A DNA stretch of 55,568 nt from Candidatus Woesearchaeota archaeon. Its GTDB lineage: Archaea > Nanobdellota > Nanobdellia > Pacearchaeales > GW2011-AR1. Positions within the stretch are counted from its first letter, which is position 1, and every line of letters starts with the position of its first letter. Shown here in pieces: positions 1 to 55,568 of this stretch. The notes beneath the pieces were generated by a model. That model saw only the letters and a program-made list of their open reading frames with translations, was not told the origin of the DNA and did not search any database. The stretch is from positions 1 through 55,568 of the forward strand of contig CAYPDP010000004.1 in NCBI GenBank assembly GCA_964409555.1, written 5' to 3'. Position numbers and translations under genes: made by a program.

Positions 1-100
1 CCATTTTTAAAAAATAAATAATCAAAATGGAAAACAAAGAAAACAGGAAATTTTCTAGCTTCCCATTTTTAAAAAATAAATAATCAAAATGGAAAACAAA
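1..100 (+). repeat. 38-bp perfect direct repeat (1-38 and 63-100) spanning the end of an upstream ORF and the start codon of the first gene
   Basis: ccatttttaaaaaataaataatcaaaatggaaaacaaa occurs twice with a 62-bp period. Confidence 0.9.
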
Positions 101-586
101 AAACTTGGAACATTATTCATCGTATTCAGTATTATATTTTTAATATTTTTATTTTATTTTAGTATGGAAATGAATAAAAAATCTGCTCAGTTAGGATGTA
201 ATTCTAATCAAGGATGTATGACTATTAAAAATTTCATGACTTTTACAAATATTGGTTTTGGATTTTTTGGATTTTTATTTGGTTTAGGATTTTATATTTT
301 ATTTTTTAATAAAACAGAAAGTGCCATATTAAATAGATTAGAAGAAGAGAAAGATAGAAAAATTGGAGAAGACAAATTTAGTATTATTCTTAATGCTTTA
401 GATTCTTATGAGAAGAAAGTAATGAAAGCAATTAAAGAACAAGATGGAATAACACAAAGTACTCTTAGACTTAGAACTGATATGTCAAAAGCAAAATTAA
501 GTTATGTTCTGCAAGAATTAGAAAAAAGAAATTTAATTAAGAGAACAAAAAAAGGAAAGACTCTTGAAATTTGGTTGAAAGTTTAA
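89..586 (+). CDS. Membrane-anchored winged-helix transcription regulator
   Basis: Two TM segments, then an HTH-like C-terminus (DGITQSTLRLRTDMSKAKLSYVLQELEKRNLIKR). Confidence 0.75.
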   Translation: MENKKLGTLFIVFSIIFLIFLFYFSMEMNKKSAQLGCNSNQGCMTIKNFMTFTNIGFGFFGFLFGLGFYILFFNKTESAILNRLEEEKDRKIGEDKFSIILNALDSYEKKVMKAIKEQDGITQSTLRLRTDMSKAKLSYVLQELEKRNLIKRTKKGKTLEIWLKV

Positions 587-671
587 ATTTTCCTTATAAA
601 TAATAATTTTTATTATTTTATTAGAATTCTATTTTAATTAAATTTATAAGTAAGTCTCTTTTATTCTTTAA

Positions 672-1997
672 ATGAATAAAAAAGGGTTATCAAAATTAAT
701 TATAATTTTAATTGTTTTAATATTAATAGTATCTTTTTTAATTTTTATAACTTTGATTAAGGTTAAATTTCAAAAAGAAAAACAGGTAATTATTGAACAA
801 TCAAAAATTAATTCTGAAATTATAAATATTACTAATTTTTCTTTTTTTTATGTTAAAGGAAATAAAATAATAGATTTAAAAGGGAATGAGATAAAATTAA
901 GAGGATTTAATTATGATTCTTTTTATGTGATTAATAAAAAAATATATTTTGCAAAAAAGGATTTTAAAAAAGTTGATGAGAACAATATAGAAATTGCCAA
1001 ATATTTTTTTAATGAAGATGATATAAAAAACTTTAAGAATATTGGGGCGAATGTTGTTAGACTTGAAATTAGATTATGGGAAATTGAAAAAAAACCTTAT
1101 GTTTATAGTGAAGAGTCTTTAAAACAATTAGATTATACAATAAAAAAATTTGGGGAAAATGATATTTACGTTATTCTCGATTTGCATGCAGCAGGTCAAA
1201 ATACTTTAAATCATAATGATGAATATGGAAATATTTTATGGGATAATACTGATGATATTTGGAATAGAACTGTTGCTTTATGGGGAATTATTTCTGAAAG
1301 ATATAAAAATAATAATTATATAGTTGGATATGATTTAATTAATGAACCAGAGGCACCAAATAAAAGAATTCTTCATACGTTTTATCAAGATGTTATTAAT
1401 AAAATTAGAGAAAAAGATAAAAAACATATTTTATTTATTGAATTAAATTTATATAAAAAAGAAAAAATTCTTATTGGAGGAAAATATGATGATAATAATT
1501 TGGCAGTAAGTATGCATTTTTATAAACCTAATGAATTTACTACGCAGGGAATGAAAAAATCTTCTGGAAAAAAATATCCGAATACCTATAAGGGAGTTTA
1601 TTGGGATAAAAATGAAATTAATAAATATTTTGATAAATTTCTTAATTTTGAAGAGTTAAAAGGAAAACCGATGTTTATTGGAGAATTTGGAGCAAATGTT
1701 GGTGATGGTGGAAAAGATTCACTTAATTGGATCGATGATGTTACAACTATTTTAAATAAAAAAGGATTGCATTATACTTTTTTTAGTTATAAACTTTCTT
1801 TTACTCCTTCATTAGGATATTACTATGCTGATAAACAATTAGAATTTAAAATAACTGAATTGGTAAATAATTTATTAAGAGGTTTAGATTTTAAAGATGT
1901 AACTGAGAATAAAAAAAGATATTTTCTTACAAATAATTATAATCATTCTCAAGAATTAAATCAAATATTAGAGAGAAAGTTTAAATTTTCCTCATAA
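672..1997 (+). CDS. Membrane-anchored glycoside hydrolase family 5
   Basis: N-terminal TM; GANVVRL, ILDLH, YDLINEP (acid/base Glu), IGEFG (nucleophile Glu). Confidence 0.85.
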   Translation: MNKKGLSKLIIILIVLILIVSFLIFITLIKVKFQKEKQVIIEQSKINSEIINITNFSFFYVKGNKIIDLKGNEIKLRGFNYDSFYVINKKIYFAKKDFKKVDENNIEIAKYFFNEDDIKNFKNIGANVVRLEIRLWEIEKKPYVYSEESLKQLDYTIKKFGENDIYVILDLHAAGQNTLNHNDEYGNILWDNTDDIWNRTVALWGIISERYKNNNYIVGYDLINEPEAPNKRILHTFYQDVINKIREKDKKHILFIELNLYKKEKILIGGKYDDNNLAVSMHFYKPNEFTTQGMKKSSGKKYPNTYKGVYWDKNEINKYFDKFLNFEELKGKPMFIGEFGANVGDGGKDSLNWIDDVTTILNKKGLHYTFFSYKLSFTPSLGYYYADKQLEFKITELVNNLLRGLDFKDVTENKKRYFLTNNYNHSQELNQILERKFKFSS

Positions 1998-2007
1998 AAT
2001 ACCTTTT

Positions 2008-2063
2008 TGAACGTTTAAAAGCCAAAATTTGATGTTTTAAAGGCTTTTTTTATCTATCGTTCA
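2008..2063. other. Nested imperfect inverted repeat (possible terminator or palindromic element)
   Basis: tgaacg/cgttca outer arms and aaaagcc/ggctttt inner arms in the intergenic gap. Confidence 0.45.
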
Positions 2064-2108
2064 CACCCTAAAGTATAAGTAGTTTATTATTTTGATGTTT
2101 TTAGAAAA

Positions 2109-2831
2109 ATGACAGAAAAAGAATTTACAATAAAATTAAAGAAATCAGATATTTGGAAAATTGGAACAGTAATTTTTGGAGTATTATTTATTATAAGTTT
2201 ATTTTTAATATTTAATAATTCTAGAAATATTGTTAATAATAAAATTATTGCTCCTAATAATCCTATTAATAATAATCCTCAAGTAAATAAAATTCAATTA
2301 AAGGTTAGAGCCGAAGATCCTATCTTAGGAAATAAAGATGCACCAATTAGTATAGTAGAATTTTCTGATTTTCAGTGTCCTTTCTGTGGAAGAGTATTTC
2401 AAGGTGCTATAACTGATTTCAAAAATAGTGATTATTTTAAAACAGGAGAAGTAAATCTTATTTACAAAAATTTTCCTTTAAATAGTATTCACCAGTATGC
2501 TGAAAAAGCTGCAGAAGCAGGAGAGTGTGCTAATAAACAAGGAAAATTCTGGGAATATCATAATAAATTATTTGAAAATCAAAATGCTTTAGATATTAAT
2601 AATTTGAAATCTTATGCATCTCAAATAAATCTTGATACAGATAAATTCAATAATTGTCTTGATAATAATGAAGCTCTAGATGATATTAAAAATGATGTTT
2701 CAGATGCTCTTTCAGCAGGAGCAAGAGGAACACCTTATTTTGTAATATTAAATAAAAAAACTGGAAAAACTCAAGTAGTTTCAGGAGCAGTTCCTTGGAC
2801 AAATTTTGAATCAGCAATTCAATCATTATAA
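2109..2831 (+). CDS. dsbA: DsbA-family thiol-disulfide oxidoreductase, membrane-anchored
   Basis: IVEFSDFQCPFC, cis-Pro motif GTPYF, N-terminal TM. Confidence 0.9.
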   Translation: MTEKEFTIKLKKSDIWKIGTVIFGVLFIISLFLIFNNSRNIVNNKIIAPNNPINNNPQVNKIQLKVRAEDPILGNKDAPISIVEFSDFQCPFCGRVFQGAITDFKNSDYFKTGEVNLIYKNFPLNSIHQYAEKAAEAGECANKQGKFWEYHNKLFENQNALDINNLKSYASQINLDTDKFNNCLDNNEALDDIKNDVSDALSAGARGTPYFVILNKKTGKTQVVSGAVPWTNFESAIQSL

Positions 2832-2880
2832 ATATTATAAAAAGTTAAATTTAAATACAAAAGATAAGTTAAAAAAATAA

Positions 2881-3558
2881 ATGAAAAATAAAAAAGAAAG
2901 TTTAGAAATTAATAATAAAATTATAGTTCTACTAGGAATATTTGTTTTACTTATAATTTTTAATCAGTGGCAAATTTCAGGAATAAATAATTCTTTTACA
3001 TCTGGTGTTGAGAAATTATCTCCTAATCAAATTTATGATATTAAATCAACGTCTCAATCTGTTGCAACACTTTTTCCAGTAGATCAAATAAAAAATGACC
3101 AAGATGCTATTAATATGATGATTTCTCAAGGAACTCCAGATTATGGAAAATCCATGGGAATTAGTTTTGATGACCCTGTTGGGGCGTTAGATCTTCTTTC
3201 TAAAAATTATAATACAATTAAAAATGATGTAAAGAAAAATAATCCTGAAGTCTGGAAACGTTATTTAAATTTAGCTACTAAACCTGTTGGAATAAGTTGT
3301 GAATTTTGTTGTGGTGTTGGTCCTATAGGAATAACAAAGAAAGGTGATTTAACTTGTGGATGTTCACATAATCCAGCAATGCAATCAATAACATTATTAT
3401 TGATGAAAGATACAAATATGAATGATGCTGAAGTATTAAAGGAGGCATTAAAATGGAAATCATTATGGTTTCCTAAAGATATGGTTAATCTTGCATTAAA
3501 AGCTTCTGGGGGAGAAATTGACGCAGGGAAACTTCCAGGAATGGTGGGAGGATGTTAA
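2881..3558 (+). CDS. Membrane-anchored Cys-rich protein ending LPGMVGGC
   Basis: N-terminal TM; CEFCCG and CGCSH motifs; terminal MVGGC. Confidence 0.85.
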   Translation: MKNKKESLEINNKIIVLLGIFVLLIIFNQWQISGINNSFTSGVEKLSPNQIYDIKSTSQSVATLFPVDQIKNDQDAINMMISQGTPDYGKSMGISFDDPVGALDLLSKNYNTIKNDVKKNNPEVWKRYLNLATKPVGISCEFCCGVGPIGITKKGDLTCGCSHNPAMQSITLLLMKDTNMNDAEVLKEALKWKSLWFPKDMVNLALKASGGEIDAGKLPGMVGGC

Positions 3559-3559
3559 A

Positions 3560-3796
3560 ATGACAAGTGTAAAAGTTTATTCAACGCCAACATGTCCTTG
3601 GTGTATAAAAGTAAAAGAATTTTTAATAGAGAATAAAATAAAATTTGAAGATTTAGATGTTTCAAAAAATGAGGATATTGCAAAAGAATCTGTTGAAAAA
3701 TCAGGTCAAATGGGAGTTCCAGTTATTGATGTTAATGGAAAAATTACTGTTGGATTTGATGAAGATAAATTAAAAAAGGATCTTAATATTAAATAA
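3560..3796 (+). CDS. Glutaredoxin/NrdH-like redoxin
   Basis: VYSTPTCPWC, GVPVI; start moved to ATG 3560 just after the upstream stop. Confidence 0.9.
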   Translation: MTSVKVYSTPTCPWCIKVKEFLIENKIKFEDLDVSKNEDIAKESVEKSGQMGVPVIDVNGKITVGFDEDKLKKDLNIK

Positions 3797-3813
3797 AAGG
3801 AGGTAAAATAAAG

Positions 3814-4050
3814 ATGAATATAAACAAAAATACTTTGGTTGTTGGAATTTTAGCTTTATTAATCTTAGTTGCATTTGCACAAACATTTCAATTAGTTGGA
3901 ATGAAAAATAAGATTAGTGAATTAGGGGCTGGAAAAAATATCCAAACAGGAAGTTTAAGCAAATCAACTAGTTCAGCAAGTAGTTCTAGTTCAGGTGGAG
4001 GAGTTCCAACAAATTTGCAGAATCTTCCAGGAATGGTAGGTGGTTGTTAA
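3814..4050 (+). CDS. Small membrane-anchored protein with Ser/Gly linker ending LPGMVGGC
   Basis: GGAGG SD upstream; TM, low-complexity linker, terminal MVGGC. Confidence 0.85.
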   Translation: MNINKNTLVVGILALLILVAFAQTFQLVGMKNKISELGAGKNIQTGSLSKSTSSASSSSSGGGVPTNLQNLPGMVGGC

Positions 4051-4097
4051 TTTTTTAATTTTATTTTAACCACTTATTAAATTTTAAAAATATAAAA

Positions 4098-5243
4098 ATG
4101 AAAAAAAATTTAGAAAAAACAAAAAAAAAATTAGAAGAAGGATTTAAAAAATTAGATAAAAAAATACAAAAGAATTCTTCAAAGATAATGATAATTTTAA
4201 TTGCGATTTTATTAGGAATTTTTATATTAAATTCTATTTTTTCATTTAGTTCAAGTTCTGAATTAAATAATAAAATTACAAAAATTGTAGAATCAAATAA
4301 ACCTGTAGAAATTAAAATAACTTCTATAACTTGTGAGGGATGTTCAGATATTAATTCAGTAGTTGATTTGGTTAAAAAACAAAATGTAAAAATATTAAAA
4401 GAATCTTCAATAGATTCAAATTCAGATACTGCTAAAGAATTAATTAGTAAATATAATATTAAAAAACTTCCAACTATTTTAATTTATGGAAATTCTGAAG
4501 AATTGAATTCTGATAAAGTAAATTTTGATAATTTTTATTCAGTAAATGATGCTTTTGTATTGGAAGAAACTAAAGCTCCTTATTTAGATGTTTTAAATAA
4601 TGAAATTAAAGGAAAAGTTAAATTAATTGAAGTTATAGATTCTTCTTGTAAAGATTGTCTTTCTTTATCTTCAGTTGGAACAAGTTTTGGAAAAGCAGGA
4701 GTTTCAATAGATGATTGGAAAAAAGTAGAATATAATTCAGAAGAAGGTAAAAATATAATAAATAAATATGGGATTAAAGAAATTCCTTCAATGTTAATAT
4801 CTAAAGATATAGATTATTATTCTGATGTTAAAGTTAGTTTAGATAAACTTGGTTTAGAAGAAAAACAAGGATTTTATAAATTACATTCAACTATTCCACC
4901 TTATAGAGATTTAGTAAAGAACAAAATTGTAGGACTTGTTGATTTGATAATGTTGACAGATAAATCTTGTACTGATTGTTATGATGTTGAATTAAATAAG
5001 AAAATATTATCTAGACTTGGAATTGTAACCAGTAGTGAAAATATTTATGATGTTAGTTCTGAAAAAGGAAAAGAATTGATTTCAAAATATGATGTTAAAA
5101 AAGTTCCAATAATTATTTTATCTCCTGAAGCAAAAGAATATGTAAATTTTGTTAATGCTTGGAAACAAGTTGGAAATATTTCAAAAGATGGATGGTTTAT
5201 AATGAGGTCTCCAGAAGGACTTGGAAAAATTAAGAATATATAA
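4098..5243 (+). CDS. Exported protein with three thioredoxin-like CxxC repeats
   Basis: CEGC, CKDC, CTDC, each followed by a K-x-[LI]-I-x-KY-x-[IV]-K-x-[LIV]-P segment. Confidence 0.7.
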   Translation: MKKNLEKTKKKLEEGFKKLDKKIQKNSSKIMIILIAILLGIFILNSIFSFSSSSELNNKITKIVESNKPVEIKITSITCEGCSDINSVVDLVKKQNVKILKESSIDSNSDTAKELISKYNIKKLPTILIYGNSEELNSDKVNFDNFYSVNDAFVLEETKAPYLDVLNNEIKGKVKLIEVIDSSCKDCLSLSSVGTSFGKAGVSIDDWKKVEYNSEEGKNIINKYGIKEIPSMLISKDIDYYSDVKVSLDKLGLEEKQGFYKLHSTIPPYRDLVKNKIVGLVDLIMLTDKSCTDCYDVELNKKILSRLGIVTSSENIYDVSSEKGKELISKYDVKKVPIIILSPEAKEYVNFVNAWKQVGNISKDGWFIMRSPEGLGKIKNI

Positions 5244-5264
5244 ATGATAAATCAATAAAAAATA

Positions 5265-5783
5265 ATGGAAATCAATAAAAAAATACTGGTAATCGGAATT
5301 GTTATTTTAATTGGAATATTTTCATTATTTACATTTAATAACTTTCAAAAGAAGATTTCTGGAAGTGTTATAACTGGAGGGGTTGTTAATATTGATAACT
5401 TAAATCCTACAATGAATCAAGCTATTGTTTATAAATCTCAAAGTTGTGGATGTTGTTCAGGATATATAAGTGAATTAGAAAAAAATGGTTTTAATGTAGA
5501 AATTGAAGCAGTAAGTTCGGATAAATTAAATTCAATAAAAGAAAGTCATAATATTCCAAAGGATATGCAAAGCTGTCATACTGTTATTATTGGAAATTAT
5601 TTTATAGAAGGCCATGTTCCTCTTGAAGCTGTAAATAAATTACTAACTGAAAAGCCTGATGTTGATGGAATTACTCTTCCTGGAATGGATTCAGGAACTC
5701 CAGGAATGCCTGGACAAAAAACAGGAGAATGGATTATTTATTCTTTGAAAGATGGAAAATCAACAGAATTTATGAGAATTTAA
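5265..5783 (+). CDS. DUF411/CopG-like metal-binding protein
   Basis: YKSQSCGCC, SCHT, IEGHVP, LPGMDSGTPGM. Confidence 0.8.
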   Translation: MEINKKILVIGIVILIGIFSLFTFNNFQKKISGSVITGGVVNIDNLNPTMNQAIVYKSQSCGCCSGYISELEKNGFNVEIEAVSSDKLNSIKESHNIPKDMQSCHTVIIGNYFIEGHVPLEAVNKLLTEKPDVDGITLPGMDSGTPGMPGQKTGEWIIYSLKDGKSTEFMRI

Positions 5784-5784
5784 A

Positions 5785-6210
5785 ATGAATAAAAATTTAA
5801 GAATTTATTCAGCAATTGTATTTGTTATGATAGGAATTATTTTATTTTCATTTTCTTTTTATTTACATAATTTTAAAGATAATGCTGAAAATAAAATTGA
5901 AAAAATAATTTCATTAAAAGATAATGTTAAACAAGATTTAATTAATAATGGAAAATATAAATGTTGTTTAGAAAAACCTTGTGATTATTGTTTAATAAAT
6001 CATAAAGAATGTGATTGTTTGGAAGAGATTGTTACAGGGAAACATCCTTGTGGTGAATGTATTGGTGAAATATTAGAAGGTCATGGAAATAGGTTCTTAA
6101 CAAAATATTTTTCAAAAGCACTTTCTGAAAAAATTGGTGAAAATCATCATGAACATTTAAAAGAGATTATTTCAGAAAAATATTCTGTAAGTATTGAGAG
6201 TCAATTATAA
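5785..6210 (+). CDS. Membrane-anchored Cys-rich hypothetical protein
   Basis: TM followed by CC-x4-CxxC-x6-CxC-x10-CxxC. Confidence 0.7.
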   Translation: MNKNLRIYSAIVFVMIGIILFSFSFYLHNFKDNAENKIEKIISLKDNVKQDLINNGKYKCCLEKPCDYCLINHKECDCLEEIVTGKHPCGECIGEILEGHGNRFLTKYFSKALSEKIGENHHEHLKEIISEKYSVSIESQL

Positions 6211-6211
6211 G

Positions 6212-6820
6212 ATGAAAGGATTAGTTTATAATTTAAGTGGAAGACTTTATGATTTTTTAGACGAACCTTTTGAGAAAAAAAGATACACAAAAATAAGAAA
6301 AAAAATGTTATCTAATATTAAAGGAACTGTTTTAGAAGTAGGGTGTGGAACTGGAAGAAACTTCACTCATTATTCTGCAAATGTTACTGTCACAGCTATT
6401 GATAAATCTAAAAATATGTTAGAAATTGCTAAAAAAAGAATGGAATTTAGCAAAGCGAAAATACATTTAAGAAAAGAAAATATTACTAAGATAAATTCTT
6501 TAGATAATACCTATGACAATATTGTAGCTACATTTGTATTGTGTGTTTTGCCAAAAAAAATAGAAGAACAAGCATTAAATGAATTAATAAGAGTAGCCAA
6601 GCTAGAAGCAACATTTTATTTTTTAGAATATGTATATTCTAAGAACAAATTAAGAAAGTTTACTATGATAATAACTTCATTTATTCCAAAAATTCTTTAC
6701 GGAATAAGATTTAATTCAACATCATCTTTAATTCAGAAAAATAAATTTTTAGAAATAGTTAAACAAGAGTTCTTACATGATGATGTTATAAGACTTATTG
6801 TTGCAAAGAAAATAAAATGA
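6212..6820 (+). CDS. Class I SAM-dependent methyltransferase
   Basis: VLEVGCGTG, YDNIVATFVLC; ATG 6212 preferred over TTG 6194. Confidence 0.85.
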   Translation: MKGLVYNLSGRLYDFLDEPFEKKRYTKIRKKMLSNIKGTVLEVGCGTGRNFTHYSANVTVTAIDKSKNMLEIAKKRMEFSKAKIHLRKENITKINSLDNTYDNIVATFVLCVLPKKIEEQALNELIRVAKLEATFYFLEYVYSKNKLRKFTMIITSFIPKILYGIRFNSTSSLIQKNKFLEIVKQEFLHDDVIRLIVAKKIK

Positions 6821-7206
6821 ATCTTAATAAAAAAATACTTGTAATTGGAATTGTTATCTTAATTGGAATATTTTTATTTTTTACATTTTTTAAATCAAAT
6901 AACCAAGAAAAAGTTCAATTAACTGGGAATGTGAAAGAATTTACAATAAAAGCATTTCAATTTGGTTATGACCCAAGTATAATAAGAGTTAATTTAGGAG
7001 ATAAAGTCAAGATAACTGCTTTTAGTGAAGATGTCTCTCATGGATTAAATATACCTGATTTTGGGGTAAATATGTTCTTATCAGATGACTCTACACCCCA
7101 AACTGTAGAATTTATTGCAAATAAAAAAGGAACTTTCACATTTTATTGTTCTGTTTTCTGTGGAAGTGGTCATAGTAGTATGAAAGGAGAATTAATTGTA
7201 AGTTAA
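6817..7206 (+). CDS. Membrane-anchored cupredoxin with CuA-type ligand set
   Basis: DVSHG...FYCSVFCGSGHSSM. Confidence 0.85.
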   Translation: MNLNKKILVIGIVILIGIFLFFTFFKSNNQEKVQLTGNVKEFTIKAFQFGYDPSIIRVNLGDKVKITAFSEDVSHGLNIPDFGVNMFLSDDSTPQTVEFIANKKGTFTFYCSVFCGSGHSSMKGELIVS

Positions 7207-8178
7207 ATGATTAATAAAAACATTCTTAATAAAGCAGTATTAATTTGTGGTGTCCTTATATTTTTAATTATTGGATTCTCTTTTATTGTTAATGCTCTGA
7301 ATATTCCTTCAAATATTCAGAAAATTACAGATTATAACAATGGACAAGCTAATTTTTATTTTAGTAATCTTAGTTTTATTATTGCTTTTCTTGCAGGAAT
7401 ATTAGGTATATTAACTCCTTGTAGTTTAGTCATACTTCCTGCTTTTTTCGCTTATTCGTTTAAAGGGAAAAAAGATATTTCAAAAATGACTTTTTCTTTT
7501 TTTCTAGGATTTATGCCTGTTTTTGTAGTTTTTGGCTTAATTGCAACTTTCTTAGGCAAGAGTATAGCAACCTTTCAACAAAGTAATAGTTTTTTTGTTA
7601 TAATTGCAGGAATATTGACTATATTTCTTGGATTAATGGTTTTATTTGGAAAGGGTTTTTCAGGAATTACTTTAAATAAAAATAATAATAAAAGTGCTTT
7701 TGGAATATTCATATTTGGAATTTTGTTTGCTTTAGGATTTACTGTCTGTATGGGGCCTATTTTAGTAGGAATATTATTAATTGCAGGAGTTCTACAGAAT
7801 TATTTTTATGCTGGAATTTTAATGTTGTTCTATTCTCTTGGATTGTTTGTTCCTTTATTTTTAATGTCAATCTTTTTTGACAAATATAATTTTATAGGAT
7901 TTATGTCAAAAATAAATAAAAAGCTCGGTTTTTCTCTAACTAATGTTATAAGTGGAATTTTATTAATCTCATTAGGTCTTATTTTTATTATATTTAAAGG
8001 AACAACCAGAGTTACAGGCAATCTTGGTCTTGGAAGCTGGACTATTATTATTTATTCTATTCAAGAAAAAATTGTTAATGTCCAATTTATTAATGTAATT
8101 GGTTTTTTTGTTTTAATAGGATTTGTGTATTTAGTTTGGAGAGTCTTAAAAAAAGAAATAAAATTGGAAAAAAAGTAA
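7207..8178 (+). CDS. ccdA: CcdA/DsbD transmembrane disulfide-exchange protein
   Basis: LTPCSLVILP and FTVCMGP Cys pair in a polytopic membrane protein. Confidence 0.85.
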   Translation: MINKNILNKAVLICGVLIFLIIGFSFIVNALNIPSNIQKITDYNNGQANFYFSNLSFIIAFLAGILGILTPCSLVILPAFFAYSFKGKKDISKMTFSFFLGFMPVFVVFGLIATFLGKSIATFQQSNSFFVIIAGILTIFLGLMVLFGKGFSGITLNKNNNKSAFGIFIFGILFALGFTVCMGPILVGILLIAGVLQNYFYAGILMLFYSLGLFVPLFLMSIFFDKYNFIGFMSKINKKLGFSLTNVISGILLISLGLIFIIFKGTTRVTGNLGLGSWTIIIYSIQEKIVNVQFINVIGFFVLIGFVYLVWRVLKKEIKLEKK

Positions 8179-8763
8179 ATGAAAACAAAACCTAGATGTG
8201 AAGTTTGCAATAAAGATTTTAAAAATAAAGAAGGATTAGATATGCATAATTCTTCAAAACATTCTCAATCTGAGGGTAAATCTTTGAAGATAAATTATAA
8301 AAAAATTAGAAATTGGGGAATTTTTATTATAATTATTGGTTTGATTCTTTTTTTAATTGCATTTCCAATATATAAATCAATAAAAGAAAATTCTAAATTA
8401 AATTTTGATGCTCCTAAAGGGGCAATTCATTGGCACCCTCAAATTACAATAATTATCGATGGGGTAAAACAAATTATTCCTGGAGGAATAGGGTTAGGAA
8501 GTGGAGGACATCGTCCAACCCATACTCATGAAGCAGATGGAACAATTCATATGGAAAATAATAATCCCTCTAAAAAAACAGTCACTCTCGGTTATTTTTT
8601 TGATACTTGGGGTAAAAAATTTAATAATGAATGTATATTTAATTATTGTATTGATAAAGGTGAATTAAAAATGAGTGTTAATGGAAAAGAAAATTTTGAT
8701 TTTGATAATTATTTTATGCAAAATGGAGATAAAATAGTTATTGAATATACTTCCTTAAAATAG
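8179..8763 (+). CDS. C2H2 zinc-finger, TM and His-rich exported domain protein
   Basis: CEVC...HNSSKH; TM; HWH, HRPTHTHE...IHME. Confidence 0.7.
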   Translation: MKTKPRCEVCNKDFKNKEGLDMHNSSKHSQSEGKSLKINYKKIRNWGIFIIIIGLILFLIAFPIYKSIKENSKLNFDAPKGAIHWHPQITIIIDGVKQIIPGGIGLGSGGHRPTHTHEADGTIHMENNNPSKKTVTLGYFFDTWGKKFNNECIFNYCIDKGELKMSVNGKENFDFDNYFMQNGDKIVIEYTSLK

Positions 8764-8766
8764 AAA

Positions 8767-10050
8767 ATGAAAAAAATTAAAAATAAAATAGCTAATAAGA
8801 AAATTTTCAATAAAAGAAGATATTATATTATTATATTCATCTTTCTAATATTATTAGTGTCTATAATTTATTTAAATAAAAATTCATTAAAAAAACAAGA
8901 ATCTATAGAAAATTTTAATATATTAAATGCTTTATCTTTGAAGAAGCTTGTTTTTAATCTTCCAAATATGGATAAGCAGATGTGCGAGACATTTCCAGGA
9001 ATAGTTTTATCAACACTTGAAGAACAAAAAGGAGTAGTTGATGCCTCATTTAAATATGAAAATCATGTTTTCACAGTTTATTATGTTCCTGAATTCATAT
9101 CTAAAGAAGAAATTCTTAATAATGAAGTTTATGCTTGGGTTGGAACAAAATTTATCAGTGAAGAGGATTTGAACATATCAAATATTGAAAAAATTTATAA
9201 AAATCGTGACAATAATAATGAACTTAAAATGCCTAAGAATCATATGTCAAATATAGATAATATTAAAGATTCTAAGATGATGAATTTGCAGGATTTTCCT
9301 AAATTAGTCAGTGCTGAATGGTTATCTAAAAATAATGAAAATGTTAAAATTATAGAAATAGGGTCAGTTGAGGAATATAATAAAGGTCATGAAAAGGGTG
9401 CAATAAATATTAATATAGAAGAAATTCGAACTACTCGTGATGGGGTGGCAAAACAAATTTTAAGTAAAGAAGATTTTGAGATCCTTATGAAAAATAAAGG
9501 AATATCTAATAATGACAGAATAGTTATTTATTCTAGCAAAAGTTTAACTCATGCTTCAAGACTTTACCTGACATTCAAATATTACGGTCATAAAAATGTT
9601 GCAATGCTTGATGGTGGAAAATATTTAATAGATAAAAAATCTATTTCAATAATGGTATCTCCTAAAAATTTTACAAATTATACTGCAACTATTGATAAAA
9701 ATATGATTGTTAATTCAGATTATATTTTAAATAAAATTGGAAATCCAAAAACAATTATTTTGGATGTGAGAAGCAAGCAGGAATTTGATCAGGGTCATAT
9801 ATCTGGAGCAATTAATATTGACTGGAATAATTTTATAAATGCTGATGGGACTCTAAAAAACAACAATGAACTAAAATTTTTGTTAAAAGAGATTGATTCA
9901 GGCAAGGAAATTATTGTTTATTGTGTATCTGGAACAAGGGCAAGTTATGCATGGTTTGTGCTGTCAGAGATACAAGGGTATTTAGATATAAAATTATTTG
10001 ACGGTTCAATGATTGAATGGAGTTACAAACAATTGCCGTTAGAAAAATAA
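8767..10050 (+). CDS. Membrane-anchored tandem rhodanese sulfurtransferase with HMA-like N-domain
   Basis: GHEKGA, MLDGG, LDVRS...GHISGA, active loop YCVSGTRA, LFDGSMIEW. Confidence 0.8.
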   Translation: MKKIKNKIANKKIFNKRRYYIIIFIFLILLVSIIYLNKNSLKKQESIENFNILNALSLKKLVFNLPNMDKQMCETFPGIVLSTLEEQKGVVDASFKYENHVFTVYYVPEFISKEEILNNEVYAWVGTKFISEEDLNISNIEKIYKNRDNNNELKMPKNHMSNIDNIKDSKMMNLQDFPKLVSAEWLSKNNENVKIIEIGSVEEYNKGHEKGAININIEEIRTTRDGVAKQILSKEDFEILMKNKGISNNDRIVIYSSKSLTHASRLYLTFKYYGHKNVAMLDGGKYLIDKKSISIMVSPKNFTNYTATIDKNMIVNSDYILNKIGNPKTIILDVRSKQEFDQGHISGAINIDWNNFINADGTLKNNNELKFLLKEIDSGKEIIVYCVSGTRASYAWFVLSEIQGYLDIKLFDGSMIEWSYKQLPLEK

Positions 10051-10051
10051 A

Positions 10052-10324
10052 ATGGATGAAATAAAAAAACTTAAAGAGAGTATGGATAATCATGCTGAAA
10101 AAGAAGGAATTAAATTAAATCCTAATGAGAATATTGTTAATGTTATATTTAATGGTTTGTTAAAAAATAAAGAGAAAAAGGGTTCAATGTTTTGTCCTTG
10201 CAGAATTCCGACTGGAGATGAAGAAGAGGATAAAAAAATAGTTTGTCCTTGTGTTTATCATCTTGAGGAAATAAAAAAAGATGGTCATTGTAAATGTAAT
10301 TTATTTGTAAAATTAAATAGTTAG
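10052..10324 (+). CDS. Ferredoxin:thioredoxin reductase catalytic subunit
   Basis: FCPCR...VCPC...GHCKC. Confidence 0.9.
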   Translation: MDEIKKLKESMDNHAEKEGIKLNPNENIVNVIFNGLLKNKEKKGSMFCPCRIPTGDEEEDKKIVCPCVYHLEEIKKDGHCKCNLFVKLNS

Positions 10325-10393
10325 ATTTATATATAAAAATAAAATAGTTATAGAAAGAGGATGAAATTTTTTTATAATTAATATAAAAATAAG

Positions 10394-11227
10394 ATGAAAA
10401 TATTTATTGATAGTGCTGATATTGAAGAAATTAAAGAGGCTGTAAGTTATGGAATTTTAGATGGAGTTACAACTAATCCTAGTTTGATAAAAAAAGCTAT
10501 TGAAAATCAGAAAAAAAGAGGAAGAAAAATTGATATGAATTCTTATATAAAAAATATTTTAAAAATTTGTAAAGGAAAATCTGTTAGTTTAGAAGTTCTT
10601 GGTAGAAATTATGAGGAAATGATTAAAGAGGGAAGAAGTTTATATAAAAAATTTAATTCTGTTGCAAAAAATGTTTATATAAAAATTCCAATTAATACTT
10701 GTATGAAGGAGAATTGTGTTGATAGTTATGATGGAATTAAAGCAATAAAAACTCTTTCTAAAGAAGGAATACCTATTAATTGTACATTAATATTTACACC
10801 AGAACAAGCATTGTTAGCAGCAAAAGCAGGAGCAAAATTTGTAAGTCCTTTTGTCGGTAGAATTGATGATTATATAAGAAATTCAAATAAAATAAAATTT
10901 GATAAAAAAGATTATTTTCCAGAAAATGGTTTAAAAAATGACAAAAAAATTTTAGAAGATAATGGAATATTATCTGGAGTGGATTTAGTCAAAAAATGTG
11001 TAGATATTTTAAAATTATATAATTTTAAAACAGAAGTTTTAGCAGCGAGTATAAGAAATAGTAGACAAGTAAGAGAGGTTGCTTTAGTTGGAGCAAATAT
11101 TTCAACACTCCCTTTAGAAATAATTAAAAATTCTTTAACACATTATAAAACAATTGAAGGTATGAAGAAATTTACAAAAGATATTATTCCAGAATATTCT
11201 AAGATTGTAGGATATGAGGAAAAATAA
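10394..11227 (+). CDS. tal: Transaldolase (TalC/FSA family)
   Basis: GVTTNPSLI, VSLEV (Glu), IKIP, VSPFVGR (Phe; transaldolase rather than FSA pattern). Confidence 0.9.
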   Translation: MKIFIDSADIEEIKEAVSYGILDGVTTNPSLIKKAIENQKKRGRKIDMNSYIKNILKICKGKSVSLEVLGRNYEEMIKEGRSLYKKFNSVAKNVYIKIPINTCMKENCVDSYDGIKAIKTLSKEGIPINCTLIFTPEQALLAAKAGAKFVSPFVGRIDDYIRNSNKIKFDKKDYFPENGLKNDKKILEDNGILSGVDLVKKCVDILKLYNFKTEVLAASIRNSRQVREVALVGANISTLPLEIIKNSLTHYKTIEGMKKFTKDIIPEYSKIVGYEEK

Positions 11228-12124
11228 ATGAAAATTGATAAAAAAAATATTCCTAATCTTGATGAAATTGTATTAAGTGCAATTAATCTTTTTATAAAAG
11301 ATAAATTACCTAAAATAAATATTGGTAAATATAAACGTCTTTTAGTTGTTGGAAGCGGGAATGCTGCAGTAACAGGTAAAATAATTTTTGAAAAAAAAGA
11401 TGCTATTTTTGCTGATGAAAGTAATTATAAAGAAAAATTAAAAGCAATTAAAGAAGTTGATAAAGCTGTTTTAATATCTGCATCTGGAGGAAAACATGCT
11501 CCGATTATTGCAAAAGAATTGAAAAAAAGAAAAATAAATACGATTCTTATTACAAATACTAAAAATTCTTTAGCAGAAAAATATGTTAATAAAACTTATA
11601 TTTTTCCTAAACAAACTGAACCTTATACTTATAATACTTCAACTTACATGGGAAGTATAATTTCATATACTCAAGAAAATCCAAAAGAAATTTTAGATTA
11701 TTTAAAAAATATCAAAAAGAAGATTCCAAAGAATTTTAATAAATATGATTCGTATTATATAATTGTTCCTAATGAATTTGATTTGATAAGAGAAATGTTT
11801 CTTACAAAATTTGATGAACTTTTTGGGCCAAAAATATCTGGAAGAGTTTTTACAATTGAACAAACAAAACATGCTAAAACTTTAGTTCCTTCAGATAAAG
11901 AATTGTTTATAAGTTTTGGTTATAAAAATAATATCTTTGGTAAGAATAGATTAAATATCAGTCTCCCTTCAAAATTCAGTTATGCAACACTTCTTGCTGT
12001 AGGATATTATATAATAGGTCATATTCAAAAACAAAATAAACCTTATTTTAAAGAAAATATTGAGAATTATGCAAAAGAAGCATCAAAAATGTTTAAACAA
12101 AAAATAAATCCAATAGTTGAATAA
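11228..12124 (+). CDS. SIS-domain sugar-phosphate isomerase, probable glucose-6-phosphate isomerase (PGI/PMI-like)
   Basis: VVGSGNA, LISASGG, EQTKHA; position inside the PPP operon. Confidence 0.55.
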   Translation: MKIDKKNIPNLDEIVLSAINLFIKDKLPKINIGKYKRLLVVGSGNAAVTGKIIFEKKDAIFADESNYKEKLKAIKEVDKAVLISASGGKHAPIIAKELKKRKINTILITNTKNSLAEKYVNKTYIFPKQTEPYTYNTSTYMGSIISYTQENPKEILDYLKNIKKKIPKNFNKYDSYYIIVPNEFDLIREMFLTKFDELFGPKISGRVFTIEQTKHAKTLVPSDKELFISFGYKNNIFGKNRLNISLPSKFSYATLLAVGYYIIGHIQKQNKPYFKENIENYAKEASKMFKQKINPIVE

Positions 12125-13491
12125 TGAAAAAAGATACAACTTTTATAATACTTGGGGCAACAGGAGATTTAACAAAAAGAAAAATAATTCCTGCAATTTA
12201 TAATTTATTAAAAGATAAAAAGATAAAAAAATTTGTAATTATTGGAGTTGCACGTTCAGATATTGATATTCAGAAAATACTTTTAGAATCAAAAAAATTA
12301 ATTAAAAATTTAGATAAAAAAACATGGGAGAAAATTGTTAATTCATCATATTATAGACCTTTAGATTTTTATAATAAAAATGATTATAAAAAATTTGAAG
12401 AGTTTGTTATTGAAATTGAAAAAAAACATAATTTAAATGGTAGAAGAATATTTTATTTAGCAACTTTACCCCAACATTTTAAGAATATAACTTTTAATTT
12501 ATCAAAACTTCAAATATCTAAAGAAAATGAAAATAAAGATATTTCTGTTGTTTATGAAAAACCTTTTGGAGATGATTTAAAATCAGCAAGAGAAATTAAT
12601 AAGAATATCAATAAAATTTTTAAAGAAAAACAGATTTATAGGATTGACCATTATCTTGGAAAAAAATTGGTGGGAAATATTGCTTTAATTAGATTTACAA
12701 ATCGTATTTTTGAGCCATTATGGAATAAAGAAAATATTAGTTCTGTTGAAATTATTTTAAGCGAGAATTTCGGAATTAAAGAGAGAGGTAATTTTTATGA
12801 TAAATATGGTGCACTTAAAGATGTTGTTCAGAATCATGCTTTTCAATTACTTTCCTTGATAGCAATGGAATCTCCAAAGATGATTTCAGGAGAATATTTA
12901 AGAAATGAGAAAAAAAAAGTTCTTGAAAAAGTAAAAATTAAAGATGTAATTTTGGGACAATATGAAGGGTATAAAAAAGAAAAAGGGGTGGAAAAAAATT
13001 CTGTAACAGAAACTTTTGCTGGGCTTCATTTGCAAATTAATAATCCTCGTTGGAAAGGAGTTCCATTTTATATAAAAGCAGGTAAAAATCTAGATAAAAA
13101 TAATGTGAGTATCCATATTAAATTTAAAAAAACAAATTGTCTTCTTTCTAAAAATTGTTCAATGGATGAAAATGAATTTATAATAAAAATACAACCTGAA
13201 AGAAAATTTGAATTAAAAATAAATTCTAAAGTTCAGGAATCTAATTTTGAAGTATCACCTATAAATATGGAATTTTGTTATACTTGTTTGTATGGTCCAA
13301 ATACACCTGAAGCTTATGAAGTTTTATTAGAGGAAATTATAAAAAGAGATCAATCTTTCTTTGTAAGAAATGATGAGATTGAAGAAGCGTGGAAAATTAT
13401 TGATCAAATAGAAAAACAAAATAATAAAATTAATATTTATAAAAAAGGGAGTGAAGGTCCTAAAGAATTAAAAAATTGGAATATAAATTAA
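12124..13491 (+). CDS. zwf: Glucose-6-phosphate dehydrogenase, bacterial type
   Basis: GATGDL, GVAR, EKPFG, RIDHYLGK, DVVQNH. Confidence 0.95.
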   Translation: MKKDTTFIILGATGDLTKRKIIPAIYNLLKDKKIKKFVIIGVARSDIDIQKILLESKKLIKNLDKKTWEKIVNSSYYRPLDFYNKNDYKKFEEFVIEIEKKHNLNGRRIFYLATLPQHFKNITFNLSKLQISKENENKDISVVYEKPFGDDLKSAREINKNINKIFKEKQIYRIDHYLGKKLVGNIALIRFTNRIFEPLWNKENISSVEIILSENFGIKERGNFYDKYGALKDVVQNHAFQLLSLIAMESPKMISGEYLRNEKKKVLEKVKIKDVILGQYEGYKKEKGVEKNSVTETFAGLHLQINNPRWKGVPFYIKAGKNLDKNNVSIHIKFKKTNCLLSKNCSMDENEFIIKIQPERKFELKINSKVQESNFEVSPINMEFCYTCLYGPNTPEAYEVLLEEIIKRDQSFFVRNDEIEEAWKIIDQIEKQNNKINIYKKGSEGPKELKNWNIN

Positions 13492-13495
13492 AAAA

Positions 13496-14395
13496 ATGAA
13501 AATTGGATTTATTGGATTAGGTAGAATGGGAAATAATATGGTTTTAAATCTTTTAGAAAATAATCATAAAATTGTAGTAAATAATAGATCTCCAGAACCT
13601 ATAAAAAAATTAGCAAAAAAAGGTGCAATACCTGCTTTTAATTTAAAAGAGCTTTTTGAAAATCTTCCAAAACAAAAAATAATTTGGTTAATGATTCCAG
13701 CAGGAAAACCAGTAGACGATATTCTTAAAAAAATTACTCCTTTCATGAAAAAAGGAGATATTATAATTGATGGGGGAAATTCTTTTTTTAAAGATTCAAT
13801 TAAAAGATATAAGAAATTCAAAAAAAATAAAATTGGTTATTTAGATTGTGGAACTTCAGGAGGAATGGAAGGTGCAAGACATGGTGCATGTATGATGATT
13901 GGAGGAGATAAGAATGTATTTGAGAAAGTTAAAATTTTGTTTAAAGATATGACTGTAAAAAATGGTTATGGATATATGGGGAAAGCTGGTTCAGGTCATT
14001 TTGTAAAAGGAATTCATAATGCTATTGAATACGGAATGATGGGTGCATTAAACGAGGGATTTGAAGCAATTAAAAAACAAAAAAAATATTTTGGAACTGA
14101 TTTAAAGGAAGTATCAAAAGTTTATGATAATGGGAGTATTATTGAAGGAAGACTTTCACACTGGCTTTTTGATGCTATGAGTAAACCTAATTATTTTAAT
14201 AGTATTTCTTGCCAGGTTCCAAAAGGAGAAACTGAAAATGAAATGGAGTTTTTAGAAAAAATGTCTTATATGCCAATACTTCATCAAGCAAGATTAATGA
14301 GAGTTAATTCGAGAAAAAATAAATTTTGTGGAAGAGTAATATCTGCATTAAGAAATGAATTTGGAGGTCATAAGGTTATTAAGAAAAATAAATAA
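13496..14395 (+). CDS. gnd: 6-phosphogluconate dehydrogenase, decarboxylating, short type
   Basis: GLGRMG, NRS, IDGGNS, SGG, KGIHNAIEY. Confidence 0.92.
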   Translation: MKIGFIGLGRMGNNMVLNLLENNHKIVVNNRSPEPIKKLAKKGAIPAFNLKELFENLPKQKIIWLMIPAGKPVDDILKKITPFMKKGDIIIDGGNSFFKDSIKRYKKFKKNKIGYLDCGTSGGMEGARHGACMMIGGDKNVFEKVKILFKDMTVKNGYGYMGKAGSGHFVKGIHNAIEYGMMGALNEGFEAIKKQKKYFGTDLKEVSKVYDNGSIIEGRLSHWLFDAMSKPNYFNSISCQVPKGETENEMEFLEKMSYMPILHQARLMRVNSRKNKFCGRVISALRNEFGGHKVIKKNK

Positions 14396-14396
14396 A

Positions 14397-14846
14397 ATGA
14401 AAAAAATATATATTGCAGGAGATCATGCTGGTTTAAAATTAAAATTAAAAATTAAAAAATATCTTGAGAATTTAAATTTCAAAGTATTTGATTTTGGTCC
14501 TTTAGAATATGATTCAACAGATGATTATCCTGATTTTGTAATACCTCTTGCAAAAAAAATTTCAAAAGAAAAAGGAAGTAAGGGAATTGTTATTGCGGGT
14601 TCAGGACAAGGAGAGGCAATTGCAATGAATAAATTCAAAAATGTTAGAGCAGCTTTATATCATGGAGGCAATACAAAAATTGTTCAAACAGGAAGAGCTC
14701 ATGACAATTCAAATATTTTATCCTTGGGTTCAAGATTTATTACAGAAACTGAAGCAAAAAGAGCAATTAAAATATTTTTGAATACTGGTTTTGATGAAGG
14801 GAGACATAGAAGAAGACTTAATAAAATTAAAAAAATGGTGAAATAA
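14397..14846 (+). CDS. rpiB: Ribose-5-phosphate isomerase B
   Basis: DHAG, DDYPD, GSGQG, HDNSN, GRHRRR; start moved to ATG 14397. Confidence 0.92.
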   Translation: MKKIYIAGDHAGLKLKLKIKKYLENLNFKVFDFGPLEYDSTDDYPDFVIPLAKKISKEKGSKGIVIAGSGQGEAIAMNKFKNVRAALYHGGNTKIVQTGRAHDNSNILSLGSRFITETEAKRAIKIFLNTGFDEGRHRRRLNKIKKMVK

Positions 14847-14867
14847 TTTATATTTAATTATTATAAT

Positions 14868-15491
14868 ATGAAAAAACAGATAATTTCTTCAATAATTGCA
14901 AAAAATCAGCAAGAATTAAAAAAAAGAATTAAAAAAATTATTAATTTGAAGAGATTTCAATTAGATGTTATGGATGGTAAATTTGTTTCAAATAAATCTT
15001 TACTTTTTAATTTTGAACTTCCAAGATTAAAAAAATATGAAGCACATTTAATGATTAAAAATCCTGAAAAATGGATAAATAAAAATTATAAAAAAGTTGA
15101 TACAATTATATTTCATATTGAATCTACAAAAAATCCTTTAAAAATAATTAAATTAATCAAAAATAAAAAAAAGAATGTTGGAATTGCTTTAAATCCTAAA
15201 ACTTCAATTAATGAAATTAAACCTTACCTTAAAAATATTTCCTTGGTTCTTATTATGACAGTAAATCCTGGAAAATATGGGGCTAAATTTTTATCATCTA
15301 CTTTAATTAAAATAGAAAAATTAAGAAAAATTAAAAAAGATATTAATATAGAAGTTGATGGAGGAATAAATTCAGAAACAATAATTAAAGTAAATAAAGC
15401 AGGAGCAAATTTATTTGTTGTTGGTTCTTATTTTCAAAAAAGTGTAAATATTAAGAAAGATATTAATAAATTAAAAAAGATTGTTAAATAA
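14868..15491 (+). CDS. rpe: Ribulose-phosphate 3-epimerase
   Basis: LDVMDGKFV, EAHLM, MTVNPG, EVDGG. Confidence 0.92.
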   Translation: MKKQIISSIIAKNQQELKKRIKKIINLKRFQLDVMDGKFVSNKSLLFNFELPRLKKYEAHLMIKNPEKWINKNYKKVDTIIFHIESTKNPLKIIKLIKNKKKNVGIALNPKTSINEIKPYLKNISLVLIMTVNPGKYGAKFLSSTLIKIEKLRKIKKDINIEVDGGINSETIIKVNKAGANLFVVGSYFQKSVNIKKDINKLKKIVK

Positions 15492-15492
15492 A

Positions 15493-17316
15493 ATGGCTAA
15501 TTTAAAAGAATTAAAAGATATTGCAAATGTTCTAAGAAGAGATGTTATGAAAATGACAACTTCAGCTGGTTCTGGACATCCGACTTCTTGCATGAGTTGT
15601 GCAGAAATAATGTCCTATTTATTTTTCAAAGAAATGAATTATGATACAAAAAATCCTTTTAATTCAGATAATGATGAATTTATTTTGAGCAAAGGTCATG
15701 CTGCTCCAATTTTATATTCTTGTTTATATCATTCTAATTGTATTAAAGAAGACCTTCTTTCATTAAGAAAAATTAATAGTAAATTAGAAGGACATCCTAT
15801 GCCTTCTTCTTTAAATTGGATTAAAGTAGCCACAGGTTCTTTAGGGCAAGGGCTTTCGGTGGGAATTGGAATGGCTCTTGCATCAAAAATTCAAAAAAAG
15901 AAGTATAACACTTATGTTCTTTTAGGAGATAGTGAGATAGCTGAGGGTTCAATTTATGAAGCTTTGCAATTAGCATCTTTCTATAAATTGGATAATCTTG
16001 TAGCAATTATTGATGTCAACAAGTTAGGGCAAAGAGGTGAAACAATGCTTGGCCATAAGACAATTTCATATCAAAATAGATTTAAATCATTTGGATGGGA
16101 TAGTATAATTATTGATGGACATGATATTGAAAAAGTTTCTAAGGCATTTAAATTAGCAAAAAATTCAAAAAAACCTTTTGTAATAATAGCAAAAACTTTG
16201 AAAGGTAAAGGAGTTTCTTTTTTAGAAAATAAAAATGGTTGGCACGGAAAACCTTTGAATAAAGATGAATTAAATAAAGCATTAAAAGAAATTCCAAAAG
16301 TTAATATTCCTAAAATTAAAATAGAAAAACCAAAGTCAATTAATTTTAAATTTAAAAAAAATAATAAGGAAAATGTTTTGAAATATTCTAAAGATGAAAA
16401 AGTTGCTACAAGAGATGCTTATGGAAATGCTCTTGCAAATTTAGCTTATTTAGATTCAAGAATTTTGGCGATTGATGCAGAAGTTAGTAATTCTACAAAA
16501 TCTGGAGAAGTTAAGAATAAAACTCCTAAACAATTTATTGAGGCTTATATTGCAGAACAAAATATGATTGGAATGGCTTTAGGGTTGAGTGTTCAAGGGT
16601 TTAGTGTTTTTGCTTCTACATTTGCGGCTTTTTTATCAAGAGCACATGACCAGATAAGAATGTCTGCTATTTCAAAAGCTAATTTGACTATTTGCGGTTC
16701 TCATGCAGGAATATCTATTGGAGAAGATGGAGCATCACAAATGGGAATTGAAGATATTGCTTTATTTAGATGTCTTCCTGAAAGTATTATATTTTATCCG
16801 AGTGATGCTGTATCTGCTTTTAAATTAGTCAATCTTGCAAATTCTCTAAAAGGAATAAAATATATTAGAACAACAAGAGAAAAAACTTCTGTAATTTATA
16901 ATAATAATGAAAAATTTAAACTAGGAGATTTTAAAATTTTAAAGCAATCTAAACAGGACAAAGTTGTTTTAATTGGAGCAGGAATAACTCTTCATGAAGC
17001 TTTAAAATCTTATTATGAATTAAAGAAAAAAAATATAAATATTGCAGTTGTTGATTTATATTGTATTAAACCATTTAATTCTAAAAAATTGTTGAAGTTT
17101 GTTGAAAAGCATGGGAAAAAAATAATTGTTGTAGAAGACCATAGACCTGAAGGAGGAATTGGAGAGATGATTTCATATGAATTAAGAAATGATAATATAA
17201 AAATAGAAACTCTTTCAGTTAAAGAAATTCCTCATTCTGGAAAAAAAGATGAATTACTTAATAAATATGGAATAAATTTTGAGAATATTATTAAAACTGT
17301 TAAAAAAATAATTTAG
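15493..17316 (+). CDS. tkt: Transketolase, single chain
   Basis: GHPTS, LSKGHA, GSLGQG, GDSE TPP motif, IAEQNM, GEDGASQ; ATG 15493. Confidence 0.95.
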   Translation: MANLKELKDIANVLRRDVMKMTTSAGSGHPTSCMSCAEIMSYLFFKEMNYDTKNPFNSDNDEFILSKGHAAPILYSCLYHSNCIKEDLLSLRKINSKLEGHPMPSSLNWIKVATGSLGQGLSVGIGMALASKIQKKKYNTYVLLGDSEIAEGSIYEALQLASFYKLDNLVAIIDVNKLGQRGETMLGHKTISYQNRFKSFGWDSIIIDGHDIEKVSKAFKLAKNSKKPFVIIAKTLKGKGVSFLENKNGWHGKPLNKDELNKALKEIPKVNIPKIKIEKPKSINFKFKKNNKENVLKYSKDEKVATRDAYGNALANLAYLDSRILAIDAEVSNSTKSGEVKNKTPKQFIEAYIAEQNMIGMALGLSVQGFSVFASTFAAFLSRAHDQIRMSAISKANLTICGSHAGISIGEDGASQMGIEDIALFRCLPESIIFYPSDAVSAFKLVNLANSLKGIKYIRTTREKTSVIYNNNEKFKLGDFKILKQSKQDKVVLIGAGITLHEALKSYYELKKKNINIAVVDLYCIKPFNSKKLLKFVEKHGKKIIVVEDHRPEGGIGEMISYELRNDNIKIETLSVKEIPHSGKKDELLNKYGINFENIIKTVKKII

Positions 17317-17317
17317 A

Positions 17318-17638
17318 TTAATAAAATTCTTTGAGTTTTCTGTGATTTTTAGGATGTCTTAGTTTTCTTAAAGCTCTTTCTTCAATTTGCCTTATTCTCT
17401 CAGGAGTGACTTTCATTATTTTTCCTATTTTATCACGAGTCATTTCTTCCCCTTTAAATCCAAATCTATATATTAATATTTTTCTCTCTCTTGACATAAG
17501 ATTATCTAAAGCATTATCTATTTCATTAGATAATTCTGATTTTCTAAATATTTCTTCAGGATTTCCGTAATTTGAAATAGGTTCGAGATTAATATCAGAT
17601 AAATAAACTATATTTAATAGTGGATTGTAATTTTTCAT
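17318..17638 (-). CDS. Stand-alone sigma-70 region 4 (RpoD-like) HTH protein
   Basis: RERKILIYRFG...TPERIRQIEERALRKLRHP resembles the C-terminus of primary sigma70. Confidence 0.85.
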   Translation of the reverse strand: MKNYNPLLNIVYLSDINLEPISNYGNPEEIFRKSELSNEIDNALDNLMSRERKILIYRFGFKGEEMTRDKIGKIMKVTPERIRQIEERALRKLRHPKNHRKLKEFY

Positions 17639-17770
17639 ATATTATATAATATTAGATTATTTTTAAATTTTTTTATCTTTTTAAGAAGTTTTAATAAATA
17701 AAAAATATATAAACTTTATTAATTTAAATTTAAAATTATATTTTTAGAACATATTCCTATCTTGAATTCT

Positions 17771-17899
17771 ATGAGTAAAGAAACAATTTCAGCAGGTCTT
17801 GGACCTATTGAACAGTATATAATTTTTTTAGTAACCTTTTTAATTATAGTTTTTATTGCTTATTTAATAAAAAGAAAAAAGATGAAAAATAAAAAATGA
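17771..17899 (+). CDS. 42-aa single-TM protein, absent from the ORF track
   Basis: MSKETISAGLGPIEQYIIFLVTFLIIVFIAYLIKRKKMKNKK; stop overlaps the next ATG (ATGA). Confidence 0.6.
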   Translation: MSKETISAGLGPIEQYIIFLVTFLIIVFIAYLIKRKKMKNKK

Positions 17900-18495
17900 A
17901 ATTTTCACAGAAAGAAATAAAAGATTTATTTTTTGCATGGATTATGATTTCTTTAGCTTTTACTATCTTATTTTCTGGAATTTCTACCTTATTTAATAAT
18001 CCTTCTTTTTTTATTTTATCTTTTTTAATTTCAGGATTTACAGCAGGAATAGGATTTTTGCTTCATGAACTTATGCATAAATATGTTGCGCAAAATTATG
18101 GATTAAAGGCAGAATTTGTTGCATTTTATAACATGTTATTTTTAGCAATTGGATTTTCTTTTTTTGGTTTTATCTTAGCTGCACCAGGTGCAGTAATGAT
18201 GCAAGGAAGAAGAATTACAAAAGAACAAAATGGAAAAATTTCTCTCGCAGGACCTATGACTAATATTGTTTTGGGTTTAGGATTTCTTATACCTCTTATT
18301 TTCTTAAAACCAGAGGGTATTTTAAGAATATTTCTTGATTATGGTCTTATAATAAATGCACTTTTAGCTTTATTCAATTTGATACCTTTGGGACCTTTTG
18401 ATGGAAAGAAAATTTGGGAATGGAACAAAACAATTCATATTATAACAGTTTTAATTGCTTTAGGATTATTTTTGAGTAAGTGGGTTTTGTTTTAA
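17896..18495 (+). CDS. Site-2 protease (M50) intramembrane metalloprotease
   Basis: HELMH, LAGP, NLIPLGPFDG. Confidence 0.9.
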   Translation: MKFSQKEIKDLFFAWIMISLAFTILFSGISTLFNNPSFFILSFLISGFTAGIGFLLHELMHKYVAQNYGLKAEFVAFYNMLFLAIGFSFFGFILAAPGAVMMQGRRITKEQNGKISLAGPMTNIVLGLGFLIPLIFLKPEGILRIFLDYGLIINALLALFNLIPLGPFDGKKIWEWNKTIHIITVLIALGLFLSKWVLF

Positions 18496-18535
18496 AATCA
18501 AAACATTTATATATTAATCTGTATTTAACTTTCAT

Positions 18536-18895
18536 ATGATGAATAAAACTATATTAAAAGCATGTCATAAAGAAGGAATATGTGAAGATGAAATATATGA
18601 TGCATATAAAATATTTTTTGGAACTCTTTTTTCTGAATCAAGATTAAAGATAATTAATTTGCTTAGAAAAAGTAATAAAAATGTTTCTGAGATAATTAAA
18701 GAATTAAAAATGGAACAAACTGCCGTATCTCATGATCTTAGCAGATTAAAAAAATGTGGATTTGTTTCTTCAGAGATTAAAGGAAAATATAGATATTATA
18801 AAATTAATAAGAAAACTATTGAACCAATAATGAATTTAATTGATAAACATATGATTCATAATTGTGTTCATATACTTAGAGGAAATAAAAAATGA
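18536..18895 (+). CDS. ArsR/SmtB-family regulator
   Basis: SRLKII...NVSEI...QTAVSHDLSRLKKCG; Cys/His at both termini. Confidence 0.88.
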   Translation: MMNKTILKACHKEGICEDEIYDAYKIFFGTLFSESRLKIINLLRKSNKNVSEIIKELKMEQTAVSHDLSRLKKCGFVSSEIKGKYRYYKINKKTIEPIMNLIDKHMIHNCVHILRGNKK

Positions 18896-19347
18896 ATTTT
18901 AAAACAAAATCTATTATTTATGGGATTTTTGGAAGTTTAGTCTTATTTATTTTTTATTTAATTTTGCTTACTATCTTAAATTCATTTGATCACGCTTTAT
19001 CCCAATTTATTAGCATATGGTATTTAATGTTACCTTTAATTCTTGGTTTTGGAATACAAGTCGGACTATTTGTTTATATAAAAGATTATCACAAACATTT
19101 AGGAACTGAAAAAGCTACATTAGGAGTAAGTGCAGGAGTTTCTGGAGGTGCTATGATTGCTTGTTGTACTCATCATTTTGTTGAAATATTTGCTTTAATT
19201 GGAATTGCAGGAGCTTCAATATTTTTTGTAAAATACCAGACAACTTTCTTATTAATAGGAATTGGAGCAAATATCTTTGGAATAATATATATGTTAAATG
19301 AATTAAATAAAATAAATCATTGTAAAAAAAATGGCAAAAAGAAATAA
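18892..19347 (+). CDS. Four-TM membrane protein with ACCTHH motif
   Basis: Hydrophobic segments; MIACCTHH. Confidence 0.7.
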   Translation: MNFKTKSIIYGIFGSLVLFIFYLILLTILNSFDHALSQFISIWYLMLPLILGFGIQVGLFVYIKDYHKHLGTEKATLGVSAGVSGGAMIACCTHHFVEIFALIGIAGASIFFVKYQTTFLLIGIGANIFGIIYMLNELNKINHCKKNGKKK

Positions 19348-19654
19348 AAAGAAAAACAATAAAAAATTTATAAAAGATAATTGGTATTATATCTTAGGAG
19401 GGATAATTGTATTAATATTATTAATAATTACTATTTATCCTTTTTTTAATAAAAACGTTTCTAATAATTCAGCTGTTACTGAGAATATAAATCCTGAATT
19501 GCAAAAATATCGTTTAGATAGCATTCCAGAAGCATGTAGATTACCTCTTAGCCAAGATGATATCCAATCCTGGAAAGAACATTTGAGTCATCATAAAAAT
19601 ACTTGGTATTGTTTAGATTATTTTGAAGGAGGTAAAGAATTAATAGGAAAATGA
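19331..19654 (+). CDS. Membrane-anchored hypothetical protein with Cys/His motif
   Basis: TM; EAC...WKEHLSHH...WYC. Confidence 0.65.
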   Translation: MAKRNKKKNNKKFIKDNWYYILGGIIVLILLIITIYPFFNKNVSNNSAVTENINPELQKYRLDSIPEACRLPLSQDDIQSWKEHLSHHKNTWYCLDYFEGGKELIGK

Positions 19655-19866
19655 AAAAGATAAATTTAATATTTTTAAGTATAATAAGTATGGTTTTAGG
19701 AATAACTAATTTCATTTCTGCTCATGCAGGGGCGAGTTTTTCTGGACATCAAGGAATGATGGATGGAGAATTTGGTTATGTATTTATGTTAATTTTAATG
19801 ATATTAGTAATTGTTGTATTAATTTTACTAATTGTATGGTTAATAAAAAAAATACAACAAAAATAA
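19651..19866 (+). CDS. Small two-TM protein with His/Met loop
   Basis: AHAG...GHQGMM between hydrophobic segments. Confidence 0.6.
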   Translation: MKKINLIFLSIISMVLGITNFISAHAGASFSGHQGMMDGEFGYVFMLILMILVIVVLILLIVWLIKKIQQK

Positions 19867-19909
19867 TTAAAATAAACTTTAATAATATTAGATAAATGGA
19901 GACAAATAA

Positions 19910-20170
19910 ATGAAACAAGCATTGAATAAAAACCAATCTGGTTTAGCATTAGGAAGTGTATTTGCAATATTTCATACGTTGTGGGTATTTGTAGTGGGCA
20001 TCGGTCTAGGCAAATGGGTAATCAACAAAGGATATTCAATACATTTTTTAGCAAATGCTCCTACAATCAATAGCTTTAGTTTTACAACTGCACTGATAGG
20101 AATAATCTCTGCATTTGTTAGCGGTTATATTGTTGGATGGCTAATTGTATATTTTTACAATAAGTTTTAG
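19910..20170 (+). CDS. Small membrane protein
   Basis: Hydrophobic 86-aa ORF with FHTLW and SIHF. Confidence 0.6.
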   Translation: MKQALNKNQSGLALGSVFAIFHTLWVFVVGIGLGKWVINKGYSIHFLANAPTINSFSFTTALIGIISAFVSGYIVGWLIVYFYNKF

Positions 20171-20204
20171 TAAATTTAAAACATGAAAGGAGGTAAAAAA
20201 TAAA

Positions 20205-20399
20205 ATGAGTTTATTCAAAAAGAAATGTGAATTTTGCAAGAAAAAAATAGATAAAGGTAGTGAAGTATTCAAAGATGTGAAAGTCCCTGCTTTTGTTGGA
20301 ACAAGAGAAAAGGCTTTTTGTAGTGATGAACATGCAAACAATTATGTAAACGAACTTTCAAAAAAACCAAAAAGTGGGGGTGGAGGTTGTTGCGGATAA
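20205..20399 (+). CDS. TRASH/YHS-like metal-binding protein
   Basis: CEFC...FCSDEH; ends GGGGCCG; GGAGG SD upstream. Confidence 0.7.
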   Translation: MSLFKKKCEFCKKKIDKGSEVFKDVKVPAFVGTREKAFCSDEHANNYVNELSKKPKSGGGGCCG

Positions 20400-20513
20400 A
20401 ATGAGTTTGTTTATTATTAAGCTTAAAGAAAATTTATTTTAAAATTTTTATTAATTTATTAGGAGTAACTAAATAGAAATATTTATAAACTATTAGGTTA
20501 TTAAATAATTTCC

Positions 20514-21365
20514 TTAATCAATCAATAAACTCGCACCCAATATTCCTTCATGTTCTAACTTAGTCCATACAATAGTAGTTTTTCTAGGAATAATTGTATA
20601 TTTTTTTGTTTGTTCTTTTATCATTTTTAAAAGTTTATCTCCTGCTTCTTTAAAACCACCTGCTAGAATAATCACTTCAGGATCTAAAATATTAATTAAA
20701 CTTGCAATTCCTTGCCCGAGATAAGAAGTTATTTCATCTAATATTTTTTTAGAATTTTTATCATTATTTTTTGTTAATTCTGAAACCATACAAACTTTTT
20801 TACAATATTTCTTTGATAATTTTTTAACAGCTTTTCCTCCTGCAAAATTTTCAAAATCCTTTCCATTATTTAAAATAAAATGTCCTAACTCACTTGCATA
20901 TCCCTCCCCATCAAAACCTTTATACAACTGTCCATTAAGAATTATTCCTCCACCTATACCAGTTCCCAACGTAATTAAAACAAAATTCTTTTTTCCTTTT
21001 CCTAATCCTAATTTTAATTCTGCTAAAGCAAAACAATTCGCATCATTTTCAACTTCAACTTTTAGTTTAAATTTTTTCTGAAGAATTTTTTTTAAATTAA
21101 AATTCTTTAAAGGCAAATTAGGCGATATTTTTATAACTCCCTTAGAAATCATTCCTGCACTTGAAATTCCAATACCTTTAATATTTGATTTACCATATTC
21201 TTTAATAAACTCAGATATATTTTTTTCCATTAATCTTAATAGATAATTTTTTTCAAGAGGAGTATTATTTTTCACAAATTTTATTATTTTATTGTTTTTC
21301 AGAACAGCCACTCTTAAATGTGTTCCACCTAAATCAATAGCAATTTTATATTTAACCATTTTCAT
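20514..21365 (-). CDS. ROK-family sugar kinase (probable glucokinase)
   Basis: IDLGGT, ENDANC, TLGTGIGGG, ELGH. Confidence 0.88.
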   Translation of the reverse strand: MKMVKYKIAIDLGGTHLRVAVLKNNKIIKFVKNNTPLEKNYLLRLMEKNISEFIKEYGKSNIKGIGISSAGMISKGVIKISPNLPLKNFNLKKILQKKFKLKVEVENDANCFALAELKLGLGKGKKNFVLITLGTGIGGGIILNGQLYKGFDGEGYASELGHFILNNGKDFENFAGGKAVKKLSKKYCKKVCMVSELTKNNDKNSKKILDEITSYLGQGIASLINILDPEVIILAGGFKEAGDKLLKMIKEQTKKYTIIPRKTTIVWTKLEHEGILGASLLID

Positions 21366-21470
21366 CTCTTTTATATTTTAATTAACAAGATACATTTTAA
21401 ATAAGTTTTTATTTTGAAAGCAAGGTTTATTAATATCTTTTTTATTATTTATAATATAAAAATAGGTGAA

Positions 21471-21492
21471 ATTGAAAATAAATATTTTCAAT
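21471..21492. promoter_or_regulatory. Perfect palindrome, candidate operator between the divergent ROK and hydrogenase genes
   Basis: attgaaaata-aa-tattttcaat (10-bp arms). Confidence 0.55.
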
Positions 21493-21541
21493 CATTTAAA
21501 CATTCACTCAACACGGCGTCACAATACCTTGTTTAAATATA

Positions 21542-22543
21542 ATGCAAAAATTACTTCCAAAAAAAGAATTGAATAATTTTCTTATATCTTTAATAAGAAA
21601 ATATGAATTAATAGCTCCTGTTAAAAATTCTTTTGGAAAACCTTCTAGATTTAAAATAATTAAAAATAAAGAGGAAATTCAAGAGATTGATTTAAATGGC
21701 TTAACTGAAATATCTCAGAAAAAGTTTTTTATTCCTGAAAGAGAAACTCTTCTTGAATTTAAAAATGGAAAATCAATAGAAAATAATCCTTTAATAGATA
21801 AAAAAAAGATAAAAAAAAGAATTATTTTTGGAATAAGAAAATGTGATATTAATTCTCTTCAAATTTTAGATAATGTTATGAAAGATCCACTATATATTAG
21901 TAAAAGAAAAAATACTTTTTTAATTGGCTTACATTGTGAGAATCCAGATGAATTTTGTTTTTGCAATTCTATGGAATTAAATGATAAAGGTTCTGATTTA
22001 TTTTTCTATCCTGATAAAAATAATTATTATATAAGTGTTAATTCAAAATTTGGGGAAAAAATTGTTAAAATTCTAAAAGAAGTAAAATCTGGTAAGGAAG
22101 TTGTAAAAAAAATAAAAAATTTTAAAGTTCTTGGAAATAAAAATATAGATAAAAATTATAGAAATAAAATATGGCAATCTGATTCTGACAAATGTTTGAG
22201 TTGTGCTGCTTGTACAATTGACTGTCCAACTTGTAATTGTTTTGATATTTATGATGAGTTAGATATTAATTTAAAAGATGGTATGAGAAAAAGAAAATCT
22301 GCTTCGTGTATGCTTAAAAGTTTTTCAAAAGTTGCAGGAGGGAAATCATTTAGAGATTCTCGTTTAAGTAGATTCAAACATTTTGTTTATCATAAAATTG
22401 TTTATTACAAAAAAGTTCATGGAAGATATATGTGCACAGGATGTGGGAGGTGTTTGAGAATATGTCCTACACACATAGATTGGACTGATACAATTAATTT
22501 TTTGAATGAAATTAAAGATGCTAATAAGAAAAAAATAAAATGA
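21542..22543 (+). CDS. hydB: Group 3b hydrogenase beta subunit (Fe-S)
   Basis: CFC, CLSCAACTIDCPTCNC, CTGCGRCLRICP. Confidence 0.88.
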   Translation: MQKLLPKKELNNFLISLIRKYELIAPVKNSFGKPSRFKIIKNKEEIQEIDLNGLTEISQKKFFIPERETLLEFKNGKSIENNPLIDKKKIKKRIIFGIRKCDINSLQILDNVMKDPLYISKRKNTFLIGLHCENPDEFCFCNSMELNDKGSDLFFYPDKNNYYISVNSKFGEKIVKILKEVKSGKEVVKKIKNFKVLGNKNIDKNYRNKIWQSDSDKCLSCAACTIDCPTCNCFDIYDELDINLKDGMRKRKSASCMLKSFSKVAGGKSFRDSRLSRFKHFVYHKIVYYKKVHGRYMCTGCGRCLRICPTHIDWTDTINFLNEIKDANKKKIK

Positions 22544-23361
22544 CTTATAATACAAAATCTTGCAAAATAATTGAAATAAAAAAATTTACACATAATGTTA
22601 AATTAATTAAAATTAAATCTAACTTAAATCCAGAACCAGGTCAATTTATTCAGGTAGGAATTCTTGGAATTGGTGAGTGTCCTTTAGGACCTTGTTCATA
22701 TAATAATCAAGAAATTGAAATGATTATTAAAAATGCAGGAAATGTTACTTCTGCTATTTTCAAATTAAAAAAAGGTGATTCATTAGATATAAGAGGTCCT
22801 TATGGCAAAGGATTTCCTCTTGAAAAAATAAAGGGAAAAGATTTAATAATAATTGGTGGAGGAACAGGAATTGCACCGGTTTCATCTCTTATTGATTATA
22901 TTTATAAAAATGATAAAAATTTTGGAGATATTAAAATTTATTTTGGTTTTAAAGATGAAAATAATATTTTAATTAAAAATAAATTTAAACCATGGAAGAA
23001 GAAATTTAATTTAACTATAACTCTTGATGAAAAATTAGGGATAGGAAATATTAAAACTAAAAAAGGATTTATACATGAAGTTATAAAAAATGAGAAAATA
23101 AAAATTAATTCTGAAAATACAATAGCATTTATATGTGGTCCTGAAATTATGATGAAAAATGTTTCTGAAGAACTCAATAATCTTGGAATTAAAAATAATA
23201 GTATATTTTGGAGCATGGAAAGAAGAATGGAATGTGCTTTTGGAAATTGTGGAAGATGTTTAATTCAAGATGTTTATGTTTGCAAAGACGGACCTGTTTT
23301 TAATTATCAAGAAATTAAACCAAAGATTGAAAATGAACAATCAAGTAATAATTATATTTGA
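22540..23361 (+). CDS. hydG: Group 3b hydrogenase gamma subunit (FAD/NAD(P)-binding)
   Basis: RGPYG, GGGTGIAP, CGP, ERRMECAFGNCGRC. Confidence 0.88.
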   Translation: MTYNTKSCKIIEIKKFTHNVKLIKIKSNLNPEPGQFIQVGILGIGECPLGPCSYNNQEIEMIIKNAGNVTSAIFKLKKGDSLDIRGPYGKGFPLEKIKGKDLIIIGGGTGIAPVSSLIDYIYKNDKNFGDIKIYFGFKDENNILIKNKFKPWKKKFNLTITLDEKLGIGNIKTKKGFIHEVIKNEKIKINSENTIAFICGPEIMMKNVSEELNNLGIKNNSIFWSMERRMECAFGNCGRCLIQDVYVCKDGPVFNYQEIKPKIENEQSSNNYI

Positions 23362-23362
23362 A

Positions 23363-24154
23363 ATGAAAACAAAAAAACCAACAGTTGGAATTTATGGAAT
23401 AAGCGGATGTGCAGGATGTCTTCTTACAGTGTTGTATGAAGATTGTTTTAAAGATTTAATTAAATTAGTTGATGTTAAAGCATTTCCTTTAATTAAAGAA
23501 GACAAATATGAAGGTGATTTTGATTATATTTTTATTGAAGGAACTGTTTGTTTTGATGAAGATATTTTGACTTTGAAAAAATTAAGAAAAAGGACAAAAA
23601 ATATTATTGCTCTTGGTTCTTGTGCGTGTGTTGGAGGAGTTCCAAGTATGAAGAATTTTTTAAATAAAGAAAAAACAATGAAATTTGTATATCCTGTTTA
23701 TAATCATTTAAAAGCAGAGGACCCAACTCCAATTGATATGCATATTAAAGTAGATTATTATTTACCTCAATGTCCCCCAGATAAAAAAGAAATAATTGAA
23801 TTTATAAAATGTATCTCAACAGGTCAAGAATTTAAAGGTTATACTGACCCAGTTTGTTTAGAGTGTAAAGCTAAAGGGAATATTTGTTTATTGAATGAAG
23901 GGAAACTTTGTTTAGGACCTATAACTAATGGAGGATGTGGTGCTATTTGTCCAAGCAATAATGTTGTTTGTTATGGTTGTCGCGGACCTTTAAAAGATGC
24001 TAACTCAAAAGCTTTTATTAATTTATTAAAAGAAAAAGGATATAATACTAAAGAAATAGAAAATAAAATAAGCACTTTTGCTGGTTTACAATTTAAAGAA
24101 GCTTTAGAGCCTGAAAGTGAAAAAGAAAAGAAATCAAAATGGTTGGAAGAATGA
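23363..24154 (+). CDS. hydD: NiFe hydrogenase small (delta) subunit
   Basis: SGCAGC, GSCACVGG, QCPP, VCLEC...CLGP...CGAICP...CYGCRG; start moved to ATG 23363. Confidence 0.9.
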   Translation: MKTKKPTVGIYGISGCAGCLLTVLYEDCFKDLIKLVDVKAFPLIKEDKYEGDFDYIFIEGTVCFDEDILTLKKLRKRTKNIIALGSCACVGGVPSMKNFLNKEKTMKFVYPVYNHLKAEDPTPIDMHIKVDYYLPQCPPDKKEIIEFIKCISTGQEFKGYTDPVCLECKAKGNICLLNEGKLCLGPITNGGCGAICPSNNVVCYGCRGPLKDANSKAFINLLKEKGYNTKEIENKISTFAGLQFKEALEPESEKEKKSKWLEE

Positions 24155-24159
24155 AAACA

Positions 24160-24191
24160 TTTAAATACTTTAATTGTATAAGTTTATACAA
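24160..24191 (+). promoter_or_regulatory. TATA box followed by a palindromic operator
   Basis: tttaaata (24160-24167), then ttgtataa-gt-ttatacaa (24174-24191), 8 bp before the ATG. Confidence 0.65.
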
Positions 24192-24199
24192 GAGATAAA

Positions 24200-24460
24200 A
24201 TGGAAAATAAAATCTTACATTATCCCAAATTGAATTCAATCCTTATGGTTGAAAAAGCAATTCAAGACAGCAAAGACTATCAGACAAAAATGCAATTATG
24301 GAAAAGTTTGCCAAAACAAATGCAATACCAGACATTTAAATTAATCTTAGATTATCTTGAGATATCAAATAAAATTATGATTGAAGATGATAAGATAATA
24401 TGGATTTTTGTAAATAATAAAAAACTTAATGAATTAATAGATGGGGCAGTTAAAGTATAA
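24200..24460 (+). CDS. Small winged-helix-like protein, putative antitoxin/regulator
   Basis: 86 aa with HTH-like pattern; own promoter/operator; precedes a RelE-like ORF. Confidence 0.5.
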   Translation: MENKILHYPKLNSILMVEKAIQDSKDYQTKMQLWKSLPKQMQYQTFKLILDYLEISNKIMIEDDKIIWIFVNNKKLNELIDGAVKV

Positions 24461-24493
24461 TAATTCAGAAAAGAGGAATTTTCTTAATCAAAA

Positions 24494-24850
24494 ATGAAAG
24501 AATTTGTTGTTCAATTAAGCAGAGAATTATTTAAATCAAAAATTCAGATTGAAAAAGAGTTAGGTCAAGACAATAAATCTAATGAAGAGTTATATTCATT
24601 AATTCTAAAGACAATTGATTTCTTAAAGTTAAAAAGAAAAGGAGAACCTGTTTCAAAAAAACTTCCTATATACAAATATTTTGAAAAAAAACATAGGATA
24701 ACTAATTTATTTTTAATTAAGATAAGTAAAGAGGCTAGAGCATTCTATACAAATATTTCTAGAGATAAATATGCAATCTTGCAGATTATTTTAGAAGTTC
24801 ATAAGACTCATAAAGAATATGAAAAGAAAGGAGGATATAATAAGCATTAA
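24494..24850 (+). CDS. Putative RelE/ParE-like toxin
   Basis: Basic 118-aa protein; ITNLFLIKISKEARAFY...ILEV..HKEY loosely resembles RelE. Confidence 0.4.
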   Translation: MKEFVVQLSRELFKSKIQIEKELGQDNKSNEELYSLILKTIDFLKLKRKGEPVSKKLPIYKYFEKKHRITNLFLIKISKEARAFYTNISRDKYAILQIILEVHKTHKEYEKKGGYNKH

Positions 24851-24866
24851 GAAGATGGTTAGAGGA

Positions 24867-25268
24867 ATGAAAATAAATTTTAAAGATATGTCAATTTTAG
24901 AGAATAAAAGAAAGGTCAAGATTATCGGATATTGTGAAGGAATTAGTGTTGAAATAGAACTTTCAATATTACAATTAGCTAAAGTCTTTAGAACTGATAG
25001 AAAAGTATTAAAGAGACAAGAGAAATATGGTTGGGGAAATGAAGAATTTGAAGATAAATGTAGAGAAACAAAAAAATTAGTAGAAAATTACCCTAATATA
25101 AATATCTTAGATAAATCTATTAAATTTGGACAGATTAATTTAACACAAAAAAAGATATTTTATGATAAAAAACAAAAAATCTGTATTCAAATTTATGCAG
25201 AAGATATCTTTGGGTGGAATAACGAAGGATTAATTATAAATTTTCAGGAAGATTTTAATTTCCATTAA
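24867..25268 (+). CDS. Hypothetical protein
   Basis: Open frame; AGAGGA SD before ATG 24867. Confidence 0.6.
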   Translation: MKINFKDMSILENKRKVKIIGYCEGISVEIELSILQLAKVFRTDRKVLKRQEKYGWGNEEFEDKCRETKKLVENYPNINILDKSIKFGQINLTQKKIFYDKKQKICIQIYAEDIFGWNNEGLIINFQEDFNFH

Positions 25269-25326
25269 ATAAAGATAGACTTCAATTACTGATGAATCCT
25301 AATTATATTGAAATAAATAAATTAAA

Positions 25327-25782
25327 ATGAAAACAAGATACCTTTATCATGGTTCAATTAAAAAAATTATTGGAGAAAGACTTATCCCTAAAAAGGCTAA
25401 AGATTTGGAAAAAGATTCAAAAAATATGCATTCTGCAGTTTATGCAACTGATATAAAAGAAATTGCTATAGCAATGGCAATAATTAGCTGTAAAGGAGTT
25501 TATGGGGCAAAATTAAGATTTGATAGAAAACCTTATGGAATAATTTATGATGGATGGCCAAAACAAAAATATATTTACCTTTATACATTAAACATTAAAG
25601 ATTTCAAAAAAATGGGAGGAAAGGGAAAACAATGGGCTTCTTTTAAATCAGTTAAACCAATTAAAACAAAAAAATTGATTATTAAAGATTATATTAAATT
25701 AATTAAAAAAGCGAGTAAAATTGAAGTTAATAAATGGTTAAAAAAATATAAATTAGAACTTTGGGAAGATAAATTAAAATGA
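25327..25782 (+). CDS. Hypothetical protein, possible ADP-ribosyltransferase (Arr-like) fold
   Basis: YLYHGS, AVYAT, YIYLY strand pattern. Confidence 0.45.
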   Translation: MKTRYLYHGSIKKIIGERLIPKKAKDLEKDSKNMHSAVYATDIKEIAIAMAIISCKGVYGAKLRFDRKPYGIIYDGWPKQKYIYLYTLNIKDFKKMGGKGKQWASFKSVKPIKTKKLIIKDYIKLIKKASKIEVNKWLKKYKLELWEDKLK

Positions 25783-27071
25783 CAAATAAAAAAGAAATAA
25801 ATTTAAATCATATAGCAAAAGTAGAAGGTCATGCAAATTTGACTTTGAAAATTGAAAAAAATAAAGTTAAAAAATGTGAGCTTAAAGCAATTGAAGGAGC
25901 AAGATTTTTTGAAGCTTTAGTTTTAGGAAAGAAAGTTGAAGATGTTCAGGAGATTGTTACAAGAATATGTGGTATTTGTAGTGTTGCTCATTCAGTAGCA
26001 AGTATTCAAGCTTTAGAAGAGGCTTTAGAAATTATACCTTCTAAAGAACAAATTATTCTAAGAGAATTATTAATGACTGGAGAAAGAATTCGTAGTAATG
26101 TTACACATTTGTATTTCTTGAGTTTACCTGATTATTTCAATTCAAGTTCAATTCTTGATCTTATAAAAAAAGATACCAAACAGCAAGAAAAAGTTAATGA
26201 TGCTCTTACACTTATTAGATTAGGGAATAATCTTATTGAAACTTTCGGAGGAAGAGAAATTCATCCTTTTCTTGGAATTAATGAAGATATTCCTAATTTT
26301 AATACAAAACTAATTATTGAAAAATTAAATAATTCTAAACCAATTATTAAAAAAACAATAAAACTGTTTAAAGGATTAAAATTTCCTAATATTGAAAGAG
26401 AAATAGATTATTTGAGTTTAAAAGAAAGTGAAAATTATGCAATTATTTCTGGAAAAATAATCTCTAATTCAAAATTAATAGATGATGAAGATTATAAGAA
26501 ACATATTAAAGAGAATATTAAAGAATATGCAACTTCTAAATTTGGATTAAGCAATGATGGCGGATTATTTGTAACAGGAGCTATAGCAAGATTGAATAAT
26601 AATCATTTACAATTAGATGGAGAAACTAAAGAATTTCTAAAAGGATTAAAATTTCCATTAAAAAATCCTTTTTATAATAATTTTGCACAATCTCTTGAAC
26701 TTCTTCATTTAACTAATAGAGCAATAAAATTAATTAATGAATTAAAAAATATTTCAAATAAAAATAATAATAAAAAACAAGAAATAAAAATTAAATCAGG
26801 TCATGCTGTTTCTGCTATTGAAGCTCCAAGAGGAACTTTGTTCCATGAATATAAAATTGATAAACAGGGAAAAATATCTTATTGTAATATTATAACTCCT
26901 ACAGTTCAAAATTTAAATATGATGGAACAAGACATAATAAAAATTGTAAATAATTCTTTATCTCTTGGAAAAAACAAAGACCAAATTATTAAAGATGTTG
27001 AAATGTTAATCAGAGCTTATGATCCTTGTTTCTCTTGTTCAACACATTTCTTGAAAGTTAATTGGGAATAA
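25779..27071 (+). CDS. hydA: NiFe hydrogenase large (alpha) subunit, group 3b
   Basis: KVEGH, RICGICSVAH, EAPRG, DPCFSCSTH plus a 7-aa tail. Confidence 0.95.
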   Translation: MTNKKEINLNHIAKVEGHANLTLKIEKNKVKKCELKAIEGARFFEALVLGKKVEDVQEIVTRICGICSVAHSVASIQALEEALEIIPSKEQIILRELLMTGERIRSNVTHLYFLSLPDYFNSSSILDLIKKDTKQQEKVNDALTLIRLGNNLIETFGGREIHPFLGINEDIPNFNTKLIIEKLNNSKPIIKKTIKLFKGLKFPNIEREIDYLSLKESENYAIISGKIISNSKLIDDEDYKKHIKENIKEYATSKFGLSNDGGLFVTGAIARLNNNHLQLDGETKEFLKGLKFPLKNPFYNNFAQSLELLHLTNRAIKLINELKNISNKNNNKKQEIKIKSGHAVSAIEAPRGTLFHEYKIDKQGKISYCNIITPTVQNLNMMEQDIIKIVNNSLSLGKNKDQIIKDVEMLIRAYDPCFSCSTHFLKVNWE

Positions 27072-27097
27072 AAAGAAATTATGAATAAAAATCATAC

Positions 27098-36633: not shown

Positions 36634-37547
36634 TTTAATTTCATTGTTAGTAATTTATTTTTAGCACCAAAATATTTTATTACAGATTCACTCTCTCTTA
36701 ATCCTAATTTTAAACATTCAGAAATACTTTTCTTTACAATAATTCCTGCAACAAATCCTGAAGCAAAAGCATCTCCTGCACCTGTTCTTTCAATAACTTT
36801 TATTTTATTAGGTTTTAATTTATAGATTTCTCCAGAATAAGAATCATAACATTGCATTGGCTTATTTCTATCAGTAATTACTATTATCTTAGGACCTAAT
36901 CTATTTAATCCTTTTAATAAGTCATTATCTTTAGTTAACATTCTTGCCTCTTCTTTATTTAAAATTAATATCTCTGTAATTCTTAACAAATCTTTTATTT
37001 CTTCAAATTTTCTTTTTATTAAATATTCACTTGGATTAAATGCTAATTTCACTTTTCTTTTTTTTCTTAAATATCTTGCAAGTTGTATTTGTGTTTTAAA
37101 ACTTTTTTCAAGAAGAGAAGAATAATAAATCCATTTTGTTTTTATTTTCCTAAGTTTTAATTCATCCATTGATAAATCATTATTCGGTCCTTTATAAGTA
37201 AGAATTGTTCTATTATCTTCCTTACTATCTAGAATTATTGAATATCCATTTGAAACTTTCTTTTTTACCATTCCTAGAAATTTTATTTTTTCTTTTTTTA
37301 ATGAATCAAGAATAGATTTGGTATTTGTATCTAACCCTATTTTTCCAATATACCCTGTTTTTAATCCTAGTCTTGAAAAAGCAACAGCAGTATTTGTTCC
37401 TCCACCACCTATGTCAAATTTTACATTTTCAATAAGAATTTTACTTCCAACAGGATAACTCATGAATTTTCCTTTTTCTGGGAAATCAGTATCTACAAAA
37501 ATATCCATAACTGCACTTCCAAAAGTTATCACATCAAATTTAGTCAT
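36630..37547 (-). CDS. PfkB-family carbohydrate kinase
   Basis: GGGGTNTAV, RTGAGDAFASG. Confidence 0.88.
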   Translation of the reverse strand: MTKFDVITFGSAVMDIFVDTDFPEKGKFMSYPVGSKILIENVKFDIGGGGTNTAVAFSRLGLKTGYIGKIGLDTNTKSILDSLKKEKIKFLGMVKKKVSNGYSIILDSKEDNRTILTYKGPNNDLSMDELKLRKIKTKWIYYSSLLEKSFKTQIQLARYLRKKRKVKLAFNPSEYLIKRKFEEIKDLLRITEILILNKEEARMLTKDNDLLKGLNRLGPKIIVITDRNKPMQCYDSYSGEIYKLKPNKIKVIERTGAGDAFASGFVAGIIVKKSISECLKLGLRESESVIKYFGAKNKLLTMKLK

Positions 37548-37629
37548 TTTGCCTCTTTTTATAATTTCATTAAGAAAAATTGAATTTTAAATGTTTTGTA
37601 TTTGGGAGATTAATTAATTTTCAAATCTT

Positions 37630-38784
37630 TCAAAAAGTATTCTTCTTCAGTAAAATATATTCTGCATGACTCCACCCCAAAGGAAAAGCCCACATTATTA
37701 AATTTTCTCCATGATTTTTTTTACTATTTGATTTATAAAATTTTTCTGACTTATTCATTCCTTTAAGTATTCTTGAATTAAATTCAACTTCATTTTCTTT
37801 CCATAAATTATATTCTTCTTTTACTGAAACATGTTCTGGTAAATATCCATTTGTTTTTTTTGCTATTTTCTCAATCCAATTACTATACAATTTGTATTTC
37901 TTAGTATTTCCTAATTTCTTTTGAAATCTTCCCATCCATGCAGTAAAAATTATCCAACCACCGCTACCTCCAGTATACCAGTGCCAATCTTTTGTAACTT
38001 CAAATTTTCTAAATCTTCTAAATCCTCCAATTTCACTATAAAATAATTTTGTTTCAATATGATTTAATGTATTTTTTAAAATCTTTTTTGAATCTTCTAA
38101 ATTAAAATAAATTGGCGCCATTTGAGAAATATCTGTAACTTCTGGAAATCTTAAATTTTTCATGTAAAGCCCAGTTTTTTTATTAAACATCTTTTTTTTA
38201 ATATTGTGATGTATTTTTCTTGCTTTTTCTTTCCATAATAAAGATTCTTTTTTTTTCTTAAGAATTCTTGCAATTTCTGAAGCATCATATAATCCTCTTG
38301 TACAAGCACAATTAGTCCAAAGTTCATAACCTCTTTCAAGTCTATAAAGTTCATGTATGCTTGTTTCTGTTTCTATTAAATTTTTCTTAACAAATCTAAA
38401 AACAATATTGCAACATTTTTCCACTAATGGCCACATCTCTTCTAAAAACTCTCTGTCATTTGTATGAAGATAAGTATCGTAAATTCCGTGCAGAACAAGA
38501 CCAGTATTATCATGTTGATGTTTTCTTGATACACTTGGTAATCCTGATTGATGGTACCTGTGAAATATTTCTTTATGATGCTCTAAATTTGAAAATTTAT
38601 TAATAAAACGATAAAAATTTTTAGACCTTTCTCCAAGATTAACTCTATTAAATGCCTTAGTTATTATTACTGCATCCCTTACATAAATATAAGGGTAGGC
38701 TCCATTTAAAGGGGTTGCAATAATTCCGCCATTTTTTAATTGCAATTCTTCAAGTATTTTTATGCTTTTTTTAAGTAAATCCAT
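37630..38784 (-). CDS. GH15 glucoamylase-like hydrolase
   Basis: GGIIA...YIYVRDA, QHDNTG, PLGWSHAEY. Confidence 0.8.
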   Translation of the reverse strand: MDLLKKSIKILEELQLKNGGIIATPLNGAYPYIYVRDAVIITKAFNRVNLGERSKNFYRFINKFSNLEHHKEIFHRYHQSGLPSVSRKHQHDNTGLVLHGIYDTYLHTNDREFLEEMWPLVEKCCNIVFRFVKKNLIETETSIHELYRLERGYELWTNCACTRGLYDASEIARILKKKKESLLWKEKARKIHHNIKKKMFNKKTGLYMKNLRFPEVTDISQMAPIYFNLEDSKKILKNTLNHIETKLFYSEIGGFRRFRKFEVTKDWHWYTGGSGGWIIFTAWMGRFQKKLGNTKKYKLYSNWIEKIAKKTNGYLPEHVSVKEEYNLWKENEVEFNSRILKGMNKSEKFYKSNSKKNHGENLIMWAFPLGWSHAEYILLKKNTF

Positions 38785-38884
38785 TTTCCTCTTTTCATTT
38801 TTTAAAGGATAAATGTGTTTAAAAAAGTGTTGAAATATGCAATTAATAAAATAATTGATTTTTGATTTTTGATTTTTAATTATT

Positions 38885-39556
38885 TTAGAATAATTTAATT
38901 ATTATAATAACTCCAATAATTATGCTTATAATTCCAGCAATTATTTCTAAAATTTTATCTAATTTATTTATTTTTGATAAAAATATTAATTGTGTAGAAA
39001 TTATCCCACTAATTAAAAACATTCCAAAAATTGAACCTATTCCAAAAATCAAAATAAATATTAATCCTTGTGTAATTGAATTTATAGAAGCTGTCACTAA
39101 AAGCATTAAGACCGCACTTCCGGCAAGACCATGAATTAAACCTATTAAAAAAGATTTATGATTATGGGATAATTGTTTCTTAGATGAATGTTTATAGTTA
39201 TAATTAGATTTATCATTTTTAATAAAATATTTCATTTTATTTTTAGAAATTAATCTATTGTATAATATTTCTAAACCTAAAAAAATTAAAACAATACCTA
39301 CAATAAATTCAAAACCTAATGCAATTCTTTCTGAAATATTTATTTTAAAAATTAAGATTAATAATCCTACAAAAAATAAAGTTGTTGTATGCCCAATTCC
39401 CCAACTAATTCCTAAAATCAATGATTTTTTTAAATTTTTATTTTTACTTATAATTGTTGAAACTGCAACAAAGTGATCTGTATCTAATGCATGCTTTAAC
39501 CCTAATAAAAAACCAAACCCTAAAATCGAAAGAAAATAAATTGAAAAAAATTCCAT
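38885..39556 (-). CDS. NiCoT/UreH-like nickel-cobalt transporter
   Basis: GLKHALDTDH, WGIGHT, GLIHGLAGS. Confidence 0.72.
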   Translation of the reverse strand: MEFFSIYFLSILGFGFLLGLKHALDTDHFVAVSTIISKNKNLKKSLILGISWGIGHTTTLFFVGLLILIFKINISERIALGFEFIVGIVLIFLGLEILYNRLISKNKMKYFIKNDKSNYNYKHSSKKQLSHNHKSFLIGLIHGLAGSAVLMLLVTASINSITQGLIFILIFGIGSIFGMFLISGIISTQLIFLSKINKLDKILEIIAGIISIIIGVIIIIKLF

Positions 39557-39572
39557 TTTAATTTTATTTTAT

Positions 39573-40748
39573 TTAATTTAAAACTTCAATTCCAGGAAGT
39601 TTTTCTCCAGCAATATATCTTGCCAAAGCTCCACCACTAAGGCTTATATGACTAAATTTTTTTAAAGATATTCTTGATTTTTTAACTGCATCATTCAAAT
39701 GCCCTCCCCCAATTAAAGAAAACCCTTTATTTTTAGATATCGCATTTAATATTTCAAAAGTTCCTTTGCAAAAATTATTATCTACACATTCTCCAACAGG
39801 GCCCTTCATGAAAATTGATTTTGATTTTTTTATTTCATTAATATATGATTTAATAGTTTTTTCTCCAATATCATATATTTCATAATTACTTGGAAAATCA
39901 TTAATTGAAATCTCTTTTCTGGATTTTTTTATTTTAACAGCAAAATCAATAGGAGTCATAATTTTTTTTGAATTTAAAAAATATTTTATTATTTTTTTTG
40001 ATTTATTTATAATATCTATTTTATCTTTTAAATATTCATTCTGAGCTCCAAAATTAAAACCTTGGGAAATTAAACATAATTGTCCAAAAAGGCCACCTGT
40101 TAAAATTTTTATCTTCTTTTTTTTAAGAGAATTAATCAATCTTAAATTGTCTTCAGGTTTTGCCCCTCCTAAAATAAATAATGAACTTTTATTTTTTATT
40201 TTTTTTAAAGATTTTACTTCTTTTTCAAGAAGTCTCCCTGCACAATGCGGAAGATATTTTGGTATTTTTATTATAGATGTTTGATTTCTATGACAAACTG
40301 AAAATGCATCATTAATATAAAAATCTACAAGAGGTATCAGAATTTTTATTATTTTATTATTTTTTTTATCTGGTTTAAATTCATCTTCTATAAATCTTAT
40401 ATTTTCTAAAAGAATTACCTCTCCAGATTTTAATTTTTTAATTTCATTTACAGCATTTTTACCTAAAATATCTGAAATAAATTTCACTTTTACATATTTA
40501 TTTAAAAATCTTGCATGTTGTTTTAAACTTACAAAATCTTTTTTTCCAGGACGTCCTTGATGAGCTAAAATAATTATTTTTGCTTTTTGCTTTTTTAATT
40601 CTTTTATTGTTTCTGAAGAAGATTTTATTCTCTTAGATTCTACTACTTTATTTTTTCCCTTATTAATTAATGAAATAACATCTGAATTTAAATCAACCCT
40701 TAACAAAACTTTTTTATTTTTAAAATTAAAATCAGAAATAGTTTTCAT
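39573..40748 (-). CDS. pgk: Phosphoglycerate kinase
   Basis: RVDLN, AHQGRPG, LLENIRF, NDAF, GGAK, GGGH, SLSGGA. Confidence 0.95.
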   Translation of the reverse strand: MKTISDFNFKNKKVLLRVDLNSDVISLINKGKNKVVESKRIKSSSETIKELKKQKAKIIILAHQGRPGKKDFVSLKQHARFLNKYVKVKFISDILGKNAVNEIKKLKSGEVILLENIRFIEDEFKPDKKNNKIIKILIPLVDFYINDAFSVCHRNQTSIIKIPKYLPHCAGRLLEKEVKSLKKIKNKSSLFILGGAKPEDNLRLINSLKKKKIKILTGGLFGQLCLISQGFNFGAQNEYLKDKIDIINKSKKIIKYFLNSKKIMTPIDFAVKIKKSRKEISINDFPSNYEIYDIGEKTIKSYINEIKKSKSIFMKGPVGECVDNNFCKGTFEILNAISKNKGFSLIGGGHLNDAVKKSRISLKKFSHISLSGGALARYIAGEKLPGIEVLN

Positions 40749-40756
40749 TATAACTA

Positions 40757-41749
40757 TTACCTGTATTTAGAAATTAAATTTATCATATCAATCATTCTTG
40801 AACTATAACCATATTCATTATCATACCAAGATAAAACTTTTATAGTATTTCCTAAAGTCATAGTAGAAAGTCCGTCAACAATTGAAGAATGAGGATTTTT
40901 AATTATGTCTGAAGATACTATTTCATCTTCTGTATAATCTAAAATACCTTTTAATTTTCCTAAAGAAGCTTTTTTTAATTCTTTATTTACCTGTTCTTTT
41001 GTTACTTTAATTTTAAGTTCAGCAACAAAATCTACAACACTGCCTGAAGCAATTGGGACTCTCATTGCTAATCCATCAAGACGACCTTTTAATTCAGGAA
41101 TTACTTCGCAAACAGCAGTTGTGGCTCCAGAAGTTGTTGGAATAATATTCAAACCAGCAGTCCTTCCTCTTCTTAATTTTTTATGAGGTGAATCTAAAAG
41201 TTTTTGACTTGTAGTGTAACCATGAATTGTTGTCATGAATCCTTTTTTTATTCCGAATTTATCATTAAGAATTTTAGCAACAGGTGCAAGACAATTAGTT
41301 GTACAACTTGCAACAGAAATTATATTATGTTTTTTAGTAAGTTGTTTCTCATTAACTCCAACAACAATAGTTATATCCGAATTTTTAACAGGGGCTGATA
41401 CAAGAACTTTCTTTGCTCCAGCCTTAATATGTTTTTCAATTTTATTCTTCTCCCTAAATAAACCAGTAGATTCTATAACAATATCTACACCTAATTCTTT
41501 CCAAGGTAAATTTTCAGGATTTTCTTCAGAAAGAATTTTTATTTTTTTATTATTGATTTTTATAAAATCTTTTCCAATTTCAATTTTTTTATTATAATTT
41601 CCGTAAACAGAATCATACTTTAATAAATAAGAAATTGTTTTAATATCTGTTAAATCATTAATCGCAACAATATTAATTCCTTTTTCAAGCCCTATTTTTA
41701 ATATGTGTCTTCCAATTCTTCCCAAACCATTAATTGCAACTTTAACCAT
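40757..41749 (-). CDS. gap: Glyceraldehyde-3-phosphate dehydrogenase, bacterial class I
   Basis: NGLGRIG, ASCTTNCLAP, WYDNEYGY. Confidence 0.95.
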   Translation of the reverse strand: MVKVAINGLGRIGRHILKIGLEKGINIVAINDLTDIKTISYLLKYDSVYGNYNKKIEIGKDFIKINNKKIKILSEENPENLPWKELGVDIVIESTGLFREKNKIEKHIKAGAKKVLVSAPVKNSDITIVVGVNEKQLTKKHNIISVASCTTNCLAPVAKILNDKFGIKKGFMTTIHGYTTSQKLLDSPHKKLRRGRTAGLNIIPTTSGATTAVCEVIPELKGRLDGLAMRVPIASGSVVDFVAELKIKVTKEQVNKELKKASLGKLKGILDYTEDEIVSSDIIKNPHSSIVDGLSTMTLGNTIKVLSWYDNEYGYSSRMIDMINLISKYR

Positions 41750-41817
41750 TTTAACCTCTTTTATTAAAATAGATGGAATAAATGTTTAATAAAGTTTTCG
41801 AGTTATTAATTTGAATA

Positions 41818-42384
41818 TTAAAAAGAATTAATATTAGAATTTATTAAATCTAAAAGATATTCTGGAACCATATCACAAATATTTTCCCCTTTTTTTAATT
41901 TATTTCTAATCTTTGAAGAAGAGACTGAAGATAAAGAAGAGTATTCTATAATTTCCTGTCTTTTTTGAACGTATTCTCTAACTTCTTCATCTACTGGAAT
42001 TCCTTTTCTTTCAAGTATAATTAATTTAGGAAATTTAAGAAAAAATTTTAATTCTTTAAATTTAAATAAACTATTTGTTGGTGGAAAATGATTAAAAACA
42101 TCTGATCCAAGAATCATTGAATCATAATTTTCTGGATTTAATGAATATAATCTATTTTCAATATTTTTTATAAGAGGAAATATATGAATTTTTTCAGTTA
42201 ATTTTTCTTTTTTTAAAACTAATTCCAACATATTAATTCTTAACTCATAATTTAATTTATGTTTTTGTTTATTTCCTACAAGAAAATCAATATGTTTAAC
42301 TTCTTTGAGACCTATTTTTATTAAAGAAATATGCCCTTTGTGAATTGGGTCAATTCCTGCAACAATTAATCCTTTTTCTAACAT
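41818..42384 (-). CDS. HIGH-motif nucleotidyltransferase (NadD/CoaD-like)
   Basis: DPIHKGH, VSSSKIR. Confidence 0.75.
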   Translation of the reverse strand: MLEKGLIVAGIDPIHKGHISLIKIGLKEVKHIDFLVGNKQKHKLNYELRINMLELVLKKEKLTEKIHIFPLIKNIENRLYSLNPENYDSMILGSDVFNHFPPTNSLFKFKELKFFLKFPKLIILERKGIPVDEEVREYVQKRQEIIEYSSLSSVSSSKIRNKLKKGENICDMVPEYLLDLINSNINSF

Positions 42385-42462
42385 AAAATTTAATTAAAAT
42401 TTTGATTTAAAAATTTATAGATATTAGAAAACCATAAAAACCATTTCTTTCTTTTGTAAATT

Positions 42463-43317
42463 ATGAAACACACTATAAAACTTGTAAATGAACTTGAAAA
42501 AGAATTCAAGAGTACAATAAAAAAATATAAATTATGTAATAAAAAAGAAAAAGTTCTTGTAGCTTTGTCAGGAGGGAAAGATTCAACAACTGTTGCCTAT
42601 TTATTAAAAAAATTAGGATATAATATTGAAGGAATACATCTTGATTTGAAAATAGGAAATTATAGTGAGAGATGTTTAGATGCAGTTAAAGAGTTGTGTG
42701 AGGATTTGAATATAGAACTTCATGTTTATGATTTGAAAAAAGAAATGGGAAGTGGTATTTGTTATTTGCGCTCGGCAATTCAAGCAAAACCAGAGATGAA
42801 GGGTAAAATCAAAAATTGTGCTATTTGTGGAGTTATAAAGAAATGGATATTTAATCGGGAAGCTAAAAAATTAAAAGCAAGTAAAATTGCAACAGGCCAT
42901 AATCTTGATGATGAGTGTCAAACTTTTTTAATGAATGTGTTTAAAGCAAGTTTAAAATTAAGTGCAAACATTGGACCAATAACAAGAAATATTTCTGAAA
43001 TTTTTGATGGAAAATTTGTTTCAAGAATAAAACCTTTATTTTATATTTTAGAAGATGACATAAGAGAATATAGTAAAATAAAAAAACTTCCTGTTGTTTA
43101 TGAAAAATGTCCTTGTTCGCTGGATTCTTACAGAGTTCAAATAAGAAATTTTTTAGAAAATGTTTCTGGAAAAGATAAAAAAAATATAATAAAAAATTTT
43201 GATAGGATTTATAAAAGAATTGAAAAAATAAAAGATACAAGATTTATGGAATGTAAAAAATGTGGGGAGCCTTCAAGAAAAGATTTATGTAAAAAATGTG
43301 AATTAGTTAAATTTTAA
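42463..43317 (+). CDS. TtuA/TtcA/Ctu1-family tRNA 2-thiolation enzyme
   Basis: SGGKDS, CAIC, GHNLDD, KCP, C-terminal CxxC..CxxC. Confidence 0.85.
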   Translation: MKHTIKLVNELEKEFKSTIKKYKLCNKKEKVLVALSGGKDSTTVAYLLKKLGYNIEGIHLDLKIGNYSERCLDAVKELCEDLNIELHVYDLKKEMGSGICYLRSAIQAKPEMKGKIKNCAICGVIKKWIFNREAKKLKASKIATGHNLDDECQTFLMNVFKASLKLSANIGPITRNISEIFDGKFVSRIKPLFYILEDDIREYSKIKKLPVVYEKCPCSLDSYRVQIRNFLENVSGKDKKNIIKNFDRIYKRIEKIKDTRFMECKKCGEPSRKDLCKKCELVKF

Positions 43318-43446
43318 TTAATTTTCAAAGAAAAATTACGTTCAGTGTTTTTTCACACTCAGACTTTTCGTGCAAACCCATTTTCTGTTATTATATTTTA
43401 ATGCATACAAATATTTAAATACTCTAACTTTTTATTAAATCTAATT

Positions 43447-43494
43447 ATACAATGGGTTGTTATAAAAATATACTTATAATACAATATGTTGTAT
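43447..43494 (+). promoter_or_regulatory. Tandem NrdR boxes flanking a TATA-like element
   Basis: ataCAATGGGTTGtta (43447-43462) and ataCAATATGTTGtat (43479-43494), 32 bp apart; ttataaaa lies between them. Confidence 0.7.
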
Positions 43495-43504
43495 GTTAAC
43501 AAAA

Positions 43505-43948
43505 ATGAAGTGCCCGTATTGTTCAAATACATCATTCAAAGTAACAGATAAAAGAGACTCTCCTGAGGGAATAAGGAGGCGAAGAGAGTGTTTAAATCAG
43601 AAATGTAAAAAAAGATTTACAACTTATGAAATAGTAGAGAAAAAAGAAATATATGTCATAAAAAAAGATTCGACTAGGGAAAAATTTTCTGGGGAAAAAC
43701 TCAAATCAGGTATTTACAGAGCATTTGAAAAGCGACCTGTGTCCAAAGATAAGATAGATAAAATAATAGAGGAAATAAAAGAACAAATTATGAAAAAAGG
43801 TAAAAAAGAAATTAAAACTTCAATTATTGGTGAAATGATTATGAAAAAAATAAAAAAACTTGACAATGTTGCATACATAAGATTTGCATCTGTTTATAAA
43901 AATTTTCAAGATTTAAATGATTTCAAACACGCTTTAAAAGAAATTTAA
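43505..43948 (+). CDS. nrdR: Transcriptional repressor NrdR
   Basis: MKCPYC, RRRREC...C..RFTTYE, ATP cone, YIRFASVY; start moved to ATG 43505. Confidence 0.95.
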   Translation: MKCPYCSNTSFKVTDKRDSPEGIRRRRECLNQKCKKRFTTYEIVEKKEIYVIKKDSTREKFSGEKLKSGIYRAFEKRPVSKDKIDKIIEEIKEQIMKKGKKEIKTSIIGEMIMKKIKKLDNVAYIRFASVYKNFQDLNDFKHALKEI

Positions 43949-43956
43949 AAAATAAA

Positions 43957-46374
43957 ATGGTAAAAACAGAATTATATTCAGAAGAAAGTTATTTTGGAAT
44001 TAAACCTGAAATAAGTGGGAATTCTAAAACAGTATTAGAAAGAAGATATTTAACAAAAGATTTAGAGGGAAAAATTATTGAATCTCCTGCTGGAATGTTT
44101 TATCGTGTTGCAGAAAATATCGCTAAAGCAGATTTAAAATATGATTCTAAAACTAATATTGAAGAAACAATAGAAACATTTTATAATCTTATGGCAAAAG
44201 GAGAGTTTATGCCTAATTCTCCAACACTAATGAATGCGGGGAAAAATTTACAACAATTATCTGGTTGTTTTGTTTTACCTGTTGGAGACTCAATAGAAGA
44301 AATTTTTGATACTTTAAAATATACAGCATTAATTCATAAGAGTGGTGGTGGAACAGGATTTTCATTTTCAAAACTTAGACCTTCTGAAAGTAGTGTTGCT
44401 TCAACAAGTGGTGTTGCGAGTGGTCCAATCTCTTTTATGAGAGTTTATGATGGTGCAACAGAAGAAATTAAACAGGGTGGAACACGTAGAGGTGCAAACA
44501 TGGGTATTTTAAGAGTAGACCATCCAGATATAATGAAATTTATTTCTTGTAAAGATTCTGAAAAAGGACTTAATAATTTTAATCTTTCAGTTGCCTTAAC
44601 AAAAAAATTTATGGATAAAGTTGAAAAAGGAGAAAATTATTTTTTATATAATCCTCATACTGGGGAAAAAGAAGGAGAACTTAATGCAAAAGAAGTTTTT
44701 AATGAAATTTCAAAACATGCATGGAATAAAGGTGATCCAGGAATTATTTTTATTGATAGAATAAATGAATATAATCCCACCCCACAAGTTGGAGAAATAG
44801 AAAGTACTAATCCTTGCGGAGAACAACCTCTTCTCCCTTATGAGTCATGTAATTTAGGTTCTATCAATCTTTCAAAAGTTTTAAAATTAAAAAAAGAAAA
44901 TTTAGAAGGAAAATTAAAAGGAATTGGTGATAAAGAAGTTGATTGGAAAAAATTAGAAAAAGTAGTTGAAACTTCAGTTCATTTATTAGATAATGTAATT
45001 GATATGAATAAATATCCTCTTAAAAAAATTGATGAAACTACTAAATCTAATAGAAAAATTGGTTTAGGTATTATGGGATTTGCAGATACATTAATGGAAT
45101 TAGGAATTAAATATGATTCAAAAGAAGGAATAGAAATGGCAGAGAAAATTATGAACTCAATAGATGTTTTTGGAAAAAAAGCCTCAATAAAATTAGCAAA
45201 AAAGAAAGGAGTTTTTCCGAATTGGGAAGGAAGTATTTATGATAAAAGAAGTGAATATTTTAAAGGAGATAATTTAAATTTAAGAAATGCAACAGTTACA
45301 ACAATTGCACCAACCGGAACAATAAGTATTATTGCAAATGCAAGTAGTGGAATGGAACCTTTATTTGCTGTTGCTTATACTCGAACAGTAATGGATAAAG
45401 ATAAATTAGTTGAAGTTAATCCCTTGTTTAAAAAAGTTGCAAAAGATAATGGTTTTTATTCTGAAAATTTAATGAAAAAAATTGCAGAAAATGGAAGTTT
45501 AGAAGGGTTGGATGAAATTCCTGATGAAGTTAAAAATATATTTAGAACAGCCCAGGAAATAAGTCCAGAATGGCATATTAAAATGCAAGCAGCGTTTCAA
45601 AAATATACAGATAATGCTGTTAGTAAAACAATTAATATGTCTAATAATGTAACAATTGAAGATGTTCAGAAAGCTTATCTATTAGCATATGAATTAGGAT
45701 GTAAGGGTTTAACAATTTATAGAGATGGGAGCAGAGATGAGCAGGTTTTAACTACTGGTAAAAATAAGAAACAGGGAAAATTAGAAGAAATAAGTATGAA
45801 AAATCCTCTAAAACCATCCAAAATAATGCCTGCTATTAAAGTTACACAAGAAACTCCTTTTGGAAATATGCATACTTTTGTAGTTTTAGATCCTTTTAGA
45901 AATTATAAAGAGGTTGAAACATTTAGTACTATTGGAAATGCAGGAGGAATTGAAGCAGCTACTTTAGAAGGTATAGGAAGAATGAGTTCAATGTGGCTCA
46001 GAAATGGTGGAAATATTCAAAAAATTATAGATCAATACATCAAACTTGGATCAGGCACTACTACAATCTCTAGAGCAGGAGGAGTACAATCTTTAGAAAT
46101 GGGATTTGGAAAAGCATTACAAAAATATATATTAGCTAAAGAAGAACATTCTATTGAAGATATATTTACTGGTAAAACAGATTTAGATAAACTTGATGGG
46201 GAAGTTTCAGACATGATAAGAAAAGGTCAAATTAATGGAAATAATAAAAATAATGAAACTTCATCTTCAGATAAATTAATTTATAAAAAAAGATGTCCTG
46301 ATTGTTCAAATATACTTAGTATAAGTGAGGGATGTAATGTCTGTCGTTCTTGTGGATATAGTGATTGTAGTTAA
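43957..46374 (+). CDS. nrdJ: Class II (B12-dependent) ribonucleotide reductase
   Basis: PNSPTLMNAG, TNPCGEQPL, ESCNLGS, TIAPTGT, C-terminal Zn ribbon; no intein. Confidence 0.92.
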   Translation: MVKTELYSEESYFGIKPEISGNSKTVLERRYLTKDLEGKIIESPAGMFYRVAENIAKADLKYDSKTNIEETIETFYNLMAKGEFMPNSPTLMNAGKNLQQLSGCFVLPVGDSIEEIFDTLKYTALIHKSGGGTGFSFSKLRPSESSVASTSGVASGPISFMRVYDGATEEIKQGGTRRGANMGILRVDHPDIMKFISCKDSEKGLNNFNLSVALTKKFMDKVEKGENYFLYNPHTGEKEGELNAKEVFNEISKHAWNKGDPGIIFIDRINEYNPTPQVGEIESTNPCGEQPLLPYESCNLGSINLSKVLKLKKENLEGKLKGIGDKEVDWKKLEKVVETSVHLLDNVIDMNKYPLKKIDETTKSNRKIGLGIMGFADTLMELGIKYDSKEGIEMAEKIMNSIDVFGKKASIKLAKKKGVFPNWEGSIYDKRSEYFKGDNLNLRNATVTTIAPTGTISIIANASSGMEPLFAVAYTRTVMDKDKLVEVNPLFKKVAKDNGFYSENLMKKIAENGSLEGLDEIPDEVKNIFRTAQEISPEWHIKMQAAFQKYTDNAVSKTINMSNNVTIEDVQKAYLLAYELGCKGLTIYRDGSRDEQVLTTGKNKKQGKLEEISMKNPLKPSKIMPAIKVTQETPFGNMHTFVVLDPFRNYKEVETFSTIGNAGGIEAATLEGIGRMSSMWLRNGGNIQKIIDQYIKLGSGTTTISRAGGVQSLEMGFGKALQKYILAKEEHSIEDIFTGKTDLDKLDGEVSDMIRKGQINGNNKNNETSSSDKLIYKKRCPDCSNILSISEGCNVCRSCGYSDCS

Positions 46375-46466
46375 ATAAAAAATTTAACAAGATTTATCTC
46401 AAATTCAACTTATTTTTAATTTCCTTTAATCCAAATATCTAGTGAATGTTAAAAAATTTAATTTTT

Positions 46467-47540
46467 TTATTTAAAAAACTTAGATAACTTAGGTCCTGAT
46501 TGTCCTTGATAATTTGATTTTAAAGATTTCCCGTAAAAATTTTCTGAATTTTCTCTTAAATGATAAAAATTAAGACTTGCAATTTTTTGACCATCTTTTA
46601 ATAAAAAATCTCCTCCATGATTTCTTAATTCTAATACTCCTTGTGCTCTAAAACCCGGGTCAAAAAATCCTGCATAATGTGCTCTAAATTCTCCCGAATT
46701 AGTATTTACTGCTACAACTTCTGCACAATATCCTTGAGGAATATTAATAACTTCTGATGAATTTAAAATATAAAAATTATCCTTATTTACAATAAGATCT
46801 CCATTACCAATTTTATCAAAATAACTTTTTGAAATATGATTTCTTTTAGATAAATCAACTATCAAAGAAGGATTTTGTTTTGCGACATATCCTGAAATTT
46901 CATTTCCCAAATCAACACTCATATCAACTTCCCCATCTTTAAAAAAATTCTCAACATTATTTGAACTTATTTTAACACCAAATCTATTAAATAAAATTCC
47001 TTCTTTATTATGTAAAAACATCAACTCTTCTAAAGTTAATTTTTTAGAATTATTATCAAAAATTCTTAACTGATTAAAAGACATTCCTTCTTTTATTTTA
47101 ATATCAAATGAATGAGGATTAATTTCTAACCAAAGTTGTCCTTTATATCCTTTAGCTACATTATCAAAATATTTTCCATTTTCAGTTATTAATTTCACGT
47201 GAATATCTGTTCTTCCTATTGAACTTTTGGGATTTGTTTTACCTGCGATGTTCTCTGGAAGATTTAAAGATTCATTAAGTTTGAAAACATAAGTTTTACC
47301 TTTATGAAGAAACCCATTTTTTAAAACATCCAAATCATAACATTTTATATCATTAAAATATTCTTCTAAATTTTTTGATGAAGGAATAGATGAATAAGGA
47401 ATGCAAAATCCCTTACTACTTAAAGTTAAATCTAAAGAAGAAGGTTGTACTTGTTCTTTTTTAAATTCTTTTTCTGATTTAATATTTCCTTTTTTAATTA
47501 AACTTAAAATTTCTTTATCTGGAAAAACGCCCATTATCAT
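46467..47540 (-). CDS. dcd: Two-domain dCTP deaminase-like protein
   Basis: QPSSLDL, NPKSSIGRTD, HYAGFFDPGF. Confidence 0.8.
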   Translation of the reverse strand: MIMGVFPDKEILSLIKKGNIKSEKEFKKEQVQPSSLDLTLSSKGFCIPYSSIPSSKNLEEYFNDIKCYDLDVLKNGFLHKGKTYVFKLNESLNLPENIAGKTNPKSSIGRTDIHVKLITENGKYFDNVAKGYKGQLWLEINPHSFDIKIKEGMSFNQLRIFDNNSKKLTLEELMFLHNKEGILFNRFGVKISSNNVENFFKDGEVDMSVDLGNEISGYVAKQNPSLIVDLSKRNHISKSYFDKIGNGDLIVNKDNFYILNSSEVINIPQGYCAEVVAVNTNSGEFRAHYAGFFDPGFRAQGVLELRNHGGDFLLKDGQKIASLNFYHLRENSENFYGKSLKSNYQGQSGPKLSKFFK

Positions 47541-47637
47541 GAAATTAATTTCTTATAATAATATTTAAAGATATATATCTTATAATAGATAAGAAACAAA
47601 AAGTTTTAAAATACCTTTATTTTTAATAATTCATAAA

Positions 47638-47964
47638 ATGACAACTAATGATAAAGTTAAAGAACTTTCAAATAATCAATTTGAAGAATTTTCCAAAGAA
47701 GGACTTGTGTTAGTTGATTTTTTTGCGGAATGGTGTATGCCTTGTCTTATGATGGCCCCAATTTTAGATGAACTTTCTGAAAAATTTAAAGATAAAATAA
47801 AAATTGGTAAAGTGAATGTGGATGATAATTCAGAACTCGCAAGAAAATTTAAAGTTAGCTCAATTCCAAATTTAATTCTTTTAAAAGATGGTGAGCAAAT
47901 TGATAGTTTTGTTGGTTCTATGTCTTCTGAAGAATTAGAAGAAAAATTAAAAAAACATTTATAA
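47638..47964 (+). CDS. trxA: Thioredoxin
   Basis: DFFAEWCMPC, SIPNL. Confidence 0.92.
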   Translation: MTTNDKVKELSNNQFEEFSKEGLVLVDFFAEWCMPCLMMAPILDELSEKFKDKIKIGKVNVDDNSELARKFKVSSIPNLILLKDGEQIDSFVGSMSSEELEEKLKKHL

Positions 47965-48018
47965 AAAATGTTTAATATCTCATGAAAATATTTTTATTAA
48001 TTAAAAAATATTCAGGAG

Positions 48019-48032
48019 AAGGTTTTTAAATA
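48019..48032 (+). promoter_or_regulatory. BRE/TATA-type promoter of tRNA-Lys
   Basis: aaggtttttaaata about 22 bp before the tRNA; similar motifs at 48324 and 55465. Confidence 0.6.
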
Positions 48033-48053
48033 CAAATTTATTTATTTTCTTAT

Positions 48054-48128
48054 GGCTCCGTAGCTCAGCTTGGTCAGAGCACTGGACTTTTAATCCAGGT
48101 GTCGAGGGTTCAAATCCCTTCGGGGCCA
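48054..48128 (+). tRNA. tRNA-Lys (UUU)
   Basis: GGCTCCG/CGGGGCC acceptor stem, CTGGA-CTTTTAA-TCCAG anticodon arm, GTTCAAATC T-loop; no encoded CCA. Confidence 0.95.
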
Positions 48129-48201
48129 TTTAAGATTTGAACTAAATCAGTTTAAATTCATCCATATAACAAAGAGCGCGAGAGATGTGCTCTCGCGTGA
48201 G

Positions 48202-48220
48202 AATCCCTTCGGGGCCATTT
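48202..48220 (+). repeat. 19-bp copy of the tRNA-Lys 3' end (att-like)
   Basis: aatcccttcggggccattt at 48113-48131 and 48202-48220. Confidence 0.85.
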
Positions 48221-48410
48221 TTATTTAAAAAAAGAATTTAAACTTGAAAAAAAGTTTAAATTCTATAAATTTAAGTTAAAAAATCTTTTAAACAATAATT
48301 CTTAATTCAGACTAAAAAACCAAAAGGTTTTTAAACCAAATTTAATAATCTTTTATTATCTCATAGTTGTTAAAATCTTTGAGCCCTATTAAAAATCCTA
48401 TTCCCTTAAA

Positions 48411-48617
48411 ATGCATATTTTACAACCAAAACATTCCAAACTTAATGAAAAAGATGGTGAAGAAATATTGTCAAATTTAAACATTTCTAAAGCTCAACTT
48501 CCTAAAATTTTATTATCTGATCCAGCACTTCCTGAAAATTGTGAGGTTGGAGATATGATAAAAATAGAAAGAAAAAATCAAAATAAAATAATAAATTATT
48601 ACAGAGTTGTTGTATAA
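48411..48617 (+). CDS. rpoH: RNA polymerase subunit H (Rpo5)
   Basis: HILQPKH, LPKI..SDP, GDMIKIER, YYRVV. Confidence 0.93.
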   Translation: MHILQPKHSKLNEKDGEEILSNLNISKAQLPKILLSDPALPENCEVGDMIKIERKNQNKIINYYRVVV

Positions 48618-48633
48618 AATCATTAAATATAAT

Positions 48634-51600
48634 ATGGAAACTAGCAAACATTTAATAGTAAAAAAATATCTTGAAGGACACTCATTAGTTGAATCTAATA
48701 TTACTTCTTTTAATAATTTTATTGAAAAAAGAATGCAAGAAATTGTTGATGAAATCTCCAAAGGAATTAAAAATGAAGAATTTGAGATAAATCTTGGAAA
48801 AATAAAAATAGGAAGACCTAGAGTAATTGAGGACGATGGAAGCACTTCAGATATAATGCCCTATGAAGCACGTTTAAGAAAATTAACTTATTCTGCCCCA
48901 ATAACTCTTGAAATAAATGTAAAAAAAGATGATCAGATAGATTCAGATACTGTAGAAATTGGAAAAATCCCTATAATGATAAAAAGTAAAGTTTGTAATA
49001 CTTCAGGATTATCAAGAGAAGAATTAATTGCAAATTATAATGACCCGCTCGACCCAGGAGGTTATTTTATAATTAATGGAAATGAAAGAGTTATGGTTAT
49101 GGCAGAAGATCTTGCTGAAAATCAACCATTCATAGAAAATAATAATAAAGGAAATTTAAATTTAAGAGTCTTTTCTTTAAGAGGAACTTACAGAATACCT
49201 ACAATAATAGAAGAAAATAAAGAAGGAATAATTGAACTTTCATTTAGCAGATTCAAAAATTTACCTGCAATAGTAATTCTTAAAGCATTAGGTTTAACAA
49301 AAGAATCAGATATTGCAAAATATATAGGAAAAGAAACAGATAGTGTTATTGTTAATTTATATGAGTATGTAAATCTTGCAACTTCTGAAGATGCTATGAT
49401 GCATATTGCTGAAGAATCTTCATTACAAGGAACAGCTAAAGAAATTCTTGATAGGGTAAGTCAGAGAATTGATTCTTATCTTCTTCCCCACATCGGAGAA
49501 AGCAAAAAAGACAGAATGATAAAAGCAATTACTTTATGTAAATTAATAAAACAATTTTTAGTTGCAAAAGAAAGAAAAGAATTAAGAACTGACAAAGATC
49601 ATTATGCAAATAAAAGAGTTAGACTTTCAGGAGACCTTTTATCAAATTTATTCAGAGTTAATTTAGGAATTTTAATAAGAGACATACAATATTCTCTTCA
49701 AAAATCTACAAAAAGAAGGAAGTTTTTTTCTATTAGAACAATAGCAAAATCTACTTTATTTTCACATAGAGTTGAAAGTGCAATTGCAACAGGGAGTTGG
49801 ACAGGAGAAAGATCAGGTGTAACTCAAAATATGGATAAAACAAATTATCTTGTTACAATTTCACAATTACAGAGAATATCAAGTATGCTTTCAAGCGACC
49901 AAGAAAATTTTCCTGCAAGAACATTGCATCCAACTCATTATGGAAGATTTTGTCCTATTGAAACTCCTGAAGGAACAGAAATTGGTTTAAGAAAAAATCT
50001 CGCTATTTTAAGTAAAATTTCAACTTATGTAGAAATAAATAAAGATGAATTTGTAAAAGATTTAGAAAAAGAAGGACTTGATAAAGAAAATGTTAAAGGT
50101 GTTGATGTATTTTTTAATGGTATGTTTATTGGTTCTATTAACAAAGATACTGAAAAAGAATTTGTAGATAAAATAAAAGAAAAAAGAAGAGATGGGAAAT
50201 TACCTATACAGATGAATATTAGAGATAATAAAGAAATGGGAATAATTTCAATATCTACAGAATCTGGAAGAGTTTTAAGACCTTTAATAATTGTTGATAA
50301 TGGTGTTTCAAGATTAAAAAACGAAGATTTAATTCAATTAGAACAAAATGAAATAAACTGGAATGATCTTATAAAAAGAAAAATTATAGAATATATTGAT
50401 GCTTCTGAAGAAGAGGATATACTAGTTGCTTTGTATAAAGAAGAATTAACTCAAGAACATACTCATCTTGAAATAGATTCTTTGGATCTTTTTGGTGTTG
50501 TTACAAGTTTAGTTCCTTATGGAAATCACGATCAGAGTTCAAGATTAAACAGAGGAAGTAAAACTCAGAAACAGGCTTTAGGTTTATATGCTGCAAACTA
50601 TCATTGCAGACTAGATACTGATGTAAGTGTTTTAGAATATCCTCAAAAACCAATTGTAAGAAGTTTTGTTTATGACACCTTAAACACTTATCCTGCTGGA
50701 CAAAATTTAATTGTAGCTATAATGACACATGAAGGATATAATATGGAAGATGCTTTGGTATTAAACAAGGGAAGTTTAGATCGAGGAGTAGGAAGAAGTT
50801 TTTATTTTAGACCAACTACTACTGTTGAAATGAATTATGCAGGAGGACTAAAAGATAAAATAGGAATTCCTCAAAAAGATACTTCAGGATATAAAACTGA
50901 AGAAAGTTATAAATTTTTAGAAAGTGATGGAATTGTTTATCCTGAAGCAGAAATTAATGAAAGCGAAGTTCTTATTGGAAAAATGTCTCCTCCTAAATTC
51001 CTTTCAGAAGCTAGAGAAATCTCAGTAAAAATGAAAAAAGAAGCTAGTTCTACAATGAGGCAGGAAGAAAAAGGAATTGTTGATTCAGTATTTATAACTA
51101 AAGATAAAGATGGGAATAAACTTGTTCATGTAAAAACACGTGATATGAGAATTCCAGAACTTGGAGATAAATTTGCAACAGCACATGGTCAAAAAGGAGT
51201 TATTGGAGCAGTTGTTCAGGAAAATAACATTCCATTTACTTCAAGAGGAATAAAACCAGATATTATATTTAACCCTCACGGACTTCCAAGCAGAATGACA
51301 GTAGGATATCTTTTAGAATTATTAGCTGGAAAAGTTGGATGTTTGAATGGGAAAATTGTTGACGGAACTTCATTCTCTGGAGAAAGTAAAAAACAACTTG
51401 AAGAACAATTAAATGAATTAGGATTTAGATTTGATGGAAAAGAGACAATGTATAATGGAGTTACTGGAAAGAAAATGGACATGAAAATATTTATAGGAAA
51501 TCTTTATTATATGAAACTTAAATATATGGTAGCAAATAAAATGCACGGAAGATCTTCAGGAAAAATAGCATTATTAACAAGACAGCCAATCGAAGGTCGT

Positions 51601-51894
51601 TCTCGTGGAGGGGCTTTAAGATTAGGAGAAATGGAACAGCAAGCATTAGTTGCACACGGTGCCTCTTTATTATTAAAAGAAAGATATAATTCAGATAAAG
51701 TTGTGCTTAATATATGTGTTAAATGTGGAACAATCGCAGTAGATGATAATATAAGAAATAAAATAATATGTCCTTTATGTAACAGCGAAGAAACAGAACC
51801 AATCGAAGTTTCATATGCATTTAAATTGCTTTTAGAAGAACTTCAAGGAATTCACATACACACTGAACTTAAATTAAAAAACAAATACGAATAA
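48634..51894 (+). CDS. rpoB: RNA polymerase subunit B (Rpo2), unsplit
   Basis: GGYFIING, CPIETPEG, GYNMED, GDKFA, GLRLGEME-like motif; ATG 48634. Confidence 0.97.
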   Translation: METSKHLIVKKYLEGHSLVESNITSFNNFIEKRMQEIVDEISKGIKNEEFEINLGKIKIGRPRVIEDDGSTSDIMPYEARLRKLTYSAPITLEINVKKDDQIDSDTVEIGKIPIMIKSKVCNTSGLSREELIANYNDPLDPGGYFIINGNERVMVMAEDLAENQPFIENNNKGNLNLRVFSLRGTYRIPTIIEENKEGIIELSFSRFKNLPAIVILKALGLTKESDIAKYIGKETDSVIVNLYEYVNLATSEDAMMHIAEESSLQGTAKEILDRVSQRIDSYLLPHIGESKKDRMIKAITLCKLIKQFLVAKERKELRTDKDHYANKRVRLSGDLLSNLFRVNLGILIRDIQYSLQKSTKRRKFFSIRTIAKSTLFSHRVESAIATGSWTGERSGVTQNMDKTNYLVTISQLQRISSMLSSDQENFPARTLHPTHYGRFCPIETPEGTEIGLRKNLAILSKISTYVEINKDEFVKDLEKEGLDKENVKGVDVFFNGMFIGSINKDTEKEFVDKIKEKRRDGKLPIQMNIRDNKEMGIISISTESGRVLRPLIIVDNGVSRLKNEDLIQLEQNEINWNDLIKRKIIEYIDASEEEDILVALYKEELTQEHTHLEIDSLDLFGVVTSLVPYGNHDQSSRLNRGSKTQKQALGLYAANYHCRLDTDVSVLEYPQKPIVRSFVYDTLNTYPAGQNLIVAIMTHEGYNMEDALVLNKGSLDRGVGRSFYFRPTTTVEMNYAGGLKDKIGIPQKDTSGYKTEESYKFLESDGIVYPEAEINESEVLIGKMSPPKFLSEAREISVKMKKEASSTMRQEEKGIVDSVFITKDKDGNKLVHVKTRDMRIPELGDKFATAHGQKGVIGAVVQENNIPFTSRGIKPDIIFNPHGLPSRMTVGYLLELLAGKVGCLNGKIVDGTSFSGESKKQLEEQLNELGFRFDGKETMYNGVTGKKMDMKIFIGNLYYMKLKYMVANKMHGRSSGKIALLTRQPIEGRSRGGALRLGEMEQQALVAHGASLLLKERYNSDKVVLNICVKCGTIAVDDNIRNKIICPLCNSEETEPIEVSYAFKLLLEELQGIHIHTELKLKNKYE

Positions 51895-51895
51895 A

Positions 51896-54800
51896 ATGAG
51901 AAAACCAGTAAGAAAAAAAGTTAAAGAATTGCATTTTACATTATTTAATCCGGAACAGATTAAGAAAGTATCTGCTGCAAAGATTGTAACTCCTGAATTG
52001 TATGATATAGATGGATATCCAGTAGATGGAGGATTAATGGATTTAAGACTTGGTGCTATTGACCCAGGAGTTAGATGTAGAACTTGTGGAGGAAGACTTA
52101 AAGAGTGTTTAGGACATTCTGGAAGAATTGATTTAGCAAAACCTGTTCTTCACTTAAAATATGTTCCATTAATGGAAATGGGATTGAGATGCTTTTGTCA
52201 TGATTGTGGAAAATTAATGCTTTCAGATAAAGATTTGGAAAAATACTTACCAACTCAAAGAGCAAAAAAAGCAAAAGATTCTAAAAAATGTCCTCATTGT
52301 CAAGCAAATTATGAAAAAGTTAAAATAGACAAACCTACAAGTTTCTATATTGGAAGAAAAAGATTATTCCCTACTAAAATAAGAGAAATGCTTGTTAATA
52401 TTCCTGATGAAGAATTAAAAAAAGTCGGAGTTAATCCTGAGACTTGCAGACCCGAATGGGCTGTTATGACTTCTCTTTTAGTTCCTTCTGTAACTGTAAG
52501 ACCGAGTATAATACTTGAATCAGGAGAAAGAAGTGAAGATGATTTAACACATAAACTTTCAGATGTTATTCGTGCAAATCAGAGACTCTGGGAAAACTTA
52601 AATGCTGGAGCTCCAGAAGTAATTATTGAAGATTTATGGGACTTGCTACAATACCATGTGACAACTTTCTTTGATAATAATGTTGCAAGAATTCCCCCTG
52701 CACGTCATAGAAGTGGACAACCATTAAAAACAATAACTGAAAGAATAAAAGGAAAAGAAGGGCGTATTAGAAAAAATCTTGCTGGTAAAAGAGTAAATTA
52801 TTCTGGTAGAACTGTTATTTCTCCAGACCCTTATATTCAGATTAATGAAGTTGGTGTCCCATATGAAATTGCAAAAGTTGTTACAATGGCTGAAACTGTT
52901 AATGATATAAATATTGAAAAATTAAAAAAATTAATTGAAAAAGGAAATGAATACCCTGGAGCAAGTTATGTAATAAGACCTGATGGAAAAAGAAAAAAAA
53001 TATCCTCAGATCTTAAAGAAGAAATTATGGCTGAATTAATTCCAGGATATAAAGTAGAAAGACACTTGCAAAATGGAGATATTGTATTATTTAACAGACA
53101 TCCCAGCTTACATAGGGGGAGTTTAATGGCACATTTTGTGAAAGTTCTTCCAGGAAAAACATTTAGACTTCATCCTGTAGCTGCATTCCCCTACAACGCT
53201 GACTTTGATGGTGATGAAATGAATGTTCATAGTCCACAAACAGAAGAAGCAAGAGCAGAAGCAAAAATGCTTTTAGATGTAAAAAGAAATTTAATTTCTC
53301 CAAAAAATAATACTAATTTTTTAGGATGTGATTCAGATTCAATTACTGGAAGTTATTTATTAAGTTCAGGTAAATTTTCTAAAGAATATGCAAATCAACT
53401 TTTTTACAAATCAGGAATTGATGTTCAAATATCAAAGAAAAGTATAACTGGAGCAGAATTATTCTCTGAGATACTTCCTAAAATGGATTTTTCAAATAAA
53501 TCTATAACAATAAAAGATGGAAAAATATTAAGTGGAATAATTGATAAAAATTCTTTTGGTAGTGAAGATGGACAATTAATAAAAGAAATTGATAAAGTTG
53601 TTGGAAGAAATGAATCTTTTGAAACTTTAAGAAATGTTTTCAGACTTGGAACAAATTATCTTTCAGATAGGGGAATTACTATTTCAGTAAATGATTTTGA
53701 TTTAGATGAAAAATTAATTGATGCTGGAAAAGATATAATCAAAAAAGCTGAGAAAAAAACAAATGAAATAATTGAAAGTTACAATAATGAAACTCTGGAA
53801 ATAATTCCTAGTAAGACAAAAGAAGAATCAAGAGAGATAAAAATTCTTCAAACATTAAATGAAGTAAGAACAAAAATAGGAGAAATAATAAAAAATGAAC
53901 TTTCTGAATCAAATCCTGTAAATCATATGATAAAATCTGGTGGTGGAGGAAATATTCTTAATATTATTCAGATAGCCTGTTGTGTAGGACAACAAGCAAT
54001 TTGGGGAAAGAGAATTGAATTAGGATATAATGAAAGAACTTTATCATTTTTCAAGAAAAAAGACTTATCACCAATTTCAAGAGGTTTCATAAATAGTTCG
54101 TTTATAAATGGTTTAAGACCTGATGAATTTTTCTTTGGAGCAATTACTGGAAGAGATAGTTTAATGGATACTGCACTAAGAACACCTAAATCAGGATATT
54201 TATACAGAAGATTAGCAAATGCATTACAAGATTTAAGAGTTGAATATGATGGAACAATTAGAGACAGTAATAATAGTATAATTCAATTTCAGTACGGAAC
54301 AGATCAAGTAGATGTTTCAGAAATACATAGAGGTAAAAAAATAAGTCCTGGAGAAGCAATAGGAATTATTACTGCACAATCTTTTGGAGAACCTTCAACA
54401 CAGATGGTTTTAAATGTATTCCATATGGCAGGAGTACAAGAAATGCAAGTTACTACTGGACTTCCAAGAATTATAGAAATCTTTGATGCAAGAAAGAGCC
54501 CTTCTTCTCCAAAAATGGAAATTTATTTACTAAAAGAATATAATAATGAAGAAGCTGCAAAAACTCTTGCAGAAAAAATTAAAAAAATAACAGTTAAAGA
54601 TATTTCATCTGAAATAAGTTTAAATTTTAGTGATAAAAATATAGAAATAAAGATAGATAAACATGAAATTAAAAAATCTCCTTTAACTTCTAAAAAGATT
54701 ATTGATAAACTCAATGATTTAGGATTTAAAGCAAAAGAAAAATCAGATTTAATATTAATAGATGGAGGAGATATTAGTTTTAGTGAATTATACAAACTTA

Positions 54801-55384
54801 AAGAAAAATTAAAAAACACAATAATATCTGGATTAAAAGGAGTTGAACAAGTATTAATAGTTAAAAAAGAAAAAGACTTTATTATAATGACTTTAGGAAC
54901 TAACTTGAAAAATATTGTTGATTTTAAAGAAATAAATAAAGATAAAATTTTATCAAATAATTTACATGAATTTGCTTTAGTATTTGGTATAGAGGCTGCA
55001 AGACGATTAATAATTGATGAAATTGAAAAAGTTCTTAATACTCAGGGACTTGATATTGATATTAAACATCTTGAATTAATTGCTGATGCAATGACAAATA
55101 CTGGTGTTGTTAAAGGAGTTACAAGAATGGGAATTATTGCACAAAAATCATCTATACTTGCAAGAGCAACATTTGAAACTCCAGTAAAACAATTTGTTAA
55201 CGCTTCAATTAAAGGAAGTAAAGATGAATTAGCAAGTGTAATTGAAAATATAATACTTAATCAACCAGTTCCAATTGGAACAGGACTTCCAGGACTTCTT
55301 GTTAAAGTTATTGGACCTTTAATAAAAAAAGAAGGGGATAAAAAAACTGCAAAAAGCAAAGTTGTTGATAGAGTTAATAAATAA
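51896..55384 (+). CDS. rpoA: RNA polymerase subunit A (Rpo1), A' and A'' fused
   Basis: NADFDGDEMN, SGYLYRRL, then PGEAIGIITAQSFGEPSTQM in one reading frame. Confidence 0.96.
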   Translation: MRKPVRKKVKELHFTLFNPEQIKKVSAAKIVTPELYDIDGYPVDGGLMDLRLGAIDPGVRCRTCGGRLKECLGHSGRIDLAKPVLHLKYVPLMEMGLRCFCHDCGKLMLSDKDLEKYLPTQRAKKAKDSKKCPHCQANYEKVKIDKPTSFYIGRKRLFPTKIREMLVNIPDEELKKVGVNPETCRPEWAVMTSLLVPSVTVRPSIILESGERSEDDLTHKLSDVIRANQRLWENLNAGAPEVIIEDLWDLLQYHVTTFFDNNVARIPPARHRSGQPLKTITERIKGKEGRIRKNLAGKRVNYSGRTVISPDPYIQINEVGVPYEIAKVVTMAETVNDINIEKLKKLIEKGNEYPGASYVIRPDGKRKKISSDLKEEIMAELIPGYKVERHLQNGDIVLFNRHPSLHRGSLMAHFVKVLPGKTFRLHPVAAFPYNADFDGDEMNVHSPQTEEARAEAKMLLDVKRNLISPKNNTNFLGCDSDSITGSYLLSSGKFSKEYANQLFYKSGIDVQISKKSITGAELFSEILPKMDFSNKSITIKDGKILSGIIDKNSFGSEDGQLIKEIDKVVGRNESFETLRNVFRLGTNYLSDRGITISVNDFDLDEKLIDAGKDIIKKAEKKTNEIIESYNNETLEIIPSKTKEESREIKILQTLNEVRTKIGEIIKNELSESNPVNHMIKSGGGGNILNIIQIACCVGQQAIWGKRIELGYNERTLSFFKKKDLSPISRGFINSSFINGLRPDEFFFGAITGRDSLMDTALRTPKSGYLYRRLANALQDLRVEYDGTIRDSNNSIIQFQYGTDQVDVSEIHRGKKISPGEAIGIITAQSFGEPSTQMVLNVFHMAGVQEMQVTTGLPRIIEIFDARKSPSSPKMEIYLLKEYNNEEAAKTLAEKIKKITVKDISSEISLNFSDKNIEIKIDKHEIKKSPLTSKKIIDKLNDLGFKAKEKSDLILIDGGDISFSELYKLKEKLKNTIISGLKGVEQVLIVKKEKDFIIMTLGTNLKNIVDFKEINKDKILSNNLHEFALVFGIEAARRLIIDEIEKVLNTQGLDIDIKHLELIADAMTNTGVVKGVTRMGIIAQKSSILARATFETPVKQFVNASIKGSKDELASVIENIILNQPVPIGTGLPGLLVKVIGPLIKKEGDKKTAKSKVVDRVNK

Positions 55385-55464
55385 TTTATTTTATTTTTAA
55401 TTTAAATTCTGATAAAAAATAATTTACCAAAAAATTGTATAATAAATTTTATTTTTCTTTCCTA

Positions 55465-55476
55465 AAGGTTTATAAA
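55465..55476 (+). promoter_or_regulatory. BRE/TATA-type promoter for nusA
   Basis: aaggtttataaa about 26 bp before the ATG. Confidence 0.5.
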
Positions 55477-55502
55477 ATAAAAGTATCTTGAAATTTTATA
55501 AA

Positions 55503-55568
55503 ATGGTGAATACTATCGACATGCAAGACCTCAGACATCTGAATTTATTCAATGGAATTACTCGAATA
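55503..55568 (+). CDS. nusA: Archaeal NusA, 5' partial
   Basis: MVNTIDMQDLRHLNLFNGITRI; canonical position after rpoA. Confidence 0.7.
   Translation, partial: MVNTIDMQDLRHLNLFNGITRI

What the first reader, a model, noticed from the sequence alone, without database searches (positions are those of the whole stretch)
2881..4050. Two unrelated membrane proteins share an exact C-terminal LPGMVGGC, flanking a glutaredoxin
Seen: the 225-aa and 78-aa ORFs both end LPGMVGGC-stop (3532-3558, 4024-4050). The DNA differs at three positions, all synonymous, which points to selection on the peptide. The 78-aa protein is only anchor + Ser/Gly linker + motif. Order is dsbA - MVGGC protein (CEFCC, CGC) - glutaredoxin - MVGGC peptide - triple-CxxC protein. 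Inference: a tethered swinging-arm cysteine that shuttles electrons, sulfur or Cu(I) (Met+Cys) at the cell surface, or a C-terminal modification/sorting tag. I know of no characterised system with this motif.
Basis: partly seen in the sequence, partly recalled or inferred. Interest (0 to 1): 0.78.

Follow-up and report, generated by a model that had tools for sequence, protein, structure and literature searches.

The report
Paired cysteine-tailed envelope proteins of DPANN archaea
Two neighbouring membrane-anchored proteins of a tiny DPANN archaeon end in the same Met-Val-Gly-Gly-Cys tail; they form a widespread, undescribed gene pair linked to thioredoxin and copper-export genes, and the tail is most likely a movable cysteine arm on the cell surface.

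Summary
ORFs 2881-3558 (225 aa) and 3814-4050 (78 aa) both end in LPGMVGGC-stop, and their DNA differs at three synonymous sites. They are the only two ORFs in this 760-kb genome that end in GGC.

This is not a local oddity. The 225-aa protein belongs to an unannotated family found in 456 species genomes, and the best 80 matches are DPANN archaea. It occurs in 23% of a 401-genome phylum sample. The predicted fold is confident, all-alpha, and has no solved relative. The family has an invariant Cys5-His core (CExCCG...CGCxH) and a near-invariant [M/Q]VGGC-COOH end.

A small "arm-only" protein (anchor, Ser-rich linker, same tail) follows it in about 85% of loci. The two tails co-vary within a genome.

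The commonest neighbours are a triple-thioredoxin protein (77%) and CcdA (53%). Genomes with the module are enriched for DsbA, VKOR and Cu(I)-type P1B ATPases, which often lie within 12 kb.

My best reading is a tethered thiolate arm that relays Cu(I) or copper-induced disulfides and is kept reduced by thioredoxins. The chemistry is untested. Met is not an obligatory ligand, because Gln replaces it.

The parts
2881..3558 (+). Large MVGGC protein (225 aa, subfamily A). It has an N-terminal signal anchor, an extracytoplasmic all-alpha domain with an invariant Cys5-His core, and a tail ending in LPGMVGGC-COOH.
   Evidence: ORF. Family of 484 or more hits, with all of the top 120 ending [LVIMA]Px[MQ]VGGC. 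Invariant residues include C140, E141, C143, C144, G145, C159, C161, H163, V222, G223, G224 and C225. AF2 pLDDT 91.5, pTM 0.81. No PDB fold or sequence relative. No Pfam or NCBIfam hit.
2920..2961 (+). Signal-anchor helix of the large protein (residues about 14-27). It follows a Lys-rich N-terminus and is followed by the conserved FNQxQI motif.
   Evidence: Sequence. AF2 helix 12-40. N28 is nearly invariant and the consensus is LFNQxQI.
3298..3369 (+). Cys-rich core C140-E-F-C143-C144-G ... C159-G-C161-S-H163, lying in a loop/hairpin between helices.
   Evidence: Invariant columns in alignments A1 and A2, which include subfamily B at about 30% identity. Secondary structure.
3532..3558 (+). C-terminal tail LPGMVGGC plus stop codon of the large protein.
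   Evidence: Tail pLDDT is about 80, so the model places it in an ordered position.
3560..3796 (+). Cytoplasmic glutaredoxin-like protein (YruB-type, CPWC). It is a lineage-specific insert between the two tagged genes.
   Evidence: PF00462 at 5.8e-18; TIGR02196 at 6e-25, just below cut-off. Found in this position only in close relatives (L009/L018).
3814..4050 (+). Small 'arm-only' MVGGC protein (78 aa). It consists of an anchor with an A-Q-x-x-Q-L motif, a Ser-rich linker, the PTNLQN box and an LPGMVGGC-COOH tail.
   Evidence: ORF with SD-like GGAGGT upstream. Homologues and syntenic equivalents. 91 of 92 have a TM helix and no other Cys after it.
4098..5243 (+). Membrane-anchored triple-thioredoxin-fold protein (CEGC, CKDC, CTDC). 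It is the most constant neighbour of the pair.
   Evidence: Thioredoxin-family hits. Present within 6 genes in 72 of 94 loci, usually directly after the small gene.
7207..8178 (+). CcdA/DsbD-type transmembrane electron transporter.
   Evidence: PF02683 at 1.4e-11. Within 6 genes in 50 of 94 loci. Not associated at whole-genome level in close relatives.
2109..2831 (+). DsbA-like exported thioredoxin-fold protein.
   Evidence: PF13462 at 1.2e-24, PF01323 at 1.2e-15. DsbA is enriched in genomes that carry the module, 9/12 versus 3/29.
5265..5783 (+). DUF411/CopG-like exported protein with a CGCC motif.
   Evidence: PF04214 at 8e-23. Neighbour in 13 of 94 loci.
5785..6210 (+). Anchored Cys/His-rich 141-aa protein of unknown family.
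   Evidence: No family hit. Recurs in 6 of 94 loci.
6817..7206 (+). Anchored CuA-type cupredoxin (CxxxCxxxHxxM).
   Evidence: PF13473 and PF00116; NosZ/CoxB C-terminal matches. Cupredoxin neighbour in 5 of 94 loci.
8179..8763 (+). C2H2 zinc-finger, TM and His-rich exported domain protein.
   Evidence: Neighbour cluster in 23 of 94 loci.
8767..10050 (+). Anchored double-rhodanese protein.
   Evidence: PF00581 at 3.4e-33.
10052..10324 (+). Ferredoxin:thioredoxin-reductase catalytic-chain-like protein. It is a possible cytoplasmic electron source for Grx/CcdA.
   Evidence: PF02943 at 2e-22.
89..586 (+). Two-TM protein with an extracytoplasmic Cys pair fused to a MarR-like winged helix. It is a candidate regulator.
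   Evidence: PF12802, PF01047 and DUF7343. Neighbour cluster in 18 of 94 loci.

Best explanation
The two ORFs are the constant pair of an undescribed envelope module of DPANN archaea.

Partner 1 is a membrane-anchored, extracytoplasmic all-alpha domain of a new fold. It carries an invariant Cys5-His site and a short tail ending in [M/Q]-V-G-G-Cys-COOH. Partner 2 is the same anchor and the same tail joined only by a flexible linker of about 40 residues.

Shown here: both tails are under strong purifying selection, and they co-vary within genomes. This means a common site reads them.

Inferred: that site is the Cys5-His pocket of partner 1, the CxxC sites of the downstream triple-thioredoxin protein, or both. 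The terminal thiolate works as a movable arm at the outer face of the membrane. It binds a thiophilic cargo and hands it on.

The cargo is most likely Cu(I) leaving CopA-type pumps, or the aberrant disulfides that copper causes. The arm and the Cys-rich site would be kept reduced by the triple thioredoxin. In this window that protein would be fed by CcdA, with a cytoplasmic glutaredoxin and an FTR-like protein upstream of it.

In short, I read it as a copper and thiol-stress relay for an oxidising cell envelope.
For: Conservation: 484 word-index hits and 327 50%-identity representatives. The terminal Cys is present in essentially all full-length members.

Pairing: the MVGGC-stop DNA pattern occurs in 12 of 41 relatives, nearly always 2-3 times on one strand within 150-520 nt. 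The reversed-pattern control gives 0. 80 of 95 loci have exactly two tagged ORFs.

Tail covariation in the same locus: position -4 gives (M,M) 77, (Q,Q) 5, (Q,M) 2, (M,Q) 0. The LP versus SGG prefixes also track the subfamily.

Arm anatomy: one TM helix, a Ser/Gly/Ala/Thr-rich linker of about 40 residues, and no other Cys.

Reductive partners: triple-Trx in 72 of 94 loci and CcdA in 50 of 94.

Copper link:
- P1B ATPase in 11/12 versus 8/29 relatives (p=3e-4) and in 82/91 versus 171/310 phylum genomes (p=1e-10).
- In 15 genomes the ATPase lies within 12.5 kb of the module.
- 8 of 13 neighbouring ATPases carry the CPC + NX6YNX4P + MXXSS Cu(I) signature.
- DUF411/CopG, CuA cupredoxin, HMA-fused membrane protein, ArsR and BlaI/M56 are neighbours.
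- Subfamily-B small proteins carry an ETYEQMMARMHPEQ Met/His motif and CC or His-rich cytoplasmic N-termini.

Oxidising envelope: DsbA in 9/12 versus 3/29 and VKOR in 8/12 versus 4/29.
Against: - No biochemical evidence of any kind.
It rests only on a tail pLDDT of about 80.
- Met at -4 is replaced by Gln in about 12% of members and by Trp in a few, so Met is not a conserved soft-metal ligand.
- CcdA is not enriched at genome level in close relatives (4/12 versus 6/29, not significant). Subfamily-B genomes often lack it.
- This window's own small protein has no Met/His motif.
- The co-occurrence statistics are not corrected for phylogeny. P1B ATPases are common anyway, at 55% of genomes without the module.
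- Tail-less paralogues of the large protein exist.
Confidence: 0.5

Rival explanations
1. A pure thiol-disulfide machine with no metal cargo. The Cys-rich all-alpha domain is a new extracytoplasmic oxidoreductase. It could be a disulfide generator acting on the PDI-like triple thioredoxin (Ero1/Erv2-like logic), or a terminal reductase (CcmH/Msr/Prx-like logic). The tail Cys would be its shuttle or resolving cysteine, and the small protein a trans-acting shuttle.
For: The constant partners are redox proteins, not metal proteins: triple-Trx 77% and CcdA 53%. The design is a helical domain with a CxxC(C) motif and a Cys on a flexible segment. There is strong genome-level association with DsbA and VKOR. 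Gln can replace Met at -4. In this window a cytoplasmic Grx and an FTR-like gene lie in the same gene row.
Against: It co-occurs with VKOR instead of replacing it, so it is not the missing oxidase. No cofactor-binding family or fold match was found. This reading does not explain the copper-pump linkage, or the Met/His and His-rich motifs of many small proteins.
Confidence: 0.25
2. A sulfur carrier in the manner of SoxY or DsrC. The terminal Cys would carry persulfide, thiosulfonate or polysulfide between envelope enzymes such as rhodaneses and DoxX-type proteins.
For: A Gly-Gly-Cys end on a flexible arm resembles the SoxY GGCGG arm (own knowledge; PMC5336275 for the arm concept). A rhodanese gene lies in this window, with rhodanese-cupredoxin fusions elsewhere. 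DoxX is a neighbour in 13 of 94 loci.
Against: No SoxY, SoxZ, SoxAX, SoxB or Dsr family hits on the tagged proteins. Rhodanese and DoxX are minority neighbours. The hosts are small-genome DPANN in which no sulfur-oxidation pathway was seen in the loci examined.
Confidence: 0.07
3. The tail is a processing, attachment or lipidation signal. It would be a C-terminal Cys modified to anchor the proteins to lipid or S-layer, not a reactive arm.
For: The signature sits at the extreme C-terminus, is invariant, and has a recognisable upstream LP or GG context. Both proteins are at the membrane surface.
Against: There are only 2-4 tagged ORFs per genome, always in this one locus and always with the large family. 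No transpeptidase, protease or prenyl/acyl-transferase recurs as a neighbour. The proteins already have N-terminal anchors, some with long His-rich cytoplasmic extensions that argue against signal-peptide cleavage.
Confidence: 0.07
4. The small ORF is the precursor of a secreted or modified peptide (RiPP-like). It would be cleaved after the VQA-like site, and the large protein would be its maturation enzyme.
For: The small gene is always next to a Cys-rich protein. Many small proteins have a V-Q-A motif at the end of the hydrophobic segment that could be a signal-peptidase site.
Against: The putative enzyme carries the same tail itself. The region between anchor and tail is low-complexity and poorly conserved. 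No radical-SAM, YcaO, lanthionine or protease/exporter genes recur nearby.
Confidence: 0.03

Closest known systems
SoxY carrier arm of the bacterial Sox thiosulfate-oxidation system (with the SoxV/CcdA-like protein and SoxW/SoxS thioredoxins)
   Same: A single reactive Cys sits next to Gly-Gly at the flexible C-terminal end of an exported protein. It is serviced by a CcdA-type transporter and thioredoxins. (The arm concept is in PMC5336275; the GGCGG motif and SoxV/W/S are from my own knowledge.)
   Different: SoxY is a beta-sandwich protein with partner SoxZ, and its Cys is followed by GG. Here the Cys is the last residue and the carriers are a new all-alpha domain and a domain-less linker protein. 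There is no SoxY Pfam hit, no Sox enzymes nearby, and the context is copper rather than sulfur oxidation.
Envelope reductive pathways for copper tolerance: ScsB-ScsC/ScsD and DsbD-DsbC feeding CueP (Salmonella, Caulobacter, Proteus)
   Same: A DsbD/CcdA-type transporter feeds membrane or periplasmic thioredoxin-fold proteins, which keep a Cys-containing copper-handling protein reduced. These systems are linked to copper stress (PMC3322552 and PMC4546943 abstracts).
   Different: There is no homology between the tagged proteins and ScsA/C/D or CueP. There is no C-terminal Cys arm in those systems. Here the thioredoxin is a triple-domain anchored protein.
CupA/CopA of Streptococcus pneumoniae (membrane-anchored extracellular-face Cu(I) chaperone working with the Cu pump; own knowledge)
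   Same: A single-pass anchored Cu(I) handler is encoded beside a P1B-1 ATPase. Chaperone and partner share the same binding module, which parallels the shared tail here.
   Different: CupA is a cupredoxin-like fold with a Cys/Met site. No sequence or fold relation was found.
CopG (DUF411), a periplasmic Cys-bridged copper-cluster protein (own knowledge)
   Same: It is an exported small Cys-motif protein of copper islands. A DUF411 gene lies 1.2 kb downstream in this window and in 13 of 94 loci.
   Different: The tagged proteins do not match PF04214. The fold class is different: all-alpha versus thioredoxin-like.
C-terminal redox arms of enzymes: Erv2 CGC tail, thioredoxin reductase GCUG, MerA C-terminal Cys pair, DsrC arm (own knowledge)
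   Same: A flexible C-terminal segment carries the reactive thiol or selenol that shuttles between a buried site and an external partner.
   Different: Those arms carry two redox residues and belong to flavoenzymes or DsrC. Here there is one Cys, no flavin domain, an extracytoplasmic location, and a separate arm-only protein.
CcmH of cytochrome c maturation (helical, anchored, LRCxxC)
   Same: It is a small anchored helical protein with a CxxC motif downstream of a CcdA/DsbD-thioredoxin chain.
   Different: There is no PF03918 hit. No CcmH chain was found by PDB profile search or Foldseek. No cytochrome c system was seen in the loci.

Membership tests
SoxY (PF13501) | Sequence or profile match to the SoxY beta-sandwich domain | tested here: not met
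   No Pfam or NCBIfam hit for either tagged protein. The large protein is predicted all-alpha. The small one is a low-complexity linker.
SoxY (PF13501) | C-terminal GGCGG motif with the carrier Cys | tested here: inconclusive
   The tail is [M/Q]VGGC-COOH. Gly-Gly-Cys is shared, but Cys is the terminal residue. Only rare variants end in GGCG.
SoxY (PF13501) | Partner SoxZ and Sox enzymes encoded nearby | tested here: not met
   None among the recurrent neighbour clusters of 94 loci.
CcmH/NrfF (PF03918) | Profile match, LRCxxC motif, three-helix bundle | tested here: not met
   No Pfam hit. PDB profile search E >= 0.77 to an unrelated protein. Foldseek best E=6.
CopG / DUF411 (PF04214) | Profile match with the CxCC motif in a thioredoxin-like fold | tested here: not met
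   PF04214 hits the neighbouring gene 5265-5783 (8e-23) but not the tagged proteins.
C-terminal sorting signals (PGF-CTERM/archaeosortase, LPXTG/sortase type) | A signature followed by a TM helix and basic tail, many cargo proteins per genome, and a dedicated sortase | tested here: not met
   The motif is the very end of the protein with no TM after it. There are 2-4 carriers per genome, all in one locus. No sortase-like neighbour.
Disulfide-generating enzymes (DsbB, VKOR, Erv/ALR, Ero1) | Homology or fold match, and a cofactor (quinone or FAD) site next to CxxC | tested here: not met
   No family or fold match. The module co-occurs with VKOR instead of replacing it. Cofactor binding is not testable here.
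CcdA-dependent extracytoplasmic reductive pathway (works-like claim) | CcdA/DsbD transporter plus exported thioredoxin-fold partner encoded with the substrate | tested here: met
   In this window CcdA is at 7207-8178 and triple-Trx at 4098-5243. Across loci, triple-Trx is in 72 of 94 and CcdA in 50 of 94. Caveat: there is no genome-level CcdA enrichment in close relatives.
Copper-homeostasis island (works-like claim) | Physical and genomic linkage to Cu(I)-type P1B-1 ATPase and other copper proteins | tested here: met
   In the own genome the P1B-1 ATPase is on another contig (C3), but DUF411 and a CuA cupredoxin lie within 3.7 kb.
Copper-binding by the tagged proteins themselves | Measured Cu(I) affinity and stoichiometry that depend on the terminal Cys | not testable with these tools
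   Needs purified protein.

The most novel reading that the evidence does not exclude
[M/Q]VGGC-COOH is a new kind of protein-borne carrier arm. DPANN archaea encode dedicated 'arm-only' proteins (anchor, linker, tail). Their terminal thiolate plugs into the Cys5-His pocket of a new-fold exported domain that carries the same arm in cis. Together with a surface triple thioredoxin, this would form a split, membrane-tethered relay that moves Cu(I) (or disulfide equivalents) between the copper pump exit, a Cys-rich sink and the reducing system. It would be functionally analogous to SoxY or DsrC carriers but evolutionarily unrelated to them.
Probability: 0.4. Interest if true: 0.85.

Novelty: new variant of a known kind. 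Interest (0 to 1): 0.7.

Why it matters
DPANN archaea are ultra-small, mostly uncultured symbionts whose envelope biology is almost unknown. This is a conserved module found in about a quarter of sampled genomes of the phylum. It is built from a confidently predicted fold with no solved relative and an invariant terminal cysteine, and nothing about it appears in the family databases or in the literature searched.

If the arm-carrier reading is right, it adds a new and very simple solution, a bare tethered peptide arm, to the short list of protein-borne carrier cysteines (SoxY, DsrC). It would also show how cells without a periplasmic glutathione system or classical Cus/CueO machinery cope with copper and thiol stress at the surface.

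It also gives a clean, testable target. Both proteins are small, and the key residue is obvious.

Tried and rejected
- Known families: Pfam and NCBIfam give nothing for either tagged protein.
- Literature: full-text searches for MVGGC, QVGGC, GGC-CTERM and related strings return only irrelevant papers.
- Fold search: Foldseek of the 91.5-pLDDT model against PDB gives a best E of 6. An HMM profile against PDB sequences gives E=0.77 to an unrelated protein.
- Missing-oxidase idea (the module replaces VKOR/DsbB): rejected, because VKOR is enriched, not depleted, in genomes with the module.
- Selenocysteine variants: in-frame TGA codons reported by the genome search turned out to be read-through past the real stops of tail-less paralogues. 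They are not Sec codons at Cys positions.
- Pocket residue co-varying with the M/Q switch at -4: no clean column was found.
- Fusion partners: the recurrent N-terminal 4-TM domain with an intramembrane GCP[ST]CG motif was modelled (pLDDT 70) and has no PDB fold match or Pfam hit. It remains an unidentified candidate conduit. An FKBP fusion occurs once.
- Model coordinates are not exposed by the tools. I could therefore not measure whether the tail Cys contacts the Cys-rich loop.
- Presence in CPR/Patescibacteria, claimed in earlier notes, could not be confirmed. One locus is labelled only 'bacterium' (L025).
Full report
**Observation**

The window encodes, on the + strand, a 225-aa ORF (2881-3558) and a 78-aa ORF (3814-4050). 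Both end in LPGMVGGC followed by TAA. The last eight codons differ at three positions (GTG/GTA, GGA/GGT, GGA/GGT), all synonymous.

The genome holding the window has 760 kb, 57 contigs and 25% G+C. These are the only two ORFs in it that end in GGC. Among 1008 ORFs of at least 60 aa, only one other pair shares an 8-residue C-terminus. The small ORF has a GGAGGT site 8 nt upstream.

**The large protein is a member of a big, unannotated family**

Neither tagged protein hits Pfam or NCBIfam. A word-index search found 484 relatives. All of the best 120, down to 46% identity, end in [LVIMA]-P-x-[MQ]-V-G-G-C.

An exhaustive profile search of 1.84 billion representatives found 327 clusters at E <= 1e-3. 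Full-length members almost always end in Cys. Position -4 is M (83), Q (26) or rarely W, and position -2 is G. Most of the exceptions look like fragments.

Invariant columns include G84, Y88, P99, R127, C140, E141, C143, C144, G145, C159, C161, H163, D182, E188, W192, K193 and the tail V222-G-G-C225.

There are two subfamilies. Subfamily A ends in LPxMVGGC, and this window belongs to it. Subfamily B ends in ...NLASNKYRGIEQG..SGGMVGGC. The two are only 30-39% identical but keep the ISCE[FY]CCG...CGCxH core and the tail.

AlphaFold2 with a 104-sequence alignment gives a confident model (pLDDT 91.5, pTM 0.81). It shows a long N-terminal helix (the anchor), an all-alpha domain, the Cys-rich segment in a loop/hairpin, and a tail with pLDDT of about 80. 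Foldseek against PDB finds nothing (best E=6). A profile search of PDB sequences also finds nothing. The fold has no solved relative.

**The small protein is an arm-only partner**

Its relatives have a Lys-rich start, one hydrophobic helix ending in V-Q-A-x-Q-L, a low-complexity Ser/Gly/Ala/Thr linker, and ...LPxMVGGC.

Of 92 small tagged ORFs collected from 95 loci:
- 91 have a TM helix.
- 91 have no other Cys after it.
- The median linker is about 40 residues, with 22% Ser.

The large protein has a similar F-N-Q-x-Q-I motif after its anchor. The two are therefore better described as a domain-containing and a domain-less version of one design than as 'unrelated'.

**The pair is the unit**

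The DNA pattern for MVGGC-stop occurs in 12 of 41 related genomes. It nearly always occurs two or three times, on one strand, 150-520 nt apart. The reversed-pattern control gives zero.

In 95 loci, 80 have exactly two tagged ORFs. The small gene usually starts 2-20 nt after the large one. The glutaredoxin between them in this window is seen only in close relatives.

The tails co-vary within a locus. At position -4 the (large, small) counts are (M,M) 77, (Q,Q) 5, (Q,M) 2 and (M,Q) 0. The LP versus SGG prefixes also follow the subfamily in both partners. On a family tree the M/Q state changed about 21 times. Both tails are therefore read by the same site.

**Distribution**

A scan of one genome per species found 456 genomes with a relative. 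The best 80 are Woese-, Pace-, Nano-, Micr-, Aenigmat- and Iainarchaeota records, plus a few generic labels. In an even sample of 401 high-quality genomes of the phylum, 91 genomes (23%; 83 of 281 genera) carry it, usually in one copy.

**Context**

Within six genes of the large gene in 94 loci (Pfam checks):

| Neighbour | Loci (of 94) |
|---|---|
| Triple-thioredoxin protein | 72 |
| Small tagged cluster (main cluster; other small clusters add more) | 69 |
| CcdA | 50 |
| Zinc-finger/TM/His-rich protein | 23 |
| TM-winged-helix regulator | 18 |
| BlaI-family repressor | 16 |
| M48/M56 peptidase | 14 |
| DUF411/CopG | 13 |
| DoxX | 13 |
| P1B ATPase | 10 |

Of 13 P-type ATPases in the loci, 8 carry all three Cu(I)-type signatures: CPC, NX6YNX4P and MXXSS (the signature definition is from my own knowledge).

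At genome level in 41 relatives, genomes with the module (12) compare with the rest (29) as follows:

| Feature | With module | Without module | p |
|---|---|---|---|
| DsbA | 9/12 | 3/29 | 1e-4 |
| VKOR | 8/12 | 4/29 | 0.0016 |
| P1B ATPase | 11/12 | 8/29 | 3e-4 |
| CcdA | 4/12 | 6/29 | not significant |

In the 401-genome sample a P1B ATPase is present in 82/91 versus 171/310 genomes (odds ratio 7.4, p=1e-10). In at least 19 genomes it is on the same contig as the module, and in 15 of these within 12.5 kb. These tests are not corrected for phylogeny.

**Further copper hints in the small proteins**

- Subfamily-B small proteins carry a conserved extracytoplasmic E-[ST]-Y-[ED]-[EQ]-M-M-[AS]-R-M-H-P-[ED]-Q motif.
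- They often start with a cytoplasmic M-x-C-C motif.
- Eight subfamily-A small proteins have His-rich N-termini before the anchor.
- Tail-less paralogues of the large protein exist, and a tagged small protein still follows them.

**Fusions**

A recurrent N-terminal fusion partner is a 4-TM domain with an invariant intramembrane G-C-P-[ST]-C-G motif and a juxtamembrane Cys pair. It also occurs as a free gene. Its model is mediocre (pLDDT 70) and matches no solved fold. The three loci with the fused form show no CcdA in the DNA held. This is compatible with the domain being an alternative transmembrane conduit, but n=3.

**Interpretation**

Shown:
- A conserved two-gene unit.
- A new fold with a Cys5-His core.
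- An invariant terminal Cys on a flexible tail in both partners.
- Co-evolving tails.
- Constant linkage to exported thioredoxin domains.
- Statistical and physical linkage to Cu(I) pumps and to an oxidising-envelope toolkit.

Inferred: the terminal thiolate is a mobile arm that docks into a common site. That site would be the Cys5-His pocket, the Trx CxxC sites, or both. The arm would hand over Cu(I) or resolve copper-induced disulfides. It would be kept reduced by the triple thioredoxin, which in this window is plausibly fed by CcdA, with a cytoplasmic Grx (3560-3796) and an FTR-like protein (10052-10324).

Gln or Trp can replace Met at -4.

Rivals, each scored in its own section, are a pure redox machine, a sulfur carrier, a modification or sorting tag, and a peptide precursor. 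A general sorting signal is unlikely, because only 2-4 proteins per genome carry the tail and all sit in this locus. A VKOR substitute is excluded by co-occurrence.

**Comparison with known systems**

In working principle the nearest systems are:
- the SoxY arm with its CcdA-like and thioredoxin helpers (PMC5336275);
- the copper-tolerance reductive pathways ScsB-ScsC and DsbD-DsbC-CueP (PMC3322552, PMC4546943);
- anchored Cu chaperones such as CupA (own knowledge).

Membership in any of these families was tested and not met.

**Earlier notes of this scan**

I consulted these after the main results were in hand. They describe the same module in other genomes with similar readings. I treat them as leads only. 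I re-derived the conservation, pairing and copper linkage independently. I could not support the CcmH-like suggestion, and I could not verify the claimed CPR members.

**Limits**

- No access to model coordinates.
- No complex prediction.
- No experiments.

Noticed in passing
window 18536-20170: A second small metal-type cluster: an ArsR-family regulator (PF01022), a 151-aa membrane protein with an intramembrane ACC motif, a 107-aa anchored His/Cys protein, a 71-aa anchored protein with an HxGxxxxGHQGMM motif, and DUF5676. The same families flank subfamily-B MVGGC loci in other genomes.
   Followed up: partly
L096-L099 (G312, G160, G110, G342): Tail-less paralogues of the large protein (ending ...NKYRGE or ...RGIEK). 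Each is followed directly by a tagged small protein with a cytoplasmic M-x-(H)-C-C-G start, an extracytoplasmic GGETYEQMMARMHPEQ Met/His motif and an MVGGC end.
   Followed up: partly
L021 12446-12955; fused in L075 7290-8693, L093 7302-8693, L095 3669-5027: An undescribed 4-TM domain with an invariant intramembrane G-C-P-[ST]-C-G motif and a juxtamembrane Cys pair. It occurs free or fused to the N-terminus of the large protein. It has no Pfam hit and no PDB fold match. No CcdA was seen in the three fused loci.
   Followed up: partly
L039, L045, L053, L056, L066, L068, L080, L087 (small tagged ORFs): His-rich N-terminal segments lie before the anchor helix, for example HKPHEHKPHEHKPHEHKPHEHK in L056. 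This suggests cytoplasmic metal binding by some small proteins.
   Followed up: no
L001 3492-4287 (minus strand): Two small lipoprotein-like ORFs ending in dense Cys clusters (...CCWIKGTDDVETCYCCV and ...CCCSSSDCQCC) lie next to CcdA and DoxX, beside the module.
   Followed up: no
window 6817-7206: A stand-alone membrane-anchored CuA-type cupredoxin (CxxxCxxxHxxM) in a 760-kb DPANN genome. I did not check whether any haem-copper oxidase or NosZ partner exists.
   Followed up: no
window 10052-10324: A ferredoxin:thioredoxin reductase catalytic-chain-like gene (PF02943, 2e-22) closes the same-strand gene row that starts with DsbA.
   Followed up: partly
L031, L037, L057 and about 13 more loci: A BlaI-family repressor (PF03965) with an M48/M56 peptidase is transcribed divergently from the large gene. 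This is the family of regulators that includes copper-responsive CopY and PetR/PetP (own knowledge).
   Followed up: partly
window 672-1997 and 10394-17316: An anchored GH5 cellulase-family protein (PF00150). Further on there is a block that reads like pentose-phosphate enzymes (transaldolase, G6PD, 6PGDH, RpiB, Rpe, transketolase). The latter was not checked with a profile search.
   Followed up: no

What the first reader, a model, noticed from the sequence alone, without database searches (positions are those of the whole stretch)
10394..41749. Co-located sugar -> NADPH -> H2 gene set resembling the synthetic cell-free hydrogen pathway
Seen within about 31 kb: GH15, ROK kinase, isomerase, Zwf, Gnd, Rpi, Rpe, Tkt, Tal, Tpi, Fba, a four-subunit group 3b hydrogenase, HypA/HypC/protease and a Ni transporter. 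Established: engineered starch-to-H2 cascades combine these PPP enzymes with the NADP-coupled group 3b hydrogenase of Pyrococcus. Inference: the cell may cycle hexose phosphate through the oxidative PPP and vent NADPH as H2 to a scavenging partner, with Gap/Pgk making ATP and D-LDH reoxidising NADH. Caveats: no FBPase seen; the gamma subunit reads GFKD where NADP binders often have GAR/S; the reverse direction (H2 uptake) is possible; NADPH-to-H2 needs very low pH2.
Basis: partly seen in the sequence, partly recalled or inferred. Interest (0 to 1): 0.72.

Follow-up and report, generated by a model that had tools for sequence, protein, structure and literature searches.

The report
Sugar-fermentation and hydrogenase island, Pacearchaeota
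A tiny-genome archaeon keeps its sugar-breakdown genes and a nickel-iron hydrogenase side by side, as its relatives do, but the pentose-phosphate operon next to them is a one-off neighbour, and the lineage lacks the standard genes for building the hydrogenase's metal centre.

Summary
The gene inventory is real. Within 10394-41749 lie a seven-gene pentose-phosphate operon (tal, SIS isomerase, zwf, gnd, rpiB, rpe, tkt), a ROK kinase, a four-subunit group 3b [NiFe]-hydrogenase, hypA, hypC, an endopeptidase, tpi, a class I aldolase, PfkB, GH15, a D-2-hydroxyacid dehydrogenase, a NiCoT-like transporter, pgk and gap.

The sugar-to-NADPH-to-H2 reading is only partly supported.
- **For it:** Zwf and Gnd carry NADP-type motifs. 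The hydrogenase gamma subunit keeps a basic residue where P. furiosus SHI has Arg. A divergent NAD kinase exists.
- **Against it:** among 120 relatives, 9 have the hydrogenase and 4 have zwf, and none has both. What recurs in Pacearchaeota is the hydrogenase with its hyp genes next to glycolysis genes. The PPP operon sits there only in this genome. No FBPase of classes II, IV or V was found, and a class I motif search was negative.
- **Main caveat:** HypD, HypE and HypF are absent from all ten hydrogenase-bearing genomes of this family. A same-class relative has hypA-C-D-E-F beside an orthologous operon.

Most likely this is a fermentative redox-valve island beside a lineage-specific PPP operon. 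It is a new member of a known kind.

The parts
10394..11227 (+). tal, transaldolase / F6P-aldolase family; first gene of the PPP operon
   Evidence: PF00923 E 1.3e-59; TIGR00875 192 bits, below its cut-off
11228..12124 (+). Two-SIS-domain phosphosugar isomerase of unknown substrate; candidate phosphoglucose isomerase
   Evidence: SIS 19.9 bits, below cut-off. No PDB sequence hit. AF2 pLDDT 92. Foldseek matches GlmS isomerase domain, NagB-II and AgaS, E 1e-10, TM 0.55-0.66. 2735 homologues, the named ones from DPANN archaea and mostly annotated 'hypothetical'.
12124..13491 (+). zwf, glucose-6-phosphate dehydrogenase
   Evidence: G6PD_N and G6PD_C; TIGR00871 479 bits against cut-off 400; 'GVARS' Arg present
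13496..14395 (+). gnd, short-type 6-phosphogluconate dehydrogenase with the NADP-type 'NNRS' motif
   Evidence: NF007161 325 bits and TIGR00872 307 bits, both above cut-off; alignment to solved short-type Gnds that read 'DR' or 'DL' (one, 8ihe/9ijb, named NAD+-dependent)
14355..14846 (+). rpiB, ribose-5-phosphate isomerase B (true start probably the Met near 14397)
   Evidence: PF02502 E 7e-42; NF004051 160 bits against cut-off 135
14868..15491 (+). rpe, ribulose-phosphate 3-epimerase
   Evidence: PF00834 E 1e-46
15481..17316 (+). tkt, unsplit 611-aa transketolase; last gene of the PPP operon
   Evidence: Transketolase_N, Transket_pyr and Transketolase_C
20514..21365 (-). ROK-family sugar kinase (glucokinase candidate), divergent from hydB; this pairing is conserved in relatives
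   Evidence: PF00480 E 1e-50; ROK lies next to hydB in G031, G015 and L062, and beside the hydB-less hyd operon of L063
21542..22543 (+). hydB, hydrogenase beta subunit (AsrA-like Fe-S protein)
   Evidence: Fer4_22; ShyB, HydB and AsrA models E 1e-45 to 1e-50
22540..23361 (+). hydG, gamma subunit (FNR-like FAD/NAD(P)-binding protein with a [2Fe-2S] site)
   Evidence: NAD_binding_1 and DHODB_Fe-S_bind; 9nez_C SHI gamma E 5e-41; GF[K/R] conserved in 7 of 7 orthologues
23363..24154 (+). hydD, delta (small) subunit
   Evidence: Oxidored_q6; HydD and ShyD models E 1e-45
24200..25782 (+). Four orphan ORFs (86, 118, 149 and 151 aa) inserted between hydD and hydA; the last overlaps the hydA start by ATGA
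   Evidence: No Pfam hit. No paralogue in the genome and no homologue in relatives' loci. The operon is uninterrupted in G017, G058, G059, G031 and G062.
25779..27071 (+). hydA, [NiFe] large subunit with L1 RICGICSVAH, L2 DPCFSCSTH and C-terminal extension FLKVNWE
   Evidence: PF00374; HydA model 284 bits; 5yxy_A E 1e-73; motifs conserved in 9 of 9 relatives
29365..29784 (-). Probable large-subunit C-terminal endopeptidase (HycI/HybD-like)
   Evidence: TIGR00072 E 3e-4, below cut-off; conserved beside hydA in nine genomes, with LGN...D/E, DVV and HDFD motifs
29835..30761 (+). EamA (DMT) transporter embedded in the maturation cassette
   Evidence: EamA E 2e-48; 67-74% identical copies at the same position in G058, G062 and G041
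30758..31231 (-). p157: helical N-domain plus HypC-like OB fold (DUF6390-related); invariant C14, H83, C105 and H148
   Evidence: HupF_HypC 24.3 bits, below cut-off. Family alignment. AF2 pLDDT 96.5. 3vyt_A HypC rmsd 0.8 A over 51 columns.
31270..31473 (-). hypC (67 aa; Cys2 present, conserved His absent)
   Evidence: TIGR00074 E 1.4e-12, 47.3 bits against cut-off 48; MC[FL]xIPGK conserved in relatives
31475..31804 (-). hypA, Ni metallochaperone (MHE N-terminus, two CxxC pairs)
   Evidence: PF01155 E 1e-11; sequence
33055..33702 (-). tpi, archaeal-length triosephosphate isomerase
   Evidence: PF00121 E 2e-23; syntenic in G058, G031, G062, G041, L062 and L063
33699..34697 (-). D-2-hydroxyacid dehydrogenase (D-lactate dehydrogenase candidate; substrate not resolved)
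   Evidence: 2-Hacid_dh_C E 3e-57; no NCBIfam model above cut-off; also adjacent to hyp genes in G058 and G157
35875..36633 (-). Class I (DhnA/FbaB-type) aldolase, FBP aldolase candidate
   Evidence: DeoC E 2e-45; archaeal class I FBA model 203 bits, below cut-off; syntenic in relatives
36630..37547 (-). PfkB-family sugar or sugar-phosphate kinase (candidate ATP-PFK)
   Evidence: PF00294 E 3e-39; no equivalog above cut-off; syntenic in G031, G041 and L063
37630..38784 (-). GH15 catalytic domain (glucoamylase / oligosaccharide amylase-like)
   Evidence: PF00723 E 1e-8; TIGR01577 114 bits, below cut-off; same position in L063
38885..39556 (-). NiCoT/NicO-like membrane protein (Ni or Co transporter candidate)
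   Evidence: NicO 27.8 bits against cut-off 27.7; DsbD_2 38 bits; KHALDTDHF motif; not found near the hydrogenase in relatives
39573..40748 (-). pgk, phosphoglycerate kinase
   Evidence: PF00162 E 1e-99
40757..41749 (-). gap, type I GAPDH with the NAD-type Asp ('AINDL')
   Evidence: TIGR01534 425 bits against cut-off 367; sequence

Best explanation
The region is two things placed side by side.

(1) From about 20.5 to 41.7 kb lies a sugar-fermentation and hydrogenase island that is conserved across Pacearchaeota. It holds a ROK glucokinase, the group 3b (sulfhydrogenase-type) [NiFe]-hydrogenase hydBGDA, and a reduced maturation cassette (endopeptidase, EamA, DUF6390-like p157, hypC, hypA). It also holds EMP genes (PfkB, class I aldolase, tpi, gap, pgk), a GH15 glucoamylase-like enzyme and a D-2-hydroxyacid dehydrogenase.

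The inferred mechanism runs as follows. Glucans are cleaved and phosphorylated, and hexose phosphate goes down the EMP route. NAD(P)H is then reoxidised in one of two ways. Pyruvate is reduced to D-lactate, or electrons pass through the FNR-like gamma subunit, the Fe-S beta and delta subunits and the [NiFe] alpha subunit to protons (H2) or polysulfide. This would be a cytoplasmic redox valve that depends on an H2-scavenging partner.

(2) At 10.4-17.3 kb lies a seven-gene PPP operon with zwf and gnd. Its position beside the island is specific to this genome. Its Zwf and Gnd look NADP-dependent, so here the hydrogenase may additionally take NADPH. That link is not a conserved, selected module, and without FBPase only a partial cycle through the SIS isomerase is possible.

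Shown here: gene identities, synteny, motifs, and the presence or absence of genes. Inferred: direction of the hydrogenase, its cofactor, and the role of each kinase, aldolase and isomerase.
For: - Gene identities.
- Island synteny: hydBGDA, protease, (EamA), p157, hypC and hypA lie with tpi, fba and pfkB, and with ROK, ldhD, pgk/gap, GH15, enolase/apgM, PFOR+ACS, PPDK, glycogen synthase/GH57 or an MFS transporter. This holds in G017, G058, G059, G031, G062 and G015, in L062 = GCA_038740375.1 and in L063.
- An orthologous operon in another family (G157) also sits next to ldhD.
- All four Ni-Fe cysteines and the cleavable C-terminal extension are conserved in 9 of 9 large subunits. More than 100 homologues share 56-78% identity. 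This argues for purifying selection.
- Gap has the NAD-type Asp.
- Zwf and Gnd have NADP-type motifs. Gamma reads GF[K/R] opposite the SHI 'TAR'.
- Enolase and a PEP synthase/PPDK-type enzyme lie elsewhere in the genome.
- zwf is rare in the family and is never found with the hydrogenase elsewhere.
- The literature already infers that group 3b enzymes act as NAD(P)H-reoxidising hydrogenases in Woesearchaeota (PMC8421398) and in CPR (PMC7304191).
Against: - HypD, HypE and HypF are undetectable in all ten hydrogenase-bearing genomes of the family. HypD is found at E 1e-104 to 1e-129 in 16 other genomes of the phylum. A same-class relative has the full hypA-C-D-E-F set beside its operon. By current knowledge, no Fe(CN)2CO centre can be made without them.
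- The best-studied 3b enzymes (P. furiosus SHI, T. kodakarensis Hyh) are thought to work physiologically in H2 uptake (own knowledge).
- NAD(P)H to H2 is endergonic except at very low H2 pressure.
- hydA is separated from hydBGD by a 1.6-kb insert.
- No expression data are available.
- Several enzyme assignments (PfkB, aldolase, SIS, 2-hydroxyacid dehydrogenase) are at family level only.
Confidence: 0.6

Rival explanations
1. Hexose phosphate is cycled through the oxidative PPP, and the NADPH is vented as H2 by the group 3b hydrogenase. This would be a natural analogue of the synthetic starch-to-H2 cascade, serving as a main catabolic route.
For: - Ten of the thirteen activities of the synthetic pathway have a candidate within 31 kb.
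- Zwf and Gnd have NADP-type motifs.
- A conserved basic residue sits in gamma where NADPH-specific SHI has Arg.
- A NAD kinase-like gene is present.
- Motif searches found no NADPH-thioredoxin reductase or other obvious NADPH sink (weak evidence).
Against: - There is no co-occurrence of zwf and the hydrogenase in 120 relatives.
- There is no synteny at nine inspected zwf loci in other genomes.
- No FBPase of class II, IV or V was found, and no class I motif.
- PfkB and aldolase point towards glycolysis.
- By stoichiometric inference, the partial cycle would give about 1 ATP and 6 H2 per glucose, against 2 ATP by the EMP-to-lactate route.
- HypD, HypE and HypF are absent.
- The closest zwf operons elsewhere are paired with an FNR-like flavoprotein and 6PGL, or with FTR and a cupredoxin, not with a hydrogenase.
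Confidence: 0.2
2. The hydrogenase works in the uptake direction. H2 released by a host or by neighbours is oxidised to make NAD(P)H, as proposed for the Thermococcales SHI and Hyh enzymes.
For: - The alpha subunit is closest to the T. kodakarensis and P. furiosus cytosolic enzymes.
- Group 3b enzymes are reversible (PMC7304191).
- Uptake is thermodynamically downhill.
Against: - A fermenter of this size has few evident reductant-consuming pathways.
- The hydrogenase sits with reductant-producing glycolysis genes and with a second NADH sink (ldhD).
- This genome additionally carries NADPH-producing Zwf and Gnd.
Confidence: 0.12
3. The complex is mainly a sulfhydrogenase or AsrAB-like NAD(P)H:polysulfide/sulfur reductase rather than a proton reductase.
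For: - Beta and gamma score best against anaerobic sulfite reductase AsrA and AsrB (171 and 233 bits).
- The P. furiosus enzyme reduces S0 and polysulfide (PMC1866174 reference list; PMC7304191).
- A tandem rhodanese protein lies 0.3 kb upstream of tal.
Against: - No AsrC or sirohaem subunit is present.
- The Ni-Fe site, HypA, HypC and the protease are all retained, which implies hydrogen chemistry.
- The higher AsrA/B scores may only reflect the narrow taxonomic scope of the HydB/G models.
Confidence: 0.1
4. The hydrogenase is not a working [NiFe]-hydrogenase in this family. After loss of hypD, hypE and hypF it is either a decaying relic or has been re-purposed with a different metal site.
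For: - HypD, HypE and HypF are absent in 10 of 10 genomes. A positive control in the same class detects HypD.
- BATS-type radical-SAM alternatives are absent in 121 of 121 genomes.
- Accessory genes are inserted inside the operon in several genomes.
Against: - All four metal cysteines, the C-terminal extension, the endopeptidase, HypA (Ni site) and HypC (Cys2) are conserved across ten genera.
- No frameshifts or stops were seen.
- The hypC, EamA and DUF6390-like genes are strongly conserved.
Confidence: 0.15
5. The PPP operon serves pentose supply and NADPH for the thiol-redox system immediately upstream, not the hydrogenase. It is compatible with the best explanation.
For: - The PPP operon starts 70 bp after a same-strand operon that ends with the ferredoxin:thioredoxin reductase catalytic subunit, a rhodanese, CcdA and Trx/DsbA proteins.
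- An FTR-B homologue and a cupredoxin homologue accompany tal-zwf-gnd in L038. An FNR-like flavoprotein and 6PGL precede zwf-gnd in L052.
- A class II RNR and dCTP deaminase in the window need pentoses and reductant.
Against: - No NADPH-dependent thioredoxin reductase or FNR other than hydG was detected, and this rests on motif searches only.
- FTR takes ferredoxin, not NADPH.
- Adjacency alone is weak evidence in a compact genome.
Confidence: 0.3

Closest known systems
Group 3b [NiFe]-hydrogenases: P. furiosus sulfhydrogenase I/II (HydBGDA, ShyBCDA) and T. kodakarensis cytosolic Hyh (PDB 9nez, 5yxy)
   Same: Four subunits in the same order (beta, gamma, delta, alpha). L1 and L2 cysteine motifs. 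A C-terminal extension with a dedicated protease. An FNR-like gamma subunit. Best sequence matches of all four subunits.
   Different: Only about 35-40% related (all models score below their equivalog cut-offs). Mesophilic, 24% GC DPANN host. No HypD, HypE or HypF in the genome family. hypC lacks the conserved His. An EamA transporter and a DUF6390-like HypC-domain protein lie in the cassette. A 1.6-kb insert lies between delta and alpha.
CPR 'hyd1' and DPANN group 3b hydrogenase clusters (Jaffe et al. 2020, PMC7304191; Huang et al. 2021, PMC8421398)
   Same: A cytoplasmic four-subunit 3b-type enzyme in an ultra-small fermentative organism, with a neighbouring HypC-like family and patchy distribution. 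A 'hyd2'-like form with a truncated small subunit (151-180 aa) occurs in relatives G041, G046 and G090. The literature infers a role in NAD(P)H reoxidation.
   Different: Here it lies next to a complete oxidative plus non-oxidative PPP operon. Those papers do not mention the absence of HypD, HypE and HypF ('maturation' occurs 0 times in each).
Synthetic cell-free starch-to-H2 pathway (Zhang et al. 2007, PMC1866174)
   Same: G6PDH, 6PGDH, RPI, RPE, TAL, TKT, TPI, aldolase, a candidate PGI and a group 3b hydrogenase are all encoded within 31 kb.
   Different: Entry is by GH15 hydrolysis and an ATP-dependent ROK kinase, not by phosphorylase and phosphoglucomutase. No FBPase was found. PfkB, Gap, Pgk and a lactate-type dehydrogenase divert carbon to fermentation. 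The authors state that the pathway 'does not function in nature', and nothing here shows that it does.
Canonical [NiFe] maturation, HypABCDEF plus endopeptidase, as in same-class relative G157
   Same: hypA, hypC, a DUF6390-like gene and the protease lie next to hydBGDA in both. ldhD is adjacent in both.
   Different: G157 has HypD (389 bits), a HypE-like AIRS protein and a full HypF between hypC and the DUF6390-like gene. The window's family has none of them.

Membership tests
Group 3b [NiFe]-hydrogenase | Large subunit with the N-terminal RxCGxCxxxH and C-terminal DPCxxCxxH Ni-Fe ligand motifs | tested here: met
   RICGICSVAH and DPCFSCSTH; conserved in 9 of 9 relatives
Group 3b [NiFe]-hydrogenase | Closest to characterised 3b enzymes rather than to groups 1, 2, 3a, 3c, 3d or 4 | tested here: met
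   HydA/ShyA models score 284 and 257 bits, against VhuA 152 and FrhA 142. PDB 5yxy and 9nez E 1e-73, against Mvh 1e-45 and Hox 1e-31. No phylogeny was built.
Group 3b [NiFe]-hydrogenase | Heterotetramer with an AsrA-like Fe-S beta subunit and an FNR-like NAD(P)-binding gamma subunit | tested here: met
Group 3b [NiFe]-hydrogenase | Fe(CN)2CO assembly machinery HypC, HypD, HypE and HypF in the genome | tested here: not met
   HypC is present. HypD, HypE and HypF are absent in G000 and nine relatives. A positive control finds HypD in the same phylum and a full set in G157. The genomes are 79-92% complete.
Group 3b [NiFe]-hydrogenase | NAD(P)H-linked reversible H2 activity | not testable with these tools
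   Only a motif-level hint: GF[K/R] aligned to the SHI 'TAR'
Oxidative pentose phosphate pathway | Zwf and decarboxylating Gnd above curated family thresholds | tested here: met
   TIGR00871 479 bits against 400; NF007161 325 against 271; TIGR00872 307 against 297
Oxidative pentose phosphate pathway | NADP+ as acceptor | tested here: inconclusive
   Gnd reads 'NNRS' where the solved short-type Gnds read 'DR' or 'DL' (one of them named NAD+-dependent). Zwf has 'GVARS'. These are motifs only. NCBIfam names the short-Gnd family both ways.
Oxidative pentose phosphate pathway | 6-phosphogluconolactonase | tested here: inconclusive
   None among the window ORFs scanned. The rest of the genome was not searched with PF01182. 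A 6PGL precedes zwf in L052.
Synthetic starch-to-H2 cycle (13 activities) | Fructose-1,6-bisphosphatase to close the cycle | tested here: not met
   PF01950, PF03320 and PF00459 give no hit. Class I and IMPase PROSITE patterns give no hit.
Synthetic starch-to-H2 cycle (13 activities) | Phosphoglucose isomerase | tested here: inconclusive
   No PGI signature in the genome. The two-SIS-domain isomerase between tal and zwf has the right fold class, but its substrate is unknown.
Synthetic starch-to-H2 cycle (13 activities) | Functional linkage of PPP and hydrogenase (co-occurrence or synteny across genomes) | tested here: not met
   None of 120 relatives has both. No hydrogenase lies near zwf at nine inspected loci in other genomes.
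CPR/DPANN hyd1-type cluster with hypC, EamA and DUF6390-like cassette | His-less HypC, an EamA transporter and a HypC-domain (DUF6390-related) protein beside hydBGDA | tested here: met
   PF19927 is annotated on family members P0251-P0253 and on the G157 177-aa protein.

The most novel reading that the evidence does not exclude
Pacearchaeota of this family make an active NAD(P)H-linked [NiFe]-hydrogenase without HypD, HypE or HypF. They would use only HypA, a His-less HypC, the DUF6390-like p157 (invariant Cys2His2), an EamA transporter and the endopeptidase. In this one genome the enzyme would then be the sink for NADPH from a complete Zwf/Gnd PPP operon. That would make it the nearest natural counterpart of the synthetic sugar-to-H2 cascade.
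Probability: 0.15. Interest if true: 0.8.

Novelty: new member of a known kind. Interest (0 to 1): 0.42.

Why it matters
If the hydrogenase is active, these abundant ultra-small archaea are H2 (or sulfide) sources that couple sugar fermentation to H2-consuming partners. That would bear on carbon and hydrogen flow in anoxic groundwater and sediments.

The specific NADPH-to-H2 idea would matter for biohydrogen engineering, but it rests on one genome's gene order.

The more consequential point is that a conserved [NiFe]-hydrogenase persists in a lineage without HypD, HypE or HypF. Either an unknown route to the Fe(CN)2CO centre exists, or genome-based H2 budgets for DPANN (and CPR) over-count functional hydrogenases.

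Tried and rejected
1. A radical-SAM (HydG/HydE-like) alternative maturation route. A HypC::radical-SAM/BATS fusion lies next to hydBGDA on a JGI contig. However, the BATS domain is absent from all 121 relatives, including this genome. Rejected for this lineage.

2. p157 as a positional replacement for HypD. This was weakened, because a DUF6390-type protein also occurs in G157 together with HypD, HypE and HypF.

3. A mini-HypF. The HypF-model hits in G000 are an acylphosphatase::UppS fusion, a 96-aa acylphosphatase and Kae1.

4. A shared regulatory motif upstream of the PPP, hyd and glycolysis genes. Only a generic AAACATTTA(A/T) BRE/TATA-like element was seen, so there is no evidence for a common regulator.

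5. The inserts between hydD and hydA in G000 and G015 are unrelated to each other, so this is not a shared mobile element.

6. Sequence search of the SIS protein against the PDB gave nothing. Only the fold search was informative.

8. Literature searches for DPANN plus HypD or maturation returned no paper. No paper on the SHI structure was found in the library.

Full report
**Organism and setting.**
- The window is contig C4 of a 760-kb, 57-contig, 86%-complete genome with 21-30% GC.
- RNA polymerase subunits show the archaeal Rpb2_4/5 domain pattern.
- The closest homologues of several proteins are labelled Candidatus Pacearchaeota, Nanoarchaeota or Woesearchaeota.

**Observation.**
- Pfam and NCBIfam scans confirm every gene class listed.
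- 10394-17316 is a tight same-strand operon: tal, a two-SIS-domain isomerase, zwf, gnd, rpiB, rpe and tkt.
- After five unrelated genes (an orphan sigma-70 region 4 protein, an M50 protease, an ArsR/TrmB-like HTH protein and membrane proteins) comes a ROK kinase, divergent from hydB-hydG-hydD.
- Four orphan ORFs follow (24200-25782), and then hydA.
- Downstream lie RecQ, a probable endopeptidase, EamA, a 157-aa HypC-domain protein (p157), the true 67-aa hypC, and hypA.
- Next come tpi, a D-2-hydroxyacid dehydrogenase, a class I aldolase, PfkB, GH15, a NiCoT-like protein, pgk and gap.
- hydA has intact L1 and L2 motifs and a C-terminal extension. It matches the T. kodakarensis and P. furiosus cytosolic enzymes best (E 1e-73). 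The group 3b assignment therefore holds at the level of sequence and architecture.
Details are in the observation check.

**Is the co-location meaningful?**
- I searched 120 relatives plus the window's own genome. Ten of the 121 genomes carry a [NiFe] large subunit. Five carry a true Zwf; four further hits are short matches in 324-346-aa proteins. Only the window's genome has both.
- I fetched up to 20 kb around each hydrogenase and compared the ORFs with the window's proteins.
- In G017, G058, G059, G031, G062 and G015 the order recurs: hydBGDA, protease, (EamA), p157, hypC, hypA. Beside it lie tpi, fba, pfkB, ROK, ldhD, pgk and gap.
- Unmatched neighbours proved to be glycogen synthase, GH57, PFOR, acetyl-CoA synthetase, PPDK, GH130 and MFS transporters.
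- Two further Pacearchaeota contigs found through hydA homologues show the same pattern. One has ROK, hyd, apgM, enolase, p157-like, hypC, hypA, TIM and DeoC. The other has ROK, hyd, hypC, hypA, TIM, DeoC, GH15 and PfkB.
- The conserved partner of the hydrogenase is therefore glycolysis and fermentation.
- By contrast, the closest Zwf homologues (52-58% identity, in DPANN-type MAGs and one Dependentiae-labelled MAG) and more distant CPR homologues mostly sit in zwf-gnd pairs, with no hydrogenase within about 10 kb at any of the nine loci inspected.
- In L052 the pair is preceded by an FNR-like flavoprotein and 6PGL. In L038 it is tal-zwf-cupredoxin-gnd, with an FTR catalytic subunit nearby.
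- In the window, too, the PPP operon begins 70 bp after an FTR subunit that closes a thiol-redox operon.
- The position of the PPP block next to the hydrogenase island is therefore specific to this genome. With expected overlap of only about 0.3 genomes, the test has little power.

**Cofactors.**
- Gnd reads VVNNRS at the end of beta-2. The solved short-type enzymes read DR or DL there; one of them (8ihe/9ijb) is named NAD+-dependent. NR[ST] is the classical NADP motif (own knowledge).
- Zwf keeps the Arg of GxAR.
- Gap has the NAD-type Asp (AINDL).
- The Lys of the gamma subunit's 'GFKD' aligns with the Arg of 'TAR' in NADPH-specific P. furiosus SHI. It is Lys or Arg in all seven orthologues.
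- A divergent NAD kinase exists (GGDGSFL and DGIVVSTFFGSSAY motifs; NAD_kinase_C 26.9 bits).

**Pathway closure.**
- No FBPase of class II, IV or V was found, and no class I or IMPase signature.
- No canonical PGI signature was found.
- The SIS protein between tal and zwf folds like two-SIS-domain phosphosugar ketol isomerases (pLDDT 92; Foldseek E 1e-10). It belongs to a family of at least 2735 proteins; the few that carry an organism label are from DPANN archaea, and most named ones are annotated 'hypothetical'. It is a reasonable but unproven PGI.
- At best a partial cycle is possible: G6P gives 3 CO2, 6 NADPH and GAP. By stoichiometry this yields less ATP than the EMP-to-lactate route and requires six H2 to be removed per glucose. 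This is inference.
- Enolase and a PEP synthase/PPDK-type enzyme are encoded elsewhere in the genome.

**Maturation, the main caveat.**
- HypD gives no hit in the genome or in any of the ten hydrogenase-bearing genomes.
- HypF and HypE models give only acylphosphatase, YrdC, Kae1 or AIRS-family fragments, far below cut-off.
- Signature motifs of HypD, HypE and HypB are absent.
- The same search finds HypD at E 1e-104 to 1e-129 in 16 of 401 genomes of the phylum, none of them in the window's family.
- In one of those genomes, G157, the locus reads ldhD, hypA, hypC, HypD, HypE-like, HypF, a DUF6390-like gene, protease, hydADGB. Its hydA is 46% identical to the window's.
- With completeness of 79-92% per genome, the chance of missing one given gene in all ten is about 3e-9. 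The family has therefore lost hypD, hypE and hypF.
- What it keeps is HypA (MHE motif and two CxxC pairs), a His-less HypC, the endopeptidase, an EamA transporter about as conserved as the small subunit (67-74% identity), and p157.
- p157 has an all-helical N-domain with no structural match, and a C-terminal barrel that superimposes on T. kodakarensis HypC (rmsd 0.8 A). Cys14, His83, Cys105 and His148 are invariant.
- A HydG/HydE-like route is excluded here, because the BATS domain is absent in 121 of 121 genomes.
- Whether the enzyme is active is open. Conservation of all metal ligands across ten genera argues that it is used.
- Earlier notes of this scan report the same hypC, EamA and DUF6390 cassette without HypD, HypE or HypF in CPR bacteria. 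I treat them as leads. The absence and the positive control were tested independently here.

**Comparison with what is known.**
- Group 3b hydrogenases in CPR (forms hyd1 and hyd2, with a HypC-like neighbouring family) and in Woesearchaeota have been described from genomes. They were interpreted as NAD(P)H-oxidising, H2-evolving and possibly reversible enzymes (PMC7304191; PMC8421398).
- A hyd2-like form, with a 151-180-aa small subunit and no adjacent beta or gamma subunit, replaces hyd1 in G041, G046 and G090. In G041 it lies within the same island.
- The synthetic pathway uses 13 enzymes including FBPase and PGI. Its authors say it does not function in nature (PMC1866174).
- The finding is thus a new member of a known kind. 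Its unusual feature is that a rare Zwf/Gnd operon lies next to the hydrogenase island.

**Verdict.**
- Best explanation (0.6): a conserved fermentative hydrogenase and glycolysis island acting as a NAD(P)H redox valve, lying next to a lineage-specific PPP operon.
- Interest: 0.42.

Noticed in passing
window 29365-31804, plus L024-L031, L062, L063 and L071: The window's family keeps hypA, a His-less hypC, EamA, a DUF6390-like HypC-domain protein (invariant C14, H83, C105, H148) and an endopeptidase. It lacks hypD, hypE and hypF. Same-class genome G157 has the full set beside an orthologous operon.
   Followed up: yes
JGI sample 3300072015, 261-kb contig (no DNA held): Next to a hydBGDA operon lie a 427-aa HupF_HypC::Radical_SAM::BATS fusion and a second 457-aa Radical_SAM/BATS protein. 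This suggests a HydG/HydE-like route to the [NiFe] ligands in another lineage. The BATS domain is absent from all 121 relatives of the window's genome.
   Followed up: partly
window 24155-25782; L030 6539-7144 and 8149-9784; L062 8473-9213; L063 8497-9246: The junctions between hydG and hydD and between hydD and hydA are repeatedly occupied by unrelated accessory genes. G000 has four orphan ORFs. G015 has a 201-aa ORF between hydG and hydD and three ORFs between hydD and hydA; from their sequences I read these as a GNAT acetyltransferase, a nucleotidyltransferase/HEPN pair and a methyltransferase, not confirmed by any scan. L062 has a methyltransferase, and L063 an AP endonuclease. hydA stays intact in each case.
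   Followed up: partly
window 11228-12124: This 298-aa protein belongs to a family of at least 2735 proteins. The few with an organism label are from DPANN archaea, and most named ones are annotated 'hypothetical'. The confident model has the two-SIS-domain phosphosugar isomerase fold. It is a candidate for the 'missing' PGI of these genomes.
   Followed up: partly
window 10052-10324 and 2109-10324; L038 5318-5599 and 11406-11789; L052 8456-9994: zwf-gnd modules recur next to redox proteins. An FTR catalytic subunit lies immediately upstream of tal here. FTR and a cupredoxin lie within the tal-zwf-gnd block of L038. An FNR-like flavoprotein and 6PGL lie upstream of zwf in L052.
   Followed up: partly
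L029 (G046), L031 (G041), L032 (G090): Three relatives carry a second hydrogenase type. Its alpha subunit is 34-36% identical, its small subunit is truncated (151-180 aa), and no beta or gamma subunit is adjacent. It resembles the CPR 'hyd2' form. In G041 it is embedded in the same pfkB-fba-tpi-p157-EamA-protease island, and an MFS transporter lies upstream of the small-subunit gene.
   Followed up: partly
window 17318-17638 (-): A 106-aa ORF consists of a sigma-70 region 4 domain only (E 5e-16), in an archaeal genome.
   Followed up: no
window 48607-55384, compared with L068 and L033: The RNA polymerase B and A subunits are each a single ORF here (1095 and 1162 aa). In same-class relatives they are split: 502+600 and 870+376 aa in G487, and 727+382 aa in G118.
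   Followed up: no
genome contig C25:2628-3332; C6:18091-19128: There is a very short (234-aa), divergent NAD kinase (GGDGSFL; NAD_kinase_C 26.9 bits). There is also an acylphosphatase fused to an undecaprenyl-diphosphate-synthase-like domain; the synthase half is inferred from the HVAIIPDGNRRWA motif only.
   Followed up: partly
window 672-1997: A GH5 cellulase-family protein (E 5e-32) lies 8 kb upstream of the PPP operon. It adds to the GH15 enzyme as evidence of a polysaccharide-degrading capacity.
   Followed up: no
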